Shown here: positions 1 through 64,000 of the stretch, piece by piece
How the letters are laid out: each line of letters opens with the position of its first letter
How positions within the stretch are numbered: position 1 is the stretch's first letter
Virus record (IMG/VR): IMGVR_UViG_3300020021_000004
Span: 22,249-86,248 of that record
Length of the DNA stretch: 64,000 bases
Reading direction: 5' to 3' (one strand)
Source: a virus
Notes under the pieces: model-generated
The model's database searches: none
Seen by the model: the letters and a program-made list of their open reading frames with translations, nothing else
What the model was told of the DNA's origin: nothing
Translations under genes and position numbers: made by a program

Positions 1-3000
1 GATTGCGGATGTTCGACTGAACTTCGCAGTGCTGCATGAGCGCTGCGTAGACGGTCGTGCTCGTCGTCAAAGGCACCAGCACGTCCGGCTTCAGGTTGCC
101 CGGAAGCGGGGTCGCTAGTTCGTTGATGGCCGACAAGAAAGCCTGATCGCTTGCCTGATTGGTGTTCGGCACCTTCAGGACCTGCTTGATGCCCACGAGG
201 ACGGCCCCGTTGAGAATCATCAAGAAAGCACCGAGAGTGACGCGGTTATCGGCCGTGAGCGTACCGAAGTTCGCTTCCACAGTCTTGAACTGCTGGTACA
301 GCTGCGTCGAGAAGTCCTGCTTCATGTAGCTGTAGCTCACGAAGTAGAAGTCGCCGATCGCAGGCTCCAGACCCGCCGGGTTGAACGACTGGAGGGTCGC
401 CGTGTCGTTGACGGTGATGCCGACCGTGTCGGTCACAATCGTCTCCAAGCCCGCCATCGAAAGGTACGGCACCGCCGGGTTGACCTTCCAAGTCGAGCTG
501 ATCTCCAGAGTGAAGGACCCCGCGCCAGAGTACCCGGCCGCTAGAGCCGGAAGGATCGTGAACCGGAGGCCCGTGTTGGCATCCGTGTACGTTTGACCCG
601 GGTACCCGACACCCGACGACCCTTGCGGGTTGTTCGAGCTAACGACGTAGTTGTCCTGAGCGTCTTCACCGTTGTCACCGCTGGTGCCGGGAACGATCCC
701 AGTGCCCGTCGTGATGTTGAAGGCAGTCGCCGAACCCGACACGAAGACCACCGACGAAGAAGCGGCGCCCGTCGTGATCGACTCGATCGTGACGTACTTC
801 TGACCCTCGATAGTGCTCACGTAAGCAACGCCATCCGTGGCGAAACTTGCCGTTGCGTTGAGACGGTCGACAACCTCGGACGCAGCCACCAACGTCTGGC
901 TGGCGATGTCGTCTTCAGTGAAGCCGAGGACGTCGTTCGCCGAACCCGCCAAGATTTGGAGAGACGAGCTGGGGTCCGCGATGTTACTGGTGAGACGGAT
1001 CTTGTTGACGTTCGCCAACGTGCCGACAGCGGCCACGCTGGTGAGGCCCGGGACCGCATTGATGGCCGTGACAATCGCTGAAGCGGCCACAGTGGCGCCC
1101 GCAGGAAGCGTGATCGCGTAATCGATCCCGTTCATGCGGATGTTCAACGCATCGTTGACATCTGCCGTGATGAGGAAGGGACCAGCGTCCGCACTCAACA
1201 AGGTAGCGGGCTTGTTGGTAGCCGTCGAAGTACCGGCCGCCGACTGGAACGTCGCAAACCCCAAGAGGTTCTCGGCCGTGCCTTGACGAATAGCCACCGT
1301 CGACACCGCGTCGAACCCGCCCGGCAAAGCTGCCGGCGTCGAGTACGACTTGATGAGGAAGAAGACGGGCCCGTTGGTGCCACCCACCTGGACGAAGCTC
1401 GCCAAGGTGTTGGGCGCCGTACCGCTGAAGGCCGCATTGGCGTCAATCGCCGTGTTGATGTCCGTGACGATTTGTGTCGGCGTACGTCCACCAGGCGTCA
1501 AAGTGACGGTGATGTTCGTGCCGTCAATCGCTAGTTCGAGGTCATTCGCAGGGGACGCCGGAACCGTGATGTGATTGCTGCCGTCCACGACCACTCGGGT
1601 GGAGACCAAGTAGCCCCTCGTGGCCACATTCAGGTTGGTCACGTAGGCGTTGCCGTTGAGGGTCGTGCGCCACTGGTCGGAGAAGCTCGTGAAGAACGAG
1701 TATGGGCTGGCTCCGTCGTTCGTGAAGGCGGCATTCTGAGCCTTCGCTTGACCGAACGTCACCGTTACGGTTTCGGCGAGAGCCGTACCCGCACCGGTGT
1801 GGAAAGCGTCCGTGATCTGCTCGACACCACGAGGCCACTGCACGATCTCGGGCAAGCTGGTCTTGGTCCCGAAACGAGCCTGCATGACGTTCTGACCCGT
1901 CAAGGTGCTGAGCACCTCGAACTGACCCGTGCCCACCGGGCCCGGGACCTTGTTGGTCAGAATGTAGGTGTCGTCACGGAGACGGTTGTACCAGAAGGTT
2001 GCGTAGACGTTGTGGTCCGGGGGGACCGCCGACTTCAACGTGATCTTGCGGTTCGCACCATCGACCTCGGTGACCTGTACGGGCGAACGCCCGAGAGCAT
2101 CGAGGAGGTTGCGGCCCGTGTAGACCGTGATGAGGTCCGGACGGTTCGTATCGAGGCCGATACGACCATTCGTCACCGCACTGTAGACAGCGCTCCCAAG
2201 GGGCGTGTCACGACCGTTACCGGTCGTGGGGACCTCGGGCAGGAGGAAGTCGGTGTCCGACACGAGAGCCGGCACCACTGTGGTGTCGATCACACGAGCC
2301 GCCGCCGTCAAGAACAGCCGGTCATCCACGAGGGTGGGAACGATCTGCGTATCGTTGAACAACGTCGAACCCGGCGAACGAAGAGCCGAGGCCACCACAT
2401 AGCTGGCACCCCAGTGAAGGATCGAGACGTCCGGGCTCGGGTTCGAGACCACGAAGTCCTGGCCTTCGATGAAGTCGCTACGTCCGGGGGCGAAACCACA
2501 ACGAGAGACGCTCGTTACCAACGTGTTGGGCAGGTAATCGAACGTGTCCTGCCAGGTGTTGGCGAAGTACTGGACCTTCACCGTAGACCCGGCGGCGGGG
2601 CTGAACGGCAAGGTCACGATACCGTTGGTACCGTCCACCGCCGAAGCCACCACCTGCACGTTGTTGACCGTCACCACCACTTTGGTGGCGTCAGTCGTCG
2701 TGATACCGCCGTCCGTGCCGTCCACGATCGGACGCTGGAACACCCGGAAACTGGCGTTTCGGGTCGTCGTCGAATTGGCCATGAAGCCCAACGCACCGTT
2801 GGCGTTTCCGACGCCGATGGTGAGGCTCTTGGCCGACATCAGGCTCAAGTGGATGCGACCCTGGTTGTCGGTGAACACCGCCGTCGCGAGCCCCGGGATG
2901 AGGTTCGAATCGATGACACTCTTGAGGCCCGTCGCCGAATAGCTGCCGGCCGCGAACGTGATCGACTTCGCCACACCATCGACGCTGAACGCGAAGGTGT

Positions 3001-3580
3001 CGGTCGTACCCGCGACAATCTCGAAGGGAGCGTACCCCGGGGTCGTCAGAACCGCCTGGGTGGGCGTTACCTGACTGGAGACGTCATCCGTGAAGGACGT
3101 GTCCGACCGGTGGAAGTAGTAGGTGCAGCGGATGTTGTCACCCGGCTGCGGAGGGATCTGTAGGAAGACGTAGCCGCTTTGACCCTGAACGGACCCGACC
3201 GCGACCGGTGTACCGTTGACGGTCACCGTGACGCTGCGGATGCTGTTGGTCACGCGGCCGAAGCCCTGACCATCCACGAGCGGGGAGTTGCGGACCTTGA
3301 ACTGAGTGATGAGCCCGTTCACAGCCCCGAGGACGGGGTTGTTGGGGTTCGTGTTGTCCACGACGAAGCGTGAAGACACATCCTCGTTGACGATCTGCTG
3401 GTCGAGGTTAGCACTCGAGCCACGCACCAACTCCAAGTCCAGCTGGTCTAGTTCTTCCTGACCCACGCCAATTTCGACGGGGATACGAAGACCAGCGACG
3501 AGATTGGCCGCGTTGGCATCCGTCAAAGTGCGGGTGTAGACACCTGGGGGGACGTACGTAGTGAAGGGGCCGAGAGCCAT
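1..3580 (-). CDS. Contractile tail sheath protein, very large (>1193 aa), 3' end outside the window
   Basis: Missing from the ORF track because it runs off the edge. ATG at 3580 with AAGGAG RBS. N-terminus MALGPFTTYVPPGVYTRT is the typical sheath YxxPGVY start. Spot-translated segments near 3060, 1200 and 110 are all in the same frame (...PLPGNLKPDVLVPLTT...QHCEVQSNIRN). Several inserted beta-domains. Confidence 0.85.
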   Translation of the reverse strand, partial: MALGPFTTYVPPGVYTRTLTDANAANLVAGLRIPVEIGVGQEELDQLDLELVRGSSANLDQQIVNEDVSSRFVVDNTNPNNPVLGAVNGLITQFKVRNSPLVDGQGFGRVTNSIRSVTVTVNGTPVAVGSVQGQSGYVFLQIPPQPGDNIRCTYYFHRSDTSFTDDVSSQVTPTQAVLTTPGYAPFEIVAGTTDTFAFSVDGVAKSITFAAGSYSATGLKSVIDSNLIPGLATAVFTDNQGRIHLSLMSAKSLTIGVGNANGALGFMANSTTTRNASFRVFQRPIVDGTDGGITTTDATKVVVTVNNVQVVASAVDGTNGIVTLPFSPAAGSTVKVQYFANTWQDTFDYLPNTLVTSVSRCGFAPGRSDFIEGQDFVVSNPSPDVSILHWGASYVVASALRSPGSTLFNDTQIVPTLVDDRLFLTAAARVIDTTVVPALVSDTDFLLPEVPTTGNGRDTPLGSAVYSAVTNGRIGLDTNRPDLITVYTGRNLLDALGRSPVQVTEVDGANRKITLKSAVPPDHNVYATFWYNRLRDDTYILTNKVPGPVGTGQFEVLSTLTGQNVMQARFGTKTSLPEIVQWPRGVEQITDAFHTGAGTALAETVTVTFGQAKAQNAAFTNDGASPYSFFTSFSDQWRTTLNGNAYVTNLNVATRGYLVSTRVVVDGSNHITVPASPANDLELAIDGTNITVTLTPGGRTPTQIVTDINTAIDANAAFSGTAPNTLASFVQVGGTNGPVFFLIKSYSTPAALPGGFDAVSTVAIRQGTAENLLGFATFQSAAGTSTATNKPATLLSADAGPFLITADVNDALNIRMNGIDYAITLPAGATVAASAIVTAINAVPGLTSVAAVGTLANVNKIRLTSNIADPSSSLQILAGSANDVLGFTEDDIASQTLVAASEVVDRLNATASFATDGVAYVSTIEGQKYVTIESITTGAASSSVVFVSGSATAFNITTGTGIVPGTSGDNGEDAQDNYVVSSNNPQGSSGVGYPGQTYTDANTGLRFTILPALAAGYSGAGSFTLEISSTWKVNPAVPYLSMAGLETIVTDTVGITVNDTATLQSFNPAGLEPAIGDFYFVSYSYMKQDFSTQLYQQFKTVEANFGTLTADNRVTLGAFLMILNGAVLVGIKQVLKVPNTNQASDQAFLSAINELATPLPGNLKPDVLVPLTTSTTVYAALMQHCEVQSNIRN

Positions 3581-3597
3581 CCAGAACTCCTTGTGAG

Positions 3598-3724
3598 CTG
3601 GCAGTCGCCAGCGAATTTCGATTCCGATTTAAATCGAGGTCTTTTTGGATCTGAATCTGGGATCTGGATCTTCATCTTGACCGCAAGGACTCGCCTCCGG
3701 CCTCTATGTCTAGCTCTGGGTCAA
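3598..3724 (-). promoter_or_regulatory. Structured 5' leader of the sheath gene: hairpin, (A/G)AT hexamer array, hairpin
   Basis: Minus strand reads TTGACC...GGTCAA stem, then AGATGA AGATCC AGATCCC AGATTC AGATCC AAAA AGACCT CGATTT AAATCG GAATCG AAATTC, then GCTGGC-GACT-GCCAGC hairpin, then the RBS. The 17-mer at 3661-3677 is identical to 31890-31906. Confidence 0.6.
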
Positions 3725-3745
3725 CGAAGCATTATTGAAGGAGCG

Positions 3746-4162
3746 TTACGCTGGCGGTCGCTTTAGGACGCTCACCAGCTCGTCCCGGACTTTCTTCCGG
3801 CCTTCGATGGTCTGGTCGCTCCCCGCCTTGTACTCGATGTAGTCCGCCCCATTTTTGCGGATTAGAGCCCGGTTTCCCCCCACTTTGCGGACCTCGGTCT
3901 TGACCTTCTCCCGCTCCCGATACTCCTCCCAGCGCTTGTCGGCGCTCGACCCCACCGCGTAATCGTCGGTCGGGTAGTCGTGCTTGGTGACGCCCGAGTT
4001 GGCGGGCGCGGACCCGCCGGCAGCAAAAGCGAACCCGAAGCCCTCAAAGACCCGAGGCGCGCTCCCCTGACAGTTGGGACACTCGTGCGTTTTGTGCTCC
4101 CCCATCTTTAGGGTGCGGGTAAATCCTAAGCCACACGTGCATTCGAAGGTGTACTTGGGCAC
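3746..4162 (-). CDS. FmdB-family zinc-ribbon protein
   Basis: MPKYTFECTCG...ECPNCQG matches the MPxYxYxCxxC...CPxC signature. Confidence 0.75.
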   Translation of the reverse strand: MPKYTFECTCGLGFTRTLKMGEHKTHECPNCQGSAPRVFEGFGFAFAAGGSAPANSGVTKHDYPTDDYAVGSSADKRWEEYREREKVKTEVRKVGGNRALIRKNGADYIEYKAGSDQTIEGRKKVRDELVSVLKRPPA

Positions 4163-4165
4163 GGC

Positions 4166-4402
4166 TTACAGCTCTTGAGGGCCTTGGAACCCTCTAAAAT
4201 TGATAGTGTTGATCAGAGGAGCAGACTCCAGAGACCTCAACTTTTCGTAGTAATCCTCGAGGCTTTGCGGCTCCCCAAGAGACTGCCAGTAGGTGTAGGA
4301 GATGTGGATCGTCTGCGGAGGCGTATTGCCTCCCGTGTATCGAGGGTCCGGCTGCCAACCCTTGGGAGCCAACTTCACCATGGGGATCAAAATGTCGGTC
4401 AT
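4166..4402 (-). CDS. Hypothetical protein (78 aa)
   Basis: ATGA-coupled to the upstream gene and fills the gap in the operon. Confidence 0.55.
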   Translation of the reverse strand: MTDILIPMVKLAPKGWQPDPRYTGGNTPPQTIHISYTYWQSLGEPQSLEDYYEKLRSLESAPLINTINFRGFQGPQEL

Positions 4403-5556
4403 CCGATCCTCTCGTACGAATCGTTACGACCCTCAAGAATAGGGTGGGTCTCGAAGAAGAGGTCGCTAGCGACAGCCTTGATGCCAGGACCGCCGTCAGC
4501 CGTCGTCTGTGACATCTTGGAAATGGTGAGGGGGAGCGGGACGTGAGCCTCCCAATCGGCTCGAAGCTGTACCGACAAGGACGCCTGGTAGAAGAACTCC
4601 TCGCCCGTCTCGTCCGCGATCTCCTCTGCCTCGCCGCCCATCGAGACATCCAGGATCTCGATACCCTCAAACTCCAAGCGCTCTTTCTTGTGAGCCCAGA
4701 GGTACATCATCGTCAGGTCCGCGATCTCCTCCATCTGCACGGTGTCCCGTGAGATGACATCGAGATCGAACGACACTTCGAACTTGCCGCCAAACGCTTT
4801 GGCGGCGTCCACTCGGTCCTGGTACACAACAACCGCTACCTTCTGCTTGTCCTCGGCACGCTTACCGAAAGCCAGCACCACACCAGGAAGCGTCGTCGAG
4901 TCCGGGGTATTCCAATAGAAGGGGATGGGACCCAACGTGGCGCCGGGGTAGCGATAGTCAGCCGAAAGCGTCGAGCCCTTCCCGAAGTTCGTCAGTAGGG
5001 TGATGGCTCCCGTTTCGTAGTCGACCGAGTAGTCGGTGTTTTCCTTCAGGAGGAAGTTGCGGTTCTCGTAAAGCCGAAGCGTTTCCCGGACAGGGATCTG
5101 CTGAAGCTGCGCCTCCCGCTCGACGCCCGTCTGAAACATCAAGACGGGCTCTTCCGTGACGGTCAGCAACGGGTCGACCATGAAGGCCCCCTGCTCGCCC
5201 GGGTCCGTAGGAGCCTTCACGATCTCCACGTAATAGACGCCAGGAGCGGTCGGCATGCCTCCGAACTTCTGCACCGTCTTCAGGTCCTCACGGACCCACT
5301 CGAGCGGATAAGCGGGCTGGCCCACGTAAGCCAACATGACGTGGCTCTGGATGATGCCCACGTAATTGTCGGCCGCCAACGCCACCTTGTTAGCGCTCGA
5401 ACCCTTCACCACAATGCCGAACTGAGGCCGTTCACTGAACGAGAAGCGGTTCTGAATGAAAGGCGTGATCTTGCGATAAACTGGGTGACGCCCGAAGCTA
5501 TCCTTCAGCTCCAAGATCAACCTTCGCTTCAGCGAGTGGACGAGGTAATAATACAC
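4399..5556 (-). CDS. Putative tail completion/terminator-type structural protein
   Basis: GTG start just after the stop of the actin-like gene. Lies between neck genes and sheath. C-terminal FEVSFDLDVISRD...MEEIADL...FFYQASLSVQLRADWE is terminator-like, with an inserted beta-domain (DYSVDYETGAIT). Confidence 0.55.
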   Translation of the reverse strand: MYYYLVHSLKRRLILELKDSFGRHPVYRKITPFIQNRFSFSERPQFGIVVKGSSANKVALAADNYVGIIQSHVMLAYVGQPAYPLEWVREDLKTVQKFGGMPTAPGVYYVEIVKAPTDPGEQGAFMVDPLLTVTEEPVLMFQTGVEREAQLQQIPVRETLRLYENRNFLLKENTDYSVDYETGAITLLTNFGKGSTLSADYRYPGATLGPIPFYWNTPDSTTLPGVVLAFGKRAEDKQKVAVVVYQDRVDAAKAFGGKFEVSFDLDVISRDTVQMEEIADLTMMYLWAHKKERLEFEGIEILDVSMGGEAEEIADETGEEFFYQASLSVQLRADWEAHVPLPLTISKMSQTTADGGPGIKAVASDLFFETHPILEGRNDSYERIG

Positions 5557-5557
5557 C

Positions 5558-6571
5558 TCAGCCGCCTTCGTGTTCTTCAAGGGCTAGCACGAGCATGCCC
5601 TCCGCCACCGCTTGCAAGGGATCCTTGGCTTGACGGACTTCAGTGATCTGGATCGGGAATTTCTTCCGGACTAGTTCGAACTCTTCCCTAAAGATGTCCA
5701 TGAAGCCCTCGGCTTTCGTGGTCCCTCCCGATACGATGAACGGAATGGGTTCCGGGAGTGAAACATCGTTCGACACCTTCTTGAATTGAGCGGCGATGTT
5801 TTGGAGGCTGTAGTTGATGAGCGAGCGAACGTAGAGCACGATCGCCTGTTCCTCACGGCCCGCGGGAGCCAAAAGGTTGATGCCCTTCTCTTTGACGGCA
5901 CACATCTGACTCGCCGTCTTACCGACCGCCTTAGCCGATTGTGCGTCGATCCAGTCACCGCCACGAGCGAGAGCGAACTCCATGCCCTTGCTGGCTTGGT
6001 AGCTCAAAGCGATATTGGCCATACCGGCTCCAAAGCTCACGGCGAGACCCGAAAAGGTCTCGTCAGCGCATTGGCTGTAAATGATAGCCATCGCCTCATT
6101 CATCGGGTGAGCGTTGTAGCCCCGGTCCCGGATGATCTTTCGAAAGACTTCCGTGTGGAAGATGACGTCCTGAGAAGGGTCGTCGATAGGAGGAGCAGGC
6201 ACGCTGTAGAAGCAGTGCTCCCCTTCTTCGGAGGGTTCGTCGAGGACGTTATGGACCAGCAGACCTAGGATGGCTTGAGCATCCATCTCACCAGCAGAGA
6301 TCACGCCTCGGCTGAGGGGACGGCGAGCCTCTCGTTTGAAGAGGTTGGCCATCGTAAGGGCTGAGTCACCGAGGACAACCAAGTTGCCGTCCTGCTCGAT
6401 GTAGTTCACCTTCGACATCTTGAGGGAGCGCTTGGCATCCATCTCCAAGTCGAGGAAGGCGTCTCGGACACGCTTGTAGGCCGTCTTGCCGCTCTTCTTG
6501 CGGGCAGAGACAATGTTCATCGTCCCGATGTCGAGGCCCACCCCCAACTGGTCTTGCTCAGCTTTGCTCAT
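5558..6571 (-). CDS. Actin-like ATPase (MreB/MamK/FtsA superfamily)
   Basis: Phosphate-1 GLDIGTMN, connect-1 NEAMA, phosphate-2 SFGAGM, GGDWID, adenosine motif IVSGGTTKAEG, connect-2 DPLQAVAEG. Confidence 0.85.
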   Translation of the reverse strand: MSKAEQDQLGVGLDIGTMNIVSARKKSGKTAYKRVRDAFLDLEMDAKRSLKMSKVNYIEQDGNLVVLGDSALTMANLFKREARRPLSRGVISAGEMDAQAILGLLVHNVLDEPSEEGEHCFYSVPAPPIDDPSQDVIFHTEVFRKIIRDRGYNAHPMNEAMAIIYSQCADETFSGLAVSFGAGMANIALSYQASKGMEFALARGGDWIDAQSAKAVGKTASQMCAVKEKGINLLAPAGREEQAIVLYVRSLINYSLQNIAAQFKKVSNDVSLPEPIPFIVSGGTTKAEGFMDIFREEFELVRKKFPIQITEVRQAKDPLQAVAEGMLVLALEEHEGG

Positions 6572-6602
6572 TTTGAATTTCCTCTGATCTGTGTTTCTGA
6601 TT

Positions 6603-7259
6603 TCAGCCGCGGTTGTAGCTGTAGATCGCGACTGGTGGAGCTGTGAGGGCCTCAGGAGTCCCCCGCTGCTGAAGCAAGTAGACGAAGCCCTCGTGCTTGT
6701 CCGCTACCCCTTCAAGCAGATTTGAAGTGCCGTGTGTCAACGCATCGGCACTATCGAAAGCCGCTATCACAAGGCCCACGAGCCTTAGAATGGCTAGCTC
6801 ACCCCGAAGGCTCGACGACACCATCTCGTCCGGAGTGCTGGGCTGCCCGCATTGCTGCACGAACGTCAAAGCAAGGGATGCCTGCACGTGCGCCAAGATG
6901 GCCGGCTTACCTAGCCCCACCATACGTTCCGCCACCTGGTCGATGAACTCCAAGGACTCGTTGTACAGCCGCTCGAAGAGCAGGTGGTCGGCATAGAAGG
7001 CTCGACCCTTGGTGCTCCAGTGATGGGTCTGGTGCAAAAGAGCCGCTCCCTGAAGGGCACCCAGGAGAGATGTCATGGACGCCCCTTCAGGAACCGCAGC
7101 CACTTTGGCGCTCTTGACGAACGCCTTGATGTCGGACCGTTGCTTCGAGCTGAGGACCACCGGCTGATAGGGCATTCCCGGCAAATAGGGCGGCCCGTGC
7201 CTGAGGGCGTCGTATTCGGTCGGGGTGTGCCAAAGCACTCGGGAGGTCTCGTCGTCCAT
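6603..7259 (-). CDS. dps: Dps/ferritin-like protein
   Basis: HQTHHWSTKGRAFYADHLLFERLY...IDQVAER matches the Dps ferroxidase motif (HW..G..F...H...E...D..AER). Carries N- and C-terminal extensions. Confidence 0.8.
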   Translation of the reverse strand: MDDETSRVLWHTPTEYDALRHGPPYLPGMPYQPVVLSSKQRSDIKAFVKSAKVAAVPEGASMTSLLGALQGAALLHQTHHWSTKGRAFYADHLLFERLYNESLEFIDQVAERMVGLGKPAILAHVQASLALTFVQQCGQPSTPDEMVSSSLRGELAILRLVGLVIAAFDSADALTHGTSNLLEGVADKHEGFVYLLQQRGTPEALTAPPVAIYSYNRG

Positions 7260-7285
7260 CTGCTAACCTCGATCCATCAAAAGAA

Positions 7286-7840
7286 TCAGCCTGCCGAGCC
7301 CTTTCGGAGCTGGCGGAGCTTGCTCCGGGCGTCTGAAACGCTGTCGCCTTCCGAGAGCACTTCCTGCACACGGATCTGCACATCTCCCGTGGGGGCGACC
7401 GTATCGGGAAGGAACATCGGAATCTCCCCGCCCACCACCTCAGAAACCGGCTGGACCGCCACGGTGGAAACGGCTTGAAGGGTCACCTGCTGAGTCCCCA
7501 TCTTGGTTACCGCAGCCGCCAAGGCGCCCACCTGCTTGGCCATATCGTTCACGCTCTGCTGAAGCGCGGTGCTCTGCTGGGTGGACTTCATCAGGGCTTC
7601 CCGGAGCTGACGATTCTCGTCTTCCAGGACCCCCTTCTGATCTTGAGGTTTGCCGGTATGCATGGTGTTCAACATCTGAAAAATAGCCTTGCTGCCGATA
7701 GCCCTGTGGAGATCTGTTGAGTTCAAAACCTGATCGGCAGGGATGAAGGTCGGGATCTGATGGTGCACCATCACTTGGATGTCAGGGATCAGCAGTGACC
7801 CTGTAGTGGTCTTCGTAACTGTGATGCCGCCGTCACTCAT
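7286..7840 (-). CDS. Hypothetical coiled-coil protein
   Basis: Heptad segment LEDENRQLREALMK...LQQSVNDMAKQV; coupled to its neighbours. Confidence 0.6.
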   Translation of the reverse strand: MSDGGITVTKTTTGSLLIPDIQVMVHHQIPTFIPADQVLNSTDLHRAIGSKAIFQMLNTMHTGKPQDQKGVLEDENRQLREALMKSTQQSTALQQSVNDMAKQVGALAAAVTKMGTQQVTLQAVSTVAVQPVSEVVGGEIPMFLPDTVAPTGDVQIRVQEVLSEGDSVSDARSKLRQLRKGSAG

Positions 7841-8337
7841 CTGGACCCCATCGAAGCCCTAAGCTTCCGTTGAATTTCTTTCGTCAGTCGCTTCTTGATG
7901 ATCTCGCGAGCACTCTTGCGAGCCCTCTCGAGAATCGTCGAAGGCTGACGCCCGGGGTGGTACCAACGTCCCCGAGACATCGACCGTGGAGTAGCGCTCC
8001 GAAAGATCAGCTCGCCGTTGTCGAGGATGATGGGGATCGGACGTTTGGCTTTAGTGAGCCAGACCATTTGCTGCTTCTTCTGACCCTCAATCAAAGGGAA
8101 GAAGGCCGGATGCTTGGCAATGATCCGAACACTGTTGGTGCCGACCTTCGTTCCAATACCTGCCGCCAAGGCTCTCTTGGCTCGAGAAGAGAAGGCCGAC
8201 TTCTGGACCTCGTCCCGGACGGCTTTCAGAATCTCGCGCTGCACACTCTGAAGAACCTTCTTCGTGCTGATCTCACCCCCGCCGTTGGTCGAAACCAACG
8301 GCTTGAGGTTGATGCGAAAGATGGGTGGGACGAACAT
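7837..8337 (-). CDS. Putative neck/tail-completion protein (HK97 gp10-like, basic)
   Basis: ATG 8337 overlaps the upstream TGA. Basic protein with ...IEGQK...WYHPG...ILERA motif, located among neck genes. Confidence 0.55.
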   Translation of the reverse strand: MFVPPIFRINLKPLVSTNGGGEISTKKVLQSVQREILKAVRDEVQKSAFSSRAKRALAAGIGTKVGTNSVRIIAKHPAFFPLIEGQKKQQMVWLTKAKRPIPIILDNGELIFRSATPRSMSRGRWYHPGRQPSTILERARKSAREIIKKRLTKEIQRKLRASMGSR

Positions 8338-9353
8338 CAAGCCCACCGTTCCGTAAGCGGGTGCCACAAACGAAGGAGTCGTCGTTTCTCAGCACGGACG
8401 TCGGAGACCACCCCCAATAAGTGATCTAGGGCCCACCCACTTTTAAGCTCTGTCTCTGAGTATCGTATTACCGAGTACCCGAGAGCATAGTAGGCTTCTG
8501 CTGTAAGGGTGTCGTCCTGAACACGTCGAGCAGCATCTCCGAAGGCAAACCGAGGGCCATGGAAGGCTTCCCCGTCGCACAACACTACAATCTTATGCAG
8601 CCCTAGATCAATCTTGAGGTCGGCCTCACGAGGAACAAGAGTCCCTTGAATGGGTACAGCTTGCCAAACATTCAGAATAGGGTGTAGGCCGTGCTTTGAG
8701 AGGGCCTCAGCAAAGTCTGCCTCAAGCTTACAAGTCCCCCCATACAAGCGTTTGAGCCGAGCCGCCTTTGCTGAAGGAGCCAAACGTGCGTAATTCTTAT
8801 GAGCAACACTTAAGTTGATCCGCCCAACAGAAGACTTCCGCTCTTGACTCCACTTGAAGTAGCCTGCCACCCCCAAGATGTCTTCGGCAATTGTTCGAAA
8901 AACTTTGTAGGTCAGACCTAAGTCTCGCAGGACACCTTGAACAGGAGTCGTAGTTTGAAGCAAACCCCGTACGGCTTCGTAGGTGTTGTCTCCTCGGGAC
9001 CATTTGAACTGAAGGTCGTTCAAACCCACCCATCGAGCTTTGGAAGAAACTCTCACCCTAACATCGGCCGAAATCTCAGGCTTCCATTCCTCATAAGCCT
9101 TCTTACCCAAGAGTAGGTATTGAGACTCACAACGAGGACACCGCTTTGAGTGCTGCTCGGCCTTTGAGCTTACGGCCCAGACACCTCCACACTTTCTGCA
9201 TCGAAGGGTTGCCCTGTACTGTTGTCTCCAAGCCAACCAATCTGCTTTAAGCAGCAGGTGTGAAGAATCCGAATTGTGACGAAGGTGGCCTGCCAACCCA
9301 CGATAATTGTGGATCATTTTAGCACATACCCGACACGGCCCTAAAAATTGCAT
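8337..9353 (-). CDS. Putative free-standing homing endonuclease: Zn fingers plus Vsr/DUF559-like nuclease
   Basis: N-terminal CRVC..H...H, CRKC and CPRC. C-terminal EADLKI...VVLCDGEAFHG...GYSVIRYSE is DUF559/Vsr-type. Visibly more AT-rich than the flanks and inserted between neck genes. Confidence 0.7.
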   Translation of the reverse strand: MQFLGPCRVCAKMIHNYRGLAGHLRHNSDSSHLLLKADWLAWRQQYRATLRCRKCGGVWAVSSKAEQHSKRCPRCESQYLLLGKKAYEEWKPEISADVRVRVSSKARWVGLNDLQFKWSRGDNTYEAVRGLLQTTTPVQGVLRDLGLTYKVFRTIAEDILGVAGYFKWSQERKSSVGRINLSVAHKNYARLAPSAKAARLKRLYGGTCKLEADFAEALSKHGLHPILNVWQAVPIQGTLVPREADLKIDLGLHKIVVLCDGEAFHGPRFAFGDAARRVQDDTLTAEAYYALGYSVIRYSETELKSGWALDHLLGVVSDVRAEKRRLLRLWHPLTERWA

Positions 9354-10743
9354 CTACAATATGCGGGGCAAAAAGGAGAATACCGTAGGTGATGTTCTCC
9401 CAGGCGATGGTGCGGCCTCTCAGCTCACGTTCATCCGGGATGTTGGTTTTGTCAGTGATCTGAGCCGGAGAGTTAGCCGGGGGTACTGCCGCGTTGACCT
9501 GATTGGCCAAGTGCCGACTCGGGTTGTCGATCGGTACCCTGTATCGGATGTCCTTCTCGTCGAGATGGCCGAGCATCCCGTTCTGCTGAAGGACCATCCC
9601 ACGGTTGGTCTGCACCTGTACGGCTCCAACGCTGTACCGCTCACCGTTGAGCTTCACCACGAAGTCTCGTTGGGACAGTAGGGGCGAAGGGCCCGTCCAG
9701 AAGTCGTACGTGTGTTCGACCGTGCGGCCCGTGTCTTTTTGCGAGATCTTCTTCTCCCCGTTGTCGGGAGCCAGAAGGATGTCGTAAGGGCCTTCGTAGC
9801 CGCCGAGGATGCCCGTGCCGTAACATTTGAGGCAGTCGTTGAGAGGCTGTTGATTGGTGGCCGCGTAAAAGCAAGAGCAGGTAACGCCTACTTGCTTGCG
9901 GATGTAGAGCTTCACCCGCTCCCCACCCTGTTCAAGGATCCAACGATTCCTTCGAACGCCTTCACGCCAAATATAGTCGATTTTCTCGATCTCGTAGCTC
10001 GAGGTGAAGGCTGCCCTGTCCAGGGGCGTCTCCAAAAGCTCCGTGGGATCGTTGGGCCCACGCTCAGACGCAATGAGGTGACCTACCGTCGTCAGGCGGT
10101 AGAAGACCCGCTGCACCAAGTCGGTCCGCAAGAACGACCGTGTATGGCGATACGTTACCGTCACCGTCGTTCCTGGATCAGGCAGCACACTCGGGTCCCG
10201 GGTCTGAAGACCTACGTTGGGGTAATGATTGGGGTCGATTTCAATCTCCCCCGCCTCACCCAGGATGCTGAGAATCTTCACCGTCACGCCGTCGATACGG
10301 ACCTCCACGTCCTCCACGTTTGACGTAGGAAGCTTTTGCGAGCCCTCTTTGACGATGGGATAGCGAGTCGTCCGAAAGACGTACCGGGGCGCCTCTAGCT
10401 CAGCTGCGGCACCGAAGCCCCGCATGAGCCACTGGTCGTCCGTCACTTCTTCGTCGATCACCAAGACGTTGTCGGTCCGATCCCGCATGAAATTCGCTCC
10501 AAGCGGGTACTCGTTCACCCTGTCGTAGGGCCCGAACTCAGAGTCAAAGCTTCGGTAGATGTTGACCCCACAGATCTGGAACCTGCCGTTCAGGGCCATA
10601 TCTGAGGGATCGGTCCACACTAGGTCGAAAACACCAGGCTGATACCCGCTCGTGAGGAACAGGTTCAAAGGTGGAACTGGCCAAGGAGTCTTGGTCAGTT
10701 CCAGCAATGACGGCTCGCGGTCCCGATTTGAAGCGTAGGACAT
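9319..10743 (-). CDS. Putative head-closure/neck protein with Zn-binding motif
   Basis: GGERVKLYIRK...CSC...CLKCYGTGILGGY motif, typical of neck proteins of large myoviruses. FN3-like N-terminus (LVWTDP...GVNIYRS). Confidence 0.6.
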   Translation of the reverse strand: MSYASNRDREPSLLELTKTPWPVPPLNLFLTSGYQPGVFDLVWTDPSDMALNGRFQICGVNIYRSFDSEFGPYDRVNEYPLGANFMRDRTDNVLVIDEEVTDDQWLMRGFGAAAELEAPRYVFRTTRYPIVKEGSQKLPTSNVEDVEVRIDGVTVKILSILGEAGEIEIDPNHYPNVGLQTRDPSVLPDPGTTVTVTYRHTRSFLRTDLVQRVFYRLTTVGHLIASERGPNDPTELLETPLDRAAFTSSYEIEKIDYIWREGVRRNRWILEQGGERVKLYIRKQVGVTCSCFYAATNQQPLNDCLKCYGTGILGGYEGPYDILLAPDNGEKKISQKDTGRTVEHTYDFWTGPSPLLSQRDFVVKLNGERYSVGAVQVQTNRGMVLQQNGMLGHLDEKDIRYRVPIDNPSRHLANQVNAAVPPANSPAQITDKTNIPDERELRGRTIAWENITYGILLFAPHIVDAIFRAVSGMC

Positions 10744-10770
10744 CTTACCAGATGCCTTCCAAGAAGGGGA

Positions 10771-11082
10771 TTAGACGGCCACGGCAGGGGGCGGCACGGG
10801 GGCCGTGTCGTCCGCCGTGCGCGTGATCTTGCCCGTCCGGGCGTCGATCTCGACCTGCACGTTAGGCGCGATACCCCGCTCCACGAGGAATCCCTCGAAG
10901 AGTCGGTTGCGTTGGTCATCGAGCTTCTTCACCCCAGCTAGCAGCTGGATCTTGTCCTGCTCCAACGAAAGCAGGGTGTCGGCGAATCGCTGTCGGGCTT
11001 CCTGTACTCGGCGAAGCTGTTCAAGAGTTTCGGAGTCTACAGGGTCCTCGATTGTCAGAGGACGTTTCTCGGCTTGGCTCAT
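10771..11082 (-). CDS. Small coiled-coil hypothetical protein
   Basis: ATG 11082 (MSQAEKRP) preceded by AAGGAG. Confidence 0.65.
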   Translation of the reverse strand: MSQAEKRPLTIEDPVDSETLEQLRRVQEARQRFADTLLSLEQDKIQLLAGVKKLDDQRNRLFEGFLVERGIAPNVQVEIDARTGKITRTADDTAPVPPPAVAV

Positions 11083-11135
11083 TTGGCTCTCCTTTTCATC
11101 TGCCCTTCCCAAAGGGAGGGGATGAAGAGCCAAAT

Positions 11136-11145
11136 CGATAAAAGG
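11136..11145 (-). promoter_or_regulatory. Candidate late-promoter motif CCTTTTATCG
   Basis: The identical 10-mer also lies in intergenic DNA at 34099-34108 and 53731-53740. Confidence 0.55.
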
Positions 11146-11146
11146 A

Positions 11147-11422
11147 CTAGTCGATCGAAGCGCGGGCTAACCTGCGGTAATGCCTCGAAAGGACTTGCAG
11201 GAACTGCTCGAACTGCACCAAATCGATGTCGTGCTTTTGCAGCAAGCGAACCCGGCGGTCATCCTCGTTGATGTTTGGACAGTCTTTGCGATGGCGATAA
11301 TGGGCTCGTTGGCAGACCGCACACACCCCAAGCTGCCCCCGTCGTTGGACACACCCTCGCTGGTGGGCTCGAAGTTCAGGGTGGGTCGTGGCCTGAAAAC
11401 CACAAATGCATGATCCCGTCAC
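11147..11422 (-). CDS. Small Cys/His zinc-finger protein (probably leaderless)
   Basis: CICG...LRAH...C and CAVC..H..H...C. GTG start 6 nt after the GGTG-TATGTC promoter-like motif. Confidence 0.55.
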   Translation of the reverse strand: MTGSCICGFQATTHPELRAHQRGCVQRRGQLGVCAVCQRAHYRHRKDCPNINEDDRRVRLLQKHDIDLVQFEQFLQVLSRHYRRLARASID

Positions 11423-11516
11423 CCCTCGGACATACACCAACGGACAGGATCAAGAATCCCACAAAACAAGGAATTCGTCTTGCCAAATACCCCTATGAAA
11501 CCCGCTAGTTGGCGAA

Positions 11517-12416
11517 TCAGAATCCGATGAACTTCTGAGGGCTCAAGACACCCGCCCCCACGTAAGGGCCGAACGAACTTCTGATCCCAATTCCGAACCT
11601 GGGCTGCTGCAAACCGCCGATGATCTTCACCGTCTGCTTGGCACGTTCGAGCTGACTGTCGAACTGGTCCTTGACGGTCTGGAAGGCGCTCTCGTACTTG
11701 CTCGACTTATCGATGCTGAGACTGACGCCTCCGATGCTGTACTCGAACTCGTCAGCAATCCAGTTCGACATCAAGGCCAAGAAGGCGTACATCATCGCCC
11801 CGTTGAGGACCACAGTACGCCACTCTGGATAATTGCGAACCAAGATGTCGCAGTTGGGGATCGGCGTCCTAGGCGGAGCGGCCGACACCATGTCGAGACC
11901 GTTCTGCAAGTACTCCTGTAGCTCGTAGTCCTCCCAGATGTACCCGAATACCTTGTTGTACTGCCGGATCGTCTCTTCGTGAGCTGGCGGACGAAAGTGG
12001 TAATTTCGGTCGGGATTGTTGTCCCGAAGAAGGATGCGAAGCCGGCGGATGAGGTCGGTCTCGCAGGGTGTGAAGCACCCAGCCGCTCCGTTGCTGTCCG
12101 TCGCCTTATCGATGACGTTGAACTCTTGGACCACCTGATGAACAGGGCCCCCCACCATCTCACGGAAGGTCCAGCGAACGCGGTAGCTCCCCACGTTGGC
12201 GTCCAGCGGGATGATGACGCTTGCGTAATAGTGCCCCACACTGTCGTTGGCGGGATCTCGACGAGGGATGCCCAGGAGGGCCTCTTGACCTGTCGTGACA
12301 TCGTAAAGCGCGTAGGTGATTTCCGACACGTTGGTCGGATGCCCCGCCGCGTTGTCGAGGCAAATATCGAGGTCCTTCGTACCGAGCTGCTGACCTCTGT
12401 AGAACGCTGTGGACAT
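11517..12416 (-). CDS. Head-tail adaptor with N-terminal Ig-like domain
   Basis: Helical adaptor-like C-terminal half (LIRRLRILLRD...IWEDYEL...YSIGGVSLSIDKS) and a beta-sandwich N-terminal ~100 aa. Confidence 0.65.
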   Translation of the reverse strand: MSTAFYRGQQLGTKDLDICLDNAAGHPTNVSEITYALYDVTTGQEALLGIPRRDPANDSVGHYYASVIIPLDANVGSYRVRWTFREMVGGPVHQVVQEFNVIDKATDSNGAAGCFTPCETDLIRRLRILLRDNNPDRNYHFRPPAHEETIRQYNKVFGYIWEDYELQEYLQNGLDMVSAAPPRTPIPNCDILVRNYPEWRTVVLNGAMMYAFLALMSNWIADEFEYSIGGVSLSIDKSSKYESAFQTVKDQFDSQLERAKQTVKIIGGLQQPRFGIGIRSSFGPYVGAGVLSPQKFIGF

Positions 12417-12451
12417 GCTTCAATCCTCACGATCAATCAATAAAAAGGGCG

Positions 12452-15400
12452 TCACTCCCACCCGTGCTTGATGACGCGGGGTGGCTGGAACTTCTCGACA
12501 GGAGCTGCGTCCTGAACCAAAAAGGGCTGCTCCACGAACTGAAGAGGGGAACCGTAGGTCTTTTGGATTTCCCAACGGATGAGCCACTGACCGGGCTGAC
12601 CCTGCTCACCCGCCAAACCCACCACATAGTATTCACCCACGCCAGGGCCCACCACTGCCTTCTTACGACCTCCGACCGGCATCGGGACCCCAGAGGCTGC
12701 GATCTGGAAGAACGTGTAATAGACCGCCACAGGGCTGTACATACCCTGTCGATCCGCGAGCCGGAGACACAGATCCCTTGCCGTGAGAGTTTGAAGGTAC
12801 CGGAAGGTCTTGGAAGGTCCGACGGGGGTCGGCTTGGGCTGAACCCCGTTGTTGTACACACGTACGATGCAGTCGTCGAAGATCTGCACCGCTTCTGCGG
12901 GAAGGCGGGTGTAGTTGACCTGAACGAAGAGGGCGTCCGAAACACCCATCACGTCCGAAACTGTCCGGCTCTGCTCCTTGTCGACTAGGAGTAGATCCGT
13001 CAGATCGAGGCTGTCGATGACCCTGCGGATGTAGTCGGTCGAAGCCTGAAGCTGATCGGCAACAACCAGAGCGTCCGACAGGTCAATGAAGATCGCGAGC
13101 CCGGCCGCTACGTCATCTGTGACGCTGACCGTGTCCTGGACGGTCGCATCCTTCTCGGTAGAGAGAGTGATCGAGTCCGTGACACTGACGGTGTCTTGGC
13201 CTGCACGAATGTAATCGGTCGAAGCTTGGAACTGCTCGGTGACGACCAGAGCGTCCGAGGCCGACCGGACGTAGCTAACGATCTTCGAGAAACTATCGGT
13301 GATGTCGATCGCGTCTTGGACAGCAACCCCGCGTTCAGCAAAGATCTGAACTTCGTCCGTAACATCAACGACGTCTTGTACGGTTCGAACGTAGTCGGTC
13401 GAAGCCCTGAGGGTCTCGGTAATGCTGATCGTGTCCGTAAGATTACGGGCGTACTCAGCCACCAGAACCGCCTGGTCCGTAACACTGATGGCATCCGAAA
13501 CCGTCTTGCGGACTTCAATCGAAATGGCGTCCGTGACCGACACAATGTCGGAAGCCGTGCGGACGTACTGGCTCGAAGAAGAGAGCTGATCCGCTAGAAC
13601 CAGGGCATCCTGGAGCCTGCGGATGTAGTCGGTGTTCGGAGAGAGCTGCTCAACGACCGTGATCGTGTCGGACCCTGAGCGGCTCAGCTCTCGAGTAACC
13701 GCTACACTGTCGGTAACCGAGGCACTATCGGACGCCGCCCGCTCGTAGGTGAAGCTCGTGGCGGCACTGTCGGCAACAGCAACAGCGTCCGAAGCCGTCT
13801 TCGAGTATTGGGTGGACGGAGATAGCTGGTCCGTGATGCTAACAGCGTCAGTGACCAGGACAGAAAGACCCTGGAAAAGGTCGACCGTCAAAGTCTCGGT
13901 GACGCTGATGGTGTCGCTAACGGCACGGGCTATTTCGAACGAAGCACTCGCGGTGTCGGTGATGCTGACCGAATCCGAAAGGGTGCGGTTGTAGACCGAG
14001 CTGATCGATGTCTGGTCAGTGACCGAGACGATGTCCGAAAGGGTGCGGCCGTACTCCGCCGCCAAGGTAAGGGTGTCGGTGACGCTGGTTGCGTCAGCCA
14101 GCGTCTTGTCGACTTCGACAGAGAGGGCGTCCGTAACGCTGATGGCATCGCTGACGGTGCGGACCTTCTCCAGGCCCGCAAACACCGCTTCTGTGGTGCT
14201 GAAGGTGTCCGAAAGGGTGCGAGAGAAATCTCCATTGAGGGACGTCTGGTCAGTGACCGAGACCGTATCGGAGACGTTCTTGTGAACCTCAATAGAGGTT
14301 GCGTCGGTAACGACGATCGTGTCGTTGACGGCACGCGACACCTCGAAAGAGGCATTAGCGGTGTCAGAGGTGCTGACAGCGTCCGAGCCCGTACGGGCGT
14401 ATACCGTCGATAGTGTCGTCTGGTCGGTGACCGAAAGAGTGTCGGAAGCCGACCGGTCCTTGTCCTGGCTCGGGATGTCAGTGTCGGTGACCGAGATCGT
14501 GTCACTGAGGCTCTTGGAGAACTCCAGGGATGTGACACTTTGGTCAGTAACGCTGACGGCGTCGCTGACGGTGCGGACCTTCTCCAAGCCCGCGGAGAGG
14601 GTTTCGGTGACCGCTATGCTGTCGGAGAACGAACGCCCGTACTCTACCGAAAGAGCGGTGCTGTCGGTGACGCTGACGCTGTCATTGACTTCCGTCTCTT
14701 GTTCGGTAGAAGCCTCGTCGGTAACGCTGACCGTATCACTGAGGGTGCGGTTGTACTGTGCCGCCAACAGCAGTTGGTCGGTGACCGAAATGGCGTCCTG
14801 CGGGAACGCTTTCTCGATAAGGGCCTGATCGGTAGCCGAGAGGACATCCGAAAGGGTGCGAGAGAACTCGACGGAGCTAACCGTGGAATCTGTGACGCTG
14901 ATGGCGTCTGACCTGAAGACTTCCTCATCCAGGACCTGGTCGGTGATGCTGACCGTGTCCGAGAGGGTGCGAGAGAAATCTGCCGAACGGCTCGTGCTGT
15001 CGGTGAGCGAGACGACATCGACCCCGAAGATGGTCTCGACCAACAACTGGTCGCTGACCGTGACCGAGTCCGAAAGGGCGATGTCGTTGTTGGCGGTCTC
15101 CGACTCATCAGTGGTGCTGATGGTGTCCGCAGCACTTCTGGAAATTTCAAGCGAAAGAGTCGTGCTGTCGGTGACAGAAACAGCATCGTTGACCGTGACG
15201 GCTTCGAACGCACTGGTCGTCGCGTCCGACTCATCCGTGGTGCTGACGGTGTCCGAAAGAGTGCGGCTGTACTGGGCCGCCAACGTGAGAGTGTCGCTGA
15301 CGCTGACGGCATCCTGTGGGAACGCCTTCTCAGTCAGGGTCTGGTCAGTGGCCGAGATCGCATCACTGAGTGTGCGAGAGAACTCGACGGAACTGAAGGC

Positions 15401-18400
15401 GGAGTCCGTGGCACTGATAGCATCTTGGGGGAAGCTGGTCTCAAGGGTCGCCTGATCCGTAACGCTGATCGAATCGGTGAGCGTTCGACCATACACCGAA
15501 GCCAAGGTGGTTTGGTCGGTGACCGAAACGGCGTCCTGCGGGAAGCTGGTCTCACGGAAGAGCTGGTCCGTAGCCGAGACCGAGTCACTAGCAGACCGGC
15601 TGTACTGAATCGAAAGGGCGGTGCTGTCGGCGACCGAAACAGCGTCTTGGACGAACAGGGTTTCGATCAACAACTGGTCGGTGATCGAGATCGAATCGCT
15701 GAAGGTGCGGCTGTACTGTGCCGAAAGGGCGGTGCTGTCCGTAACGCTGACGGCGTCTTGGGGGAAGCTGGTCTCACGGAAGGTCTGATCAGTGATTGCT
15801 ACGCTATCGGAAACTGACCTACTGTACTGAATCGAAAGGGTTGTGCTATCGGTGACCGAAACGGCGTCCTGCGGGAAGGCCGTCTCACGAAGTGTCTGGT
15901 CCGTAGCCGAGACCGAGTCCGCAAGGGTCCGACCATATTCAGCTGAAGTGCTGGTGTTGTCGGTGACCGAGACCGTATCCGAAGGGAAGCTGGTCTCACG
16001 AAGGATTTGGTCCGTGACCGCCAAGGTGTCGGAGGCGGACCGAACGTAGGACGTCTCAGCAGTAAGCTGATCCGTGACAACCACGATGTCGTTAGCAAAC
16101 GCATCCAGGACTGCGTTGGTGGTGGCTTCAATGTCGTCAGTAAGGGTGATCGAGTCACTGAGAGTGATCGAATACTGTGCCGAAAGGGTCGTGCTGTCGG
16201 TGACCGAGACCGTGTCCGACCCGCTCCTACCGTACTCAGCCGAGGTGCTGGTGCTGTCGGCGGAGCTGACGCTGTCTTGAGGGAAGCTGGTCTCACGGAG
16301 GGTTTGATCCGTGACGGTGATCGAGTCGCTGAGCGACCGTCCGAACACAAATGAAGTGCTCGTCGTATCAGTGACGCTGACCGCATCCTGAACGAAACCC
16401 GTTTCGATCGTTGTTTGATCGGTGAACGTTACGCTGTCGCTGAGCGACCTGCTGTACTGGATCGAAAGGGTCGTCTGATCCGTGACACTGAAGGCGTCTT
16501 GCGGAAAGACGGTGTCGACCAGCTTCTGGTCAGTGACACTGACGTTGTCCGAGAGCGTGATCGAGTACTGAAGGGACGTCGTAGCGGTATCGGTGACGCT
16601 GACGCTGTCCTGACGGAAAACACTGTCGACCAACAACTGGTCGCTGACCGTGACCGAGTCCGCAAGCGTGCGGCCATACTCCACCGAGGTCTTGATCGTA
16701 TCGCTGACGCTAACAGCGTCTTGGGGGAAGCTGGTCTCACGAAGCGTCTGATCAGTGACCGAAACTGCGTCCGAAATGGTGCGGTTGTACTGTGCCGAAA
16801 GGGTGATGCTGTCTGTAACGCTGACAGCATCTTGGGGGAAGCTGGTCTCACGAAGCGTCTGATCAGTGACCGCTACGCTGTCGCTGAGCGACCGGCTGTA
16901 CTGGGCCGAAACAAGGGTCGAATCCGTAACGTCGATCGCATCAACGTTGAAAGTGGTCTCGACCAACAACTGGTCGCTGACCGTGACCGAATCACTTAGC
17001 GACCTAGAGAAATCTAGGGAGGCGGTGATCGAATCCGTGACAGCTGCGCTATCCGAAAGCGTCTTAGCGTACTCTAGGGACGTTGACGGGCTGTCGGTGA
17101 CCGAGACCGCGTCCGAGAGGCTGACGTCGGTGATGCGGCCTGTGGTGGCCGACACATCATCGGCAACCGAAAGACTGTCCGAAAGGCTGCGGCCGTACTC
17201 GACCGAAAGAGTTGAACTGTCGGTAACGCTGACGGCATCTTGGGGGAAGCTGGTCTCACGGAAGGTCTGATCCGCGAGGGTGATCGAATCACTGAGAGTG
17301 ATCGAGTACTGTGCCGAAAGGGTCGTGCTGTCGGTGACCGAAACAGCGTCTTGGACGAACAGGGTCTCGACCAACAACTGGTCGCTGACCGCTACACTGT
17401 CGCTAAGAGTGCGGTTGTACTGTGCCGAAAGAGTGGTGCTGTCTGTAGTCGAGACGGCGTCCTGCGGGAAGCTGGTCTCACGAAGGGTCTGGTCAGTGAC
17501 CGCCAGGGTGTCGCTGAGAGACCGGCTGTACTGAATCGAAAGGGTTGTGCTATCGGTGACCGAAACGACGTCCTGCGGGAAGCTAGTCTCGCGGAGGGTC
17601 TGGTCAGTGGCCGCTACACTGTCGCTGAGAGTGCGGTTGTAAGCGAAGGCTGTCGTCGTCGAATCCGTGACATCGATCGCATCAACGTTAAAAGTGGTCT
17701 CGATCAGCGTCTGATCAGTGACCGCTACGCTGTCATTGATCGACCGGCTGTACTGGATCGAAAGAGTCGTCGAATCCGTGACACTGGCGCTGTCCGAAAG
17801 GCTTCGATCAACAGTGATCGCCAACTGGTCGGTGACGCTCGCAGTGTCACTGAGGGTGCGGTCGTATTGGGCCGAAGTTGCGATCGAATCCGCGACCGCT
17901 ACGCTGTCCGACAGAGTACGAGCGTAAACCGTCGAGGCTGAGGTGCTGTCAGTGACGTCGGCCGCATCCGAAACACTGACGTCGGTTGCCGAGGCCAGGC
18001 TATCGGTGACGGTGATCGTGTCCGAGAGGCTGATGCTGTACGAGAGCGAAAGGCTGGTCTGGTCAGTGACCGAAATCGTCTCAGCCGGAGAAATGAGGTC
18101 GAAGTCACCCGATGTCGCGACGCTGATGCTATCGCTGAGAGACCTGGAGTACTGGATCGAGGTGCTGGTCTGGTCAGTAACGCTGACGCTGTCCTGACGG
18201 AAGACCGTTTCGACCAACAGCTGATCGCTGACCGCTATGCTGTCGCTGAGGGTGCGGTTGTACTGTGCCGAAAGGGTCGTACTATCTGTAGTCGAGACCG
18301 TGTCCTGCGGGAAGCTGGTCTCGCGGAGGATCTGATCCGTGACCGCTACGCTGTCACTGAGAGACCTGCTGTACTGGACGGACAGCGTGGTGCTGTCCGT

Positions 18401-19114
18401 GACATCGATCGCATCGATGTTGAAGCTAGTCTCGACCAACAGCTGATCAGTAATGGCTACGGTGTCACTGATCGACCTGGAGAAGGTCAGGCTCGGAGCC
18501 GCCGAATCGGTGACCGCTGCGGTATCGCTGAGGGTGATCGAGTACTGAAGGGACAGCTGAGTGCTGTCCGTGATCGAGGGTGCATCAGAGACACTGATGT
18601 CTGCGATCTGGCCCGCAGCAATCGTTAGATCCTCGGTGATGGTTACCGAGTCGCTGAGGGTGCGGTTGTACTGAGCTGAAGTGCTGGAGCTGTCGGTGAC
18701 GCTGACCGCATCCTGAGGAAAGGTCGTCTCACGCAGCGTCTGATCAGTAACCGCTACAGTGTTACTGAGAGTCCGACCATAGACCCAAGAAAGGGTCGTG
18801 CTGTCGGTGACCGAGATCGTGTCCGAGACCGACACGTCGATCGCCGACGGGTGTAGAATCTCGATGACATCACTGTCGGTGATCGAGATTTGATCGCGGG
18901 TGAACTCTTCCAGCAGAGCGCTGCTGGTGACCGCTACAGTATCGGAGAGAACTAGGCTGTAGACCGCAGCAGTGCGGACGCTGTCACTGATGCTGACATC
19001 ATCGTCGGTGATCTCCGCAAAGCCCGACGTTGATACTGAGATAGTATCCGAGACTTTGATGTCGAGTCGGCTCGCACCATTTGCGAAGAGCAGGAAGGAG
19101 CCAAGACCGGCCAT
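12452..19114 (-). CDS. Giant repetitive fibre/backbone protein (2220 aa) with C-terminal Ig-like anchor domain
   Basis: About 2060 aa of D-x-V-x-V-T-D repeats. The last ~120 aa are non-repetitive and align to the N-terminus of 11517..12416. Confidence 0.8.
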   Translation of the reverse strand: MAGLGSFLLFANGASRLDIKVSDTISVSTSGFAEITDDDVSISDSVRTAAVYSLVLSDTVAVTSSALLEEFTRDQISITDSDVIEILHPSAIDVSVSDTISVTDSTTLSWVYGRTLSNTVAVTDQTLRETTFPQDAVSVTDSSSTSAQYNRTLSDSVTITEDLTIAAGQIADISVSDAPSITDSTQLSLQYSITLSDTAAVTDSAAPSLTFSRSISDTVAITDQLLVETSFNIDAIDVTDSTTLSVQYSRSLSDSVAVTDQILRETSFPQDTVSTTDSTTLSAQYNRTLSDSIAVSDQLLVETVFRQDSVSVTDQTSTSIQYSRSLSDSISVATSGDFDLISPAETISVTDQTSLSLSYSISLSDTITVTDSLASATDVSVSDAADVTDSTSASTVYARTLSDSVAVADSIATSAQYDRTLSDTASVTDQLAITVDRSLSDSASVTDSTTLSIQYSRSINDSVAVTDQTLIETTFNVDAIDVTDSTTTAFAYNRTLSDSVAATDQTLRETSFPQDVVSVTDSTTLSIQYSRSLSDTLAVTDQTLRETSFPQDAVSTTDSTTLSAQYNRTLSDSVAVSDQLLVETLFVQDAVSVTDSTTLSAQYSITLSDSITLADQTFRETSFPQDAVSVTDSSTLSVEYGRSLSDSLSVADDVSATTGRITDVSLSDAVSVTDSPSTSLEYAKTLSDSAAVTDSITASLDFSRSLSDSVTVSDQLLVETTFNVDAIDVTDSTLVSAQYSRSLSDSVAVTDQTLRETSFPQDAVSVTDSITLSAQYNRTISDAVSVTDQTLRETSFPQDAVSVSDTIKTSVEYGRTLADSVTVSDQLLVDSVFRQDSVSVTDTATTSLQYSITLSDNVSVTDQKLVDTVFPQDAFSVTDQTTLSIQYSRSLSDSVTFTDQTTIETGFVQDAVSVTDTTSTSFVFGRSLSDSITVTDQTLRETSFPQDSVSSADSTSTSAEYGRSGSDTVSVTDSTTLSAQYSITLSDSITLTDDIEATTNAVLDAFANDIVVVTDQLTAETSYVRSASDTLAVTDQILRETSFPSDTVSVTDNTSTSAEYGRTLADSVSATDQTLRETAFPQDAVSVTDSTTLSIQYSRSVSDSVAITDQTFRETSFPQDAVSVTDSTALSAQYSRTFSDSISITDQLLIETLFVQDAVSVADSTALSIQYSRSASDSVSATDQLFRETSFPQDAVSVTDQTTLASVYGRTLTDSISVTDQATLETSFPQDAISATDSAFSSVEFSRTLSDAISATDQTLTEKAFPQDAVSVSDTLTLAAQYSRTLSDTVSTTDESDATTSAFEAVTVNDAVSVTDSTTLSLEISRSAADTISTTDESETANNDIALSDSVTVSDQLLVETIFGVDVVSLTDSTSRSADFSRTLSDTVSITDQVLDEEVFRSDAISVTDSTVSSVEFSRTLSDVLSATDQALIEKAFPQDAISVTDQLLLAAQYNRTLSDTVSVTDEASTEQETEVNDSVSVTDSTALSVEYGRSFSDSIAVTETLSAGLEKVRTVSDAVSVTDQSVTSLEFSKSLSDTISVTDTDIPSQDKDRSASDTLSVTDQTTLSTVYARTGSDAVSTSDTANASFEVSRAVNDTIVVTDATSIEVHKNVSDTVSVTDQTSLNGDFSRTLSDTFSTTEAVFAGLEKVRTVSDAISVTDALSVEVDKTLADATSVTDTLTLAAEYGRTLSDIVSVTDQTSISSVYNRTLSDSVSITDTASASFEIARAVSDTISVTETLTVDLFQGLSVLVTDAVSITDQLSPSTQYSKTASDAVAVADSAATSFTYERAASDSASVTDSVAVTRELSRSGSDTITVVEQLSPNTDYIRRLQDALVLADQLSSSSQYVRTASDIVSVTDAISIEVRKTVSDAISVTDQAVLVAEYARNLTDTISITETLRASTDYVRTVQDVVDVTDEVQIFAERGVAVQDAIDITDSFSKIVSYVRSASDALVVTEQFQASTDYIRAGQDTVSVTDSITLSTEKDATVQDTVSVTDDVAAGLAIFIDLSDALVVADQLQASTDYIRRVIDSLDLTDLLLVDKEQSRTVSDVMGVSDALFVQVNYTRLPAEAVQIFDDCIVRVYNNGVQPKPTPVGPSKTFRYLQTLTARDLCLRLADRQGMYSPVAVYYTFFQIAASGVPMPVGGRKKAVVGPGVGEYYVVGLAGEQGQPGQWLIRWEIQKTYGSPLQFVEQPFLVQDAAPVEKFQPPRVIKHGWE
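12880..19060 (-). repeat. Coding tandem repeat array, units of 17-20 aa, often forming a 37-aa (111-bp) super-repeat
   Basis: Example unit SDSVAVTDQTLRETSFPQ-DAVSVTDSTTLSAQYNRTL. gaagctggtctc recurs at 15431 and 15542, 111 bp apart. Over 100 units, estimated from length. Confidence 0.9.
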
Positions 19115-19215
19115 CTAAACCCTCAAAAAAGGACGGGCAGTAGCCATCGTTTGACGACCACTGCCCAGACGCAATCGATGTCAATGTCGATGGCGGTCGC
19201 CCAAAAAGCGACCCA

Positions 19216-19473
19216 TTACTGAGTGAACGCCGTGACCTGGTAGTACTGACTTGAGGTCAAGTTGTTGAAGATGGGCTTGATATCCGCGTCCAAGTCAAAG
19301 GCTTCAGTCAATTTGATCCAAAGCAGGGGTTCCGTAGTGATGTTCAGAAGGACTTCGGAAACATTTCCGTTGTAATCCAACGTGTACATGAGCACAGGAA
19401 TTTCGTAACCACCCGCATCTAAAGCAGAGAGCAAGGACGTAGCTTGAGCAGCGTTAACCACAACCTTGATCAT
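19216..19473 (-). CDS. Hypothetical protein (85 aa)
   Basis: ATGA-coupled to 19470..20105. Confidence 0.6.
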   Translation of the reverse strand: MIKVVVNAAQATSLLSALDAGGYEIPVLMYTLDYNGNVSEVLLNITTEPLLWIKLTEAFDLDADIKPIFNNLTSSQYYQVTAFTQ

Positions 19474-20105
19474 ACCGGAACCTCTTCCCAGGTCATCCCG
19501 AAGATGGCCAACGGAGTGGTGCCCGCAGCAGCAATTCCCTGCAAGGAGAGGCAGTTACCGGGCAGCACGATGAACTTGCCATCCGTACGATCCACCATCG
19601 GAGGACCTGGGGCGACAGCGCCACCTGCGAAAGCATTCAAGGTGAACACAGGACGGAGGATGGCTGAGGTAGCGGCTACAGTCGAGCCAGTGAAGATCAA
19701 GCCTTGACCCTGCGTTGGAGACCCAATGCGATTGCTCCTAGGGGTGAGCTGTGTACCACCAGTCGGGTTGGCATTCGTGGTCTGAGGGTTCCAAGCAAGT
19801 ACGACCGTGCCTGCACCCCAGGTACCCGACACATAACCCATGCTGATATCGATCAGCACCAAATTGACAGGAGATCCAATCGGGTTGTAGAGGGTGAAGG
19901 GCGGAGCCGTACCCAACGCAGTACCGGGCGCCACGCCAGCTGCGGCGTTAGTCCCTGAGTAAATGTTGCCGCGGTAGTTGGTCTCGTAGTAGCTGCCATG
20001 GGCATCGGCAACTGCGGTTGACCCATCCTTGAGGAGACGGGGATCCTGAAGAGTGCCGTCCTGAGCAACCACTACGCCAACACGGCCTTGAATTTCGATA
20101 GCCAT
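19470..20105 (-). CDS. Putative fibre-associated beta-sandwich protein, tandem paralogue A
   Basis: Close paralogue of 20137..20775 (MAIEIQGRVG...GMxWEEVPV). Confidence 0.7.
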   Translation of the reverse strand: MAIEIQGRVGVVVAQDGTLQDPRLLKDGSTAVADAHGSYYETNYRGNIYSGTNAAAGVAPGTALGTAPPFTLYNPIGSPVNLVLIDISMGYVSGTWGAGTVVLAWNPQTTNANPTGGTQLTPRSNRIGSPTQGQGLIFTGSTVAATSAILRPVFTLNAFAGGAVAPGPPMVDRTDGKFIVLPGNCLSLQGIAAAGTTPLAIFGMTWEEVPV

Positions 20106-20136
20106 TTTTACTTCTTCCCTTTAGAGACTTTGAAAA

Positions 20137-20775
20137 TCAGACCGGAACTTCTTCCCAGACCATGCCCAGGAGGATTAGAGGGGCAGTGCCCGCGGCACCC
20201 ACGCCTTGAATCGAAAGGCAGTTGCCGGGCAGCACAAGGAACTTGGCGTCCGAGATATCCATGACTGGAGGGAAAGGGACACCTGCGGTGGATGCCTGAG
20301 CAATCCCTACCGAAAGGAACGGGCGAAGGATCGATTGAGTGGCGGCGACGGTAGAAGCCGTGAAAGCCAAACCCTGACCCTGCGTCGGGGACCCTACGCG
20401 GCAGCTTCTAGGAGTGAGCTGAGTACCGCCGGTCGGGTTGGCGTTCGTGGTCTGAGGGTTCCAAGCAAAGACAAGGGCTACAATACCGAACAAACCCGAG
20501 ACGTACCCGAAAGAAGCCTCAAGGACTGACAAATTGACGGGAGAGCCCGCGGGATTGTAGAGGGTGAAGGGCGGGGCGGTGCCGAGAGCTGTACCGGGAG
20601 CCACGCCAGCTGCGGCAATAGATGCGCAATAGACGTTGCCGCGGTAGTTGGTCTCATAGTACTTGGAGTGAGCATCCGACACCGCCGTCGAGGCATCCTT
20701 CAGAAGGCGGGGATCCTGCAACGTGCCGTCTTGTGCGACGATCGGGCCAACACGACCTTGAATTTCGATAGCCAT
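20137..20775 (-). CDS. Putative fibre-associated beta-sandwich protein, tandem paralogue B
   Basis: Close paralogue of 19470..20105. Confidence 0.7.
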   Translation of the reverse strand: MAIEIQGRVGPIVAQDGTLQDPRLLKDASTAVSDAHSKYYETNYRGNVYCASIAAAGVAPGTALGTAPPFTLYNPAGSPVNLSVLEASFGYVSGLFGIVALVFAWNPQTTNANPTGGTQLTPRSCRVGSPTQGQGLAFTASTVAATQSILRPFLSVGIAQASTAGVPFPPVMDISDAKFLVLPGNCLSIQGVGAAGTAPLILLGMVWEEVPV

Positions 20776-20784
20776 TTTGCTTCC

Positions 20785-21429
20785 TTACGCAGAACCCAAG
20801 GGTCCCTGATTGTTGCTAGAGCCGAAGGCGTTGCTGAGGATCAGGATCAACTGATCCAACTGGGCGGAGATCACATCAAGCCGGCCCATGAGGGCCAGAT
20901 CCGCCACAAGAACAGTTCCGTCGGTCCTCGTGTAGACCGTGCTAGTAATGTTTCCTGCATCCGACCCCGCCATAACGTTGGCCAAAGAAGGTTGCGGCCC
21001 GCCTTCAGCGGCGTTCGAGGCCAGTACCTGACGGCCCGAGGTGTCGGTGAGCAGCGTCCTGACTAGCTTGCCGTCCGAGCCCGCTATCAAAGATGGGGCA
21101 GCAGTCGGGTTGAGGGCGGTTCCGCTCAAGACGGGGCCCACCACCACCTGACGGTTGTAAGCATCCAACGCCAGAGCTTGGCTCAGGTTCTGGCTGACCT
21201 GCATGGTCCCCAGGGTCAGCTGGTCGAGCACCGCCTGAAAAGCCTGCCTAAGTTCGTCTATGCCCGCCCCACCGACGGGGAACGGGTTGCTGTTGCTGAC
21301 GTCCCCAAAGTCGTTGTCCTGGTGCCCAAGACGGATCTTACTGACCGGGATCTTGGCTCCAGTGCCGGGATCCTCCGTCATGATGGTGTCGCCGCCGACA
21401 CCTGGGTTCAGGACTGTGTTGTCAGCCAT
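20785..21429 (-). CDS. Putative fibre/shaft protein
   Basis: MADNTVLNPGVGGDTI start; short beta-repeats (AGSDG..VRTLLTDTSGRQ / AGSDAG..TVYTRTDG) plus short coiled coils. Confidence 0.55.
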   Translation of the reverse strand: MADNTVLNPGVGGDTIMTEDPGTGAKIPVSKIRLGHQDNDFGDVSNSNPFPVGGAGIDELRQAFQAVLDQLTLGTMQVSQNLSQALALDAYNRQVVVGPVLSGTALNPTAAPSLIAGSDGKLVRTLLTDTSGRQVLASNAAEGGPQPSLANVMAGSDAGNITSTVYTRTDGTVLVADLALMGRLDVISAQLDQLILILSNAFGSSNNQGPLGSA

Positions 21430-21506
21430 CGAACAGGGCCTTCAATCAATGCACTATTGAGGGCATTTCTGAGGGCTTTCGTGGCCCTACGTGCCGTCCT
21501 CTGGCT

Positions 21507-22307
21507 TCAGTCGAAGCTCAGCCACCGCCGGTAGCCCCCTAGAACATCAAAAAAGAGTCCGGCATTGACGAGCGAGTCCGTGACCTTGAGGTCATCGCCC
21601 TTTTGACATTCGACCAAACCGGAGTCCGTGAGCGCTATGGTGTCGGTGCTGAGAGTCCGGTCATAGACGATCCCGACCGACATGTTGGGTTCGTCCGCAT
21701 TCGTAGTGACGGTCCCATTGATGGTCCAGTCTGAGGCGTTCCCAGACTGATCCTGTCCGACAGTGGAACCCAAGTCACAAGACAGGTAGTTGGCTAAACC
21801 TAAAGTGACGATTGGAGCCTTCTGAGTCGACTCATTGAAAATTTGTGTCGAGGTAAGGGCTGTGGGTGACGCCCATTCCTTGTAGGCCGAGCACCTTTGG
21901 TGAACCGTGTTGGACAAGAAGCTGTCGAGAAGCTCCCAAGCGTTCACGCCAGAGTTCGTAGAATCAGATTGGGTAGCGGACTGCAAGACAACGTCACCCT
22001 CTTTGCGCCAATAAACCTTGGTGCCGACGCCAGAGGTCGTGACGACGCACACGAAGACCCATCCAGGGTAGCTTCCGGAGTAGAAAGTCTGATAGCCACT
22101 AGGTGCACCTGTGACGGCTAACCCAAGGTCACCAGAAGCACCGAAGGTCCCGTCACCCGTGATGACGGCGTAGTCAGTGGTGTTTGCGGAGAACCGCATC
22201 TGCATGTTGTCACTTACGAATGACAACATGCGGAACCAGCCCATGCTGATGTTGCTGGACCCGAATCTCAGAATGAGAGAACCGGCGGACGCGCTGTCGT
22301 AGCTCAT
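21507..22307 (-). CDS. Concanavalin A/LamG-like domain protein with C-terminal backbone-type repeat
   Basis: WVFVCVV...KVYWR...AYKEW...ALTSTQIF resembles LamG. Tail YDRTLSTDTIALTD. Confidence 0.65.
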   Translation of the reverse strand: MSYDSASAGSLILRFGSSNISMGWFRMLSFVSDNMQMRFSANTTDYAVITGDGTFGASGDLGLAVTGAPSGYQTFYSGSYPGWVFVCVVTTSGVGTKVYWRKEGDVVLQSATQSDSTNSGVNAWELLDSFLSNTVHQRCSAYKEWASPTALTSTQIFNESTQKAPIVTLGLANYLSCDLGSTVGQDQSGNASDWTINGTVTTNADEPNMSVGIVYDRTLSTDTIALTDSGLVECQKGDDLKVTDSLVNAGLFFDVLGGYRRWLSFD

Positions 22308-22332
22308 GAGGATCCTTGAAGACGTGGGGCCA

Positions 22333-23754
22333 TCAGAACATCCTGATCTGCGTCCCTAAAAAGCGCCCGAACTCAGCCGCCCGCGTTCCAGTATCGGTCA
22401 CCGCCTGAGCGTCTGTACCTGCGTCGATGTCGTAAAAGACACCCGCTTCATTGAGCTTCAGAGACAGCGTGAGGTGCCACCTGATCTGAGTATCAGTGAA
22501 CGTAGCACCCACTCCGTTGGTAGCTGTAATACGCTTAGATTCCCAACGAGCTGCGTTCTGAGCCGCGAAGGCTCCTACCAGCACACCAAAGTCTGTGAAA
22601 CCTGTCCCTGCATTAGGAGGGAACGCCGTATCCATTTGTGCACTAAAACCAATCACGAGGGCCGGTTGGGATGTATTGGTGACCGTTCCCGCATCCCAAC
22701 CATCAGAGCCTCCCGTGCCCGAAGTGCTGGCCAACCCGTTGTGACCGTCAAGAGGAGCCGTCGTGACGTTCACGCACTCCATGACCCCGATGGTCTTGTA
22801 CTGCGTGGACGTAGAGAAGGTACAAGTGACGTTGATGGTTCCGCTTGCCGTATTGGGGAAGTACGATTGGTAGGCGTCGAAGTTGTCGAACGTATCATGA
22901 ATAGTATTCAAGGGAGACCCCCACGAACCATTCACATCATCCGCGGACGTTATCGTGCGGGTCGTCTGGCTACCGTTATCGCAAGTCGTGTACATGACGA
23001 GCGTCGAGCCCGCCAAAATATTAGTCAACTGACACGTTAGGGTCGTCCCCAGCGTACCGGGACCCGGAGTGTCTTCGTGTATGAAGGCTTGGCGAACGTA
23101 AGCCTTCGTGATGCCCATAGAGGGCTCATCAGCATTCGTGGTAATTGTGCCCGAGACGGTCCAGTTGTTGGCTGCTGCCGATTGGTCGACGCCGATCGTG
23201 TGGCCCGCATCACACTGAAGATAATTGGCCAAGCCTGTGGTGACGATCGGAGCATTCTGCGTCGACTCCGCAAAGATCTGACCCGGGGAGAGGGCGTTGT
23301 AGGCGGTCCATTCCTTGTAGGCCGTGATCCGACAATGAACGTTATGGCTGGTCGGAGGGTTGTTCATTAAGAACAACTGCGTGAACCCACCAGCACTAGC
23401 GGTGCCCAACGTCCCGAAGTGCAGGGCCGTTTCACCCTCAGCCCGCCAGTAACACTGATAGTTGATCCCGACCGTGTCGTCCGCGACCACGCAGAAGAAA
23501 AGCCAAGCGGTGTTACTACCGGTCGCTACAATCTGTGTGTCTGGCGGGCCGTCGGTTGTAAACCCAACTTGGGTGGTTGTGATGTTCGTGCCGTCGGCAC
23601 CGATCACTAACTCGTTAAAGGTGGCTTCACCGTAAAGCAGCGTCCAAAGGGTGGTGCCCGGGTAGGTCACCACCTTCGCCCAAAACATGATGATGTGACC
23701 AAGACCCGCGGTGCGGCTCAGGATCGCTGTTGTGCTGGCGTTGTCGTAGCTCAT
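22333..23754 (-). CDS. LamG-like plus second beta-domain protein with C-terminal backbone-type repeat
   Basis: Same N-terminal domain as 21507..22307. Tail YDIDAGTDAQAVTD. Confidence 0.65.
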   Translation of the reverse strand: MSYDNASTTAILSRTAGLGHIIMFWAKVVTYPGTTLWTLLYGEATFNELVIGADGTNITTTQVGFTTDGPPDTQIVATGSNTAWLFFCVVADDTVGINYQCYWRAEGETALHFGTLGTASAGGFTQLFLMNNPPTSHNVHCRITAYKEWTAYNALSPGQIFAESTQNAPIVTTGLANYLQCDAGHTIGVDQSAAANNWTVSGTITTNADEPSMGITKAYVRQAFIHEDTPGPGTLGTTLTCQLTNILAGSTLVMYTTCDNGSQTTRTITSADDVNGSWGSPLNTIHDTFDNFDAYQSYFPNTASGTINVTCTFSTSTQYKTIGVMECVNVTTAPLDGHNGLASTSGTGGSDGWDAGTVTNTSQPALVIGFSAQMDTAFPPNAGTGFTDFGVLVGAFAAQNAARWESKRITATNGVGATFTDTQIRWHLTLSLKLNEAGVFYDIDAGTDAQAVTDTGTRAAEFGRFLGTQIRMF

Positions 23755-23757
23755 CGT

Positions 23758-25824
23758 TCAATCCAAAAAGGTATGGGACTTGTAGGAGAACCGAAGGTAC
23801 ACGGTGGAGCTTGTTTCAGTATCCGTAATAGCTGGGGTGTCGGTCCCCGCATCCACGTCGTAGAGGGTCCCTGAAGATGCAGGGGCTAACGCGATATGGA
23901 ACCCTACGACGCCGAACCCTGTTGCGGGTCTTGCGAAGGTACCTGTAGCCGACGGAACCACAGCCGCTGTCCCCTGTCCGTTGTCCGCAACGCAAATGAT
24001 GTCCCAACCGCTCGTGTCAGCGAACGCTACACGTTCGACGTATCCCGAAGGTGGTACGAAATCAACGGTCGTGGGGGTGGAGGTTCCCGGATCTGCAACC
24101 CCCACCCAAACGATCTGACATCCGTTAGCTGTAGTGGTCAGGGTGGGGGCTATGACGCTAGCGGGAGTCGCACGGTCATCGTCATGTGTTTCTGAGACAG
24201 GCGTCACTTGAAGAGGCGTCGTAGGGTGAACGCCAGACCACGCGGAGATCACGAGCCCTTGGTTCAAGGTGATGCCAGGAGTGAAGATATAGCTCCCGCT
24301 CCCGACTGCCGATTTCTTGTACCAAACGTAGTAAGTGGCTCCATCAGTGATCGTCAACGAGGCATTGAAGATCTGTGTCCACGTCCCATCGGGCGGGCTG
24401 CATGTCTGTCCGCCGCCGTCACATTCCCAAACTGCTAGGAGGAAGTCCCCTGCCTGCCCAGGGTCCACTGCACTGATGGTGGCCCCGCTCAAAGAGCTAG
24501 CGGTCGAGGACGCTCGATAATTAATGGTCGCAGGATTCAGGGCCGCCATGATGACGATCCACGTATCGGCACCCCCCGTGCTCGTCACATAGTTGCCAGT
24601 CGAACCAGAGCTAACTAGGGCACCATCGTAGTAGCCTGAAAACCCGCTGTCGAGATTCAGAAACGAGGTGCCGTCCACTCTGGAAATAAGAGATCCCGCA
24701 CTCCCTGAAGGAGCAGCCGTCAAAGCATTGTCGTCCCCAAACCATCCGTAAACCAAGTATTCTTTGGCTTTGGCAGCTGAGAACCCTGTGCCGGTAACGG
24801 TTGAGTTGGCACCCCCACTGTTGTTGACCGAAAAATTATCAAACGGAGTCGTGTTGTTGACGCCCGAATAGGCACAGATGATAACGTCGATGTTGCCCGC
24901 CGTACCCGTGGCGGTAAATGTGTAGCTGGAAGACTCTGACGCCCCCGCTACTTTGTACATCATCGCGCAATTGAGGTCTGACCCGCCAGGTCCGCCGCGC
25001 TCTGAAGTCGCGGCCAGAACAGTCCACCCTGTAGACGCCCACAAGCTGACGAAAGCAGAGTTGTAGTTACCTAACCACGCAACCAAGACATCGCCCGCAA
25101 CAACCTCCGTAGGTTTGTTGCACACGCCACTTGAAGCCGAGACAGTGGCGGCACCGCGGATCTCGATCCGCGAGACCAACATATTGGGCTCGTCGGTGCT
25201 GATCGTTAGCGTTGTGCCCGTGACGGTCCAGTTCTGAGCCGCCGCCGACTGGTCATGCCCGATCGTGTGTCCCGCATCGCACTGAAGATAGTTGGTCAAC
25301 CCAGTGGTGACGATCGGAGCATTCTGCTGGCTCTCAGCAAAGATCTGGTCAGGCGTTAACGCCGCAGACGTCGACCACTCCTTGTAGGCCGTGAATCGCT
25401 TATGATTGGTGGACCCACCCCCTGTTCCAACTAAAAAGAACTGATTGACAGTACTAATGTTCGTGTCTGAAACATTAGATGTGTGGAGGAAATTCTCACC
25501 CTCATGACGCCAGTAGGCGGTGACACCAACGCCGTTCACGGCGACCGTGCACACGAAAATCCACGTTGAGTCAGAACCCGTGCTAACGATTTGTAGATTG
25601 CCCCCCTGAGTGTTCACACAGGTGTCGGTGATAACAGGGATACCGCTGCCTGCGATGTCACCGATGCTGTACGACCAGTCGTCCCCGTTACCTACCGCGT
25701 ACAGGGCAGGATCCCCACCATCAACGAACTCGAAGTACCTCACCCAAAAACAAGAGGTGACGCCAAGTGTGCCAGAATTCCGATTAAGTTCGGTGTTGCC
25801 TCCAGAGGTGGTTTCGTAGCTCAT
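23758..25824 (-). CDS. LamG-like plus two beta-domains protein with C-terminal backbone-type repeat
   Basis: Same N-terminal domain, then two GD-x-L-x-A...W...K.A...Y.FT domains. Tail YDVDAGTDTPAITD. Confidence 0.65.
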   Translation of the reverse strand: MSYETTSGGNTELNRNSGTLGVTSCFWVRYFEFVDGGDPALYAVGNGDDWSYSIGDIAGSGIPVITDTCVNTQGGNLQIVSTGSDSTWIFVCTVAVNGVGVTAYWRHEGENFLHTSNVSDTNISTVNQFFLVGTGGGSTNHKRFTAYKEWSTSAALTPDQIFAESQQNAPIVTTGLTNYLQCDAGHTIGHDQSAAAQNWTVTGTTLTISTDEPNMLVSRIEIRGAATVSASSGVCNKPTEVVAGDVLVAWLGNYNSAFVSLWASTGWTVLAATSERGGPGGSDLNCAMMYKVAGASESSSYTFTATGTAGNIDVIICAYSGVNNTTPFDNFSVNNSGGANSTVTGTGFSAAKAKEYLVYGWFGDDNALTAAPSGSAGSLISRVDGTSFLNLDSGFSGYYDGALVSSGSTGNYVTSTGGADTWIVIMAALNPATINYRASSTASSLSGATISAVDPGQAGDFLLAVWECDGGGQTCSPPDGTWTQIFNASLTITDGATYYVWYKKSAVGSGSYIFTPGITLNQGLVISAWSGVHPTTPLQVTPVSETHDDDRATPASVIAPTLTTTANGCQIVWVGVADPGTSTPTTVDFVPPSGYVERVAFADTSGWDIICVADNGQGTAAVVPSATGTFARPATGFGVVGFHIALAPASSGTLYDVDAGTDTPAITDTETSSTVYLRFSYKSHTFLD
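23821..23871. repeat. 51-bp direct repeat, copy 1 (copy 2 at 25949-25999)
   Basis: 49/51 identical; encodes GTLYDVDAGTDTPA(I/V)TD. Confidence 0.85.
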
Positions 25825-25873
25825 AGGTCCCGATCCGCGTAGGCTCCTCTACCTCTGAGGTGTCAAAAGAAAC

Positions 25874-26701
25874 TTAGTCGAGGAAAGGTCCTGTTTTACC
25901 GGGCAGGAAGATATCGAAGGAGGGCCTATTGGTTCCCGCAGTGATCGAATCCGTAACAGCTGGGGTGTCGGTCCCCGCATCCACATCGTAGAGGGTCCCC
26001 GCTGTGATTGTAGGAATCGACAACACCCACGCCATCACTCCACCAGCATCGGCCCCCGTCAACGGCGTGGACGTGATGTTCAGGGTAATGGTGCCCGTAG
26101 GACTCCCCGTAGCGGGAGCATCCATCGACAGCATGGCCAAAGAGCTGTACTCAGCAGTGCCTCCTGCGGCTCCTGACAACACGGCCCTCTGAGTAAACCC
26201 TGTGGCCGAGAACGTGAAGTCCTTGGAATTGTCGACAGCATCCAACGCGACGAAAATGAAGACCTGATCGCCGCTCGCTGTATTACAGCCGTTCAATGAA
26301 GCGGTCGTGTTGGTGACGTGATTTGTACCTAAGTTAGTGTGCTGAACGTCCGTGATCGTGGTGTCGTCCAACCCTGCCCACGTGAACAGAAGCAAGACCG
26401 TGGACGGGAAGGACTGCGAACTCGTCGTGAACGAATAGGTGCTGGGCAGGCCCGACGCCGGAGTACCGGCCCCACCGTTGCCCGTGTATTTGAAAATGCC
26501 TGCACTATTGTTGTCGAAACTACAGGTCTGGTAGCTATCAACAAGGGTGAAGTCACTTGGGATCGTCAGAGGGACGTTGACCTCGTCCGCGTTGTAGAAC
26601 GCCCACAGGCGGTCTCCCAAGGCATATGTAGGCGTAGTCCCTGTAACGGTGAGGGTCCCTCCTGCGTTGGGATCTATGGTGGCGTCCCTAAACCCCGTCA
26701 T
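25874..26701 (-). CDS. Single beta-domain protein with C-terminal backbone-type repeat
   Basis: GDRLWAFY...YSFTT domain like those in 23758..25824. Tail YDVDAGTDTPAVTD. Confidence 0.65.
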   Translation of the reverse strand: MTGFRDATIDPNAGGTLTVTGTTPTYALGDRLWAFYNADEVNVPLTIPSDFTLVDSYQTCSFDNNSAGIFKYTGNGGAGTPASGLPSTYSFTTSSQSFPSTVLLLFTWAGLDDTTITDVQHTNLGTNHVTNTTASLNGCNTASGDQVFIFVALDAVDNSKDFTFSATGFTQRAVLSGAAGGTAEYSSLAMLSMDAPATGSPTGTITLNITSTPLTGADAGGVMAWVLSIPTITAGTLYDVDAGTDTPAVTDSITAGTNRPSFDIFLPGKTGPFLD

Positions 26702-26816
26702 GTGCCCCTCCGCTTCGCTGACAAAGTACGGCTACTGCCGGAACAGCTGGAGCGTGTCTTAGGTCCAATGAAACCTCACTTCTGAGAGATCAAAAGGACT
26801 TTAGAAAAGACGTGGC

Positions 26817-27827
26817 TTAGCTAGCGTTCTGTAGCCGCCGACGGGCCTCTAGGTGCACTTCCATGAAGGAGACGCCGAATCGGTCACGGAGCCACTCGAT
26901 CATGACCGCCTCTTCGACCGAATGCTGACCGTTGTGACACTTCACACACAACCTTTCCAGGTTGGCGGGGTTGTTGTTCCAAGGGTTGCGATCCTTGTGG
27001 TTGATGTGCTTCCCGACCTCCCTGCACACCACACACGGACCTGGGGCTACGAGACGGCGGGCACGACCGTACATAACCTGTGACGTAACGGCATCACCTG
27101 TAACCCTCGGGCGTCCTCGGCCATCCGTGAAACCCTTGCCCACCAGGTCTGGAGATAACTCGACCCGCTTGATCCCAAGTCGATCTAAAGCCTGTTGAAC
27201 AGTTCTCGCAGCACACCCCGCCATTCGACCAACTTCAGCCTTAGACTTCCATTGGGTCACGTACTGCTCGGTCAACCACTCCTTGTTATGAAGGGTCTCT
27301 AGGAACTTAGCCCTAGGACGAGGAGCGTTGGACCCGTACTTGCGAAGTACACTGTGAGCCCGTGTGGCACTTTCACTACGTTTCGCAGGGTCGGATTCGT
27401 AGGTAGCGTGACCCGTGTGTGTCTCTACGGCTCGCTGTTTTTGAAGACAACCGCACGACTTAGCGCCACCCGTCTTTAGCGCTTGAGCGCTAATCGCCTT
27501 CTCATTGCCGCAATCGCAATGGCACCACCACCAAGCGGACCTCGTGGTCTGTTCCGTCAGCTCCCGAGTTAAGGGTGCTTCGGACCGTCGTAACACTTCC
27601 AAGCGACCAAACCGTTGGCCCGTGAGATCCTCTGCTTGACCTATCAAGCAGCCACAGGACTTCGTATGGCCAGACCTAAGCAAGGACCCTCGAACGATGT
27701 GCTCGGGCTTACCGCACGCTGAACAAAAGCAAACCCACCGAGCCTCTCCGCCCGGTGGGTACGCCGCTTCTCGAATCACCGTCAACGAACCGAATACCTG
27801 CCCAGTTAGGTCGATTTTCCTGCTCAT
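26817..27827 (-). CDS. HNH homing endonuclease with two DLTGQxFGxL / WxCxCxCG / SCGC repeats
   Basis: C-terminal CVVC...HINHKDRNPWNNNPANLERLCVKCHNGQH; inserted inside the fibre locus. Confidence 0.8.
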   Translation of the reverse strand: MSRKIDLTGQVFGSLTVIREAAYPPGGEARWVCFCSACGKPEHIVRGSLLRSGHTKSCGCLIGQAEDLTGQRFGRLEVLRRSEAPLTRELTEQTTRSAWWWCHCDCGNEKAISAQALKTGGAKSCGCLQKQRAVETHTGHATYESDPAKRSESATRAHSVLRKYGSNAPRPRAKFLETLHNKEWLTEQYVTQWKSKAEVGRMAGCAARTVQQALDRLGIKRVELSPDLVGKGFTDGRGRPRVTGDAVTSQVMYGRARRLVAPGPCVVCREVGKHINHKDRNPWNNNPANLERLCVKCHNGQHSVEEAVMIEWLRDRFGVSFMEVHLEARRRLQNAS

Positions 27828-27833
27828 TTCCAG

Positions 27834-27862
27834 AGCATATCGAATTCTAACTCGACTGTCAA
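27834..27862 (-). promoter_or_regulatory. Sigma70-type promoter giving a probably leaderless HNH transcript
   Basis: TTGACA (27862-27857), 17-nt spacer, TATGCT (27839-27834), 6 nt, ATG 27827. No Shine-Dalgarno. Confidence 0.75.
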
Positions 27863-27875
27863 CAGTCCGATAACT

Positions 27876-28382
27876 TCAGGTTACGCGAGCCCTGTAGGTT
27901 ATTCGTAGCTTGTCTGCCGTGGTCTTGTTGACGGCCGTGAAAGTGCTGCGGCTCAACGCACTGCCACCCGGCGACGTGTGCTGGTTCATGACCACCACTT
28001 CGCGGATGTTGGTAGCCGACTTGGTGCCGCCGCCCGACTGATACGACACCACCCACTGGAAGGTACGAGTACCCGACAGAAGGGTGATGGTGTCAGCAGT
28101 GCGGAGCGTGCCCGTCACGGGGCTGACCACGTTGGTCTGTGCAGAGTTCGCCGCAACACCGGACGTACCGATGCGGAGGAACTTGAACAGACTCGTGTTC
28201 AGACCAGTGGCTTTGCGCCAGATCTGCTTCTTGCCGGTGTTGACCACCAGGTTGGGGATTGTACGACGTTGCACAACCTCAGGACCGTTCTTCCCGTCTC
28301 GGAGCACCTCGACGACGAAAACGCCCTGGGCTTGCAGCTCGTCAGACAGCCCCTGCTCGTTCTGAATGTCCTTGGCCTGCAT
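27876..28382 (-). CDS. Small tail-collar-fibre-like beta-sandwich subunit (168 aa)
   Basis: ATG 28382 with GGAG RBS. NLVVNTG...IGT...IREV...SRSTFTAVNKT...LRITY resembles the collar-fibre N-terminal fold as a stand-alone protein. Confidence 0.6.
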   Translation of the reverse strand: MQAKDIQNEQGLSDELQAQGVFVVEVLRDGKNGPEVVQRRTIPNLVVNTGKKQIWRKATGLNTSLFKFLRIGTSGVAANSAQTNVVSPVTGTLRTADTITLLSGTRTFQWVVSYQSGGGTKSATNIREVVVMNQHTSPGGSALSRSTFTAVNKTTADKLRITYRARVT

Positions 28383-30198
28383 TGCTAATTGACTCCTCCA
28401 ACAGTGAGATGTTGGTTTTGGCTTCCTCAAACACGTCGGATTCGGCGTTGTCTGGAAGCAGCTCCAGCACCTTACGCGCCCAATAAAGAGAATCTTCGAA
28501 CCGACCCAACTCTCCGTGAACCATGGCCAGCCGTTGTGCTGGGATCCATGAGTACATGGGGAGGTCCACCCACCACAGGGTGAAGGGCGGCTCTCCAACT
28601 TTAGTCCCCGCATAAGTATACCATTGGAGGGCCTCTTCGAACTTGTCCTCCCGGAACGCCAAGTCCCCTAGCCGAACCCAATGTTCAGTCCGGCTCCAAT
28701 CGTCCCCGACCGCCCCTAAAAGGATGTCTCGAGCGCTGATCCAATCAGCCGCTTTCTGCTCTTCCGTTCGAGGTGGGGTAGTGGGATCCGAAGCCCTTTG
28801 GCTGTACAGCTTCGAGAGGATGAGGCGCGTGTGGTACCGCATGGGCCCGTTCTTCTTTGGGACCCTCAGGTACTCTTCCAACCGTTCGATCGCCTTATCG
28901 TTCGAGTGTTCACGCCATTCTGAGCCCAAATAGTGGAGCGACATGGCGTTGCCGTTGTGGACCCAGTCGTCCATCAACGTCACACGGTTCTGAGTCTTTC
29001 TCTGAACGTGACGAGCCATTTCACGGTCGATAGCTCGCTCGTGAAGGGTGCGGACCTGCGGCAGGTTGATGGCGTAGGTGCCGGTCGGGTAGTCCAGAAT
29101 GTTGTGCGTCTGACGGGCGTACCGGATGCGCGAGTCTTGTTTGCACAGCCAAGGGAAAGCCCACTGCTGATCGTTGCCCGTACGGAGGACGAATCCAAGC
29201 TTCGTCTGCGGGGGCATCTGGTCCAGCGAAAGCAGGGCTTCCCACCCTGAAACCAACCGCTCATGGCCCTCCGTCATGAAGATCCACTCTGAAGTGCACT
29301 TGTCCATGCACTGGTTGCGGATCCACCCGAAATGAACTCCACCCTCAGGGGTTTCGTCACCCTTGGGGCCTTCAGGGTCCTTCAAAAAGAACACCACTTC
29401 AGCGTACTTTTCGGCAATTTCCCAGGTGTTGTCGGTCGTCCGAGGATCGACACCAATGACGATTTCATCCGCCACCGCTCGGAAACTTGCAAGGGTGGCC
29501 TCGAGGTCCGCCCCCTCATCACGACAAGGCATCGTCACCGACAGGGTGAAGCCTTTTTCCCAACCGCAAACCCCCAAAAGGTACGGTCCAAGCACTTCGA
29601 TCCGTACGTGTTCGAAGTGCTGTTGCAAGTCCCTCTTGAAGGACATGGCGTTGTACTTCACCGTGTGCTGGGGCTCTTCATCAGGTCCCAAGCGATCGTT
29701 GGGTACCGAGAACAAGGCTCGCCCACGCTTGGCAGCGTGCTTGAACAACCGATGGCGGGTCTCCGCACTCAGGTGCTCGACCACCTCAGTGGCGATGCAA
29801 ACATCCAAGGGACGATCGAGAACTCGATCGAGGTCCGCATCGCTCTCCAAATCGGCGATGGCGGTCTCGAGTCCTAGTTCTCGCGCCTTCTCGAGAGCGG
29901 CCTCGCTGTGGTCCACCACAAGAGGCTCGACCTTCTTGGTGACCTTCAGACGCTCAGCCAAGATACCGGTGCCACCCCCAAGATCGACGATCTTGGACCC
30001 CGGGGTGAGAATGCGCTCGATGCGAGTGTAGACCTGGCTCAGAGCCTGCTTTCGCCACTCCTCTTGCCCCTCTTCCTTCCAGAGGCGATTCCAAAGGTCG
30101 GGGCTATTGGCAAGACGTGCTTGCCGCTCAGCTGCCTCTTCTTCTTTGGTCTTGGTCTTAGCTTCGTCGACTAGTTCCACAGCCTGAGTAGCTTCCAT
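28342..30198 (-). CDS. Class I SAM methyltransferase / GT2 glycosyltransferase / TPR fusion
   Basis: IVDLGGGTG...TEVVEHL (MTase); LSVTMPCRDE...ADEIVIGVD..TTDNTWEIA...FGWIRN (GT-A); C-terminal TPR-like helices. Confidence 0.8.
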   Translation of the reverse strand: MEATQAVELVDEAKTKTKEEEAAERQARLANSPDLWNRLWKEEGQEEWRKQALSQVYTRIERILTPGSKIVDLGGGTGILAERLKVTKKVEPLVVDHSEAALEKARELGLETAIADLESDADLDRVLDRPLDVCIATEVVEHLSAETRHRLFKHAAKRGRALFSVPNDRLGPDEEPQHTVKYNAMSFKRDLQQHFEHVRIEVLGPYLLGVCGWEKGFTLSVTMPCRDEGADLEATLASFRAVADEIVIGVDPRTTDNTWEIAEKYAEVVFFLKDPEGPKGDETPEGGVHFGWIRNQCMDKCTSEWIFMTEGHERLVSGWEALLSLDQMPPQTKLGFVLRTGNDQQWAFPWLCKQDSRIRYARQTHNILDYPTGTYAINLPQVRTLHERAIDREMARHVQRKTQNRVTLMDDWVHNGNAMSLHYLGSEWREHSNDKAIERLEEYLRVPKKNGPMRYHTRLILSKLYSQRASDPTTPPRTEEQKAADWISARDILLGAVGDDWSRTEHWVRLGDLAFREDKFEEALQWYTYAGTKVGEPPFTLWWVDLPMYSWIPAQRLAMVHGELGRFEDSLYWARKVLELLPDNAESDVFEEAKTNISLLEESISNAGQGHSERAGAV

Positions 30199-30226
30199 TC
30201 ATTTCCTCTGATTTCTGGGTTTTCAT

Positions 30227-30775
30227 TTAGCCTCCCTGTTTACGGGGAGGATTGGGATCCACAACAAAGTGTTCGGTCTGTACTGGGGCCGTCTTGGGCA
30301 GCACCTGTGCACGAGCGGGCATGCCCGCAGGAATGACAGCGACCTGCTTCTTCAACAACACCGCCCGTAGGTCCGCCGACCCATCCAGGGTAGCCATCAA
30401 GATCGAGTCGGTGCCCTTCCACGTGTGGATCGTGTCAGCCGTCCCCACGAGGTCCGAGAGTGCTTTGGCATACGACGTCTGAAGACTCACCTGATCAGCC
30501 GCCGCCATGCTGTCACCGAGCGTCGCCCAGCGTACGAAACCCGTAGAGGCTACGTCACTCGCGGCTACCGCATCCGAAACCGCGATCCCAAAGCCCTTCG
30601 AGATCAAGATGCTGTCGCTGATGTTGACGGTGTCGGTGTTGAAGGATGTCTCCACGAACATGGAGTCCCCCATCACGATGAGGTCTTGGAGGCTGTATTG
30701 GTACGACATCGCCAAGGCAATGGCATCCGCAGAGACCGAGAAGGAGTCGTTGACGACCGTGTCCAATAGAGCCAT
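30227..30775 (-). CDS. Short paralogue of the repeat backbone protein
   Basis: FVETSFNTDTVNISDS, VSDAVAASD and YAKALSDLVGTAD match the repeat units of the giant protein. Confidence 0.7.
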   Translation of the reverse strand: MALLDTVVNDSFSVSADAIALAMSYQYSLQDLIVMGDSMFVETSFNTDTVNISDSILISKGFGIAVSDAVAASDVASTGFVRWATLGDSMAAADQVSLQTSYAKALSDLVGTADTIHTWKGTDSILMATLDGSADLRAVLLKKQVAVIPAGMPARAQVLPKTAPVQTEHFVVDPNPPRKQGG

Positions 30776-30787
30776 AGCGCGCCTCCT

Positions 30788-31174
30788 TTAGGTGCAGAAA
30801 CCCGCCGTCAAGCCAGACTCGACAGCAAGGGGAAGGTTCACGACATCGAAGTCGATCCCGACGATTTGAGACGTCCCAGGATAGTTGATCAGCAGGTTCC
30901 AATGCCCAAGAGAGTTGGGAAAGAACCGAAGGCCATAGCCCTGATTGGGCAGCGCATCCCAGTAGACGGAGCCCGACACCACTTGGGCATCTGACACCAC
31001 CGAGCCGTCGAGAAGGGGCCACGCCACGACGGTGTTGTTCAGGAACAACGTCAACGTCACGTCAGCGGGCACCACTCCAGCAATTCGGGTGTACTGGTTG
31101 GCCGAAAAGAGGTCCACCTGATCGTAGATCAGCTGGTTGATCTGCACTAAGCGCGTTCGAAAAGTGGCCGCCAT
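30788..31174 (-). CDS. Small Ig-like structural protein
   Basis: GYGLRFFPNSLGHWNLLI is an Ig/YtkA-like strand pattern; located in the fibre locus. Confidence 0.55.
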   Translation of the reverse strand: MAATFRTRLVQINQLIYDQVDLFSANQYTRIAGVVPADVTLTLFLNNTVVAWPLLDGSVVSDAQVVSGSVYWDALPNQGYGLRFFPNSLGHWNLLINYPGTSQIVGIDFDVVNLPLAVESGLTAGFCT

Positions 31175-31179
31175 GAGGC

Positions 31180-31566
31180 TCAGCTTTCCGTGATCGAGAA
31201 GTACCCGATTGGGAAAAAGAGGGCGTCCTCCGCATACACGGTCTTCGGCGTCCCCAAGGTACCGAAGTACAGCATGTTGCCTGCCGTCAAGGCGTCGAAC
31301 ACCGCTACTCCAGGGACGTCACCCCAATCCAGCGTCGGGGTTGGGTAAGTGATGACGTTGGTGTTGTGGCTCTCGCCCGCCGAAGACGCAGAGAACACTG
31401 CTGCTCGGCGTATGTAGGACCCACCCGTCACTTCAGTGCCGCCGCCGGCACTCGTGGGCGTCACGTTGAATAACGCGACGTACCAGGCGGACGGAGGCGT
31501 GAACGTCACACCCCGAAGGACGTGGTTCGCCAAAGCGTTTCGCAGGTAGTCGGTTTTGTTCATCAT
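31180..31566 (-). CDS. Small phage fibre subunit (YVALF..P...G.EV.G..Y.R family)
   Basis: YVALFNVTPTSAGGGTEVTGGSYIR...WG.V..VAVFDALTAGNMLYFG is a recurrent phage minor tail/fibre family motif. Confidence 0.65.
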   Translation of the reverse strand: MMNKTDYLRNALANHVLRGVTFTPPSAWYVALFNVTPTSAGGGTEVTGGSYIRRAAVFSASSAGESHNTNVITYPTPTLDWGDVPGVAVFDALTAGNMLYFGTLGTPKTVYAEDALFFPIGYFSITES

Positions 31567-31579
31567 GACGAAGAAGCCC

Positions 31580-31825
31580 TCATGCCATATGGCAGATCGA
31601 TTTGAGAGCCTTCACCGCGTTAGCGTACTGAAGACCCGACACTTTGCCCGTCTGTGCAAACCAAGCGTTTTTGAGTTCTTCGATGTTCGAAATCGTCGGG
31701 TCGAAAACGAAGCTGACCCGTCCCGTCCCGCTCTTTTCCGTCCGGGTCATCGCTACTCCCGCTACCTGAAGATAGGCCGCGAAATAGAGGTCGGACGTTC
31801 GAAATTCTGTATCTTTGCTCAACAT
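31580..31825 (-). CDS. DUF5659-like small protein, candidate nucleic-acid-binding regulator
   Basis: FRTSDLYFAAYLQVAG...RVSFVFD matches my recollection of the DUF5659 signature. ATG 31825. Confidence 0.6.
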   Translation of the reverse strand: MLSKDTEFRTSDLYFAAYLQVAGVAMTRTEKSGTGRVSFVFDPTISNIEELKNAWFAQTGKVSGLQYANAVKALKSICHMA

Positions 31826-31841
31826 TTTGTATCCCAATCTC

Positions 31842-31931
31842 GCCCCTTCCGAAGAAGGGCCGTAAAATTCGAATCTGATTTGGGGTCTCGATCTGGATCT
31901 TCATCTGGAGGACCCCGGCTAGGGGGCCCTC
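31842..31931 (-). promoter_or_regulatory. Structured 5' leader: hairpin, hexamer array, UUCG hairpin
   Basis: GAGGGCCCC-CTAGCC-GGGGTCCTC stem; AGATGA AGATCC AGATCG AGACCCC AAATC AGATTC GAATTT; CCCTTC-TTCG-GAAGGG. Confidence 0.65.
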
Positions 31932-31950
31932 TTTCACGCGACAACCTGGA

Positions 31951-33072
31951 TCAGGTCATCGCCACCGCAGCGGTCGCCCGCTGACGGACCTGCACTCGAG
32001 CAGTCGTAGTCGTCAGCGTCGCCCCGGGGATGAGGGACGCCGGCACCACAATCGAGGTCGCCGACACCGACCCGCCAGCGGCCTCGATGGCCTTCTGGTG
32101 CAAGGTCTTGTTGATGCCCGGACCCGCTACTCGGATCTTGGTCTCCTTGTTGTCGAACCCGCCCAAGCCCGTACCCGTGAGCGTGAGCGCACCGGTGGAA
32201 GGCGTATTGAGGTCCGCCACCGAGAGGACCGGTAGGCCCGCTGCGAAGGGCGTGACGCCATCATCAGCCACCACCGAGATGGCAGCCGCACTCGGGAGGC
32301 CGCTTCGGCTGTCGGGATTGAAGGCAGCGTTCCGGTACTCGGAAATCATGCCCACCAGGTAGCTGTCGATCGCCACAGCCGTTTCAGCCAGCTTAGGTGC
32401 GACAGCGTCCGCCACTTTGCCCGTCGTCCCACGAGCGGTCGGGATGAGCGACAAGGCGTTGGTGGCCGTGCTGGCCCCCACAGCGTTGATGGTGGCGGTC
32501 GACACGTCCAAGGTGCCGTTGATGGGATTCAACGCCGTGATGAACGTCGCAGCCGACGGCATCGTGCGTTGGATGGCCGAAGAGCCAAAGCCGAGGGGCG
32601 TGTTGCCCGTCGCGCCGTTGCCCACAGAGTCGATACCAACGATGCTGTTCACACCCTTGGTCAGACTCTCGATCGACACCCGCTGCCCAGTGCCCGTGCC
32701 CTGGTAAGCCGTGATACCCGTACCCGCCAGAGCGACGTTGATAGCCGCCAAGAAGGTCGTGATACTGGCGTACACAGCGTGCACGATCGTGACAACCGTG
32801 AACGAACCCGCAGCCGTTGTGCGGACCCTCAAGGTGTCGTTCGAGCCCGTGATGGTGATCGAGAAGTTGCCCGAGATATCGGACCCCTGGATCACTGCAC
32901 CGGCGCCAGACGTCGAGTTGGCCAGAACCCCCTCGATTTCCGTGGTGGTCGGGCGCCCAATGTACAGCTCCTGACCCTTCGGTTCGGTGGGTGGATTGTA
33001 TTGAGAAACTGTCTCCAAGTCCACCAAGTGGATGGGCCCTGGAAGATCACCACGAATGACTCCGATACGCAT
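31951..33072 (-). CDS. Virion structural protein with a sheath-type insert domain and C-terminal IPT-like domain
   Basis: NDTLRVR...FLAAINVAL...NTPLGF resembles the inserted domains of the sheath; LTLTGTGLG is an IPT motif. Confidence 0.6.
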   Translation of the reverse strand: MRIGVIRGDLPGPIHLVDLETVSQYNPPTEPKGQELYIGRPTTTEIEGVLANSTSGAGAVIQGSDISGNFSITITGSNDTLRVRTTAAGSFTVVTIVHAVYASITTFLAAINVALAGTGITAYQGTGTGQRVSIESLTKGVNSIVGIDSVGNGATGNTPLGFGSSAIQRTMPSAATFITALNPINGTLDVSTATINAVGASTATNALSLIPTARGTTGKVADAVAPKLAETAVAIDSYLVGMISEYRNAAFNPDSRSGLPSAAAISVVADDGVTPFAAGLPVLSVADLNTPSTGALTLTGTGLGGFDNKETKIRVAGPGINKTLHQKAIEAAGGSVSATSIVVPASLIPGATLTTTTARVQVRQRATAAVAMT

Positions 33073-33087
33073 TTTCAGACTCCCTGG

Positions 33088-33447
33088 TCAGGTTGCTGTG
33101 AGACGTCCCCGTGCTTGGTCAATCTTGAGGTTCTGGAGGACGATCCCATAATCACTGTAGAACTTGGCGATGTACTGAACGAAAGCGAGGTCGTCCGCCC
33201 GCCAAGCAAATTGTGCCCCCTTGACCGACCGCCGCATGCGATCGAGGAGCTTGATGTAGAGGGGAGCCCGGTCGAGTTGCTGAAGCTCGGCGATAGCTCC
33301 TTCGAGCCGGTTGAGTCTCCCCTGCGCATCCTTGAGAAGGTTTCGCCGGTACGGATCCGGAATGAGGTTCTTCGGCATCCACCGGTGGTCGACCCGGTAG
33401 AAGCTTGTGCCCTCAACTTCGAGGATGGCAGGGAGGAGGCTAAACAC
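33088..33447 (-). CDS. Hypothetical protein (119 aa)
   Basis: Fills the operon gap; helical. Confidence 0.55.
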   Translation of the reverse strand: MFSLLPAILEVEGTSFYRVDHRWMPKNLIPDPYRRNLLKDAQGRLNRLEGAIAELQQLDRAPLYIKLLDRMRRSVKGAQFAWRADDLAFVQYIAKFYSDYGIVLQNLKIDQARGRLTAT

Positions 33448-33455
33448 TTCACGGT

Positions 33456-34067
33456 TCAGGTAACGGTGAAGGTGTTGCTGGTAAGAGCGTCCGAACGAAC
33501 CGTGACGTGGTCACCAGCCGCCAAGCCCGGCACCAACAAGGTGTCGATGACGATCGACACGTCGGTGAAGGCGCCACCCGCTCCGGCCAGGATTTGCGTC
33601 CTGTTCAGAGTGATGCCGCCTACGCCTACGCCTGCACCCTGCACGAACACCGTCGAGATCTCGGGAGCCACCGAAAGGAATCCGGTACCCGTGATCGTGA
33701 CGTCGCCCGTTCCGGGTACGCCGTGTACGGCGCCTGTGACGACCGGAGTCGCAATGTCGGTCGGTACGAACGACACCGTGGTGATGAGACCGGCCTGCAC
33801 GAGCTTGGAGATCTTGCCCTTGCTGGACGACAACGTCACCCGATTGGTCTGACGAAGGTCGATGTAACCCGCGACAGTAGCGTCGGTCTTCTTGACCCTC
33901 GGAACGTAGCAAGGCTGCTTGTCCGCACCGGCATAGCCGTCGCGCTTGTAAGCCTTGGGGTCGCCCGAGCTACCTAGCCGGTGGACTTCTTTGTTGGGGA
34001 GCCCGTCATCAAGGTCGTCGACCAAAATGGGTCCCTGAACCGTTTGTGCGTGTACTAGCCTCAGCAT
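33456..34067 (-). CDS. IPT/TIG-domain structural protein
   Basis: PVVTG...VTITGTGF...VTVRSDALTSNTFTVT. N-terminal GPILVDDL resembles GPIHLVDL of 31951..33072. Confidence 0.65.
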   Translation of the reverse strand: MLRLVHAQTVQGPILVDDLDDGLPNKEVHRLGSSGDPKAYKRDGYAGADKQPCYVPRVKKTDATVAGYIDLRQTNRVTLSSSKGKISKLVQAGLITTVSFVPTDIATPVVTGAVHGVPGTGDVTITGTGFLSVAPEISTVFVQGAGVGVGGITLNRTQILAGAGGAFTDVSIVIDTLLVPGLAAGDHVTVRSDALTSNTFTVT

Positions 34068-34098
34068 TTTCGCGATACTCCTCGCTGTGGATCACAGG

Positions 34099-34108
34099 CG
34101 ATAAAAGG
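34099..34108 (-). promoter_or_regulatory. Candidate late-promoter motif CCTTTTATCG
   Basis: Exact copy of the motif at 11136 and 53731. Confidence 0.55.
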
Positions 34109-34141
34109 AACCTCGGAACTCAAAACTGTGCAATCTCAGCG

Positions 34142-34789
34142 TCAAAGGGGAAGATAGTTGGTGAAGGAGGCCGAGAAGGCGGCCGTTCCACCTGCCCCAC
34201 GGACCATTAAAAGGTCGCTGGGGCCGTCGTAGTTGTGCATGACCTCTTGAGCGCTCACCTGCTGCTCGGCCCCGCCTACCGTGTAGGACACGTAAAGAGC
34301 GTTGCCCGCAGACGCATTGGCGTTCTTGATGTAGAAGTCCTGAGAATTCTGGGGAAGGTTGAGCTGAAGCGAGTTCGCAATGGCGGCTCCTTGAGGCGCC
34401 GTACCTGCGATCTGCACCCGACTGTTGCCGTAATGCTCGGCATCCGTGAGGATCAGAGTCCCGGGACCCGGAGTCCCAGGAGTACCCGAGAAGTCCACGG
34501 CAACGAACCTCATCCAGAAGTGAGCGGCATCCGCGATGCCCGCCACACCGTTGAAACTGTCAGGGTTGAATACCACCCTGATTTGGTCGTTGTTGTTGAC
34601 GGCGTTCAAAACCATCGGATTGATCGCAGGATCGAGGTATCCCGAACCAATCGGTGCCGTAATGACGGTCGTGTACGATTGGTCGAAGTTGGTGGCTACC
34701 TGAAAGCGGTAGCCCGCCACGTTCGCCCTTTTGGGGGTGAGAACGTCCACGATGTTCTTGCGGCGGCGAATGACACTGAAGTCCCTCAT
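34142..34789 (-). CDS. Putative beta-rich structural protein
   Basis: FN3-like N-terminal half, jelly-roll-like C-terminal half; coupled to the upstream gene. Confidence 0.55.
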   Translation of the reverse strand: MRDFSVIRRRKNIVDVLTPKRANVAGYRFQVATNFDQSYTTVITAPIGSGYLDPAINPMVLNAVNNNDQIRVVFNPDSFNGVAGIADAAHFWMRFVAVDFSGTPGTPGPGTLILTDAEHYGNSRVQIAGTAPQGAAIANSLQLNLPQNSQDFYIKNANASAGNALYVSYTVGGAEQQVSAQEVMHNYDGPSDLLMVRGAGGTAAFSASFTNYLPL

Positions 34790-35193
34790 AACGTGCGCTC
34801 CTTGGCAACGAGGGGTGCGTAAGTGCTTGCAGCCTCAGCGCCCTTAGTGCTCCGTACGTGATCCTGAATATCGGCCCAATTGTGAGCCTCTTGACCCTGG
34901 TAATTGGGGACCAGGCGAGACTTGAAAACGTGGTCTTTTTCCTTCTGAGCCATGACCACGCCCCGCTCTTTGCGGAACTTGTTCTCCTTGTTGGCCTTGC
35001 TCATCCACCCACCCGAGACGCCGTCCTTGAGGACGAAGCCCACGGTTCCAGGGTTGAACACGATCTCCAAAGACTGTCCCGTGTCGTCCACCAAGGTGGA
35101 CTCACCGGACTTCACCTTGTCGTACTCAGTGAAGCTCATACGCTTCGAGACCAAAGCTCCGTCGGTCGTTCGTTTGAAAGTATAGGTTGGCAT
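34786..35193 (-). CDS. Cys-less FmdB-like protein
   Basis: ATG 35193. MPTYTFKRTTDG...GFVLKDGVSGGW parallels the FmdB layout without cysteines. Confidence 0.5.
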   Translation of the reverse strand: MPTYTFKRTTDGALVSKRMSFTEYDKVKSGESTLVDDTGQSLEIVFNPGTVGFVLKDGVSGGWMSKANKENKFRKERGVVMAQKEKDHVFKSRLVPNYQGQEAHNWADIQDHVRSTKGAEAASTYAPLVAKERTL

Positions 35194-35201
35194 TTCTGGA
35201 T

Positions 35202-36398
35202 TTACATTTCTCGAAGCCATGCTTGCAGCTTGGGCGGGACCGATTCCCAACCCCTGTCCAACCCTAAACGACCCATGGCTCCGGCCAAGTCGCGGGTAGG
35301 AATCCATTTCGAAGACCATTCCTGGCCCTCTTTGCGAAGTTGATACTTCCCTTGCCCCTCAGCCTCTCCCTGAGCCCGTGCGTAGACGGTCAGGGGGCCG
35401 TCCTGCGCTTCGAAGGTTCGCTTCCAGCCCTTCTCTTGGTGCTGGGGATCGAGAGCGTAGAGAGCCGCACAGACCTGGCAAGCCCGCTTGTCCATGGCCC
35501 GCTTGAGGACCCGACGAACACGGTCCGCCTTCTTGACGGCCCGCTGAAGCTTAGCCTCAGGGAGAGCCCAGTTCTTGGTCATCGACAAAGCGGCGGCCAC
35601 GTGTTTGCACACCCTGTTGTCGCGCTCAGGGTCTCGAATGTCGGGCGTTGAAGCGGTCCCTACCTGCTTACCTAGCTGGTAGTCGTCCGTCCGGGCGTGG
35701 AACTCCGGCCCTAACCACTGCCACGCCTTACACGAGCACGACAACTCGAGGTCGAGCTTGGCGAACGCCAGATTGCGACCCTTCGGGATCGCTCGAACCT
35801 TCACGGCCTTGGGACCGTTCCCGCACTCTACAGCAAAGATCCAACGCAGGTTCTTGGTGTCGGCTCGCTTGAGGGCTGCCGAGCACTTTCGGGCTCGGGC
35901 TTGAAACTTGGAGTCCAGCCCGGTCAGGACCTGCGTCAGGTTCGCAGCCGACTTCTGGACTAGTTCGACCACCTCGTAAGGGGCCGAAGCCGCAACTATC
36001 CGTACAGGAGCGCCTTCGAGCTTCCACTGCTCGGCCAAGAAAGCGGCGTTGTGGGCGTTCGGCTTATCGTCCCTGTAGGGGTACTTGGTCTTGCCCCCTT
36101 CCTCAGAGGGCTTACCGCTGTTGAAGCTCGGACTCGCTTTCGAATGGTCGATGCTGTCGGGGACCGTCTGGTCCTTCGTCATGTCATCCGGACCCTCGAC
36201 ACGGTACATCGACTCGTCTTCGTTCTCAGGCTTCCGGATGTCGTCCACCGGCTTCGAGAACGTAGCCTCGCCCGGGATACTGGGATCCAGAGAGATCCCA
36301 GTATCGGCAGGACCGCCTCCAGGCAGCTCCGCTACCGCAAGAGGCATCCTTGGCTGGCCCTCTCCATAGGGCGGACGAGAAATGAGCGGTTGAGTCAA
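35202..36398 (-). CDS. SWIM zinc-finger protein with acidic N-terminal extension
   Basis: SCSCKAWQW...CKHVAAAL. Confidence 0.7.
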   Translation of the reverse strand: MTQPLISRPPYGEGQPRMPLAVAELPGGGPADTGISLDPSIPGEATFSKPVDDIRKPENEDESMYRVEGPDDMTKDQTVPDSIDHSKASPSFNSGKPSEEGGKTKYPYRDDKPNAHNAAFLAEQWKLEGAPVRIVAASAPYEVVELVQKSAANLTQVLTGLDSKFQARARKCSAALKRADTKNLRWIFAVECGNGPKAVKVRAIPKGRNLAFAKLDLELSCSCKAWQWLGPEFHARTDDYQLGKQVGTASTPDIRDPERDNRVCKHVAAALSMTKNWALPEAKLQRAVKKADRVRRVLKRAMDKRACQVCAALYALDPQHQEKGWKRTFEAQDGPLTVYARAQGEAEGQGKYQLRKEGQEWSSKWIPTRDLAGAMGRLGLDRGWESVPPKLQAWLREM

Positions 36399-36700
36399 TC
36401 GGCCGCCTTGATCCTCACCTTGAGGCCACGCTTGAAACGGTCGTTCGAAGACTCCAGGGTGTAAGCGCCATCCTTTTCAGAGACGACCTTGAAGTCGTAG
36501 GGGCCGCCCATCACCTGCCCCTTCATCTTGAGCTTGACGGTGCTGCCTACACTGCCCCCGTCCGTCACGGTGAGGATGGAGCCACGGTTGAACATATCAG
36601 AGGGCCACTGACCTTTCCGCATCAACACCGAAAGCTCAGTGTCCTTGGAGAGGGCGTCGGAAGCCACTACCCTGAAGTTGCGACGGTCGTAGCTGTACAT
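36395..36700 (-). CDS. Putative internal head protein (MYSYDRR leader)
   Basis: ATG 36700 overlaps the upstream TGA; starts MYSYDRRNFRVVAS. Confidence 0.6.
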   Translation of the reverse strand: MYSYDRRNFRVVASDALSKDTELSVLMRKGQWPSDMFNRGSILTVTDGGSVGSTVKLKMKGQVMGGPYDFKVVSEKDGAYTLESSNDRFKRGLKVRIKAAD

Positions 36701-38439
36701 CACGCCACATCCTCCATCCACGTCTTCTTGGTCACGTACTCGCCCTCTTTGCCGGCCGAGTAATCCCATACCTGCTGGATGACTTTGACCTTCTTGACGT
36801 CTTTGAAGTCGGTCTTGCTCTTGGCCACTGTCAAGGCAGCCGCTGCACTATTGTAAGCGCCGGTGCCGTAGCTACCGCCCTGAGGATTGACAGTGGTGAA
36901 ACGCCAACGAGAAGGGCTGTACTTCTGGACGAAGATCGTCCACTCACCCTTCTTGGCGTCAGACTTGTCGACCTCTTTTGGGCCCTCTTCGTCTTCACCC
37001 GCTACCTTCCACGCCAAAGCAGCGGACGCTTCTTTGAAGTTGTCCTTGTGGTTGTCATGCTCGACCTTCCACTTCTTGGCGTCCTCCGGCGACATATTCT
37101 CCGTCGGGTCTGCGGGCTTGCCCTCCTCGAACTTCGAGTAGTGGCCAGCGTCGGGACCCAACGCTACCTTCCACGCCAAGTCGTCAGCGGCCTTGAAGTT
37201 GTCCTTGTGGTTGTCATGCTCCGTCTTCCACTTGGCGGCATCTTCGGGCGACATATTCTCGGTCGGATCCGCCGACACGCCTTCTTCGAAGCGTGAGCGC
37301 TTGGCGTCCTCGGTGAGCGAGGCTTCAACCTTCCAAGGGTCAACCTCAGCCGACGCAGCCTGGATCGAGAACTCGCTCATCTCCTCGACGTTCTTGGCCG
37401 CCTGCGGGAGCTGCTGACGAATCTCACGCTTCAGAGCCTCGCTCTTCTGCGTGTCCATCGATCCGAGCTTCACCAGAACAGTGCCGATCTCGTCCACGAT
37501 GTAATACAGGCCCAAAAGGGCTGGCCGCCACCTGCTGACGTTCGCCGCTCGGGCGGCCGTGATGGCTTGGGTCCGAATGCCATCGAAGTTCTCCACCAAG
37601 GTCTGATCAGCGGCCGTAAGGGCTTGCTTGTCCTTGACGACGTCCTTGTTGTCCGACCACTGCTTGGCGATCTCGTTCAAGTCCTCATCCGAGATGTTCG
37701 GATTCTGCTCCTTGAACTTCTTCTTCACGTCGCCCACATCACCGAGCTGCATCATCTCCTGCGTGAGCTTTGGCTTGCCCGCCTGCTTCACCGTAGAGAA
37801 CGTGGCGTCGAACTCGGACTCCATCGCCATGCGGGAGAGGAGGGTCGCGAGCTGCTGTCGCGTCACCGACTGAGTGGTGGGAGCGTCCAAGATGCCCGCC
37901 AGCTTGTCGAGGGCGTCCGCCACCGGAAGGGCAGTACTGGCTTGACGAGTGGGGTCCAGCTCGCTGATGAAGGCCGCCACATCGTGCAAAGGCAAGGAAC
38001 CCTCTTCACGAGCAATGCGGGCAAACTCTCGTAGACGTTCAGCGGCTTGTTTGGGCGTGATCATAGGATTCTCCGAACGATGTTGTACGGGACGGATGCG
38101 GACCTCTTTGAGGACACGCTCCAGCTCTTCCACCTTTTCAGGCAGCAACTCCTGCTTCAGCTCTTCGTAGTCGATGCGGTCAGCCGCAAGGGCCACCGCC
38201 TGTAGAGCCTTCTGGAGCTTGAAGGCCGTCTCAGGCATCCCTGTAATGAGATGCCCCGCTACTTCCATGAAGTAGTCCTTCTTGCTCGATTTCTCGATGA
38301 GTTTTACCGCCTCATCGATATAGCGCATGAGCTGATCACAGCGAAGACGGGCGTCTCCCAACTCCTCCATGAGGTAGAGGGTCGCCCCGGCAGTTTTCTG
38401 CACGGGACGGCTCAAACACCCGTCACTGGATTGCGCCAT
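36700..38439 (-). CDS. Putative internal head protein with duplicated module and many K-x-A sites
   Basis: S(R/K)FEEGxxADPTENMSPEDAxKWKxEHDNHKDNFK occurs twice; KTA/KQA/KVA/KEA linkers. Confidence 0.65.
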   Translation of the reverse strand: MAQSSDGCLSRPVQKTAGATLYLMEELGDARLRCDQLMRYIDEAVKLIEKSSKKDYFMEVAGHLITGMPETAFKLQKALQAVALAADRIDYEELKQELLPEKVEELERVLKEVRIRPVQHRSENPMITPKQAAERLREFARIAREEGSLPLHDVAAFISELDPTRQASTALPVADALDKLAGILDAPTTQSVTRQQLATLLSRMAMESEFDATFSTVKQAGKPKLTQEMMQLGDVGDVKKKFKEQNPNISDEDLNEIAKQWSDNKDVVKDKQALTAADQTLVENFDGIRTQAITAARAANVSRWRPALLGLYYIVDEIGTVLVKLGSMDTQKSEALKREIRQQLPQAAKNVEEMSEFSIQAASAEVDPWKVEASLTEDAKRSRFEEGVSADPTENMSPEDAAKWKTEHDNHKDNFKAADDLAWKVALGPDAGHYSKFEEGKPADPTENMSPEDAKKWKVEHDNHKDNFKEASAALAWKVAGEDEEGPKEVDKSDAKKGEWTIFVQKYSPSRWRFTTVNPQGGSYGTGAYNSAAAALTVAKSKTDFKDVKKVKVIQQVWDYSAGKEGEYVTKKTWMEDVA

Positions 38440-38467
38440 TCACACGAAGGACGCTCACAAGAAGAAA

Positions 38468-38905
38468 CTAAGGGTTTAGCTCGATTTGCGGGTTCAGGGG
38501 TTCCGCCATCAATCGCTCACGAACACCCATGATGGCCGCCCTAGTGCTGTCGTCCGCTGCCTTGATGAGCCTTATACGGCTCTGACGGACTATCGATCGA
38601 CCCTCTTCAGGCTCGTACCGGACGAAGCCAATACAAAGCCTGCGGGGGTCGTCACACAAGGCCAGAGGGCCAGGCCCAGAGGCCAAGAAGAGCGCTAGCT
38701 CCTCGGGCTCGACCTCCGCCTTGTCGGGAGTAAGAGGTTCTTGGAATAAGGGCCACTCCAGGATTTCCGACAGGTCTTCACCGTCGTCACCCATGAAGAA
38801 GGCCAAAAAGCCCCGCATCCCACGTTCGGGATCATCCGCAGGGAGCATCATATGACCCTCCGCTGCGAGCTGCCGGGCTCTACCAAGAACCTCTTCTTGG
38901 GTCAC
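38468..38905 (-). CDS. Hypothetical protein (145 aa)
   Basis: GTG 38905 overlaps the upstream TGA (MTQEEVLGRARQ). Confidence 0.55.
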   Translation of the reverse strand: MTQEEVLGRARQLAAEGHMMLPADDPERGMRGFLAFFMGDDGEDLSEILEWPLFQEPLTPDKAEVEPEELALFLASGPGPLALCDDPRRLCIGFVRYEPEEGRSIVRQSRIRLIKAADDSTRAAIMGVRERLMAEPLNPQIELNP

Positions 38906-39996
38906 GCAAAAGCCCCGGGAAACTCCTCCACGAGACGCTGCCGGACTTCCAAGTCGGTGTCGGCCGCCGCTACCGCTCGAATGACGTCCGGGCGGTCGTC
39001 GAAGTCGGCCTGGAGACGAGCAATCTTCTTGCGTACCGGGTCGTCGAACACGTAATTGTTGGGGAAGTCGGGGCAAATCGCCAAAGCGATGCGACGACGA
39101 GTGTCCATGTCGGCCGCCGACGAAGCAGCCACAACCGGCCGAGCCTGGGGCTTCGGCTTCCCGACGTTCGTGTTGCGGAACACCATGCCCTCTTCGGAGA
39201 CCGTGCTCTCCACCACGTCGCCCCCCATGCCGCCCGCATCGGCGATCTCGATCCCACCACCGACCGAGTTGTTGATGTTGAAGCCCTCTTTCTGGGCATT
39301 CCTCATCGGAGCAATGTGGCCCACAATGACGGGCGCATCGACGTAGCCCGCTTTCTTGGAGTCCAAGACCGAGAGGTATTCCGCCTGTTCTTGCTCCGAC
39401 ATCTGGGCCAGCATCTCTTCACGAGTCCGCCCAATACCAGGCTGGACACGTGCCGAGTCGGCTCGACGGATGGCCTCCGCAGGGCTTTCGTACTCGAAGT
39501 TGGTTGTCTGCTTGGCGGGCGTCGTCAAATGGCGAACCGTCACACCCTCCTGAGACTCGACCGTCATGCTGGCCGTTCGACGGCCCGGCTGAGGCTGATA
39601 CAGGTTGGTGTTGCGAGCCTGCACCCCTTGAGCGTGGCTCCGGACATTACCCACTTCACGCTCTTCAGCCGCTGCGGTCGTGACGGGAATGCGAACCGGT
39701 GGATCCATGGGATTGCCACCCTTCGCCTCTCGGACCTGCACACCCGCCGGACGAGGGATTGAAGACGACAGGTCGTTGGGGTCGTAGTTAGCGGCTAGGA
39801 CAACCCAACCCGCCTTCACGGCTCCACGAAGCTGCGGCATGATCACCGGATGGCTGCCCGCGTAGCTGACGTGCGTCCCATCGAAGTCTAGTTCGGACCC
39901 CTGCTGGATGTTCATGCCCGAATTGCCCAGCGAAAAGCTGCGTGTGGCGATGAACTTTTGAGCGTGGCCAGCCCTAAATTGAATCTGAGTACTCAT
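38902..39996 (-). CDS. Hypothetical protein (364 aa), probably virion-associated
   Basis: GAGGAG RBS; long ORF with phage-like codon usage. Confidence 0.7.
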   Translation of the reverse strand: MSTQIQFRAGHAQKFIATRSFSLGNSGMNIQQGSELDFDGTHVSYAGSHPVIMPQLRGAVKAGWVVLAANYDPNDLSSSIPRPAGVQVREAKGGNPMDPPVRIPVTTAAAEEREVGNVRSHAQGVQARNTNLYQPQPGRRTASMTVESQEGVTVRHLTTPAKQTTNFEYESPAEAIRRADSARVQPGIGRTREEMLAQMSEQEQAEYLSVLDSKKAGYVDAPVIVGHIAPMRNAQKEGFNINNSVGGGIEIADAGGMGGDVVESTVSEEGMVFRNTNVGKPKPQARPVVAASSAADMDTRRRIALAICPDFPNNYVFDDPVRKKIARLQADFDDRPDVIRAVAAADTDLEVRQRLVEEFPGAFA

Positions 39997-40099
39997 CTGA
40001 ATTTATCTCCTCAGGGCACCCTGCGAACGGAAGGGGCCTCATATAGAAATGCAAACAAATGGATTAGCGGACCTTAGGCCCACCGGACGGACTCAACCT

Positions 40100-40279
40100 T
40101 CACTTCTTGCTCTTGAAGTACTCGACCTGTTCGAGCCGCTTCTCAGCCTCACCCTTTGAAGGATAGCAGCCGCCGTTCCAGTCCGCGTTGTCGGGGGACC
40201 GGACGCAGTACTCACCCTTCTCCTTGCGGATCACTGCTTCACGTTTGAAGCGAGCCACGAGGCGGCCGGCAGCTGTCAC
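40100..40279 (-). CDS. Small putative internal head protein (59 aa, below the ORF-track cutoff)
   Basis: MTAAGRLVARFKREAVIRKEKGEYCVRSPDNADWNGGCYPSKGEAEKRLEQVEYFKSKK; GTGA overlap with the upstream stop. Confidence 0.7.
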   Translation of the reverse strand: MTAAGRLVARFKREAVIRKEKGEYCVRSPDNADWNGGCYPSKGEAEKRLEQVEYFKSKK

Positions 40280-40881
40280 TTATCCTCAGCGAAGGCGACG
40301 ATTGCCTCACCCACGTCTTTGAACCCTGTACGGGCTCCCTCTTTCCTCAGCACCTTCGTGACGCCTTCGACAAGGCCCATGAAGAGCTTCTGGCCAGCAG
40401 GCGACTTCAGGTACGTGAAACCCGCCTCTCCCTTGTCATCCGAAGGCTCCTTGTCGGCGAACCATGCCCTGAGGACCTTGGCCACATCCCGTAGCCCGAA
40501 GATCAAGCCTTCCTTCTTGGCCGCCGCTCCCATCCCAAGTGAGAGGGTTCCGAACTTGGAATCCCGAAGGAAAGCGAACACCGCTTCCTTAACGTCGGCT
40601 TCAAGAGCGGCCGTGCGAGCTGAGACTGTCTTGATCGGCTCCAAATCATCCAAGTCGACGATGATGCGACCGTTCTTCTCACTCTCAACCCACGCCTTGT
40701 TGATCGGGATCATCTTGTCGATGGTGCCGGTGTCACCCCTGTAGTGAGCGAACCCATGGGACGGCAATACTCGAACGGAGTCCCCAGGCTTGAACCTACG
40801 ATAGGGGGTGAACTCAGCCGCACGACTGCGGGCTACTAGGTTCCTGACCGTCTTGAAGCGTGTAGCGAGATCTGAGGGCAT
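40276..40881 (-). CDS. Putative internal head protein with SH3/KOW-like domain
   Basis: RNLVARSRAA leader, FKPGDSVRV...G.TGTI (KOW-like), RTAA linker. Confidence 0.6.
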   Translation of the reverse strand: MPSDLATRFKTVRNLVARSRAAEFTPYRRFKPGDSVRVLPSHGFAHYRGDTGTIDKMIPINKAWVESEKNGRIIVDLDDLEPIKTVSARTAALEADVKEAVFAFLRDSKFGTLSLGMGAAAKKEGLIFGLRDVAKVLRAWFADKEPSDDKGEAGFTYLKSPAGQKLFMGLVEGVTKVLRKEGARTGFKDVGEAIVAFAEDK

Positions 40882-40914
40882 GGTCCTATTGGACGCAACC
40901 CATTAGAAAAAACG

Positions 40915-41271
40915 TCAAGTCTTGAGGGCTCTCTGCCTTGCTGTCTCCAAGAAGGTCTGGAATTTCTCAGGATCCATCCGCTCTCGAGCGACGTCGAGGA
41001 AGTGGCCTTCTACACTGTGCTGACGAGCGGTACGCAGCCGGCCCAACTCGAACTGGATTTGCTGACACTGTCGACCCTTGATTCGAAGTGCTTGGTGAAT
41101 CTTGCACCACCACAACACCTTCGCGAAACGGCCCATCTCTCGAGACTCCCTACGGGCTCGATCGAGCTGTGTCCTGATGGACGTGATCTCCGTCTCGAGC
41201 TGCTGCTTGGTACGTAGCAACTCCTCTCGGCTCTTACCCCGCAGGTTTAGGGCGAGGGAGGTCTCGGGCAT
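40915..41271 (-). CDS. Small coiled-coil hypothetical protein (probably leaderless)
   Basis: ATG 5 nt after GGTG-TATAAG. Confidence 0.65.
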   Translation of the reverse strand: MPETSLALNLRGKSREELLRTKQQLETEITSIRTQLDRARRESREMGRFAKVLWWCKIHQALRIKGRQCQQIQFELGRLRTARQHSVEGHFLDVARERMDPEKFQTFLETARQRALKT

Positions 41272-41390
41272 CGAGCCTTATACACCCGTCGCCGGATCGC
41301 CCGGTACGCTAGGGTCGCGAAATAGCTGCCCCAACAGATCGCGAGCCAGCTACCGGCCCACATAAAGAGGATCTGCTCTCGTGCGTTCAT
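41247..41390 (-). CDS. Possible 47-aa single-pass membrane peptide
   Basis: MNAREQILFMWAGSWLAICWGSYFATLAYRAIRRRVYKARCPRPPSP; ATGA-coupled; hydrophobic helix followed by a basic tail. Confidence 0.45.
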   Translation of the reverse strand: MNAREQILFMWAGSWLAICWGSYFATLAYRAIRRRVYKARCPRPPSP

Positions 41391-41551
41391 TGATTGGGCG
41401 CTGGGGCGGGCATGGTGACCCGCTGACGTAGCTCGTCCTGTACTTCTTCACCCGTAAGACCGAACGTGCGGTAGATGTAATCCACCCGAGTCCGAAGCTC
41501 TGACAGCTCACGTTCCAGCTGAGCGATGCGGGTCTTGTCGGTATCGGCCAC
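41387..41551 (-). CDS. Small coiled-coil protein (54 aa, probably leaderless)
   Basis: MADTDKTRIAQLERELSELRTRVDYIYRTFGL...; GTG 6 nt after GGTG-TATAAG. Confidence 0.55.
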   Translation of the reverse strand: MADTDKTRIAQLERELSELRTRVDYIYRTFGLTGEEVQDELRQRVTMPAPAPNQ

Positions 41552-41571
41552 AGCCCCTTATACACCAACCG

Positions 41572-42078
41572 TCAGTCGCCAAGGCGTCGCTGAAGGACCC
41601 GAAGAATCGAGGTTGTCTCCGTCATCTGCTGCTTGAGGGTCGTGCCGTGGCCCCTCTCCAGAGCGTTGACGATGCCTCCAAAGCGGTCCACCTGCGACTT
41701 CATCGACGTGACGTTGTCCAAGAGGGTCGCAATGCCCCGCTCCCAAGCCGAATTGGAGATGTTGGAGTCCGCACGCAGGTCTTGCGCGGACAGTATCTTC
41801 TGCTCGCTGATCCAATCGTTGCGGCGAGCAGCTTCACATTCTTTCCAGGAAGCCCACTTCTGTGTCTCGACCTTCACCTTCTCACGCTTGGCTCGATCGA
41901 GGAGCGCCTTCATGTGCGCTCCATCAGCCTTGCCTTCAGTGCGACCCGGCTTGCCCTTGTCGTCGATCCATTCGATGTACGCCTTCTCATCTCCAGAGTC
42001 CGAATAGGTCCGGATGTATGCCTTCGTGATCTGTTTGATGGAGGCGGTGACGGTGCGGCGGTCGTAGGAGTACATCAC
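41572..42078 (-). CDS. Putative internal head protein (MYSYDRR leader)
   Basis: Starts (M)MYSYDRRTVTAS. Confidence 0.65.
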   Translation of the reverse strand: MMYSYDRRTVTASIKQITKAYIRTYSDSGDEKAYIEWIDDKGKPGRTEGKADGAHMKALLDRAKREKVKVETQKWASWKECEAARRNDWISEQKILSAQDLRADSNISNSAWERGIATLLDNVTSMKSQVDRFGGIVNALERGHGTTLKQQMTETTSILRVLQRRLGD

Positions 42079-42096
42079 CTGGGCGGACCTATAAAA

Positions 42097-44031
42097 TCAT
42101 TCCACGGATGGCTTGCGGAACACAAACAAGGGCTCAGTACTCCGCATTTTACCCAAGAAGCCGAGCGGGATGTTCCAGGTGTCTTCCAGTTGGAATCCGA
42201 CCCGTTGAGCGCGGGTCTGTAGCTCTTGGGCGATGGGGTACGCTTGGCGTCCTATCCTCACGTTCTTAGTGTTGATAGCCATCACACACCCTGGCCGTAG
42301 ATGAGTCCAAGATTTCCGGATCAAAGGCTCAAGAAAACCTTCAAGCCAGTCATTCCAAGACCTGTAGCGAACCCAGCTCTGACGCGAATCTTCCGAATAA
42401 CGCTCCACCGAGAAATACGGTGGGGACGTAAAGACCAGGTCAGCTTGAAGCTGGCCTAGGTCCACGTCTTCGAAAGGTTGTCCGTGAAATGTGAAGCGGG
42501 GCTCCGACAACCCCAACAAGCGGCCCAATTGCTCGTACGCCATGCCGGCGTCGGGATGAGGGTCACACCCCACATATGGTCGACCACTTGCAAGAGTGCC
42601 CGTCGCACGACCTCCATAACCTGCGCAGGGGTCGAGGACCAAGCCCCCTTCTGGGCAAAGACTACTCACAACTGCCTTCGCAAAGCACGGCCTAAAATTA
42701 GTAGGGGCTCGAACGACTGCCTGCACGGCACGAAATATCCGGACGGGTGTCATTGGGTCTTTGACCCTCAACTGAAATCGGACGGCCTTCCGCAAAGAGG
42801 TGGGGTCGTACCAGGCTTCCCGGGCCGACAGATGTTCCCGATACCTAGCGTCCCAACGGTATGCAAACAAATGCTGGCAGAGACGGGCTCCAGCAGAGGA
42901 GATTCCAGAGAACTGACCGTCTTGGTAGTGGGCGGGAGATTTCATCAGGCGACACCAATCCAAGAGGGCTTCGTCCTGCGACGGCAATCGTAATGGGATC
43001 TCCGTCTTCAACAGGATCCCCAGCACGCTATCTTCATAGGTGGGGGAGGTTGCATCAAGACGACGAATCGCCTCCAACGCTGACCCGTCGTCCAACTCCT
43101 GACGAACGACTTTCTTAGGGCGGCCTGGGGTGTTCCGTGGAACGCCCATCCGATCCAAAGCCCTCCTCACACTGTTCCGAGATACTTGCAACAGTTCGGC
43201 GATGGCCTGTGCCGAAAAGCTTCGGTCGAGAAGAGGTTGAAGGCGTTCGGTCGTCAACAAGTCTCTTGGGGGAATGCCAGCCTTAGGTCTGTGGAAATCC
43301 AGCTTGTACAGCATGCTGGAATGCATATGAGGCTCTACCCTTTTCAGGAAGCGGTTCAAGGAGGTGCGGCTGTGAATGCAGATTTCAGCGTCCCCTGTCG
43401 TGTAGAGGTTGGCTTGGATCCCTAAATGACGCAGAGCCCGCATCAACACCTGCTGATTGGCGGGATCGGGGCTCACAGCAAATCGCACGCCGTTCTGGCC
43501 CTTAGAGCCATCGTCCATGAACCACACCGCAAGGGCAAGGTCGTCCACCCACTCCAAGGGCATCCCCGTGAACACCTTGTCTCCCAAACCTGTCGGGTAG
43601 AACGTTTGCCAGAATGGGAACAGCACCGAGCATCCATGGGTTGTGAGGACGTTTCCCGGGAAACCATGGTGCACCACATCTCGTGTGCTCAACCAGAAGG
43701 TTGCCCATTCTTGGACCTTCCAGTCGAGGTACGGGCGCTGCTTAACCGAATGATGCTCTGTGTAGGCCGCCGTCTTGGACCCAGTCTTAAACAGACGGCC
43801 ATCACCCAACATAGACCCCACAAGAATCGACCGAAGTCGAGGCTCCAGTTTTCCAGGTAACTTCAGGCGATCACTCTTACTTATCGTGAGGATCCCGAAC
43901 TGTTTTCGAAGACGGTTGATCCGCACTTGATAGGTGCCGTACAGGACTGCGATCTCAGTCTCTGTCCTGCCCTCTTCAACGTATAGACGGTAGAACTCGT
44001 CGGGACCTAAATTGGCCAAAGGCTGTGTCAC
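42097..44031 (-). CDS. HTH / LAGLIDADG endonuclease / HTH / amino-DNA-methyltransferase fusion (644 aa)
   Basis: ILVGSMLGDG and ALAVWFMDDG (LAGLIDADG_2); HTHs TETEIAVLYG and SAQAIAELLQVSRNSVRR; MTase motif I DPCAGYGG and motif IV TSPPY. Start placed at GTG 44031. Confidence 0.8.
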   Translation of the reverse strand: MTQPLANLGPDEFYRLYVEEGRTETEIAVLYGTYQVRINRLRKQFGILTISKSDRLKLPGKLEPRLRSILVGSMLGDGRLFKTGSKTAAYTEHHSVKQRPYLDWKVQEWATFWLSTRDVVHHGFPGNVLTTHGCSVLFPFWQTFYPTGLGDKVFTGMPLEWVDDLALAVWFMDDGSKGQNGVRFAVSPDPANQQVLMRALRHLGIQANLYTTGDAEICIHSRTSLNRFLKRVEPHMHSSMLYKLDFHRPKAGIPPRDLLTTERLQPLLDRSFSAQAIAELLQVSRNSVRRALDRMGVPRNTPGRPKKVVRQELDDGSALEAIRRLDATSPTYEDSVLGILLKTEIPLRLPSQDEALLDWCRLMKSPAHYQDGQFSGISSAGARLCQHLFAYRWDARYREHLSAREAWYDPTSLRKAVRFQLRVKDPMTPVRIFRAVQAVVRAPTNFRPCFAKAVVSSLCPEGGLVLDPCAGYGGRATGTLASGRPYVGCDPHPDAGMAYEQLGRLLGLSEPRFTFHGQPFEDVDLGQLQADLVFTSPPYFSVERYSEDSRQSWVRYRSWNDWLEGFLEPLIRKSWTHLRPGCVMAINTKNVRIGRQAYPIAQELQTRAQRVGFQLEDTWNIPLGFLGKMRSTEPLFVFRKPSVE

Positions 44032-44089
44032 TAACGTAGGTATAAACACACCACGTCGAAAAAGTCTACGTGTGTTTATACCTACGTTA
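44032..44089. repeat. Perfect 20-bp inverted repeat, 18-nt spacer
   Basis: taacgtaggtataaacacac (44032-44051) and gtgtgtttatacctacgtta (44070-44089), abutting the GTG start of the fusion gene. Confidence 0.95.
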
Positions 44090-44112
44090 AGTTCCACCTC
44101 AAAAGGGACGTT

Positions 44113-44153
44113 AAATAGACGAAACCCCCGGCCAGCTTGCGCCAACCAGGGGT
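44113..44153 (-). terminator. Rho-independent terminator after the major capsid gene
   Basis: ACCCCTGGTTGGC-GCAA-GCTGGCCGGGGGT stem (with G-U pairs) followed by TTCGTCTATTT. Confidence 0.7.
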
Positions 44154-44186
44154 CCCGACAATCAGCCCGTCAAGGCTGTTTTTGGC

Positions 44187-45065
44187 TCAGACGCGGGTCA
44201 CTACGAGACGGGTCAGAGCACGCGGGTTGAAGGCCCCGATGCCGACGTTCTCGAAGCAGCTGAAACCAATCGTGCGGGCCTTCGGGTCATCCGCCGACAG
44301 CACGGTCAGTTCCGTGCGGACGGGGAAGCGACCGAAGTTCTCCGGTTCGCCGCAGACGTACACGAAGCCGGCCGGAACGAGGCGGCTCGTGATGATCTGA
44401 GCGCCCCAGAGGGTCGCCTGGAGACCGGTCTTCAGCAAGGTTGCCTGAGACTCGATGTCCAAGATGTCGCGACCGAACTTGCGGATATCCGCGTAGTCGA
44501 CCGCGTTCATGTAGATACGAGCCACGCGCAAGTCGTGACGCTCGATCTCGGCGAAGGCGTCCGCGAGGACACTCGGCGAAATCGGGGCGACAACGGCCAC
44601 GTCGGGGTTCGTCTGACCCGGGAGAGTGTCGAAGCCCGAGACAGCGATGCTGTCCAAGACCGCGAACACGCGCTCGTCTTCCGCGGCCTGGATCTGGGCT
44701 TTCGCCAAGTCCTGGCTGCGTTCGATCAAGTCGAAGCGACGCTCCTTGATCTGCGTGAGCGGGATCTCCGGGTTCGAGGCGATCTCGAACAACGGGAAGA
44801 TCACGCGGCGAGGCTTCTGGATCGCGACGATGTTCTGGCCTTCTTCGCCGACCACGAACGCCGTAACTTCCGGGTCCTTGTCGTAGATGGGCAGAGCGCC
44901 GTCTGGCAACTGCTCGACCAAGAAGGTCTTGCGACCAACTGCCGTGTAGTCACGGCGAAGGCGGAGCGGCTGGATCATGGAGGTAGCGAGCTTGGCGCGA
45001 CCGGCGGCGGTCTTGATGTACTCGCTGATGATCTGCTGCTTGAGTTCGTTGGAAACTTGGTTCAT
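44187..45065 (-). CDS. Major capsid protein (HK97 fold)
   Basis: 292 aa, last gene of the protease-scaffold-decoration block, strong codon bias, terminator downstream. FEIASNPEI...AKAQIQAAEDERVF...LWGAQII...ENVGIGAFNPRAL fits HK97-fold capsids. Confidence 0.85.
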   Translation of the reverse strand: MNQVSNELKQQIISEYIKTAAGRAKLATSMIQPLRLRRDYTAVGRKTFLVEQLPDGALPIYDKDPEVTAFVVGEEGQNIVAIQKPRRVIFPLFEIASNPEIPLTQIKERRFDLIERSQDLAKAQIQAAEDERVFAVLDSIAVSGFDTLPGQTNPDVAVVAPISPSVLADAFAEIERHDLRVARIYMNAVDYADIRKFGRDILDIESQATLLKTGLQATLWGAQIITSRLVPAGFVYVCGEPENFGRFPVRTELTVLSADDPKARTIGFSCFENVGIGAFNPRALTRLVVTRV

Positions 45066-45107
45066 GACTTCTTTTCCTTGCGGGAATTCCCAGTTAGAGG
45101 TCGCCGC

Positions 45108-45716
45108 TCAGATGCGGAGGTCGATGACCATCAGTGAGTTGTTCGCGTCAGGAGCGATCTTGACGATGCCGATGATGGTCGGAGTCGTGCTTGCGCCCGT
45201 CTCGTAAGCATCCGCGATGTTGTTGGTCACGAAACCGTTGACGCTCGCGTACAGGAGGTTGCCCGCCGCGTACGTCAGAGCAGTTGTGTCCGCGATCTGG
45301 TCTTGGGTTTCCCAGATCGAGAGACCTACCGAGCCACGGCCGCACAGATACGGGCCACGACCGGACGCGATGCCGGGAGTGTTCTCGTAGGGGTTGCCGA
45401 GAGAGTCGTTGATGAAGATGCCGAGGGGGCGGAGCTTGGCGTCGTACGCGGTGGCAATCTTCACTGCACCGCCGTGATAGCCGTTGCCGGCGTCATAGCG
45501 CGTGAAGGCGATCGAGGCGCCGAGGACGCCCTTCTTGCTGATACCCGCGAGGGTGGTCGAGACGTTGCCGGTCGTGGTGATGACGGGGGGATTGCTCTGC
45601 GTGAAAGCATCCGCCGACAGGATTCCAAGCGAGTTGCGAATCCCTTCGTGAAAAATCTGGACACGTCCAGAAGTCTCCCTGAAGTCACCCGAGCCTTGGC
45701 CGATGGACATAGGCAT
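45108..45716 (-). CDS. Capsid decoration (cement) protein, beta-tulip-like
   Basis: Directly upstream of the MCP; PLGIF...SGRGPY...WETQ...YAAGNLLYASVNGFVTN...IGIVK. Confidence 0.65.
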   Translation of the reverse strand: MPMSIGQGSGDFRETSGRVQIFHEGIRNSLGILSADAFTQSNPPVITTTGNVSTTLAGISKKGVLGASIAFTRYDAGNGYHGGAVKIATAYDAKLRPLGIFINDSLGNPYENTPGIASGRGPYLCGRGSVGLSIWETQDQIADTTALTYAAGNLLYASVNGFVTNNIADAYETGASTTPTIIGIVKIAPDANNSLMVIDLRI

Positions 45717-45806
45717 TGTTGCGTTCTCCTAATTGGCTTCGTTTGCTGGGGTGGGACGATTTACATCTGGGATTTAGGAAACTTGGGGGTCGCTTTCAGA
45801 CGCGAA

Positions 45807-47183
45807 TCACGTGTCGAACACGCTCTTCACATCCGGAGCCGACGCCCAAAGACCCGACAACTTGTCGATCTCGCCGCCCGCTGAAGGAGCCGAAGCACCA
45901 CCGAGCTGTGCAACACCACCAGTTGGACGAGTGCCAACCGTGCGTGTCGAAGCCGTACGAGTCATACCTGCCGGAACGCTCGCCTGAATGGGAGTGCCAT
46001 TCTGGAGAGAGTAAGCGTGAGCTGCTTGCTGGACTTCGTCGTGGCTCGCGAACAAGGCCGTGAGGGCCTCATCCTCAGCACCGAGACGAACTTCAGTCAT
46101 GTCCATCGACGGACCTTCGAGCTGAATGTCCATCATGGCGCCAGTGCCTGCCGTCAGCATGGAGGTGTCGGTTGAAGACGCCGTCTGCTGCTGGAGCATC
46201 TGGTCCAACATCTGGTCGTCGCCCATGGGCTGCTGCTGTTGCGGCTGGCCCTGCTGACCCTGTTGCATCATCTGCGACAGCATCTGCTGAACCTGCTGCT
46301 GAGCCTGCTCCTGGCTCATCTGCTGCTGGGGCTGTTGAGCCTGCTGAAGCTGAGCCATCTGCTGGACGGCCTGCTGAGCACCCTGCTGATCACCCGACAT
46401 GAGGGCGTCACACGCCTTCTTCTGAAGGGCAGAGATCTGAGCAGCGGCTTGCTTCTGCTGGTCGTCGTCCTGATCCTTGTCGTCGTCCTTCTTCTTGAAG
46501 TTCTCGGGGATCTGACCAGCTTCTTTGTCCTGCTGTTGGCCCTTATCCTGGCCCTTGTCCTCGTCGTCCTTCTTCTTGAAGTTCTCGGGGATCTGACCAG
46601 CTTCCTTCTTGTCCTGCTGGCCCTTGTCTTGCTGACCCTTTTCCTCGTCGTCCTTCTTCTTGAAGTTCTCGGGGATCTGGCCGGCTTCCTTCTTGTCCTG
46701 TTGTTCCTTGTCCTGCTGACCCTTGTCTTCGTCTTCTTGCGAAGAGAGACGAGCCGCAGTGGCGACGATGTCGGCGTCCGCCATGTGCATGAACGCGAAG
46801 GCCTGGTCCTCGATCATCTGAGCGGAGGCAGTCTTCGGCAACATGCGCTTGGCAAGGCTCAAGCAAACGTCGGCCTTCTTCTCCAGGAAGTCGTCTTCCT
46901 CTTCGTCCTGAGCAGCCGTCTTCTCGGGATGGTTGAAAGTGTCGCCACGCATCTCGGGCATGCCGAGTTCGTTGCGCTTCACTTCGTCGCCGCTGTACTC
47001 GGCTTGCCAAGTACCGGGCGAGACGTCCTCACCGAATTCGGAGGGGCCGCCAATCTCGTACTTGTCAGCAGCGGGTTGCTGCTTCAAGTGATCTTGGTTC
47101 ATTGCTCGGGGGTCATCAGCCTTCTTGAGGCTGTTGGCCAACTTGACGATTTGGTCTCGGTTCCAAGTAGTTCGCTCGCGCAT
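45807..47183 (-). CDS. Putative scaffold/core protein, Q/K/D-rich
   Basis: Between protease and decoration/MCP; KEAGQIPENFKKKDD three times; poly-Q tract; ATG 47183 with GGAAGGT RBS. Confidence 0.65.
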   Translation of the reverse strand: MRERTTWNRDQIVKLANSLKKADDPRAMNQDHLKQQPAADKYEIGGPSEFGEDVSPGTWQAEYSGDEVKRNELGMPEMRGDTFNHPEKTAAQDEEEDDFLEKKADVCLSLAKRMLPKTASAQMIEDQAFAFMHMADADIVATAARLSSQEDEDKGQQDKEQQDKKEAGQIPENFKKKDDEEKGQQDKGQQDKKEAGQIPENFKKKDDEDKGQDKGQQQDKEAGQIPENFKKKDDDKDQDDDQQKQAAAQISALQKKACDALMSGDQQGAQQAVQQMAQLQQAQQPQQQMSQEQAQQQVQQMLSQMMQQGQQGQPQQQQPMGDDQMLDQMLQQQTASSTDTSMLTAGTGAMMDIQLEGPSMDMTEVRLGAEDEALTALFASHDEVQQAAHAYSLQNGTPIQASVPAGMTRTASTRTVGTRPTGGVAQLGGASAPSAGGEIDKLSGLWASAPDVKSVFDT

Positions 47184-47226
47184 GACGGGACACCTTCCTA
47201 TGCCCTTCACAGGGTCATAAAGAGAA

Positions 47227-48783
47227 TCACGACACCCCTAGGTCGAAGATTCGACCCTTCGTGATGAGGGCGTCACGTTCTGAGGTAGTGAGTTCTCGGC
47301 CAAAAAAGCGGCGACATGCCGCTAAATAGCTATCTACATCTCCGTAGGGTGAGACTCCGCCAACCGCCAAGACAGTGCGGTAGACACGAGTCTCCCCTGC
47401 GATCATTGATCCTTGAAACACGTCCAAAAACCGAGAGATTGCGAGCACTTCGCGACCTGAGTAAGAATTCGCTTCTCGGATCGCGTGCCAACCACCGCTC
47501 TTGAACAGCATAAGACCCGTCACGATGTGACCCGCGAGAGCCCGATCCTGTAGTTTGGACAACACCACCCTGGCGATCGATCTCCAGTGTGGGCTTCTCG
47601 ACGCTTGATGAACGAGAGTGTTATTCTCGTTCTCACTGAGATCCGCACGAGGAGTGACCTCCTTCTTGGTGATCTCCCCACGTACTTTCTCCAGGGCTTT
47701 TTCCTTGAGAATGTCCGCAAGATCGTTGACCGCTTTGTTCAGCGGGTCGTCGCCTCCACCAGCCGGGGGCTTCTTGGGGGTCGCATCATCTGCACCCTCA
47801 AATTGCTCTTCACCTTGCTGACCCAACACTGTGTGGAAGTGGTGGGGAGTCTGCACTTCACGAACGACCTGACACTCGTTCGTCTGGATCTGAGCCAGAC
47901 GAGTATCGCGAGCCGCTTTGGCGCGTAGCAGCGGATCCGCCACCGGTGCGGGCATCGAGAACGCGACCTGCATGCGGTCGCCCACCGTCGCTAGTTCTTC
48001 AGGCGTGAGGATGTCACGCAGCACAGCACCCGTGAACGCCGGATTGGCGACCCACGAGGCTTCAATGAACTTGACGCTCTGGAGGTCCGTGTAGTGACCG
48101 CACAGCTCGGCGATCTTCCGGACCTTGCCCAAGCCGTCGATGAAGGAGTTGCCCTTCATGTAACGGATGTGCGAGCACAGCTGTGTCTCGTCCTCAGCGA
48201 CGTTGCCGCACTTCGAGCACATCGTGTACGCGACCGTGCAACCCATCGAAAGCGTCGAGAGCTGCTTCGAACGGATCGCAGAGATCAACGGACGGTGCTT
48301 CAGCTCCGTCGCTACGAGGATGTCGACGTAGATCGAGTCCCCAATGTCGCGAGCTGCGGCATCGATGATCCGGCCCTTCGACATCTCAGGGATCTGAAGG
48401 TGCTCGACGTAGTTCTGGCCACCAATGAAGGTCCGGAACGTGCCGAGCAAGAGCTTGCGCTCCCAGGAATCTTGGTTGTTGTTGATGTACTTCGTCGTCC
48501 CCGGAGTGATGTAGTAGTCCGAGTACCGACGATCGATCTGGAAGTTGCCGTCGATCTGACGACCCAAAGTCCCGGGACCGTTCTCAACGTCCACGGAAGC
48601 GATGATCGTGCAGTGACTCAGCATGTACTGCTGAGGATTGAACTTCTGCACCAACATCTGCGAGTGAGCTGCTCGAGTGGCGAACGCAGAGCCCGACATC
48701 GCCTTGGCACGCACGTCGTCCCAAGCCGCCATGTTGATGACAGGTTGAGCGACTGCTGCGTTCGCGAACTTGGAGAAAGCCAT
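47227..48783 (-). CDS. Prohead maturation protease (HK97/S78-like) with Zn-finger insertion
   Basis: EH...KGRIIDA, LSMGC..CSKCG...CSH, FIEASWVANPAF (His/Ser/Glu motifs). Confidence 0.8.
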   Translation of the reverse strand: MAFSKFANAAVAQPVINMAAWDDVRAKAMSGSAFATRAAHSQMLVQKFNPQQYMLSHCTIIASVDVENGPGTLGRQIDGNFQIDRRYSDYYITPGTTKYINNNQDSWERKLLLGTFRTFIGGQNYVEHLQIPEMSKGRIIDAAARDIGDSIYVDILVATELKHRPLISAIRSKQLSTLSMGCTVAYTMCSKCGNVAEDETQLCSHIRYMKGNSFIDGLGKVRKIAELCGHYTDLQSVKFIEASWVANPAFTGAVLRDILTPEELATVGDRMQVAFSMPAPVADPLLRAKAARDTRLAQIQTNECQVVREVQTPHHFHTVLGQQGEEQFEGADDATPKKPPAGGGDDPLNKAVNDLADILKEKALEKVRGEITKKEVTPRADLSENENNTLVHQASRSPHWRSIARVVLSKLQDRALAGHIVTGLMLFKSGGWHAIREANSYSGREVLAISRFLDVFQGSMIAGETRVYRTVLAVGGVSPYGDVDSYLAACRRFFGRELTTSERDALITKGRIFDLGVS

Positions 48784-48785
48784 GT

Positions 48786-49178
48786 TCAGACCCCCTGGAA
48801 ACGAGCCACGAGGCGCTGAGCGGCGTTCTTGGGCTGGACGCCGTAATAGCGAGCCACTAGGCGCTGAGTCGCGTACTTGGGTGCTTTTCCGGTCGCCAAA
48901 TACTCGTCAATCATCTTCATGACGGCTTTGACGGGCGGCATGTGATCCACCAGAAACTCTTTGGTGAGAGCTTCCTTCAAAGCGTCGAGAGCCTGAGGGG
49001 TGGAGTCGTCGAGGTATCGCTTAACCCGAGCTTCGACCTTCTCTTTGGCCGCGAACAGCAACCCCAGGCGATAAATGTTGGGCTGCTTGGCATCCAACTT
49101 CTTGTCGTACTGAGTCAAGCGACCCACCAAGATGGTGAGAAACCCCTTCACAGTCGGAGGAACGCTCGACGTCACCAT
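48786..49178 (-). CDS. Putative internal head protein with two C-terminal RLVAR(Y/F) motifs
   Basis: ATG 49178; ends TQRLVARYY...AQRLVARFQGV. Confidence 0.6.
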   Translation of the reverse strand: MVTSSVPPTVKGFLTILVGRLTQYDKKLDAKQPNIYRLGLLFAAKEKVEARVKRYLDDSTPQALDALKEALTKEFLVDHMPPVKAVMKMIDEYLATGKAPKYATQRLVARYYGVQPKNAAQRLVARFQGV

Positions 49179-49888
49179 GTAATGGGCTCCCCTTGCGGAC
49201 CGAGGATGTCGGTCTGCTTGATGAGGTAGAGGTCCTGCGGGCACGCAAAGAGGCGCATTCGCTGACCCTCGGCCATCTTGTAGGTGGCCTTCCTCATGGC
49301 AGATCCGCACTTCGGGCAATTAGGGCGCTTTGCCGTGACTTCGTTCTTGGTCGCCCGATGCGTGCGGTTTTGGGCGAACCAATAAGTAGCGGCTTTCTGA
49401 GCATGCTGGCTCAGGAACAACTCCAGGGACGTATCGGCAAACCGATAGAGCTTCGCCACTTCATCCCGAAGAGCCTCGTCATCCGCGTACGAAGCAAACC
49501 GGTGCCACAACTCGTCGTACGCTTGGATCTCGTTGGCACCCTTATGAACCAGCCGGGCTAGTTCTTTGTGGAAGCCAGGCGGCAGCTCGGTCGTCCTCCA
49601 AGGCAGCTTGGAAGCCAACCGAGCCCGCATCTGTTCGAGCCCCGGATAGTACGAAAAGTCGTGCATCGGAGGTAGGTACGCAGCGAACTCCTTGTTCACC
49701 TTGACCACTTCCTCAGGGCTGACCCGCTCGTTGCCGAACGGCCATTGGACGTCAAGAAACCCAATGCCACGCAGGACCGCAGTTACGCGGCCCACGTACG
49801 GCGAAAGGGTAACGTTCCGGCTCGGGACGTACTTCTGTACGAAGTCCCCGGGCGCGAAGTCCTTACTCAGCTCCCAGTAATCGATCAA
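49172..49888 (-). CDS. Hypothetical head-module protein, SH3-like N-terminus and C-terminal Zn ribbon
   Basis: FAPGDFV...GRVTAV...VQWP; CPKCG...ACPQD. Confidence 0.65.
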   Translation of the reverse strand: MIDYWELSKDFAPGDFVQKYVPSRNVTLSPYVGRVTAVLRGIGFLDVQWPFGNERVSPEEVVKVNKEFAAYLPPMHDFSYYPGLEQMRARLASKLPWRTTELPPGFHKELARLVHKGANEIQAYDELWHRFASYADDEALRDEVAKLYRFADTSLELFLSQHAQKAATYWFAQNRTHRATKNEVTAKRPNCPKCGSAMRKATYKMAEGQRMRLFACPQDLYLIKQTDILGPQGEPITW

Positions 49889-49912
49889 GACGAGACCCTC
49901 CGAAGAAACGGA

Positions 49913-50308
49913 TTACGGAGCCAGTGCGCGACCCGTCTCGGACTTGCCCACTTGGACAGCCTGAGACTGGTCGTCGGCATAAGCCGACATGTAAGGCTCG
50001 TCCGCATCCGTCTGGATCGGGGCCATCGGACTGTTGAAGGTCTTCATGTAGGACTCGTCGGAGTCCTGCTGAATCACCTTCGCAGTCTTGAGGACATCGA
50101 TCTGACGACGCTGGAACGACGCCGCACCAAAGAAGCGTGTTTCCAAATCATCAGCGAGTTTGTCGATGGTCTGCACGAGCGGACGGGCATCCTCCAAGGA
50201 CATCCCCCAGCTCGCGTGATTGACCTGGATCTCGTGGGCGATTCTATCGACCCGACCCAGAAGTTCGCTGGCCGTCTTGGCCTGCTCGGCCGAAAGTTTC
50301 GTGCTCAT
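49913..50308 (-). CDS. Hypothetical head-module protein (131 aa)
   Basis: KTA motifs; (S/A)DExYM repeated twice. Confidence 0.65.
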   Translation of the reverse strand: MSTKLSAEQAKTASELLGRVDRIAHEIQVNHASWGMSLEDARPLVQTIDKLADDLETRFFGAASFQRRQIDVLKTAKVIQQDSDESYMKTFNSPMAPIQTDADEPYMSAYADDQSQAVQVGKSETGRALAP

Positions 50309-50331
50309 GTTTCGATCCTATCCGTTGGGGG

Positions 50332-53300
50332 TTAGCCCAGGTCCTTGAGGGCCTGGAGAATTGGCAACCAAGGACCGCGTTGCGACGCTTCGACGCCTGC
50401 GGCCTGCTTGATGATCAGCGTCCGCAGAGAACCGAGCTTGATGCCCGCTTCTTTCTGCTGACCCTTGTCTTTGTCGTCGTCCTTCTTGTCCTCGACCTTG
50501 TCCTTCAACCAGGGAGGCATCGACTTCTCCTCCTCGGCGATACGGTCGGCAGTCGACAACATCTCGAAGGCGAGCTTCGAGTTGGTCTTGGCGACTTCAG
50601 CTGCAAACTTGCGGATCTCGGTAGACGCCTTCATGGATGTACTGCCTCCAGTGGGAACACTGGGTGGTGGGCTAAAAGAAGAAGCGCGAAACTGTGGGAG
50701 GTAACCAGGAGTGGTCTTCTCCACTGTGATCTGGAGCGGGGTGAGGGCCGCCTGCATGCCCCGTAGGGCCATCGACTCAGATCCTTGCGGGAAGTCGATA
50801 CGCAGGACCGTCTCTGCGACCTGCCCTGTAGGCGCGATCTCGGAGGCGGACACCGTTCGAGTCACACGAGCCGCAATTTGCCCGCCCTTACGACTCTTGC
50901 CGTCTTCGTCCGTATACGAAAACTTTTGACTCTCGACCGCTGCCAAAACATCCCGGCTGATGGGAGTCGAACCCGAAACCACGAAGTATCGAGTCTCGGT
51001 CTTGAAGTTGTGATTGGCCTGGACGGTCAACAGGGTTTCACCCGGACCGGGCTCCGGAACGCCCGCTAGTTTGGCCAGAAGCTGGTTGTACTGAACCGAG
51101 TTGATGGCCCGGTTGTAGGGGCTGTCGTAGATCGCAAGGTCGAGAGCAGCCCGATAACGAGCGTCCGGCACCATTCCGTCGATCGCCACCGAAAGCATCG
51201 GGGACTTCAACCAATCACCTGCCGAGCCCAAAATGAGCTTGAAGTCCGCCTCGCCGATATCCCGCTGGTGGGGCTGAAGCCACCCGGGATACGCAGCCGG
51301 ACCATAGGCGTAAGGGTCGATACCGTGATAGACGGCGCTTTTGCTGGCAGAACCCATCACAGGTGCTGCCGAATAAGTAAAATCGCTGGCTTGCTTGTCG
51401 TTCAGCTTCGGAGGGTCCTTGACCATCTCCTCCGCCAGCTGGTCGATCTCCGAGCTTTCAGCGTCGTCGACCGAAAGCTCCTTCGAGTCCTTCTCGGGAG
51501 CCTCTTCCTCATCCAGCTTCGGGGGCTTCTTGACCTTTTCCTCAGCCTTTTGAGCTATTTCCTCACGCTCCTGATCGTCGACCGACACCTCCCCCTTCTC
51601 GTTTTTCGCAGGGGCGGGGGGCCCTGTCTCAGGCCCCTCTGTCGGTTTATCGACCGAGGGCGGTACCTTGGCAGGAGCCTTCGCGGCAAAGACATCCGGG
51701 TTCCAAACGTCTTCACCGTTTTTCGGCTGTGTCGCGGGGGCCTTCGGTTCAACAGGTTCGGGGTCGTTGAACTCCCCCGGGGGCTTATTTCGCCCCGGGT
51801 TGTCCGTGTACTCTTGAACGGCCTTCTCATGATCGGCATTTCGGGCCGACCACTCACGGTACTTGGACTCCCATTGACGGTGATGCTCTTTGTACTCTTG
51901 CTCTTCCAACGCAGGAAGAGCCGCCGAAACCATCCTTGCTTTCTTAGGGTCGAGGGCTCGCAACCTCGTCATCACCCTTGATCTAAAGAAGGTCGAGGCA
52001 GGATGAGGTGACCCGTCTTCACCATAAAGAGCGCTACGTTGATCGAAGAACTTACTGGCCGTTCGAAGGCCATTGAGGATCTCCCTAGGATCCTGCCACT
52101 CCGAAAAGGTCTCATCGTCACCCTTTAGAAACTTGTCCTTCGCCAGACCGTAGTCATTAGCCTGCAAATAGGCGGTAGCAGCCGCCTTTGCGGCAGGGTG
52201 GTCTTTCAGCTGGTCGAGCAGCGACTTGGCCGACTTGTCACTGATGTTCGCAACGTTACCCTGTTGGATTACAGTGTCGAAAACATGAGCCGCGATCTCT
52301 CCCGACTTCTCAGGAGGAGCCTTGGTCAGGACCAGCCCCGCTAACGTAGAAGCCAAAGGCTTGGGAACCCTTGATTTGCCGGTGAGGCCGCCCTTGCCCT
52401 CAAATTTCTTCGTAAGCATCGCCTTCGCGGCAAGACTCATTGCGGCGATCTGAACCTGATGTTGACGAGTCGCTTCCGACTGCTCCTCTGGAGATAAGTC
52501 GTCAAAGGACACCAGCTGCCCCTGTTCATTCTTACCCGCAGCAGGAGGCGGAACTTGATCAGGATCCGGCTGATAGAATGACGACGCCTTAGCGATCACA
52601 TCGTCCATCGCCTTGGGCTCAACCCTCTGAGCCGCGTGATACGTCTGAACGAGCGAACGCACGTCGTCCGGATGCATGTGCTTGGCGATCAGCTCTGACG
52701 AGATCTCTGGTGGAAAAGTATCGACCAGAAGGCTCAGCGCTTCTTCACGTTCAGCTGAATTGAAGGGACGTCGCTTGGGCGGAGCTATCCCCGCCTTCTC
52801 GGCCACAGTGGGCTCAGGCTTCTCCGGCTCTTCGCCATCCTTGGGCTTCTCGCCATCTTTAGGCTTCTCGCCGTCTTTGGGCTGCTCAGCCGGCTTTTCG
52901 CCATCCTTGAGCGCTTTACCCTTGGGCGCTTTGCCCTTACCCTTTGGAGTCGCGTTCTTGAGCGCTTCGTCCAAATCCCCAACCGTATTGAGGCCCTTCG
53001 GGAGCTTCACCCCAGGGAAGAACTTCGCCACCGGAAAGTCAGGGTTGTCTTTGGCGATCGACTTGAGCTGGTTCTCAGGATCTTTGACGTAATTCTTGAG
53101 GGACCCTTTGAGTTTAGGGTCCTCCTCCGCCAACTGGTTCAAAGCATCGCCAATGCCCCGATAGTACTTCTGCTTCTCGGTCTCCTCTTGAGGAGCCGAT
53201 TCCCCAGTTTTCGGGCCTTCAGGCTCAGCCTCGGGAGACTTCGCCTTATCGGGAGCTGGGCTCTGCCCAACAGGCTTGTCCTTCTGGTCTAGCTCCTGAA

Positions 53301-53715
53301 GGCGCTTACGGCGCTTCTCAGCGCGTGACTCATCCTTGTTCTCTTCGACCGCCGGAGCTGCGGGCTCAGCCGACTCATCCTCTTCGTTTTTGAGGACCTC
53401 ATACTTGCCCGGCTCGTCCTTGAGCGTATCGGGCGAGATCATCACCGTCTCGCCCGTCTCCCGGCTCTTGGCGGGGATCCGGTCCTTACCCGCACGTTTG
53501 GCACGCTCAATGAGCGCACGTGCGGCCATGGTCTTGTAGTTGCGGCTGCGGTCCTTCTTGTCCGAGGCGTCGTCCTGGTCCTTGTCGACGTCAGGACTCA
53601 CCCGTTCCCGCCGCAAATCATGCCGGGCGGGTTTCTCGGGAGGATTGGGCCGGACTAGACGCTCGGTCTCTTCCTGCTCACGCTCTGAACGGGTCTTGGT
53701 CGCCCAAACATCCAT
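50332..53715 (-). CDS. Large putative internal head/core polyprotein (1127 aa)
   Basis: Directly downstream of the portal; K/E/P-rich linkers; C-terminus KKDDDKDKGQQKEAG is shared with the scaffold. Confidence 0.65.
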   Translation of the reverse strand: MDVWATKTRSEREQEETERLVRPNPPEKPARHDLRRERVSPDVDKDQDDASDKKDRSRNYKTMAARALIERAKRAGKDRIPAKSRETGETVMISPDTLKDEPGKYEVLKNEEDESAEPAAPAVEENKDESRAEKRRKRLQELDQKDKPVGQSPAPDKAKSPEAEPEGPKTGESAPQEETEKQKYYRGIGDALNQLAEEDPKLKGSLKNYVKDPENQLKSIAKDNPDFPVAKFFPGVKLPKGLNTVGDLDEALKNATPKGKGKAPKGKALKDGEKPAEQPKDGEKPKDGEKPKDGEEPEKPEPTVAEKAGIAPPKRRPFNSAEREEALSLLVDTFPPEISSELIAKHMHPDDVRSLVQTYHAAQRVEPKAMDDVIAKASSFYQPDPDQVPPPAAGKNEQGQLVSFDDLSPEEQSEATRQHQVQIAAMSLAAKAMLTKKFEGKGGLTGKSRVPKPLASTLAGLVLTKAPPEKSGEIAAHVFDTVIQQGNVANISDKSAKSLLDQLKDHPAAKAAATAYLQANDYGLAKDKFLKGDDETFSEWQDPREILNGLRTASKFFDQRSALYGEDGSPHPASTFFRSRVMTRLRALDPKKARMVSAALPALEEQEYKEHHRQWESKYREWSARNADHEKAVQEYTDNPGRNKPPGEFNDPEPVEPKAPATQPKNGEDVWNPDVFAAKAPAKVPPSVDKPTEGPETGPPAPAKNEKGEVSVDDQEREEIAQKAEEKVKKPPKLDEEEAPEKDSKELSVDDAESSEIDQLAEEMVKDPPKLNDKQASDFTYSAAPVMGSASKSAVYHGIDPYAYGPAAYPGWLQPHQRDIGEADFKLILGSAGDWLKSPMLSVAIDGMVPDARYRAALDLAIYDSPYNRAINSVQYNQLLAKLAGVPEPGPGETLLTVQANHNFKTETRYFVVSGSTPISRDVLAAVESQKFSYTDEDGKSRKGGQIAARVTRTVSASEIAPTGQVAETVLRIDFPQGSESMALRGMQAALTPLQITVEKTTPGYLPQFRASSFSPPPSVPTGGSTSMKASTEIRKFAAEVAKTNSKLAFEMLSTADRIAEEEKSMPPWLKDKVEDKKDDDKDKGQQKEAGIKLGSLRTLIIKQAAGVEASQRGPWLPILQALKDLG

Positions 53716-53730
53716 GCAGCCCTAGAGAAA

Positions 53731-53740
53731 CGATAAAAGG
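53731..53740 (-). promoter_or_regulatory. Candidate late-promoter motif CCTTTTATCG
   Basis: In the 35-nt gap between the portal and the next gene. Confidence 0.55.
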
Positions 53741-53750
53741 GCGACCGGAT

Positions 53751-55598
53751 TTAGAACCGTCCTTTGCCTCCGCCATCCTCGTCTTCGTCCTTTTCGGGCT
53801 TCAACTTGAGGTCCATGTACTTGGCGATGCGCTCGATGACATCGGTCTTCTCGGCCAACATACGGCCCACCTCGTTGTAGAGGGACCGAGAGATCTCGTT
53901 GAAAAGTGCGTCATTGACCGTGAACATGTCGTTCTCGATCTTCACGCGGGTGTCGTTCGGGTCGATGTTCAGCATCTCCAGGATGAGGTCGATCGAGATC
54001 GAACCCTTCGAGTAGAGGTTGTACAAGGCATCGAACGTGTCCTGGCTGTCTCGGAGCGGCAGGCGGGTGAAGCTGAGCTTGGGGAAAAGCACAACCTTTT
54101 GGCCCCACTCATCCTCTTCGACGAAGCCCATGCGCTCGGCCACCGGGCGGAACAGGTAGTCCTCCACATACTCCTGAAGGATTTCCCGCAAATGCAGGTA
54201 CCGCTGATTGATGACTTCGAGCTTCAGACGGTCGCCCGAATAGAGGCTCTCGCCGCTCATCAAACTCTCGGTCACGCCAAGACCTGCGAGCAAGCGACGC
54301 TCCGTTTGCTCGTATTCCGTCGAGAGATCGAGCAGGCGGTCTCGCGAGCCCATCTCCTCCCAGTGGATCTCATAGTTGGCGACGATCGAGTAGTCAGGGT
54401 CCACAAGTGACAAGTCGACCTGCTCACGAAGCTGATCGACGTCCGTATCAGAGAGCCCCTCGGCCCACACAATACGCTTGGGCGTCATCGCTCGGCTGGC
54501 GATCGAAGTCTGCGCCTGACGGAGCTTCTCACGGTAATACAGGGTGCGGAGACAACGGTTCAGGATCGACTGACCCAAAACCTCGTCGGCACTCTTGCTG
54601 CCCGTGAGGACATACGCAAAGGATCCCTCATCAGGATCCGTCCCGAGTGGGATGAGGCGGCCATTCTCGATGTGATCCCGCACTTCATGGGGGATCTCAT
54701 CTACCAACTCGGCGGCTGTAGGGTCACCGTTACGAGCCCTTTCGATCAAAGCCTTGTCACGATCGGACGGGATTAGTTCGAGGATCGACTTGTCGGTGTA
54801 CGAGAAGGTCGAAATCAGGACCTTGTCGATCGGCAAGACGATGAGTTTGTTCCAACCCTGGTAGTTCTTGCGATAGTACTCGAACTCCTTGTCGGCAGTG
54901 GTCTCGTCTTCTTCCCAAGTGGTGGTCTCACGCTCCCCCACGTTGCCGTCTTCATCCAAAACAGCTGTCTTGGTGATCCGCTTCTGGTGCCCCACCTCAA
55001 CGGGGGCTTGGACTTCACCGTCCTCCGCAAAGATGACCGCGATGCCGTCCAACCAAAAATGGTGGGTCATCGTAATCAGCTTCTGGAACAGCTTCACCCG
55101 CTTACACATCCGCTCGAAGCGATCGAGGATGTACTTGCCGTAGTTCTCTGGGCTGGAGAACCCTTTCGGAGCCTTGCGGGGCTTCGGGGCCGCCAGCCTG
55201 ACCTTCGAGAGGGGTAGTTCGGTGTGCAGGTCTAAAGCCTGCCCGACTAGTTCGTCCGAGTTGTAGAAGTGGCGGTAAATCTCCCGCCGCTCTCGAAGCG
55301 ACTGGGGTAGTTCGAGAAAATCGGGCGAAAGCTGCGGGCTGAAGAAGTTGCCCTGCGAACTCTGAACGGTGCCTCCACCGATACCGCCCATCCCTCCAAG
55401 GCCGATCCCGCTGCCACCCACGCCGCCAAAGCCGCCAAGCTGACCGCCGTTGGCCATGCGAAGCTGCTGACGAGCCAGCTGCTCCTTGTAGGTGAGCTGG
55501 TTCGTATAGTTGTGGGCCACGTAAGGACGGTGCTGACGAACCTGCGTTCGCACCAAATACTGTGGGGCTCCCTGTCGATTGGAGTAATTCTCAGGCAT
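53751..55598 (-). CDS. Portal protein
   Basis: Downstream of TerL; RHFYNSDELVGQALDLHTELPLS, GQSILNRCLRTL and LLAGLGVTESLMSG fit portal wing/stem/crown segments. Confidence 0.8.
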   Translation of the reverse strand: MPENYSNRQGAPQYLVRTQVRQHRPYVAHNYTNQLTYKEQLARQQLRMANGGQLGGFGGVGGSGIGLGGMGGIGGGTVQSSQGNFFSPQLSPDFLELPQSLRERREIYRHFYNSDELVGQALDLHTELPLSKVRLAAPKPRKAPKGFSSPENYGKYILDRFERMCKRVKLFQKLITMTHHFWLDGIAVIFAEDGEVQAPVEVGHQKRITKTAVLDEDGNVGERETTTWEEDETTADKEFEYYRKNYQGWNKLIVLPIDKVLISTFSYTDKSILELIPSDRDKALIERARNGDPTAAELVDEIPHEVRDHIENGRLIPLGTDPDEGSFAYVLTGSKSADEVLGQSILNRCLRTLYYREKLRQAQTSIASRAMTPKRIVWAEGLSDTDVDQLREQVDLSLVDPDYSIVANYEIHWEEMGSRDRLLDLSTEYEQTERRLLAGLGVTESLMSGESLYSGDRLKLEVINQRYLHLREILQEYVEDYLFRPVAERMGFVEEDEWGQKVVLFPKLSFTRLPLRDSQDTFDALYNLYSKGSISIDLILEMLNIDPNDTRVKIENDMFTVNDALFNEISRSLYNEVGRMLAEKTDVIERIAKYMDLKLKPEKDEDEDGGGKGRF

Positions 55599-56046
55599 TG
55601 CTTACTACCTCTCCGTACAGCTCGTCGAAAGCATCGTTCGTAGGCAGAACCATTCTTTCGACTTGCTTTTGAGCCCGGCGGGACTCAGCCCACTGACGCT
55701 CTTGAGCTTCTCTACGCTGATTCTCTTCTTTTTCGGCTTTCGCCCGGTCCAACATCCTATCCATAGAGGACGTCCGGCGCATGCCTTGTTGGGCCGCAGC
55801 CGCAAAACGTAGATGTGCGTTGGCAAAAACCACGAGACTTGAAGACGTCTCAGGGGATCGGCGAGCCCGACTCCGCATTTCGTCCGCCAAATAGGTCAAC
55901 TTTGTGAGGGAGGATTCGACATCTTTCCTCGCCTCTCTGATCTGCCCAATCAAAGCCTCGACCTCGCGAGAGGTCGTCTCCTCAGCTCTCTGTCGAAGAG
56001 CCTCCAAGGGATTGACTTGTGGGGGTCGGACTTCAGGCATGATCAC
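55591..56046 (-). CDS. Hypothetical coiled-coil protein
   Basis: Helical and charged; overlaps the portal start. Confidence 0.65.
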   Translation of the reverse strand: MIMPEVRPPQVNPLEALRQRAEETTSREVEALIGQIREARKDVESSLTKLTYLADEMRSRARRSPETSSSLVVFANAHLRFAAAAQQGMRRTSSMDRMLDRAKAEKEENQRREAQERQWAESRRAQKQVERMVLPTNDAFDELYGEVVSNA

Positions 56047-56052
56047 TCAATA

Positions 56053-56568
56053 TCACATACTGGTCTGAATACCGAGCCAGTTGTTGTTCAATGTCTTCGG
56101 GATCTGAGCTACGAAGCCAACGAAAAAAGCAGGAGCGAGCAAGCTTCCCGACAGCGTCAGTTCGTCTTCGTTCGTCCAATACCCTCGAAGGGAAAGGTAC
56201 AGGATGTCGTTCGGCTTGTAGGTGATGAGCACGAGAGGGCCGCTGAGGCGAGAAGCGTACGTGTACCTCTCGTACGTGGATGTCGAGATCAGATTCCCAC
56301 CAAAAAACATCGTAGCGTAACGATAGGTGGTCTGCTGGTCGGTCATCGCCGTGAAGCGATCCCCCGGTTCGGCTGAACCCCAAACCAAGAATCCCCCGTA
56401 AAAACCACCAGAATAGGTCACCACCCGGTCGTCTTGGGTGACACCCGTCCACTGCACGCCCTGCCCGCCTGCCCATCCGCCGGACACCATGGCGCTCGAC
56501 ACCGTCACGGTGGTGGAATCGCCTTTGAAGAAGACGATGCAGTCTCGAGTGCGGAAAATTTCGCTCAT
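56053..56568 (-). CDS. Decoration-like protein, tandem paralogue 3
   Basis: MSEIFRTRDC...YKPNDILYLSLRGYWTNE. Confidence 0.65.
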   Translation of the reverse strand: MSEIFRTRDCIVFFKGDSTTVTVSSAMVSGGWAGGQGVQWTGVTQDDRVVTYSGGFYGGFLVWGSAEPGDRFTAMTDQQTTYRYATMFFGGNLISTSTYERYTYASRLSGPLVLITYKPNDILYLSLRGYWTNEDELTLSGSLLAPAFFVGFVAQIPKTLNNNWLGIQTSM

Positions 56569-57086
56569 CAGATCGCCGTTTGGATTCCCAAGTAATTCTC
56601 GTTAAGGACGCTGGGGATCTGCACCACAGACCCCACGAAAAACCCGTTGGGCTTCCGAGGATCGTTGGCCAGTGTCCATTCATCCTCGTTCGTCCAAAAG
56701 CCTCGAAGCGAGAACAGAAGCCGCTGGCCCGTCGTGTACGTGATGGGTATGAGAGGCCCCGATTGCCGGGAAGCGTACGTGTATTTCTCGAAAGTCGTCG
56801 TCGAGATCAGCCATCCGCCCAGACACAGGACCGTGTAATTGTAGGTCGTCTGATTCTGGACGAAAGACACGTATTGGTCTGAAGGCTCGTTGGAGCCCCA
56901 GAGCATGAAACCGCCGTACAGGCCGTCCGAGTACGTGACCCGAAACTCGTCGACAGAAGAGTCGGTCCACATGGCGGCCTGACCGCCGAGCCAGCCGGTT
57001 TGATGCATGGCATCCGAAATAGTAACCGCGTACGAGTCCCCCTTGAAGAACACCACGCAGTCCCGAGTGCGAAAAATCTCGCTCAT
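56568..57086 (-). CDS. Decoration-like protein, tandem paralogue 2
   Basis: MSEIFRTRDC...YTTGQRLLFSLRGFWTNE. Confidence 0.65.
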   Translation of the reverse strand: MSEIFRTRDCVVFFKGDSYAVTISDAMHQTGWLGGQAAMWTDSSVDEFRVTYSDGLYGGFMLWGSNEPSDQYVSFVQNQTTYNYTVLCLGGWLISTTTFEKYTYASRQSGPLIPITYTTGQRLLFSLRGFWTNEDEWTLANDPRKPNGFFVGSVVQIPSVLNENYLGIQTAI

Positions 57087-57607
57087 ATGGACACCTGAAT
57101 GGTCAGGTACTGCTCAGTAGCGACCGTCGGACCCTGCATGACGAAGCCGATGTAGTAGTTGTTGGGCTTTCGGGGGTCGTTAGCTAGGGTCCACTCGTCC
57201 TCGTTCGTCCAAAAGCCTCGAAGCGAGAACACCAGACGGTCGCTCGCATTGTAGGTGATGAGCACGAGAGGCCCCGATTGCCGGGAAGCGTACGTGTATT
57301 TCTCATACGAGGTCGTCATGATGATCCAACCCCCAGCACCAGCCGTTGCAAACTTGTACGCCGGCTGGTTGCGGGTCATCGCCGTGAAGCGATCCGAGGA
57401 CTCATCCGAACCCCAAAGAAGGAAGCCCGCGTAGTAGCCATCCGAGTACGTGACCAAGAACTCGTCTTTGGACGAACCTACCCATTGGACGCCCTGCCCG
57501 CCGCTCCAGCCACCTTTGGCCATAGTGTCGTCCACAGTGACCGGATAAGCGTCACCCTTGTACAGGATGACGCAATCCCGGGTGCGGAACTGCTCGGGCG
57601 TGGCCAT
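57083..57607 (-). CDS. Decoration-like protein, tandem paralogue 1
   Basis: QFRTRDC...YNASDRLVFSLRGFWTNE. Confidence 0.65.
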   Translation of the reverse strand: MATPEQFRTRDCVILYKGDAYPVTVDDTMAKGGWSGGQGVQWVGSSKDEFLVTYSDGYYAGFLLWGSDESSDRFTAMTRNQPAYKFATAGAGGWIIMTTSYEKYTYASRQSGPLVLITYNASDRLVFSLRGFWTNEDEWTLANDPRKPNNYYIGFVMQGPTVATEQYLTIQVSI

Positions 57608-57858
57608 CAGATCTCTTCCTCTTCAGGCTCGTCCGGCTTCTTCACCTTGCCCCAGTTGGTGATCACCTTCTCCAGAGTCGTGATCTGCTTGATGTCCCCG
57701 TGGATGAACGCATCCCATTGGCCCCCGAGCTTTCGGAAGACCAAGCGGATGATCATGTAGTCCCGAGGACGGATGGTCTGGGTAATGCCCAGATGGTCCG
57801 CAAACTGACGGATCACACGATTGGCGAAGACCAATGGGACTGCGGGTGCGTCGTCCAT
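57607..57858 (-). CDS. Hypothetical protein (83 aa)
   Basis: ATG 57858 overlaps the TerL TAA (MDDAPAVP). Confidence 0.6.
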   Translation of the reverse strand: MDDAPAVPLVFANRVIRQFADHLGITQTIRPRDYMIIRLVFRKLGGQWDAFIHGDIKQITTLEKVITNWGKVKKPDEPEEEEI

Positions 57859-59858
57859 TATCTCGACCTTGGGCGCATACCTAGAGTGCTTCGATCCCCG
57901 ATGCCATGGTGACGAGCACGGCTCATCTGGTACCGTTGAGGGGTCATCCCGCCCGAAGAGACGGCAGGGCGGTAGGGCGTGCCGTGAGCGGTGTGCTTCT
58001 GGTTCAACAGCTGGTCGTGTGAAAGCCAAATCGCTCGCACCAACGCATCGCTCAAGTCGTCGTGCGCTCCAGCCTTCTGGGGAGCCGCTACCAACACCGT
58101 ATTCTTCGAGACGTGGTTGGCCTGTAGGGTCAACAGCTCGGCAATGAGCGGGGAGTGCCGGCCTCCATCACCCTTGGCTCGCTCAGGGAGGGGCCAGTCG
58201 TAAAGCTCAAGCTTCTTGTCGTACATGAGCATCTTCGCCGCCTGATAGATCTTGCTGGTCTGATCTCGCGTGAAGAACTCGCTCTTGAATTGACGGAGCC
58301 CTCGCTTGTGAAGCGCTTGCTCCAAAGGAATGCCGTTCCACCTGTCGAAGATAGCGGATGAAATGTGGAACTTCTTAGTAAGGGCCACGATCCAGTTGGC
58401 GATCTCATCGAAATCAAGGCGCTCTACATCTTTCAGGACCTTGGCGTAGTCGGTGGGGTACCGATTTTCGAGATGAGGATTCGCCTCTCGCCAGTCCATC
58501 CCTGCATACCAAACCTCATGGTAGTCGAGGATGACCCGGCTATCCTCGATGTGAGTGATTGCAATAGCGGTACCGTCCCCAATGAGGCCCACGTCGATCC
58601 CCATCTGGTGGGGCGTCCGCGGAGTGGCCATGATCTTGGGGCGGGCCGCAGGGTTGATGCACTCCGTGAGGTCCGTCTCTCGTTCGATCCAACCTCGTGC
58701 CTGATCCGAGAATTGAGCCCCGTGCTCAACCATGAATGAGGTGGGATTCTCGTGGTACTTCTCCTTGTAGTACGAGCTGGCGACCGTCGGGTTGATCTCC
58801 CAAGTCGGGGCCTGAATGGCGAGGATGTTGTACGCTCCCTCACCGCCCCGCATCGCAAGGTCGAACTTCTCGTAAAACTTGCCACTCTTACCTAGGGGTG
58901 ACGAAATCAGGATGATCCGGCTGTCGACCGGTACTTGCTTACCCGTCCGAGAGTCGATCGCCGGGCGACCCGTCTCGGGGTTCTTCCTCGAGTAGGCGGC
59001 AGCTGACGGCACGACAGCGTTGTAGATCTCGTCGGCCGAACTGTTGCCCTTGTCCTGAAAGTGGGCCACCTCATCAAGGATGATGACAATGTTACCTGCA
59101 CCACGAAGACCCTTGGCGATGCAGCTCTTGAAGGTGACGCGAAGGCTCGCCTTGCCGTTGAAGCTGACGAACTTACCATTGTCCTGACGTGACGTGGGAC
59201 CGAACTTCTCGATGTCGTAGGGCGTGCGAAAGTTCACGTGCGACAGAGTGTTGTTGGTCACGAAAGGCGTGAAGTAGTTGCACTTCGCCAAGTGAGTCGT
59301 CACCTCACCGAACAACAAACCGGCCTGCTCCTTGTCGGTAGCGACCGAGATGATCTGAATACGATTACCGTTCGGCAACCCGTAGTACTCTTGAGGGTTG
59401 TACAAGTTGAGGAGGCGGTAAACCTCGTAGCTAGCAAAGATGCCCGAGAGGGTCGTCTTGCCTGCTCGACGACCGATCGCGAGCACTAGTTCCCGACGCT
59501 CGTGGTCCTGCTCCCCGATGTTGCAACGACCCTCGTCGAAAAGGAACTTCAGGTACTCCCGTTCCGTGAACTCGTACCGGATCTTCGTGTTGAACATGTC
59601 CGGGATCTGGATACGCTTGAGCGGGTCCTCGGGCAGTGTCTCGTCGAGCGGCAAGTTGTAATAGAGCTTGACCAGGAAGCGCTGTGCGGGGAACAGCTTC
59701 ATGTCCAGCCCCCACGGCTGCTCGATGTAGTCCAGCACACTGAAGATGCGTGTGGGGCCGCCTTCGCTGCCGCCCGCTGCCGCTTCACCCGCCTGAAGGC
59801 GGATCTGTTGGCCCACCTGGCGGGCTAAATGGGCGATGCCCTTTTTGTTGTCGGCCAC
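57858..59858 (-). CDS. terL: Terminase large subunit
   Basis: Walker A GRRAGKT, Walker B IILDE, motif III ISSP, RNase H-like nuclease MGIDVG and HDDLSDA. Confidence 0.92.
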   Translation of the reverse strand: MADNKKGIAHLARQVGQQIRLQAGEAAAGGSEGGPTRIFSVLDYIEQPWGLDMKLFPAQRFLVKLYYNLPLDETLPEDPLKRIQIPDMFNTKIRYEFTEREYLKFLFDEGRCNIGEQDHERRELVLAIGRRAGKTTLSGIFASYEVYRLLNLYNPQEYYGLPNGNRIQIISVATDKEQAGLLFGEVTTHLAKCNYFTPFVTNNTLSHVNFRTPYDIEKFGPTSRQDNGKFVSFNGKASLRVTFKSCIAKGLRGAGNIVIILDEVAHFQDKGNSSADEIYNAVVPSAAAYSRKNPETGRPAIDSRTGKQVPVDSRIILISSPLGKSGKFYEKFDLAMRGGEGAYNILAIQAPTWEINPTVASSYYKEKYHENPTSFMVEHGAQFSDQARGWIERETDLTECINPAARPKIMATPRTPHQMGIDVGLIGDGTAIAITHIEDSRVILDYHEVWYAGMDWREANPHLENRYPTDYAKVLKDVERLDFDEIANWIVALTKKFHISSAIFDRWNGIPLEQALHKRGLRQFKSEFFTRDQTSKIYQAAKMLMYDKKLELYDWPLPERAKGDGGRHSPLIAELLTLQANHVSKNTVLVAAPQKAGAHDDLSDALVRAIWLSHDQLLNQKHTAHGTPYRPAVSSGGMTPQRYQMSRARHHGIGDRSTLGMRPRSR

Positions 59859-59861
59859 GAT

Positions 59862-60710
59862 TCACACCCGGGCCTCATACTCAAGACCGAAGCTCCGAAG
59901 ACCCAGATGGTCCCGCTCCCTTGAGTAAAAGTCTGAAGGAATGGTCGGGTTAGCATCCTGCGTAGGGATCCTCAGGGTAAGAGCACCCCGCTGTTTAGCC
60001 TGACGATAGAAATCCCTGAACGTCTTCGAGCCATCGGAGGTCGTCGTGATGGTGATCCGGCCCCCGCAGGGCGCCACTATGCTGTGGATGAGCGGGAGGT
60101 CCTGAAAATAGGCGGCATTGTCGAGCACCACTGATGATGCACGAAGGCCCCTGAGATCCTTACCCTGGGCGGACTTGAACATAGCCCTGACCCGGCCCCC
60201 GCCTTCACCTTCGAAGTTCAGGTAAGAAGCAGTCCGGTTCTTCAAGTACGGCTGAAGGTGAGATTCCGCCAAACACGCGGCATAAACGTCAAGGTGAACA
60301 CCGGCCGAAGCCCTGTCGTGAGAGACAGAGATCACACCTCTGGGCTCAGATCCTTGAGTCCGTAGGAGTTTGAGGGTCTCGTACAACTGGACCGTCTGGC
60401 CTAGCCAAGACATCCCGCCACGACGGCCCACAATGAGCACCGCCTCTTGCGAACCCTGACGAGCGGGCGTGCAACGACCTGTCCGCTCCAAGCGAACCAA
60501 GTACTGACGCTCCCGAGCATCTAGTTCGAGACCGTACATCATCTTCAGTATGAAGCGCTGTGCGGGAAACAGCTTCGGAACCCCAAGAGCACCTGAGTCC
60601 ACTAGTTCGATGATGGAGGGTTCGGAGGATTCGGGCTTCACGGAGAAGCCTGCCACCAAAGGCAATGCTGAGGTGAGCCCCAGCATCTGCATGAACGAAC
60701 GGCGGTTCAT
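59862..60710 (-). CDS. Degenerate TerL-ATPase paralogue with twin-arginine-like N-terminus (282 aa)
   Basis: ATG 60710 coupled to the upstream TGA. MNRRSFMQMLGLTSALPLVAG, then collinear with the TerL ATPase but GRRGGMS and VVLDN; no nuclease domain. Confidence 0.8.
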   Translation of the reverse strand: MNRRSFMQMLGLTSALPLVAGFSVKPESSEPSIIELVDSGALGVPKLFPAQRFILKMMYGLELDARERQYLVRLERTGRCTPARQGSQEAVLIVGRRGGMSWLGQTVQLYETLKLLRTQGSEPRGVISVSHDRASAGVHLDVYAACLAESHLQPYLKNRTASYLNFEGEGGGRVRAMFKSAQGKDLRGLRASSVVLDNAAYFQDLPLIHSIVAPCGGRITITTTSDGSKTFRDFYRQAKQRGALTLRIPTQDANPTIPSDFYSRERDHLGLRSFGLEYEARV

Positions 60711-61345
60711 AGGTTCTGAGCCTTTTCCTCCCACCCTTCGAGCTTGGTCTCCAAACGGTTGAAGAGAAGGTCGATCATCTCGGGGGAAAGCACATCACCG
60801 GCCGCTGCTCGAACGGTCTCCAAAAAGAACGCAAAGATCTTCTGGAACTTCTCACCCTTGAGGTCGATCATCGTAGCGCCCAAGCGACGAATCTCTAGTT
60901 CGAGATGGGCCACTTCACGCAAAGCCGCAATACGGCGGCTCGACATCTGCGACGTGTCCTTGCCGTACTTTTCCTCTTCGATGCGCTGGAAGTGCAGGGC
61001 CGCCGATTCACGGGCGATCTCCTCCTTCACCCTCTGAAGGGTCTCGATCGATTCTTGACGCTCACCCGTCGAACGTACGAGGGGGTCCGCGTTGATGAAC
61101 GCAGTCTTCTGGCGAATCATCTCCGCGTGATAGATGAGGTCGTCCCTTGTGGGTTCCGTTCGGATCTTCTTCGGGCGGCCGGGTCCTCGTTTGATGGCTC
61201 CGGTTGCCGCATGGATGGGCACCACCGTGCCATTGGCGTGAGCCAACGGTCGCTGAGAATCGACGGCCTTCTGCTCTTGAGCCTTCTTGGCCTCAGCTTC
61301 AGCGTCAGCCTCGTCATCGTTGTAGATCTCGGTATCGTCGGACAT
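60707..61345 (-). CDS. Candidate terminase small subunit
   Basis: Upstream of TerL; AT-hook KRGPGRPKK followed by oligomerisation-like helices. Positional inference. Confidence 0.5.
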   Translation of the reverse strand: MSDDTEIYNDDEADAEAEAKKAQEQKAVDSQRPLAHANGTVVPIHAATGAIKRGPGRPKKIRTEPTRDDLIYHAEMIRQKTAFINADPLVRSTGERQESIETLQRVKEEIARESAALHFQRIEEEKYGKDTSQMSSRRIAALREVAHLELEIRRLGATMIDLKGEKFQKIFAFFLETVRAAAGDVLSPEMIDLLFNRLETKLEGWEEKAQNL

Positions 61346-61347
61346 GG

Positions 61348-61755
61348 CTACTTCTTCTTCCCTTCTTCGGTTCCCTCACCGCCGTTGCCCTCTGTCCGGA
61401 TCAAATACTGGGACAGGTTGTAGGCAACGTCGTAACCCTTGTCTTTCGGGACTTGCTTATCCAAAGCGTTGGACAAATCCTTGCCCGATTGAACAAGGCT
61501 GAGGACCCCAGTGTTGTTGGGGGTCGCAGGAAACACGTCTTTTGGCTGAATATCTCGGCTATGAGGCTTGATGATGTCCTCACCCTTGGTTTTCGAAACG
61601 CCGTTGTCTTTGACCACGTCACGGTCGATGCCCTTAGGCTTGTTGATGGGCGTGACGTTCTGTTTGGCCTTCTGGCGAGCACCAGGAACCTGATCGGCCC
61701 GACGGTGGCGGTAAGCCGCCACCACCCGACGAACGGACTCGATGCTGTTCTTCAC
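61348..61755 (-). CDS. Basic putative internal head protein
   Basis: Starts ...VRRVVAAYRHRRA, a variant of the RLVAR(F/Y) motif. Confidence 0.6.
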   Translation of the reverse strand: MKNSIESVRRVVAAYRHRRADQVPGARQKAKQNVTPINKPKGIDRDVVKDNGVSKTKGEDIIKPHSRDIQPKDVFPATPNNTGVLSLVQSGKDLSNALDKQVPKDKGYDVAYNLSQYLIRTEGNGGEGTEEGKKK

Positions 61756-63740
61756 AGTTTGATCTCGTGACTCCCGAACTGGATCGAAGTGCTGAACTTC
61801 TGGCCTTCGGGGTTGAATTCGATCGAAGCCTCGTGATGCTGGAGCTGGTACTCCTGCATCATCGTCAAGCCGTTGTTGGCCATCAAAGCCTCAGCATTGG
61901 GCATCGTATTAGCGGGACCCGACGCCAGCATGGCCTGCTGTTCGGCGTACTTGTCGATGTAGGGCGGCTCCACCACGAGCTGCTTGTTGAGCACCGAGCA
62001 ATGCCCAATACGGGTCTGGTGCACGCAAGAGCTGCACTTGTCGCCGACCTTGGCATACTTCACGGCCCCACGTGAACGATGGAGGCTAGCGGCCCGCTGG
62101 CAGCCCTTGCCGTAGTCGTCGTACACAGTGGGGTCGATATATTTGAACCCCTGGAGGCCCTGCTCAGCCAAGACAGCTCGAAGCTCCGGTCCCGTCGCCA
62201 AGAGGGCTCGGGGATCGAACGCCTGACGGAGAGCCATCAAGAGATCGGTCCCGTAAAGGCCCTCGTTCAGGTACTCGGCCGCCTTCTTGAGGATATTGCG
62301 CTTCGTCAGCTCACCGGCGGTAACCTGATGAGAGCTTCCGTAGAAAGCGGTCTCGATGCTGCCCCGCTGCGACTGCTGCGTGATGCTAGCTACCGGCATC
62401 GAGGAGGCGTTGTGGATGTTCTTGAGAGCCTCGACAGGTGTGGACCCCCACTTCATCCGGGACGCTTCCTGGGGCAGCTTGCCAGCGATCCGCTGCTCGT
62501 CCACGACCGCTTGCACGGTTTCGTTCGTGTACAGGTCGGTCGCGTTGGCGACCAGCTTGCGGCCGTACATCATGCAGCGGCCGACCTTGTTGAAGATGCA
62601 AGAGCTGCACTTCTCGCCCGCCACAACCGCACGAACCTTCGAAGCGTGACGGTTGATGTAGTCGGCGCCCACGCGGCAGTCGTCGAACGAGTCCTGCGTC
62701 AGGTAGACGGCCCCGTACAAGCCCGCTTCCTTGTAAGTGGGACCCCACTCGGCCTTCGTGGCTTCCAGATCCCGGAGGTCGAACGCCAAACGAAGCCCGT
62801 GCGCTAGTTCAGACTCCGTCCGACCCTTGAGCATCTCCTTGCGGAGGAACGCGATAACGGGACGGGCCTTGAGGGCCGCCATCTTCTGCTGGGACTCCAG
62901 ATCCCGCTTCTTGGTCAAGCTCGAAGCCGCAATCAGCACCTGCTGAGTGTCCACCTTGGCTTGAGGCGGGGCGTACTGCTGATGGCCACTGAAAGCCTGG
63001 CCAACCGCCTCTTGAGAGGCCAGGAAAGCCCTTTGAATGCGCTCACGAGGCGTACCGGCCGAAGCTTGAACGCCCATACCCTTCGCCTGTTGGGTGCGCT
63101 CGACATCCGAAGCCAGATTGTCCGTGTACGGGACATCCATTTGGATCTGCTTGTGGAAGACCCCGCAATGGCTTGCCCCGTTCGTCACGTGACGGTGGCT
63201 GCAATCCCCGCAAGCCGTCTTGGCCACTACGAACTTGGCTTCAGGTGCGTACCTTCGCACGAAGTCCGACGCCTCTTTGGAGCCACGGTTGCAATTCGGG
63301 AAGTCCTGAGCGGCCACGTAGTAGCGACCCAAGAGTCCTCGTTCTGCGAACACCTCCGCCAACGCTGTCTTGGCGTTCGAAAGAGCTGTCCCGTCGTAGC
63401 GGGTCGCCAGAATACTTCGGATCTTCGTAGGATCGGTCGTCTGCATGATCGCCAAACGGGCGGTTCGCAGAAGGCCCGGTGAGGCCATCTCCATCGCCAA
63501 ACGACCATGAACTTCCGACAAGTCGCCCATCGTCCTAGGAGCCCCTGTGTTGGGCACGAAGTTCGAGGCCGGTTCGTCTCGATGACGCCAAAGCGCTTCG
63601 AGGTCCGGGACCACGTCGAGATTCTGCTTGGGCAGGGTGTCCAGCTCGCGATAAGCCTTCGCATCCACGTCCAACCAATCGAGGTTGGAAACGGCGGAGC
63701 CCTCTTTCAAGTAGTCCGTGAGGTCACCTAGTTCAGACAT
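61752..63740 (-). CDS. Protein with three Cys4 repeat domains (662 aa)
   Basis: ATG 63740 (MSELGDL). Three copies of GLxGxxY...C...CxxC...C. Confidence 0.7.
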   Translation of the reverse strand: MSELGDLTDYLKEGSAVSNLDWLDVDAKAYRELDTLPKQNLDVVPDLEALWRHRDEPASNFVPNTGAPRTMGDLSEVHGRLAMEMASPGLLRTARLAIMQTTDPTKIRSILATRYDGTALSNAKTALAEVFAERGLLGRYYVAAQDFPNCNRGSKEASDFVRRYAPEAKFVVAKTACGDCSHRHVTNGASHCGVFHKQIQMDVPYTDNLASDVERTQQAKGMGVQASAGTPRERIQRAFLASQEAVGQAFSGHQQYAPPQAKVDTQQVLIAASSLTKKRDLESQQKMAALKARPVIAFLRKEMLKGRTESELAHGLRLAFDLRDLEATKAEWGPTYKEAGLYGAVYLTQDSFDDCRVGADYINRHASKVRAVVAGEKCSSCIFNKVGRCMMYGRKLVANATDLYTNETVQAVVDEQRIAGKLPQEASRMKWGSTPVEALKNIHNASSMPVASITQQSQRGSIETAFYGSSHQVTAGELTKRNILKKAAEYLNEGLYGTDLLMALRQAFDPRALLATGPELRAVLAEQGLQGFKYIDPTVYDDYGKGCQRAASLHRSRGAVKYAKVGDKCSSCVHQTRIGHCSVLNKQLVVEPPYIDKYAEQQAMLASGPANTMPNAEALMANNGLTMMQEYQLQHHEASIEFNPEGQKFSTSIQFGSHEIKL

Positions 63741-64000
63741 CGTTCGTCCCTGTGAGATGGCGTTGAGGCCAGTTGTGTAGGGGGTCGTCCCTATAGTCGT
63801 GTGTGGTGTCATCGTAGCGGACATAGGGGGTCGACATGTCCTGCGTCACGTAGTCGGTGTTCATCAATCCTGGAGAATACTCACCCTGAGGAGTCGCCTC
63901 GCCCGGGAGATCCGACTGCGCCATTTGGGTGTTCACCAAGTTGCCCTTGTCCCCTTGGTAATAATCGGACCGGGCCACCGGGCTCTCGGTGTCGTTGGGT
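63733..64000 (-). CDS. Partial hypothetical protein, 5' end outside the window
   Basis: The frame stays open to the window edge. Confidence 0.55.
   Translation of the reverse strand, partial: PNDTESPVARSDYYQGDKGNLVNTQMAQSDLPGEATPQGEYSPGLMNTDYVTQDMSTPYVRYDDTTHDYRDDPLHNWPQRHLTGTNDV

What the first reader, a model, noticed from the sequence alone, without database searches (positions are those of the whole stretch)
3598..31931. Shared hairpin / hexamer-array / hairpin leader: candidate post-transcriptional regulon with a DUF5659-like regulator
Seen: the sheath leader (3598-3724) and the DUF5659-like gene leader (31842-31931) share an exact 17-mer, AGATGAAGATCCAGATC (3661-3677 = 31890-31906). 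They also share architecture: a 5' stem, then an A-rich array of about 7-11 (A/G)A(T/C) units with a 6-7 nt period, then a 3' hairpin (one with a cUUCGg loop) before the start. The stems differ in sequence but keep their position. A 6-7 nt period does not match the DNA helix and recalls RNA wrapped round an oligomeric ring, as in TRAP. Inference: the small DUF5659-like protein binds these arrays, autoregulates, and controls translation of abundant late proteins.
Basis: partly seen in the sequence, partly recalled or inferred. Interest (0 to 1): 0.8.

Follow-up and report, generated by a model that had tools for sequence, protein, structure and literature searches.

The report
Phased AGAU-repeat leaders in a megaphage
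A few late genes of this giant soil phage and its many uncultured relatives are preceded by a hairpin, a run of AGAU-like units spaced six bases apart, and a second hairpin; this looks like an undescribed control element in the messenger RNA, but nothing shows that the neighbouring small DUF5659 protein is what binds it.

Summary
The 17-mer is exact at 3661-3677 and 31890-31906 on the coding (-) strand. Each copy opens a run of 5-6 units (consensus YCC-AGAU-C/G) spaced about 6 nt, between hairpins, one with a cUUCGg loop. These are the only two such arrays in the 86-kb contig.

The element is conserved. At least 3 phased units occur in 42 of 68 distinct leaders at the same gene junction and in 15 of 20 sheath-like gene leaders. 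AGAT outnumbers ATCT 198 to 14. Relatives are 370-450-kb phages.

Units run into the Shine-Dalgarno sequence and start codon, and hairpin 2 keeps a sense-strand G·U pair. I therefore favour an mRNA operator or enhancer over a promoter, but this is unproven.

The DUF5659-regulator idea is weak. The array stays at the junction when another gene is inserted. DUF5659 genes of other clades lack arrays. One lineage does hint at covariation.

"Sheath" is only weakly supported.

This scan noted the same element before on other DNA (e1-5841746). My literature searches found no description.

The parts
3723..3735 (-). Conserved motif ATAATGCTTCGTT, 47 nt upstream of the array in the sheath-like gene leader. 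It is a candidate -10-like promoter element or other signal; its function is unknown.
   Evidence: after the arrays were left out, this was the best shared motif. It scored 14.8 or more in 11 of 20 sheath-like leaders, and lay 26-106 nt upstream of the array. In the own contig there are 4 coding-strand hits and 0 on the other strand.
3679..3702 (-). Hairpin 1 of leader 1. The array starts 2 nt after it.
   Evidence: MFE and centroid.
3647..3677 (-). Array 1: five AGAU units spaced 6, 6, 7, 6. It starts with the shared 17-mer.
3618..3637 (-). Weak A/U-rich hairpin carrying AAAU/GAAU units.
   Evidence: centroid.
3597..3612 (-). Hairpin 2 of leader 1 (6-bp GC stem, loop GACU).
3587..3592 (-). 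Shine-Dalgarno sequence AAGGAG of the sheath-like gene.
2..3580 (-). Sheath-like gene. It is 1421 aa in full and runs beyond the window start.
   Evidence: weak DUF2460 and a sub-threshold Phage_sheath_1C match at residues 1330-1417; the N-terminus with YVPPGVYT is conserved in 20 relatives.
31951..33072 (-). 373-aa conserved virion-module gene just upstream of leader 2. I used it as the anchor. Its function is unknown and it is not the HK97-type capsid gene.
   Evidence: no family or PDB match; only weak leads to sheath/DUF3383-type proteins; 207 homologues.
31908..31931 (-). Hairpin 1 of leader 2 (9 bp, including one G·U).
31873..31906 (-). Array 2: six units spaced 6, 6, 6, 7, 5. It starts with the shared 17-mer.
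31841..31862 (-). Hairpin 2 of leader 2, with a c(UUCG)g tetraloop. It is flanked by the conserved UUACG and CGAGAU.
31580..31825 (-). DUF5659 gene (81 aa).
   Evidence: PF18903, E = 1.1e-7, above the cut-off; 29 homologues with 16 invariant columns.
45759..45775 (-). Short three-unit tract (AAAU, AGAU, AAAU) after a small hairpin. It lies upstream of the 202-aa gene that precedes the HK97-type capsid gene.
   Evidence: The homologous tract is present in relative G001; 2 of 2 leaders of this gene class have 3 units.
6572..6602 (-). A-rich leader of the volactin-type actin gene, with degenerate AAAU/AGAU units running into the Shine-Dalgarno sequence.
   Evidence: Relatives carry 3-7 units at this position.

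Best explanation
The arrays are cis-acting elements of the mRNA leaders of a few late genes of a roughly 400-kb phage. The genes are the sheath-like gene, whichever gene follows the 373-aa virion gene (usually DUF5659), the gene before the capsid gene, and in relatives the volactin and FmdB zinc-ribbon genes.

A stable hairpin is followed by a single-stranded run of 3-10 YCC-AGAU-(C/G) units at a 6-nt period. This run often continues as AGAUGAGGAU-N-AGAUG through the ribosome-binding site.

I infer that a sequence-specific RNA-binding factor with repeated identical sites reads the phased units and sets translation initiation, and perhaps mRNA stability, of these genes. Such a factor could be a ring or a cooperatively polymerising small protein, and its identity is unknown.

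Shown here: the anatomy, the phasing, the strand bias, the conservation and the restriction to certain genes. Inferred: transcription of the array, protein binding, and the direction of the effect.
For: Phasing:
- In 68 distinct junction leaders the spacing of units peaks at 6 nt (99 cases), with 41 at 5 and 30 at 7, and harmonics at 12 and 18-19. Shuffles give about 2.5 per distance.

Sense-strand bias:
- AGAT 198 against ATCT 14. AGAT is 14-fold enriched over the neighbouring coding sequence.
- 23 arrays lie on the coding strand and 3 on the other, in 881 kb of 47 loci. Near-duplicate loci were not removed from this count.

Restriction to certain genes, as leaders with 3 or more units:
- sheath-like 15 of 20
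- DUF5659 50 of 97
- Gp80-like 4 of 12
- volactin 3 of 10
- FmdB 3 of 13
- the 373-aa gene itself 0 of 60
- for comparison, all predicted gene upstreams 41 of 994, and gene interiors 4 of 686

Rarity:
- There are 2 arrays of 4 or more units in the 86-kb contig.
- There are 2 in a 452-kb relative, and none on the other strand.

RNA-level clues:
- Units overlap the Shine-Dalgarno sequence and the AUG, and fill 20-45-nt intercistronic gaps.
- Hairpin 2 varies in sequence but is kept. 3 of 6 pairs show changes on both sides, and one G·U pair is fixed in 9 of 17 sequences.
- UUCG loops number 8 against 0 CGAA on the sense strand.
- Neither leader has a sigma-70-like promoter or an intrinsic terminator.
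- The conserved ATAAT-type motif 26-106 nt upstream would place the sheath array inside a 5' UTR.

Precedents, from passages I read:
- TRAP targets contain 9-11 NAG triplets with spacers (PMC1474065).
- The T4 gene 32 operator is a folded nucleation element followed by more than 40 nt of unstructured RNA with UUAAA/UAAA repeats that includes the RBS (PMC535899).
Against: - There are no transcript data. No RNA run was listed, so transcription of the arrays is not shown.
- The G·U fraction of all predicted stems is the same on both strands (9.6% against 9.9%), and 30 of 62 leaders fold better in sense than in antisense.
- Arrays are no more single-stranded than composition-matched shuffles (0.60 against 0.59; 16 of 25; p = 0.30).
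- No binder was found. TRAP, S1, Hfq, CsrA, S21 and CSD are each absent from 5 of 5 related genomes.
- Some relatives (L005, L009-L012, L057) have both hairpins but no array between them, so the distal array is dispensable.
- My unit definition was made after seeing the arrays.
Confidence: 0.45

Rival explanations
1. The arrays are a protein-independent translational enhancer or ribosome standby pad. In this reading an A/C-rich, G-poor, weakly structured stretch between clamping hairpins lets 30S subunits load near the start site of highly expressed genes, and the AGAUG-like units mimic start contexts.
For: - The arrays precede presumably abundant virion proteins.
- Units resemble the start-site context AGAUGAGGAU..AGAUG.
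- Arrays are predicted to be more open than the rest of the leader (0.60 against 0.46).
- Copy number is variable and the arrays are dispensable in some lineages.
Against: - A generic enhancer needs neither a specific tetranucleotide nor a strict 6-nt phase.
- Openness is no greater than in shuffles.
- The 373-aa gene (0 of 60) and the HK97-type capsid gene lack arrays and use plain Shine-Dalgarno sites.
- The general start context of 998 genes shows no AGAU preference.
Confidence: 0.2
2. The arrays act at the DNA level, as tandem binding sites for a late transcription activator or repressor, or as part of a phage-specific late promoter. Hairpin 1 would then end the upstream transcript and hairpin 2 would form the 5' end of the new one. 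From memory, small ribbon-helix-helix proteins such as omega of pSM19035 bind contiguous 7-bp repeats.
For: - There are only a few arrays per genome, as expected for a few late promoters.
- The arrays follow a hairpin at gene-cluster boundaries.
- A conserved UUACG lies just before hairpin 2, which could mark a transcription start.
- Strand bias alone does not exclude oriented DNA repeats.
Against: - Units overlap the Shine-Dalgarno sequence and the start codon. In L016, L018, L031, L032 and in the volactin leaders they fill gaps too short for a promoter plus a leader.
- The distance from the array to the ATG varies from 0 to about 130 nt.
- Relatives with the two hairpins but no array still carry the downstream gene.
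- No sigma-70-like promoter was found.
- A separate ATAAT-type motif lies upstream of the sheath array.
Confidence: 0.17
3. The module is an mRNA processing and stability element. An endonuclease of the RNase E type would cut in the single-stranded AGAU run. The upstream message would then end in a protective 3' hairpin and the downstream message would begin with a protective 5' hairpin, which would set the ratio of neighbouring gene products.
For: - The layout is hairpin, single strand, hairpin, placed directly after a stop codon.
- The minimal form is hairpin-UUUAC-hairpin (L009-L012).
- UUCG-capped stable hairpins are present.
- From memory, R-N-cut-A-U resembles published RNase E preferences.
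Against: - Cleavage sites need no 6-nt phasing.
- Arrays without hairpins occur next to start codons.
- The host and its RNases are unknown.
Confidence: 0.1
4. One reading: the DUF5659 protein is the factor that binds the arrays, autoregulates, and controls the other array-bearing genes. This is a sub-case of the best explanation.
For: - The gene lies directly after the array in most relatives.
- It is single-copy in 5 of 5 related genomes.
- The protein is small, mildly basic (pI 8.7-9.4, net charge +2 to +4) and 12% aromatic.
- It is more conserved than the 373-aa neighbour in 28 of 28 aligned relatives.
- In the one lineage whose two leaders use CGAUCC/AAUAUC units, DUF5659 is only 47% identical, although the 373-aa protein is 58% and the sheath N-terminus 78% identical.
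Against: - The array stays at the junction when another gene is inserted. DUF5659 then has no array (L025) or only a weak tract (L015).
- Of 8 DUF5659 loci of other clades, only 1 reaches 3 units, and that one has no AGAT.
- There are no significant PDB matches by sequence or by profile.
- The position beside head-fibre genes fits a structural role equally well.
- The covariation rests on one lineage.
- No structure prediction was possible.
Confidence: 0.12

Closest known systems
TRAP (trp RNA-binding attenuation protein) binding sites of Bacillus
   Same: Both have short triplet-containing units (here C-AG-AU-C contains an NAG) repeated in phase in a 5' leader and separated by a few non-conserved bases. 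Both can overlap the ribosome-binding site. PMC1474065, passages read: natural targets hold 9-11 NAG repeats with spacers.
   Different: - Here N is mostly C, which is TRAP's least favoured base.
- The conserved core is four bases, AGAU.
- There are 3-10 units.
- Hairpins flank the run.
- No TrpBP (PF02081) gene is present in 0 of 5 related phage genomes.
- There is no link to tryptophan genes.
Translational operator of phage T4 gene 32 mRNA
   Same: Both have a folded element at the 5' side followed by an unstructured stretch with several copies of a short motif that includes the ribosome-binding site. In T4 this is read by cooperative binding of a phage protein. PMC535899, passages read.
   Different: - T4 uses a pseudoknot and UUAAA/UAAA units without strict phase, on a single autoregulated gene that encodes an ssDNA-binding protein.
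- Here simple hairpins flank strictly phased AGAU units, on several genes.
- The binder here is unknown.
Tandem DNA repeat operators of small ribbon-helix-helix proteins (omega of pSM19035, ParR/parC). This comparison is recalled from memory; no paper was read.
   Same: Both are arrays of short direct repeats whose period does not match the DNA helical repeat, placed upstream of genes. In the known cases they are bound by small proteins.
   Different: - The known arrays lie in promoter DNA, and their units can be inverted.
- Here the units share one orientation, run into the Shine-Dalgarno sequence and start codon, and sit between RNA-type hairpins.

Membership tests
TRAP-type RNA operator | 9-11 (G/U)AG triplets separated by 2-3 nt spacers | tested here: not met
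   Units contain NAG followed by 3 nt, but N is mostly C. Chains are 3-7 units by my criterion. The window has 5 and 6.
TRAP-type RNA operator | A TrpBP/MtrB (PF02081) ring protein is available | tested here: not met
   0 of 5 related phage genomes match, while the Bacillus subtilis control is found. The host genome is unknown.
T4 gene 32-type autogenous operator | A folded nucleation element 5' of an unstructured stretch of repeated motifs that includes the RBS | tested here: met
   The layout is hairpin 1, then the array, and in many relatives units run through the Shine-Dalgarno sequence and AUG. The folded element is a hairpin, not a pseudoknot.
T4 gene 32-type autogenous operator | The regulated gene encodes the binding protein | not testable with these tools
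   It needs binding assays. The positional evidence is mixed.
Sigma-70 promoter / intrinsic terminator | -35 and -10 hexamers; or a GC hairpin followed by a T run | tested here: not met
   0 promoter-like and 0 terminator-like sites in 3500-3850 and 31750-32050.
Any Rfam family | A covariance-model match at the gathering score | tested here: not met
   0 matches in the whole window on both strands.
DUF5659 (PF18903) | A Pfam HMM score above the gathering cut-off | tested here: met
   32.1 bits against 23.6, E = 1.1e-7, profile positions 2-71 of 75. The Atlas neighbours are DUF5659 clusters.
Contractile-tail sheath | Sheath domains (Phage_sheath_1 / Phage_sheath_1C) above the cut-off | tested here: inconclusive
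   Only Phage_sheath_1C was found, at 15 bits (cut-off 26.9, E = 0.025), covering profile positions 11-103 of 104 at the extreme C-terminus. There is no PDB sequence match. That the N-terminal PPGVYT motif is sheath-like is recalled from memory.

The most novel reading that the evidence does not exclude
DUF5659 founds a new family of about 80-residue phage RNA-binding regulators. In this reading the protein assembles on 6-nt-phased CAGAU(C/G) repeats nucleated by a hairpin. It autoregulates and sets the timing or stoichiometry of the sheath, head-fibre and cytoskeletal proteins in 400-kb phages. This would be a TRAP-like solution evolved independently in viruses.
Probability: 0.12. Interest if true: 0.8.

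Novelty: new variant of a known kind. Interest (0 to 1): 0.62.

Why it matters
Almost nothing is known about how uncultured 400-kb phages control gene expression. This work yields a short, easily recognised cis-element with a clear phase, a defined set of target genes and dozens of natural variants. A handful of oligonucleotides and reporter constructs could therefore test post-transcriptional control in megaphages directly. It could also lead to a new RNA-binding protein family. If the element works without other phage factors, it is a compact translational control part. The result also gives a functional lead, still weak, for the uncharacterised Pfam family DUF5659.

Tried and rejected
- **A leader peptide.** Both 17-mers open with ATG AAG ATC CAG ATC (MKIQI). 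There is no Shine-Dalgarno sequence, the downstream frames differ, and in relatives the first AUG is in varying frames or absent. Rejected.
- **Dam/GATC clustering.** GATC is common throughout (648 sites), and relatives use AAAUCC/AGACCC units without GATC. Rejected as the defining feature.
- **Within-genome concerted evolution of the two leaders.** For 9 genomes the longest common substring averages 8.8 within a genome and 8.3 between genomes. The window's 17 is the outlier, and the between-genome maximum is 13. There is no general trend.
- **Strand assignment by G·U counts or by sense against antisense folding energy.** No difference.
- **Selection for single-strandedness.** Not significant.
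- **Known RNA-binding families in 5 related genomes.** TRAP, S1, Hfq, CsrA, S21 and CSD were all absent.
- **Close relatives among GenBank phages.** None were found for the 373-aa protein or for DUF5659. The first viral scan with a single protein found none. The genome-contig scan gave one 1.8-kb MAG contig.
- **RNA evidence.** No RNA holder was listed.
- **Literature.** 'DUF5659' gave 0 papers. Searches on megaphage UTR motifs, on huge-phage Shine-Dalgarno, intergenic repeats and late genes, and on AGAU/AGAT repeats found nothing describing such arrays (listings only). From Al-Shayeb 2020 (PMC7162821) I read passages only. Its Supplementary Table 8 on ribosome-binding motifs could bear on this clade, but supplements were closed and I did not see it.
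- **A mislabel of my own.** I first called the 373-aa gene 'capsid'. Pfam places the HK97-type capsid at 44187-45065, so the 373-aa gene is only an anchor of unknown role.
They did not reach 4 units by my criterion.

Full report
**Setting.** Every long ORF of the window lies on the - strand. The window is the last 64 kb of a single 86,248-bp virus record. Homologues of its genes lie on IMG/VR contigs of 300-450 kb. Several of these have direct terminal repeats and a CheckV completeness of 94-100%. The window's own 373-aa protein is also on record on a 404-kb contig. This is therefore a fragment of an uncultured megaphage. The sequencing runs that hold it are soil metagenomes. GenBank phages hold no relative of the two proteins I tried.

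**The observation.**
- The 17-mer AGATGAAGATCCAGATC occurs exactly twice, at 3661-3677 and 31890-31906, both on the coding strand. 0 of 100 shuffles reached the observed number of matches.
- On the coding strand, leader 1 reads: hairpin (3679-3702), five AGAU units spaced 6, 6, 7, 6 (3647-3677), a weak A/U hairpin, a GC hairpin (3597-3612), AAGGAG, ATG.
- Leader 2 reads: hairpin (31908-31931), six units spaced 6, 6, 6, 7, 5 (31873-31906), a hairpin with a c(UUCG)g loop (31841-31862), ATG.
- I defined an array as 4 or more of AGAT/AAAT/AGAC/GGAT spaced 5-8 nt. I chose this after seeing the arrays. By it, these are the only two arrays in the 86-kb contig. There are none on the other strand, and Markov shuffles give 0.1.

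**Gene identities.**
- The small gene (31580-31825) is a true DUF5659 member, at 32.1 bits against a cut-off of 23.6.
- The 'sheath' is a 1421-aa protein whose only sheath signal is a sub-threshold Phage_sheath_1C match over the whole domain at its extreme C-terminus (E = 0.025). It also has a weak DUF2460 hit, and its N-terminus is conserved in 20 relatives. 'Sheath-like' is fair; 'sheath' is not shown.
- The 373-aa gene upstream of leader 2, which I first took for the capsid gene, has no family or PDB match and only weak Atlas leads.
- The HK97-type capsid gene is 44187-45065, with Phage_capsid at 24.4 bits against a cut-off of 24.2.

**Conservation at the junction after the 373-aa gene.**
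- Using an alignment of 40 homologues, I fetched 46 viral loci and 80 metagenome loci.
- Of the 128 sequences then held (the fetched loci plus the window's own contig), 95 carried a DUF5659 gene, and they gave 71 non-identical junction sequences.
- Most repeat the same plan: stop codon, GC-rich hairpin, a run that typically begins (C/U)AGAUG(A/U)A, a second hairpin, then (C/U)AGAUGAGGAU...AGAUG at the start site.
- In the 68 junctions of 50-200 nt, AGAT occurs 198 times against 14 for ATCT, and is 14-fold enriched over the adjacent coding sequence.
- The distance between successive units peaks at 6 nt (99 cases), with 41 at 5 and 30 at 7, and harmonics at 12 and 18-19. Shuffles give about 2.5 per distance.
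- 42 of the 68 junctions carry a chain of 3 or more units.
- The unit consensus is Y-C-C-A-G-A-U-(C/G)-(C/A).

**Conservation at the sheath-like gene.** I fetched 20 further loci. Unsupervised motif search on 21 leaders returned the array itself as the best shared motif, 75-173 nt upstream of the ATG. 15 of 20 distinct leaders have 3 or more units and 8 have 4 or more.

**Which genes carry the arrays.** The element is gene-specific, not a general start context.
- Leaders with 3 or more units: DUF5659 50 of 97, Gp80-like head fibre 4 of 12, volactin-type actin 3 of 10, FmdB zinc ribbon 3 of 13, the gene before the capsid gene 2 of 2, and the 373-aa gene 0 of 60.
- Over all predicted genes of the first 47 loci plus the contig, the figure is 41 of 994 upstream regions and 4 of 686 interior controls.
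- A position table of 998 starts shows an ordinary purine-rich Shine-Dalgarno region and no AGAU.
- A complete 452-kb relative has only 2 arrays of 4 or more units, at the sheath-like leader and at one start site, and none on the other strand. At 3 units the signal sinks into noise, with 26 against 19.

**RNA or DNA?**

For RNA:
- The units run through the Shine-Dalgarno sequence into the start codon. In several relatives they make up the whole 20-45-nt gap between two genes, which leaves no room for a promoter plus a leader.
- In the 17 nearest relatives hairpin 2 differs in sequence and length but keeps its place between the conserved UUACG and CGAGAU. 3 of 6 consensus pairs change on both sides, and one pair is G·U in 9 of 17 sequences.
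- Among distinct predicted hairpins, UUCG loops occur 8 times on the sense strand and their complement never does.
- Neither leader holds a sigma-70-like promoter or a canonical terminator.
- Upstream of the sheath array lies a second conserved motif, ATAA(T/A)NNNTT(C/G)(G/T)TT. It scores well in 11 of 20 leaders and lies 26-106 nt before the array. If it is a -10-like element, the array is in the 5' UTR.

Against, or neutral:
- There are no transcript data.
- Overall G·U content and folding energy do not differ between strands.
- Arrays are not more open than shuffles.
- All genes point one way, so orientation alone cannot separate an RNA element from oriented DNA repeats.

I put the RNA-level readings together at about three in four.

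**Mechanism.** A conserved four-base core at a fixed 6-nt phase, in 3-10 copies next to a hairpin, is what a protein with repeated identical sites would read.
- The two closest precedents are TRAP targets (9-11 NAG triplets with spacers, PMC1474065) and the T4 gene 32 operator (a folded nucleation element followed by unstructured UUAAA/UAAA repeats that include the RBS, PMC535899).
- Membership in either fails on specifics, namely unit identity and number, and no TrpBP gene in 0 of 5 relatives.
- No S1, Hfq, CsrA, S21 or CSD gene is present in those five genomes either. A phage-encoded binder would therefore belong to an unrecognised family.
- A protein-free enhancer, a DNA operator and an RNase-processing module remain as rivals. 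Their evidence is listed in the rival explanations.

**DUF5659 as the binder.**

For:
- It sits just downstream of the array in most relatives.
- It is single-copy in 5 of 5 genomes.
- It is mildly basic and rich in aromatic residues.
- It is more conserved than its 373-aa neighbour in 28 of 28 aligned relatives.
- In one lineage (records of L132/L241 and L130/L242) both leaders use CGAUCC/AAUAUC units. There DUF5659 is only 47% identical, although the 373-aa protein is 58% and the sheath N-terminus 78% identical.

Against:
- In L015 and L025 a zinc-ribbon gene is inserted after the 373-aa gene and inherits the module, while DUF5659 follows without it. The module therefore belongs to the junction, not to the DUF5659 gene.
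- DUF5659 genes of other phage clades lack arrays: 1 of 8 reaches 3 units, and that one has no AGAT.
- There is no informative PDB match.
- Its place among head-fibre genes fits a structural role.

I give this about 0.12.

**The exact 17-mer.** Across nine genomes for which I hold both leaders, same-genome leaders are no more alike than leaders of different genomes (mean longest common substring 8.8 against 8.3). The window's 17 stands above the between-genome maximum of 13. Most of the identity follows from both arrays starting with the same preferred opening, hairpin then AGAUGAAGAYCCAGAUC. That opening is also seen in relatives.

**Novelty.** Rfam has no match. 'DUF5659' appears in no paper of the library, and three other searches found no description of such arrays. 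An earlier follow-up of this scan on another genome (e1-5841746) reported the same AGAT-repeat leaders before the same gene classes and also named the T4 gene 32 operator as closest. My results were obtained separately, from this window, and they agree. I class the element as a new variant of a known kind (a phased-repeat leader operator), and its mechanism is open.

Noticed in passing
window 44187-45065 (-) and 45108-45716 (-): The HK97-type major capsid gene is 44187-45065 (Phage_capsid, 24.4 bits against a cut-off of 24.2). The 202-aa gene before it has no family match but carries a short three-unit AGAU-type leader that is conserved in relative G001.
   Followed up: partly
window 5558-6571 (-): An actin-like gene of the Volactin family (PF25216, E = 1e-75) sits among tail and neck genes. 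In relatives its leader carries 3-7 AGAU-type units running into the start codon.
   Followed up: partly
window 31580-31825 and loci L002-L044: DUF5659 is always single-copy. It is more conserved than the neighbouring 373-aa protein: 53-74% against 33-65% identity over the same 28 relatives. It has 16 invariant columns, including several aromatic residues.
   Followed up: partly
loci L015:9310-9885 and L025:11212-11424: A small zinc-ribbon-like gene (starting MRPPK) is inserted between the 373-aa gene and DUF5659. It takes over the hairpin/array/hairpin leader.
   Followed up: yes
many junction leaders, e.g. L017, L018, L020, L032: The start-site motif AGAUGAGGAU-NN-AGAUG puts an upstream AUG in frame with the real start, which would give M-R-x-x-M. 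In one subclade the first array units read AUGUAG or AUGUAA, forming start-stop mini-ORFs.
   Followed up: no
window 3723-3735 (-) and the sheath-like leaders of L128-L145 and L035: The conserved motif ATAATGCTTCGTT lies just after the upstream stop codon. It is specific to this leader, with only 4 coding-strand hits in the 86-kb contig. It may be a -10-like element.
   Followed up: partly
window 42097-44145 (-): One ORF combines a LAGLIDADG_2 endonuclease domain, an HTH and an N6_N4 methyltransferase domain.
   Followed up: no
window 28342-30198 (-): A 618-aa protein combines a class-I methyltransferase, a family-2 glycosyltransferase and TPR repeats, and sits inside the virion module.
   Followed up: no
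contig 13670-13765 (window -8578 to -8483; locus L149): This leader has a long-range stem that encloses an AGAUGAAAAU tract and a GC hairpin. It is followed by CAGAUGCAGAUG...GGAGAUG at the start of a 398-aa gene. It is a weaker relative of the arrays and falls below my 4-unit criterion.
   Followed up: partly

What the first reader, a model, noticed from the sequence alone, without database searches (positions are those of the whole stretch)
11517..12815. C-terminal domain of the giant fibre is a paralogue of the neck adaptor's N-terminal domain
Seen by manual alignment: fibre FRYLQTLTARDLCLRL vs adaptor FYRGQQLGTKDLDICL; GVGEYYV vs SVGHYYA; PGQWLIRWEIQKTYGSPLQFVEQPFLVQD vs VGSYRVRWTFREMVGGPVHQVVQEFNVID. 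The genes are adjacent. Inference: the fibre is anchored by its C-terminus at the head-tail junction by co-oligomerising with the adaptor's Ig-like domain (collar/whisker position). That is the opposite polarity to normal N-terminally anchored tail fibres.
Basis: partly seen in the sequence, partly recalled or inferred. Interest (0 to 1): 0.75.

Follow-up and report, generated by a model that had tools for sequence, protein, structure and literature searches.

The report
Giant phage fibre ends in adaptor-like domain
In an uncultivated huge phage, a 2220-residue repeat protein ends in a small beta-sandwich domain that is a true ancient paralogue of the first domain of the neighbouring head-to-tail adaptor, which suggests (but does not prove) that the filament is held at the neck by its C-terminal end.

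Summary
The last ~105 structured residues of the 2220-aa repeat protein (12452-19114, minus strand) are homologous to residues 2-105 of the next gene (11517-12416). BLASTP gives E 2e-5 and profile-profile comparison gives E 5e-26.

The next gene is a head-to-tail adaptor of the T4 gp13 / T7 gp11 class by fold (Z 9.4-11.0). It carries an extra N-terminal macroglobulin/Ig-like sandwich.

Among 80 related huge-phage loci, 32 carry a strong fibre-type copy. It always lies upstream of the adaptor on the same strand, and always at the very C-terminus of its protein. The N-terminal parts range from about 100 to more than 2800 residues and use unrelated repeats; one begins with a lectin domain. In a quick tree the fibre-type copies fall on one side of a single well-supported branch and mirror the adaptor subtree.

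Anchoring by the C-terminus is therefore well supported by comparison. Docking on the adaptor itself is plausible but untested. The polarity has a precedent in T4 Hoc.

I rate this a new variant of a known kind, of moderate interest.

The parts
11517..12416 (-). Head-to-tail adaptor gene (P0001, 299 aa)
   Evidence: ORF list and translation. 1645 database homologues, the best 120 of them 66-100% identical at ~296 aa. tblastn hits Tunturi_5 gp319, annotated 'head-tail connector protein', and phage G gp165.
12099..12416 (-). Adaptor N-terminal beta-sandwich domain (aa 1-106)
   Evidence: In the AF2 model, 10-residue blocks over aa 1-100 have pLDDT 79-92 and are all-beta. Nearest folds are macroglobulin/Ig-like domains: 4u48_A Z 9.1, rmsd 2.6, 89 aligned; C3 8cem_F Z 8.7. 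No Pfam family: 1 of 58 members had one weak hit.
11517..12068 (-). Adaptor core (aa 117-299) with a conserved C-terminal arm
   Evidence: In the VIA-align wide search, aa 117-273 match solved phage adaptors: Pa223 9nwi_A Z 11.0 (rmsd 2.7, 103 aligned), A4 9k09_d 10.1, KHP30 7wmp_m 9.9, SU10 7z47_A 9.7, T4 gp13 9lu4_D 9.6, P1 connector 9ums_E 7.6. PHROG 17327 'head-tail connector' is weak, E 0.0048. The C-terminal ~30 residues are nearly invariant in A3 but have low pLDDT.
12417..12451 (-). 35-nt spacer between the stop of the giant gene and the adaptor start
   Evidence: Coordinates. In relatives the gap from the fibre-type gene to the called start of the adaptor ORF runs from a 140-nt overlap (L019) to 4829 nt, always on the same strand.
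12452..19114 (-). Giant repeat protein (P0002, 2220 aa)
   Evidence: S+T+D make up 42.6% of residues. PHROG hits lie only within the repeats: phrog_12240 (unknown function) E 9e-12, and phrog_321 E 1.5e-7 with no passing stretch. No significant Pfam family.
12995..19003 (-). Array of about 96 D-x-V-x-V-T-D-like units
   Evidence: A regex count gives 96 hits from aa 38 to about aa 2040. Spacings are mostly 17 (23 times) and 20 (53 times) residues, i.e. a 37-aa super-repeat. TRF finds a 111-nt period at five places.
12503..12814 (-). C-terminal beta-sandwich of the giant protein (aa 2101-2204), paralogue of the adaptor N-domain
   Evidence: In the AF2 model of the last 200 aa, residues 81-180 have block pLDDT 90-96 and are all-beta. 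Folds found are generic sandwiches: 80alpha baseplate 6v8i_BN Z 8.9, NF5 baseplate 9m8o_P 8.6, C3/C4/A2M about 8, Sf14 neck 9c39_I 7.5.
12452..12502 (-). Conserved C-terminal tail ...PRVIKHGWE plus stop
   Evidence: G and W of the terminal K-[YF]-G-W motif are invariant in A2, as is GQPG-x-W inside the domain. The motif recurs at the last residues of the database representatives. Model pLDDT there is about 71.

Best explanation
The window is the structural module of an uncultivated huge phage. Gene 11517-12416 encodes the dodecameric head-to-tail adaptor (T4 gp13 / T7 gp11 class), with an extra N-terminal macroglobulin/Ig-like sandwich expected on the outside of the ring. The gene just upstream belongs to a family built as a variable N-terminal arm, a conserved C-terminal sandwich and a conserved K-Y/F-G-W tail. 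That sandwich arose once, by duplication of the adaptor-type domain at the base of this phage clade, and has been inherited together with the adaptor since.

The most likely mechanism is that the C-terminal sandwich and tail are the virion-attachment module. They would dock at the head-tail junction beside or onto the adaptor's own N-domains, as fibritin docks on a peripheral domain of T4 gp13. The N-terminal arm would project outward as a collar or whisker filament. In this phage the arm is about 2000 residues of 17/20-residue beta-type repeats.

Shown: the homology, the adaptor fold, the strictly C-terminal position, the co-inheritance and the variability of the arm. Inferred: virion incorporation, the neck as the site, heterotypic contact with the adaptor domain, and the copy number.
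For: Homology: BLASTP E 2e-5; hhalign 99.7%, E 5.4e-26; the fibre-type profile hits the adaptor at E 2e-19.

Adaptor identity: the ten best VIA-align rows for aa 117-273 are all phage portal-tail, tail or neck entries, Z 9.3-11.0. Portal, protease, major head protein and terminase lie upstream on the same strand.

Conserved C-terminal module: 32 of 80 related loci carry a strong fibre-type copy (over 120 bits). In all 32 it lies upstream on the adaptor's strand and ends within 7 residues of the ORF end. Host proteins are 167-339 aa in 24 loci and 674 to over 2824 aa in 8. Of the best 150 of 411 database representatives, 139 have the domain within 8 residues of the C-terminus; lengths run 79-2817 aa with median 249.

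Variable arms: the repeat types are unrelated between lineages. L023 starts with a Laminin_G_3 lectin domain, E 3.6e-12, aa 9-168, i.e. a binding head at the far end from the conserved domain.

Co-inheritance: the 25 fibre-type rows lie on one side of a single branch (SH-aLRT 98), and the subtree pairings mirror the adaptor subtree. They correspond to 25 of the 27 rows of one adaptor clade and to none outside it.

Domain next to the adaptor in other arrangements: it is fused to the adaptor in Tunturi_5 gp319; it stands alone upstream in LR745208; it lies at the N-terminus of phage G gp160, five genes from the domain-less adaptor gp165; and it is tandemly doubled on the adaptor in P0247.

Precedent: twelve peripheral domains of T4 gp13 hold the fibritin fibres (passages of PMC12929587). 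The Milano neck 1 sandwich contacts the capsid and the collar (passages of PMC10491603).
Against: There is no direct evidence that the giant protein is in the virion, and no multimer model, proteomics or image. No isolate of this clade is in the phage collection.

The sandwich fold is generic: Z 7-9 to many unrelated proteins, with best rows in siphophage baseplates.

Adaptors of more distant relatives keep the N-domain without any fibre-type gene within 10 kb (26 of the 63 loci with at least 5 kb upstream). So the adaptor domain has a function of its own and need not be a fibre dock.

Gene adjacency is not strict (a 140-nt overlap of the called ORFs in L019 to 4829 nt elsewhere). The tree is a quick one on 117 columns; the careful search did not finish. 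The repeat part was not modelled with confidence, so 'filament' rests on composition and periodicity only.
Confidence: 0.5

Rival explanations
1. Hoc-like decoration. The C-terminal sandwich binds the capsid shell (major head protein), at the portal vertex or all over the head, not the adaptor. The adaptor N-domain is its paralogue because it too contacts the capsid, as the Milano neck 1 sandwich does.
For: [quoted passage not shown] The Milano neck 1 sandwich binds the five-fold capsid vertex. The adaptor N-domain is kept in relatives without a fibre-type gene. The BFVD list includes a weak row for the T2 outer capsid protein, E 4.4e-3.
Against: The fibre-type gene stays next to the adaptor gene, not next to the major head protein gene at 44187-45065. 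No sequence match to Hoc families was found. The BFVD row is weak and lies among generic Ig-like hits.
Confidence: 0.2
2. Promiscuous accessory Ig-like domain. The sandwich is one of the Ig-like modules that phages shuffle among structural proteins for weak adhesion to cell surfaces. The filament is anchored elsewhere, for example by its N-terminus, so its polarity is ordinary.
For: The fold is a generic Ig/macroglobulin sandwich. Shuffling of Ig-like domains among phage structural proteins is established knowledge (Fraser et al. 2006, recalled, not read here). The N-termini of the window, L003 and L008 giant proteins look alike over the first ~10 residues. In phage G gp160 the domain is N-terminal.
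Against: The tree shows a single origin and co-divergence with the adaptor rather than repeated transfer. Loop residues (GQPG-x-W) and the terminal G-W are invariant, and the domain is far more conserved than the rest of the protein. It is at the extreme C-terminus in 139 of 150 representatives. N-terminal parts are unrelated between lineages, and one is a lectin head.
Confidence: 0.15
3. C-terminal assembly or chaperone module. The conserved C-terminus promotes folding or oligomerisation of the repeat arm and is perhaps removed afterwards, like the intramolecular chaperone domains of some tail fibres and spikes.
For: Conserved C-terminal modules on otherwise variable fibres are known for that class (recalled knowledge, not read here). 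The domain is always terminal.
Against: There is no Pfam hit to Peptidase_S74 or any other family. The fold is a beta-sandwich homologous to a permanent domain of the adaptor. Stand-alone forms of 130-180 aa, with nothing to chaperone, exist upstream of adaptors.
Confidence: 0.05
4. Chance resemblance between two beta-rich segments.
For: Only 26% identity in the pairwise alignment.
Against: Profile-profile E 5.4e-26, reciprocal HMM hits across 80 loci, and the same predicted fold.
Confidence: 0.01

Closest known systems
T4 neck: adaptor gp13 with fibritin (gpWac) collar and whiskers
   Same: The adaptor core has the same fold class (9lu4_D Z 9.6, rmsd 5.2, 116 aligned). In T4, a peripheral domain of each of the 12 gp13 subunits holds a fibre (passages of PMC12929587).
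   Different: That fibritin is a trimeric coiled coil attached by its N-terminus is recalled. Here the arm is a Ser/Thr/Asp-rich beta-type repeat, the conserved end is C-terminal, and the attachment module is a paralogue of the adaptor's own domain. The adaptor's extra domain here is an N-terminal sandwich, not T4 domain III.
T7 gp11-type podophage adaptors (Pa223, A4, KHP30, SU10, VP1, GP4, Carin-1)
   Same: These are the best structural matches to aa 117-273, Z 9.5-11.0. That these adaptors are the docking site of the tail fibres is recalled.
   Different: Those fibres dock by their N-termini. Those adaptors are about 190-230 aa and have no N-terminal macroglobulin-like domain. The present phage is a huge phage whose nearest isolated relative by this protein, Tunturi_5, has a gene annotated as tail sheath five genes downstream of its connector gene.
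Agrobacterium phage Milano neck 1 (gp14) and collar (gp13)
   Same: A beta-sandwich on the adaptor forms the outer ring and contacts both the capsid vertex and an all-beta collar protein.
   Different: The Milano sandwich is inserted in the helical domain rather than N-terminal. The collar is a closed sheath of four 15-mer rings without fibres and is held by disulfides. No paralogy between collar and adaptor is reported in the passages I read.
T4 Hoc
   Same: A conserved C-terminal attachment domain with a variable N-terminal projecting string (abstract of PMC10385173, listing).
   Different: Hoc binds capsid hexamers and is about 40 kDa with three Ig domains. No sequence relation was found. 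Here the anchor is related to the adaptor, and the arm can exceed 2800 residues.
Bacillus phage G gp160 / gp165, and the LR745208 165-aa ORF
   Same: The same domain family lies near the same adaptor family: adN profile E 2e-5 for gp160 and 1.6e-37 for LR745208; BFVD row E 7.4e-4 for gp160.
   Different: The domain is not fused to the adaptor (gp165 is 179 aa). In gp160 it is N-terminal and followed by CarboxypepD_reg-like sandwiches. These genomes have no fibre-type copy.

Membership tests
Head-to-tail adaptor, T4 gp13 / T7 gp11 class (neck 1) | Helical-bundle core superposable on solved adaptors | tested here: met
   Model aa 117-273: ten best rows are phage portal-tail, tail or neck entries, Z 9.3-11.0 (e.g. 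9nwi_A Z 11.0, rmsd 2.7, 103 aligned). The tool notes that helical models can reach such Z by chance, but the rows are consistently adaptors.
Head-to-tail adaptor, T4 gp13 / T7 gp11 class (neck 1) | C-terminal arm that inserts between portal clip subunits | not testable with these tools
   The last ~30 residues are nearly invariant in A3 but have pLDDT under 50 as a monomer. No complex prediction was available.
Head-to-tail adaptor, T4 gp13 / T7 gp11 class (neck 1) | Dodecameric ring under the portal | not testable with these tools
   Needs a multimer model or a map.
Head-to-tail adaptor, T4 gp13 / T7 gp11 class (neck 1) | Sequence membership in an annotated connector family | tested here: inconclusive
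   phrog_17327 'head-tail connector' E 0.0048. No Pfam family. No PDB sequence match. Tunturi_5 gp319, annotated as connector, is 29% identical over 93% of the query.
Head-to-tail adaptor, T4 gp13 / T7 gp11 class (neck 1) | Gene placed between head genes and tail genes | tested here: met
   Terminase, portal, protease and major head protein lie upstream on the same strand. In Tunturi_5 the homologue precedes genes annotated as tail terminator and sheath.
Macroglobulin/Ig-like beta-sandwich | Fold similarity of both domains | tested here: met
   Adaptor N-domain: 4u48_A Z 9.1, C3 8.7. Fibre domain: C3 8.1, C4 8.0, 4u48_A 7.9. This is a generic fold and implies no function.
T4 fibritin-type neck fibre | Trimeric coiled-coil shaft with an N-terminal neck-binding part | tested here: inconclusive
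   No coiled-coil prediction was run. The composition (42.6% S+T+D, 17/20-residue units) and the C-terminal position of the conserved domain argue against it. I file it as working like a neck fibre, not as a member.
Hoc-type decoration protein | [quoted passage not shown] | tested here: inconclusive
   No Pfam or PHROG family for the domain. Only a weak BFVD row for the T2 outer capsid protein, E 4.4e-3.
Fibre C-terminal intramolecular chaperone (Peptidase_S74) | Match to the family profile | tested here: not met
   Pfam scan of the whole protein at E up to 1 lists only one insignificant, unrelated family.

The most novel reading that the evidence does not exclude
Docking by domain mimicry. 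A clade of huge phages duplicated the outer domain of its own head-to-tail adaptor and put the copy at the C-terminus of a separate protein. The copy slots into or onto the adaptor's outer ring and so carries an evolvable N-terminal arm at the neck. The arm ranges from about 100 residues to filaments of more than 2800, in one lineage tipped by a lectin, and here perhaps loaded with the four tagged lectin-like proteins encoded upstream. This would be a new way to attach fibres to a virion and a new kind of giant neck filament.
Probability: 0.4. Interest if true: 0.7.

Novelty: new variant of a known kind. Interest (0 to 1): 0.5.

Why it matters
Huge phages of this clade are known only from metagenomes, and their virion architecture is unknown. 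The result gives a testable anchor for the largest open reading frame of the structural module. It defines a new conserved domain family with no Pfam or PHROG model: 411 representatives at 50% identity. It also shows a clean case of duplication followed by co-inheritance between an adaptor and an appendage. If docking at the neck holds, it shows how a phage can add long, freely evolving filaments to the head-tail junction by copying a piece of the adaptor itself. The terminal module could then be used to recognise such appendage genes in metagenomes. If the protein binds elsewhere, the paralogy still marks which surfaces of the adaptor domain are worth probing.

Tried and rejected
Sequence family searches for the domain gave nothing useful:
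- Pfam and PHROGs on both whole proteins.
- PHROGs on the 25 members of A2: 1 member, E 0.0023.
- Pfam on the 58 members of A1: 1 member, E 0.0037.
- A PDB sequence search with the adaptor profile gave only chance rows, lipoprotein lipase at E 0.3.
- Foldseek of the two-domain adaptor model against the PDB gave no row at E <= 0.001. The VIA-align wide search was needed to find the adaptor fold.

Searches for cultured relatives also failed. megablast of 9000-20000 against the phage collection found no match. tblastn of the fibre domain there found no match. So no isolate is available to look at.

I searched for further copies of the domain. There are none in the rest of the window or in the own 86-kb record. 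The whole genomes of Tunturi_5 and LR745208 hold one copy each, and phage G holds none at the fibre-type profile's threshold.

Literature: searches for an adaptor with an Ig/macroglobulin domain or for C-terminally attached neck fibres, for phage G virion data and for Tunturi_5 turned up no description of this domain pair. That is a statement about those five searches of the held library only. I did not ask for supplementary files, so virion proteomics tables of jumbo phages that might list homologues were not seen.

I considered a covariation test between the two domains and rejected it: there are only 25 distinct pairs. I also considered reading the fold of the repeat arm from the model and rejected it because pLDDT there is under 60. 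An early notebook count of '44 of 80' loci with a second copy was wrong.
Full report
WHAT IS THERE. All long ORFs of the window lie on the minus strand. PHROG scans place a large terminase (57858-59858), portal (53751-55598), head protease (47227-48783) and major head protein (44187-45065) upstream of the finding. So this is the morphogenesis module of a tailed phage. The identical adaptor protein is on record from a contig of 404,268 bases. The record held here is an 86,248-base fragment, of which the window is bases 22249-86248. The finding covers the end of a 2220-aa ORF (12452-19114, P0002) and the next ORF, 35 nt downstream (11517-12416, P0001, 299 aa).

- BLASTP aligns P0001 residues 2-105 with P0002 residues 2101-2204: 27/105 identical, 34.3 bits, E 2e-5.
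- Within the window each domain finds only itself and the other copy.
- I fetched 80 related loci from IMG/VR with adaptor identities of 46-87%.
- I aligned 58 distinct adaptor N-domains (A1) and 25 distinct C-terminal domains of upstream proteins (A2).
- hhalign of A1 against A2 gives probability 99.7% and E 5.4e-26 over 105 columns.
- The A2 profile finds the adaptor N-domain in the phage's own record at E 2e-19, and nothing else.
- Chance is excluded.

WHAT THE DOWNSTREAM GENE IS. The protein has 1645 database relatives; the 120 listed are 66-100% identical and about 296 aa long. An AlphaFold2 model built on 56 sequences has two parts: an all-beta N-domain (residues 1-106, block pLDDT 79-92) and a helical part (117-269).

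Foldseek found no row at E <= 0.001. The exhaustive VIA-align search did better:
- Residues 117-273 match solved phage adaptors: Pa223 9nwi_A Z 11.0, cyanophage A4 10.1, KHP30 9.9, SU10 9.7, VP1 9.7, GP4 9.6, T4 gp13 9.6, Carin-1 9.5, and further down PhiM1, P1 and DEV.
- Residues 1-106 match macroglobulin/Ig-like domains: Salmonella alpha-2-macroglobulin Z 9.1, C3 8.7.

By sequence the protein is related to three phage records:
- Tunturi_5 gp319, annotated head-tail connector and followed by tail terminator and sheath genes.
- An uncultured 485-kb phage, LR745208.
- Bacillus phage G gp165.

So the label 'adaptor' is right, and the N-terminal sandwich is an addition to the common adaptor core.

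WHAT THE UPSTREAM PROTEIN IS. P0002 is 42.6% Ser+Thr+Asp. It carries 96 D-x-V-x-V-T-D-like units spaced mostly 17 or 20 residues apart between residues 38 and about 2040, with a 111-nt DNA period. It has no significant Pfam family. A model of the last 200 residues, built on 116 sequences, gives a confident sandwich for residues 2101-2201 (pLDDT 90-96), a moderately confident tail, and nothing reliable for the repeats. Fold searches return generic sandwiches. The best are small proteins of siphophage baseplates (Z 8.9, 8.6), then complement/macroglobulin domains, and a chain of the Sf14 neck at Z 7.5. The viral library gives phage G gp160 among weak rows.

COMPARATIVE ANATOMY, THE MAIN NEW EVIDENCE. 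An HMM scan of all six frames of the 80 loci finds a second copy of the domain in 43. In every case it lies upstream of the adaptor on the same strand.

- 32 of the 43 are strong fibre-type copies (over 120 bits). All 32 end within 7 residues of the ORF end.
- By first start codon, the host proteins are 167-339 aa in 24 loci. They are 674, 674, over 907, 1378, 1378, 1457, 2773 and over 2824 aa in the other 8.
- The other 11 are weak, small ORFs (about 130-250 aa) in more distant relatives.
- Of the 63 loci with at least 5 kb of upstream sequence, 37 have a second copy and 26 do not.

A profile search of 1.84 billion representatives with A2 finds 411 proteins at E <= 0.001, 207 at <= 1e-10 and 100 at <= 1e-30. 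Among the best 150:
- 139 have the domain within 8 residues of the C-terminus.
- Lengths run from 79 to 2817 aa, with median 249 and 13 proteins of 500 aa or more.
- The last residues repeat a K-[YF]-G-W-x motif.

In A2 the loop GQPG-x-W and the terminal G-W are invariant.

The N-terminal parts are not alike. They include Gly-rich short repeats in the ~250-aa forms, Pro-rich repeats in L029/L031, Ser/Thr/Asp repeats in the window, L003 and L008, and a Laminin_G_3 lectin domain at residues 9-168 of the L023 protein (E 3.6e-12). A binding head at one end, a repeat shaft, and a conserved module at the other end is the layout of an appendage attached by the conserved end.

HISTORY. I built a quick maximum-likelihood tree of 89 domain sequences: 58 adaptor-type, 25 fibre-type and 6 small upstream ORFs.
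- All fibre-type domains fall on one side of a branch with SH-aLRT 98.
- The pairings inside mirror those of the adaptors of the same loci: window+L003, L005+L007, L015+L019, L026+L028, L029+L031, L023+L053, L011+L013, and L010+L014+L044.
- The 25 fibre-type rows belong to 25 of the 27 rows of one adaptor clade. The two without are L018, which has only 987 nt upstream, and L025.

This fits one duplication at the base of that clade followed by joint vertical inheritance. Giant arms arose at least three times within it. Two caveats apply: only 117 columns were used, and the careful search did not finish.

THE DOMAIN IN OTHER ARRANGEMENTS.
- In Tunturi_5 it is fused to the adaptor, as here (adN profile E 1e-17).
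- In LR745208 it is a separate 165-aa ORF upstream (E 1.6e-37), and the adaptor match there covers only the core.
- In phage G the adaptor gp165 is 179 aa without the domain. Five genes upstream, gp160 has the domain at its N-terminus (E 2e-5), followed by CarboxypepD_reg-like sandwiches.
- One database adaptor (P0247, 411 aa) has two tandem adaptor-type copies before the core.

The domain therefore keeps company with the adaptor whether fused, doubled or free. This is fusion-type evidence for a place at the neck. It also shows that extensions can sit on either side of the domain.

MECHANISM. The best-supported reading is that the sandwich plus tail is the attachment module and the repeat arm projects outward. 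The site is most likely the head-tail junction. The evidence for the neck as the site is paralogy, synteny, co-inheritance and two precedents:
- T4 gp13 holds twelve fibritin fibres on a peripheral domain (passages read).
- The Milano neck 1 sandwich touches both capsid and collar (passages read).

Whether the copy binds the adaptor's N-domain, replaces it at a shared partner, or binds the capsid rim cannot be decided here. I put 0.5 on the neck-anchored reading as a whole. The rivals are:
- 0.2 for a Hoc-like capsid decoration.
- 0.15 for a merely accessory Ig-like domain with the anchor elsewhere.
- 0.05 for an assembly module.
- About 0.01 for chance.

The homology and the adaptor call are confirmed. 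'Co-oligomerising' is an inference that remains open. The 'opposite polarity' is supported by comparison but is not unprecedented, since Hoc is built the same way (abstract seen in the listing). The candidate third partner at 30788-31174 shows no relation to the domain and has no family hit.

NOVELTY. No Pfam or PHROG family covers the domain. Five literature searches of the held library found no description of an adaptor-paralogous fibre anchor. Fibres on adaptors, Ig-like domains on phage proteins and C-terminal anchoring are each known. The new element is their combination, with an anchor copied from the adaptor itself and arms of up to about 2800 residues. I rate it a new variant of a known kind, interest 0.5.

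EARLIER NOTES.
- The repeat filament (e1-6116635) agrees.
- For the tagged lectin-like genes (e1-6116640), I found only one weak match between a tag and the repeats (E 0.005).
- The actin-like gene (e1-6116649) agrees with a strong Volactin match in Pfam.

Noticed in passing
window 5558-6571 (-): A 337-aa protein matches Pfam Volactin (PF25216) at E 9.7e-76 over its whole length: an actin-family protein encoded among the neck and tail genes of a huge phage.
   Followed up: partly
window 21507-26701 (-): Four genes upstream of the giant gene end in short segments resembling the repeat unit (...YD-x-DAGTD-x-x-A-[IV]-TD...). Only one gives a BLASTP match to the repeats: the ORF at 22333, aa 448-467, against P0002 1674-1693, 65% over 20 aa, E 0.005. 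They may be cargo that docks on the filament.
   Followed up: partly
L044 10361-12330; L050 7708-9180; protein P0083: In some relatives the adaptor gene is interrupted. The core match is split by about 1.3 kb in L044 and by about 0.5 kb in L050, where the ORF is 490 aa. P0083 (455 aa) carries PF14890, which I recall as an intein splicing domain. These look like inteins or homing elements in the adaptor gene.
   Followed up: no
window 42097-44145 (-): The 682-aa ORF next to the major head protein gene has LAGLIDADG and HNH homing-endonuclease hits and methyltransferase-like hits. Another HNH endonuclease lies at 26817-27827. Selfish elements are scattered through the structural module.
   Followed up: no
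protein P0247 (411 aa) and P0263 (270 aa, fragment): These are adaptors with two tandem copies of the N-terminal sandwich before the core.
   Followed up: yes
L085 5768-6916 (Bacillus phage G gp160): gp160 carries the adaptor-type sandwich at its N-terminus and CarboxypepD_reg-like domains after it. The phage G adaptor homologue gp165 lacks the domain.
   Followed up: partly
window 6603-7259 (-): A 218-aa protein hits a PHROG DNA-binding family (phrog_3636, E 3.4e-14) and, more weakly, a starvation-inducible regulator family (phrog_858, E 0.0012). It sits inside the neck/tail gene block.
   Followed up: no
window 2-3580 and 4399-5580 (-): Both ORFs give weak DUF2460 hits (E 5.6e-6 and 0.009, below the curated cut-off). 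Their role in the tail was not settled.
   Followed up: no
L004 9075-9578: The closest short relative of the giant protein's domain is a 167-aa ORF on a long branch that lacks the terminal K-Y-G-W motif. It is probably a decayed remnant of a giant gene.
   Followed up: no

Follow-up and report, generated by a model that had tools for sequence, protein, structure and literature searches.

What does a phage build from a locus that combines a 2220-aa tandem-repeat protein, several globular proteins ending in the same repeat and two small candidate fibre subunits? The question is raised by a 64,000-nt stretch of the IMG/VR virus record IMGVR_UViG_3300020021_000004 (the window). The phage, uncultured, is represented by a contig from a soil metagenome, and its fibre system was read from the genes alone. 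The answer that we consider probable is a fibre system of the rope-and-bead (chain-like) type, belonging to a jumbo myophage. The 2220-aa protein (the giant) would be the rope. Each of its ~104 units would be an extended strand that closes the open beta-sandwich of a single small bead subunit, with bead dimers lined up along the rope like beads on a string. The features of the locus are collected in Table 1.

Table 1. Features of the candidate fibre locus and its flanks, in window coordinates
Position	Strand	Feature	Remarks
11517..12416	(-)	299-aa neck/adaptor-like protein	N-terminal ~105 aa paralogous to the anchor domain
12452..12880	(-)	Non-repetitive C-terminal domain of the giant plus stop codon, proposed neck anchor	Conserved in orthologues
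12452..19114	(-)	ORF of the giant, putative rope	2220 aa; frame open throughout
12881..19066	(-)	Repeat array, proposed rope with bead-docking strands	Residues ~17-2078 of the giant; ~104 units of 20 or 17 aa
19216..21429	(-)	Four small ORFs of 85, 211, 212 and 214 aa	211- and 212-aa proteins paralogous
21507..22307	(-)	266-aa putative head: N-domain common to the head paralogues, followed directly by two units	Tag at nt 21546..21665
22333..23754	(-)	473-aa putative head: common N-domain, further globular domain, one C-terminal unit	Tag at nt 22354..22434
23758..25824	(-)	688-aa putative head: common N-domain, two further globular domains, one C-terminal unit	Tag at nt 23785..23862
25874..26701	(-)	275-aa globular protein, one C-terminal unit	Tag at nt 25916..25990
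26817..27827	(-)	HNH homing endonuclease	phrog_374, E 6.8e-36
27876..28382	(-)	Bead B (putative), very conserved 168-aa protein	phrog_5417; remote kin of gp80/whisker beads and of the tail-collar-fibre N-terminal domain
28342..30198	(-)	MTase-GT2-TPR enzyme, candidate bead/rope modifier	Pfam; directly upstream of bead B
30227..30775	(-)	Short rope (putative)	182 aa; 6-7 degenerate units and a C-terminal Pro-rich tail
30788..31174	(-)	128-aa conserved partner, its gene flanked by those of bead A and the short rope	No family match
31180..31566	(-)	Bead A, canonical GP4 gp80-family fibre subunit	PF23140, phrog_240, PDB 8JOU
31951..33072	(-)	373-aa conserved protein upstream of bead A	Homologues in other loci

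The first-pass annotation had described the giant as a long array of D-x-V-x-V-T-D units, and this description stands: a loose regular expression finds 104 units, a unit HMM gives 101 domain matches and the strict form D.[VILA].[VILA]TD occurs 69 times. Spacing by the loose expression is 20 aa (n=61), 17 aa (n=26), 18 aa (n=6) or 22 aa (n=4), with six odd singletons. Between residues ~98 and 1460 the units form a 37-aa super-repeat (20+17), visible in the DNA as a 111-nt period with 67-83% matches, while residues ~1478-2075 are plain 20-aa units and the final ~140 aa are non-repetitive. The array units are rich in Ser, Thr and Asp. Among the 386 ORFs of at least 60 aa in the 86-kb record, only five carry one or more copies of D.[VILAM].[VILAM][TS]D: the giant (78), 30227..30775 and 21507..22307 (two each), an ORF antisense to the giant and one other ORF (one each). 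The giant matches no Pfam family and, at E<=1, no PDB sequence; PHROG returned only phrog_12240 (function unknown) and a partial match to phrog_321. An assembly artefact or non-coding repeat was rejected in view of the 6.6 kb open frame, the divergence of the DNA copies and the plentiful homologues. Contigs from one soil sample, probably that of origin, are short but agree exactly with the window and together tile 29-30 of 30 bins; none of them spans the array, and two repeat-type joints were seen. The exact sequence of the giant is also absent from the protein collection, where three of its neighbours are present on a 404,268-b contig, so that the number of units rests on one assembly.

The non-repetitive C-terminal domain of the giant, which we call the anchor domain, connects this protein to a family of rope-like proteins. 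It is 34-55% identical to the C-termini of orthologues of 268, 274 and 1378 aa and of P0093, orthology being judged from this common domain. The orthologues in sister jumbo phages are rope-like proteins of 149-284 aa with short Gly-rich strand repeats unlike those of the giant, and the one of 1378 aa carries the giant's own repeat type. An alignment of the domain (A1) retrieved 11 loci, ~8 of them distinct, and in all 11 a gp80-like gene lies within 10 kb upstream of the orthologue, directly abutting it in L019, L020, L021 and L022/23. The HMM built from A1 had taken in P0093 repeats, and its regional matches, being repeat matches, were discarded. The anchor domain also resembles the N-terminus of the next gene product (BLASTP E 2e-7), a 299-aa protein with a weak match to the connector family phrog_17327 (E 0.0048), whose homologues sit after the rope or array gene in 28 fetched loci. 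The array of L028 is followed by a gene that matches phrog_442 (head-tail adaptor, E 2e-6). Neither the 299-aa protein nor the A1 profile found a relative in the PDB by sequence. We propose that the C-terminal domain would fix the rope to the neck next to its paralogue in the neighbouring 299-aa protein, with the N-terminus of the giant pointing outward. Searches with single proteins retrieved no related loci for the anchor or for an array fragment, and tblastn against 50,697 phage records gave no match for the giant's C-terminus, the short rope or two array fragments, the last possibly owing to the BLAST low-complexity filter.

The locus had been said to hold two small stand-alone beta-sandwich fibre proteins, and for one of them, bead A, the family is clear. 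Bead A matches PF23140 with E 2e-40 (138.5 bits against a cut-off of 27), phrog_240 with E 8.4e-25 and chain a of PDB 8JOU (GP4 fibre I) with E 2e-10, and has 395 homologues; on these matches it is a true gp80-family bead. The FelixO1 homologue of the Bas63 whisker also falls in phrog_240 (6e-29). One gene away from bead A lies the short rope, in which the repeat does make up most of the protein, its degenerate units covering roughly residues 9-125 of 182 (unit HMM E 0.0038). Homologous short ropes of 143-295 aa occupy the same position in sister phages: in L005, L007 and L008/L011 bead A is followed by a 129-aa protein and then by the short rope, and L006 and L009/L010 have the same three genes in a different order. 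Of the fetched loci, 23 contain a homologue of the 128-aa partner encoded between them, and all 23 come from the jumbo lineage; the partner has no match in Pfam or PHROG and no BLASTP match to the anchor domain or the 299-aa protein. The 373-aa protein encoded upstream of bead A has a homologue in L005/L007 that ends in a repeat-like tag, which is absent from the protein of this phage. The short rope has no PDB relative by sequence. In terms of sequence and synteny, both the short rope and the orthologues of the giant are apparent ropes of strand units encoded beside a bead gene.

The other small protein, bead B, corresponds to the 168-aa form of a longer ORF (27876..28613); its 400 homologues are of 160-183 aa. 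In the window's own copy it matches no Pfam family and does not reach the gathering score of PF23140, and BLASTP does not align it with bead A. Eight of 25 members of its family match PF23140 at E<=0.01 (best 5.7e-5), however, and two of five distant members match phrog_240. A wider profile comparison of bead-B and gp80 sequences (hhalign, A7 against A8) aligned 90 columns with E 1.2e-4 and a probability of 54.6%, where the narrow alignments (A6 against A2) gave nothing (0.1%). The A6 profile found nothing in the PDB. Bead B is, as far as these profiles tell, a remote relative of gp80 and not a PF23140 member. Members of phrog_5417 also match N-terminal domains of tail fibres (phrog_4176 in 5/5, PF12571 in 2/25), and by this resemblance bead B could be a fibre stub instead of a bead. 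A homologue of the MTase-GT2-TPR enzyme, whose GT2 match covers 85 of 168 profile positions, was found in 26 of 30 close bead-B loci, and its gene is directly upstream of bead B in seven inspected loci and in L028. In the model, its probable substrate is the bead or the rope, which is rich in Ser and Thr. The HNH endonuclease is probably a mobile insertion that lies outside the fibre system.

The first-pass annotation had proposed looking for co-occurrence of the repeat protein and the small subunits across phage genomes. Such a linkage was borne out for bead B and failed for canonical gp80. Alignment A6 found 51 bead-B loci, 30 close and 21 distant. The HMM or a regular expression places an array within 10 kb of bead B in 20 of the close loci, and inspection by eye adds three more, compared with none of the 21 distant ones; the inspection by eye and the regular expression were added because the narrow unit HMM missed arrays of the P0007 type. 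Seven close loci have no array, two of which (L061 and L077) offer ~1 kb or less of downstream sequence. Members of phrog_5417 are present in four of five records with P0007-like head-plus-array proteins, and in all four regions fetched from such records the bead-B gene adjoins the array gene. Canonical gp80 (PF23140/phrog_240), in contrast, was found in none of five other array-bearing phage records, including a complete one of 113.8 kb, and near only four of the 51 bead-B loci. In L086 and L093 a mini-rope of 116-132 aa with ~4 units abuts a distant bead-B-like gene. No array was seen near the distant phrog_5417 matches of two complete jumbo genomes (G006 and G009). Arrays of the giant's repeat type therefore travel with bead B and the MTase-GT2-TPR enzyme and not with canonical gp80.

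All four of the globular proteins said to end in a copy of the repeat do so, and the quoted strings were found as written. With single tags the unit HMM gave E-values of 0.27 (25874), 1.1 (22333), 8.8 (23758) and 16 (21507), each match being C-terminal; three of the four tags miss the strict regular expression, with P or Q at position 3. The four tags are not independent, because three of the proteins are clearly paralogous, their N-domain being 30-46% identical among themselves and with P0050. The 688-aa protein has a partial match to phrog_3329. Only one tagged-head homologue was found outside this phage, and a locus search with the head N-domain alignment (A4) returned no relatives. In some relatives head and array form one chain: P0050 combines the head N-domain with ~17 units, P0278 has the same domain with an array of another flavour, and P0007 and P0008 each join a large head to an array. 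Since relatives fuse head and array, and here the heads carry one or two units and the rope is head-less, the arrangement suggests that the heads plug non-covalently into the rope. In the model, beads would link the four globular proteins to the rope, which has no head of its own, by means of the one or two units that each globular protein carries. For the four small ORFs between the giant and the heads, the five proteins tried matched nothing in Pfam or PHROG, and the sole match of these ORFs among the fetched loci is one of 53 aa in L059.

The first-pass annotation knew of no described example of such an appendage. The view that none has been described is wrong, as rope-and-bead fibres have been solved in GP4 (2023), Bas63 (2025) and A1002 (2026). 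The docking strand, the backbone lined with subunits and the pilus-like strand complementation that had been proposed in place of a trimeric fibre are all features of this solved architecture, which supports them indirectly, by analogy. Fibre I of the Ralstonia podophage GP4 (Zheng et al., J Mol Biol 2023) reportedly has five bead dimers per rope. Its gp80 and bead A are related in sequence, and in GP4 too the rope is encoded apart from the bead. The gp80 homologue is followed, both in GP4 and in Itty13, by a gene for a low-complexity strand-repeat protein. GP4 differs in being a podophage, in the Gly-rich repeat of its putative rope P0004 (not found in the PDB by sequence) and, as far as it has been described, in having neither tagged heads nor the enzyme. 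In chaperone-usher pili an incomplete Ig-like sandwich is likewise completed by a strand from another polypeptide, but there each subunit donates its strand to the next, while here one long chain would donate them all. Such pili are an analogy to rope-bead docking and not a family to which this system belongs; membership was rejected because usher and chaperone genes are absent.

The layout of the giant has a counterpart in the collar-whisker complex of Bas63 (Felixounavirus; also Sf14), a myophage in which an N-terminal rope precedes a C-terminal globular collar domain at the neck, and whisker dimers wrap the rope, which completes their incomplete sandwiches (PMC12609058). The small beads that form these dimers share phrog_240 with bead A, and in FelixO1 the bead gene adjoins the rope gene. 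The Bas63 rope is described as having ~48 aa and two dimers, compared with an array of ~2060 aa and ~104 units here (PMC12609058). The second divergent bead, the separately encoded tagged heads and the MTase-GT2-TPR enzyme set the present locus apart from Bas63, and the anchor domain of the giant has no sequence match to any PDB chain. In the Pseudomonas podophage A1002, two bead proteins of 147 and 171 aa, 16% identical, share one rope; their genes and that of the rope are adjacent and the 11 dimers augment a sheet with the fibre-dock of gp39, making this chain-like fibre the longest example so far (PMC13730344). Its rope is part of the podophage nozzle protein (PMC13730344) and holds 11 dimers, compared with ~50 inferred here. 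For FelixO1/Bas63 and A1002 we derive that each bead monomer takes up roughly 12-15 aa of rope, close to the 17-20 aa of the giant's units. The ~0.7 micrometre once proposed for the giant as a ruler can be kept as an upper bound. If the giant were packed like A1002, where 11 dimers span about 300 A, its rope would measure roughly 0.14-0.2 micrometre. Within the limited body of papers searched, we found no literature on giant tandem-repeat ropes.

Several other readings of the locus have to be weighed. The array could be an autonomous shaft (a stack of beta-hairpins, a solenoid or a trimeric beta-structure), making the giant a conventional, very long neck or whisker fibre and the small proteins separate virion parts or chaperones. 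The repeat is indeed widespread, with related arrays in 1125 protein clusters at E<=1e-3; like fibre shafts, it is in many cases joined to a globular head; and the cellular-looking giant proteins P0034 and P0046 contain similar 20-aa repeats, so that it may fold on its own. The array-bearing records without canonical gp80 and the resemblance of bead B to tail-fibre N-terminal domains point the same way. We nevertheless consider a shaft unlikely, given that the giant's orthologues are short rope-like proteins near gp80-like genes at all 11 loci, that arrays accompany bead B, itself related to gp80, in 20-23 of the 30 close loci and 0/21 distant ones, and that the giant has no Pfam fibre or solenoid family and no PDB relative; a tag of one or two units on a globular protein would also make little sense as a shaft. 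The array might instead be mainly a Ser/Thr-rich substrate, a mucin-like surface fibre glycosylated and methylated by the MTase-GT2-TPR enzyme with bead B as cofactor or carrier. The close linkage of enzyme and bead B and the composition of the units favour this reading, which is compatible with a rope; as the main function of the array it seems to us rather doubtful, the GT2 match covering only about half of its profile and the linkage by itself leaving the target ambiguous among rope, bead and a host molecule.

A further question, arising within the rope-and-bead model, is which bead the giant would carry. Family membership is proven here for bead A alone, and in sister phages the rope gene with the anchor domain abuts a canonical gp80-like gene, so bead A could decorate the giant as well, leaving bead B with some other role, such as capping the fibre, serving as an adaptor or being modified by the glycosyltransferase. 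However, the ropes of those sister phages have a different, Gly-rich repeat, D-x-V-x-V-T-D arrays outside the jumbo lineage go with bead B (4/5) and not with canonical gp80 (0/5), and the latter is rare near bead-B loci, which makes this assignment quite improbable. Granted the rope model, we favour bead B as the likelier partner of the giant, with bead A serving the 182-aa short rope.

A more far-reaching version of the rope-and-bead model is offered tentatively, as possible but not probable: a non-covalent kit in which a head-less rope of ~100 units would carry bead-B dimers and four lectin-like heads, each plugged in by a single rope unit, the beads taking one strand from the rope and one from the head, so that each enzyme-decorated appendage would present several interchangeable receptor-binding modules. 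The module of bead B, array and enzyme, whose relatives number in the hundreds, would then be an unrecognised, widespread class of appendage that might reach archaeal cell surfaces.

Most likely, this is a kind of fibre that is already known, with the rope stretched about tenfold and, apparently, with separately encoded repeat-tagged heads. The sequences themselves establish the family of bead A, the anatomy of the repeat, orthology and gene linkage; docking, stoichiometry, the site of anchoring, head plug-in and modification are inferred from them. The known rope-and-bead fibres are a handful of cryo-EM structures with 2 to 11 dimers per rope; if our reading is true, a rope of ~100 units shows that the design scales by an order of magnitude, with length set by an evolvable repeat count, and the orthologues of 149 to 2220 aa are a natural series for testing length against repeat count. 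The linkage of repeat, bead B and MTase-GT2-TPR enzyme would give a name and a testable function to many unannotated phage genes, and protein engineers could use the rope-and-bead design as a scaffold. The separation of tagged heads from a rope without one suggests several receptor-binding modules per appendage without covalent fusion, and this division of head and rope bears on the host range of soil jumbo phages.

The first-pass annotation had proposed a strand-docking appendage of which it knew no described example; the mechanism was right in kind and the interpretation is supported in part, but precedents exist in phages GP4, Bas63 and A1002. According to excerpts of two reports, in such chain-like fibres a rope threads dimers of a small protein (the beads) and rope strands complete the incomplete bead sandwiches, with GP4 having a distinct rope protein that holds five dimers, Bas63 two on an N-terminal extension of the neck collar protein, and A1002 eleven, made of two different bead proteins, on a nozzle protein (PMC13730344; PMC12609058). 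In FelixO1 the homologue of the Bas63 collar was identified via Cys52, Cys69 and Cys90; its residues 1 to ~48 form short alternating strands, and its gene adjoins that of the whisker, which was assigned to phrog_240. In the present phage, the small protein termed bead A belongs with this group by sequence: its hit to PF23140, the Pfam entry 'Podophage GP4 fiber I protein gp80', has an E value of 2e-40, and it further matches PDB 8JOU and phrog_240.

Coordinates of features of the proposed fibre locus
Feature	Position	Strand	Length (aa)
Gene following the giant	11517..12416		
Giant repeat protein	12452..19114	-	2220
Paralogue pair, first	19470..20105	-	211/212 (pair)
Paralogue pair, second	20137..20775	-	211/212 (pair)
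Tagged head	21507..22307	-	
Tagged head (ORF 22333)	22333	-	
Tagged head (ORF 23758)	23758	-	
Tagged head (ORF 25874; 275 aa)	25874	-	
HNH homing endonuclease	26817..27827	-	
Bead B	27876..28382	-	168
Bead B, from upstream ATG	27876..28613	-	245
MTase-GT-TPR enzyme	28342..30198	-	
Short rope	30227..30775	-	
Bead A	31180..31566	-	
Homologue of L005/L007 tagged protein	31951..33072		

The long D-x-V-x-V-T-D array noted earlier in the giant protein was confirmed, with 104 units counted by a loose regular expression and 101 domains by a hidden Markov model (HMM) of the unit; the strict expression D.[VILA].[VILA]TD finds 69 copies. Of 386 ORFs only 5 contain the strict motif D.[VILAM].[VILAM][TS]D, which is nearly confined to this locus: the giant has 78 copies, the short rope and the first head two each. 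Units are spaced by 20 aa (n=61), 17 aa (n=26), 18 aa (n=6), 22 aa (n=4) or one of six single odd values, and between residues ~98 and 1460 the 20- and 17-aa units alternate as a 37-aa super-repeat; the C-terminal ~140 aa are free of repeats. Copies of the corresponding 111-nt DNA period match at only 67–83% and must therefore be old. Assembly stutter as the source of the array was excluded by this divergence.

The window covers bases 22249-86248 of an IMG/VR virus record of 86,248 b with a CheckV completeness of 18%; a 404,268-b contig encodes proteins identical to some encoded in the window, so that the virus is a jumbo phage. The minus strand carries the majority of the window's genes and every gene of the fibre finding. 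The DNA is present in soil metagenomes, where a read and contig comparison showed the giant gene to be tiled by identical short contigs, none of which bridges it whole. The exact 2220-aa sequence is absent from a collection of 15 billion proteins, in which three neighbouring proteins are present on the 404,268-b contig. Since the giant is missing from that set and the array is unspanned, the unit count is supported by one assembly alone, and in the assembly behind the longer contig the called start or the repeat number may differ.

The giant's non-repetitive C terminus, here called the anchor domain, is 34–55% identical to the C termini of a 1378-aa repeat protein with about 60 units (locus L008), of 268- and 274-aa proteins (L009 and L006) and of database protein P0093. 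An alignment search with this domain recovered 11 loci (~8 distinct), the longest of the contigs measuring 529 kb. Each of the 11 has a gp80-like gene no more than 10 kb upstream of the anchor-domain gene, the two being directly adjacent in L019, L020, L021 and L022/23. In short orthologues of the giant (149–284 aa) the strand units number about six and are rich in Gly, Ser and Leu, much like those of the repeat protein whose gene follows gp80 in GP4 and Itty13. One orthologue of 167 aa (L048, 10610..11113 of a 452-kb contig), located directly after bead B, has the anchor domain and is almost repeat-free, so that the family ranges from roughly 0–2 to about 104 units. The anchor domain is also paralogous (E 2e-7) to the N terminus of the product of the next gene, homologues of which were seen in 28 loci behind the gene for the rope or array. 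Judged by these relationships, the giant is most likely a rope with an anchor that has been expanded; as a rope it would exceed every described one in length about tenfold. Scaled from A1002 (~300 Å for 11 dimers), the array would span roughly 0.14 µm at ~52 dimers; the earlier estimate of 0.7 µm presupposes a fully extended chain.

As to which bead such arrays would carry, bead B is the more likely partner. The giant's repeat type is widespread: 1125 clusters match at E<=1e-3 and 277 at E<=1e-10. Their proteins measure ~450–3900 aa, and many consist of a globular head followed by a long array. Among five viral records with head-and-array proteins like P0007 (one complete, 113.8 kb), neither PF23140 nor phrog_240 was detected in any, and phrog_5417, the bead-B family, occurred in four; its gene adjoined the array gene in all four regions fetched. 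In L028 the phrog_5417 gene lies beside a glycosyltransferase, upstream of the head-tail adaptor. Bead B stands out by its conservation, with 400 homologues, the best 120 of them at 65–98% identity, and an alignment search gave 51 loci, 30 close (at least 49% identity) and 21 distant. Arrays lay within 10 kb of 20 of the 30 close loci (16 by HMM, 15 by regular expression, 20 in union), with three more by eye, and none was found within 10 kb of the 21 distant ones; the MTase-GT-TPR homologue likewise accompanied 26 of 30 versus 0 of 21. Canonical gp80 was close to just four of the 51. In L086 and L093 the bead-like gene lies directly against one for a mini-rope of 116–132 aa that has about four D-x-V-x-V-T-D-type units.

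For bead A, the query returned ten related loci; L005, L007 and L008/L011 have the gene order bead A, a 129-aa protein, a short repeat protein, MTase-GT-TPR and a 182/183-aa protein. Its rope is more likely the adjacent short rope, the units of which lack the conserved Thr. Sister phages with Gly-rich ropes (L009/L022, L006/L024) have two canonical gp80-like genes each; the L006 and L009 gene maps showed neither bead B nor a glycosyltransferase. Phages with the D-x-V-x-V-T-D type have a single gp80-like gene together with the enzyme and bead B. The kind of rope and the set of beads seem to vary together.

With an ATG further upstream as its start, the bead-B frame would stay open and run into the end of the MTase-GT-TPR gene, but homologues of 160–183 aa and a 98%-identical protein of 168 aa on record place the true start probably at 28382. 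A narrow profile-profile comparison of bead B with the gp80 family gave no match; a diverse bead-B alignment matched gp80 in hhalign (E 1.2e-4, 90 columns, probability 54.6%). Family members matched PF23140 (8 of 25) and PF12571 (2 of 25), and distant members phrog_5417 (5 of 5), the N terminus of the tail-fibre family phrog_4176 (5 of 5) and phrog_240 (2 of 5). From these profile matches we conclude that bead B is probably a second, divergent bead, remotely related to gp80. Its similarity to the N termini of fibres also suits the main rival reading, that the giant's array is an autonomous shaft, as does the occurrence of D-x-V-x-V-T-D-type repeats in giant proteins of cellular look. We consider such a shaft unlikely and favour a rope threaded with beads. 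PF23140, phrog_240 and phrog_5417 each gave a signal in the control genome of Methanosarcina acetivorans, phrog_5417 in that of E. coli too, and the giant, cellular-looking proteins P0034 and P0046, with membrane segments and LVIVD-type repeats, bear the 20-aa repeat of the 2220-aa protein, so that cell surfaces or proviruses may also have rope-and-bead parts.

The four C-terminal strings quoted earlier for the head proteins are all present as given, each at its protein's C terminus. By eye each tag is a complete 20-type unit; taken singly, the tags give weak HMM matches (E 0.27 to 16), and three of the four are paralogous. Three heads have a common N-domain (42–46% identical), which in P0050 (30% identical) is followed at the same point by ~17 units and in P0278 (47% identical) accompanies a long array of different flavour; in P0007 and P0008, ~40 units are fused with a head of larger size. 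In this phage the heads retain one or two units only and the giant begins directly with repeats. By Rosetta-stone logic, these fused relatives, set against the split heads here, suggest that heads and rope are probably joined non-covalently, and bead dimers would serve as the glue, taking one strand from the head and one from the rope. Homologues of the 31951..33072 product in L005 (8394..9602) and L007 (8432..9601) end in a repeat-like unit that it lacks, so that tags appear to be gained and lost across virion proteins. Between heads and giant lie two adjacent paralogues with 214-aa and 85-aa neighbours; none of the four had a family match, and homologues are almost absent from the fetched loci. 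The HNH gene (phrog_374, E 6.8e-36) lies between the heads and bead B, and L008 has an HNH-like gene elsewhere, before bead A; both are probably mobile insertions. Compared with the described ropes, this predicted fibre would be new in four respects: the roughly tenfold length of the rope, a new subfamily of beads that has a repeat type to itself, split-off tagged heads and a linked, probably modifying enzyme.
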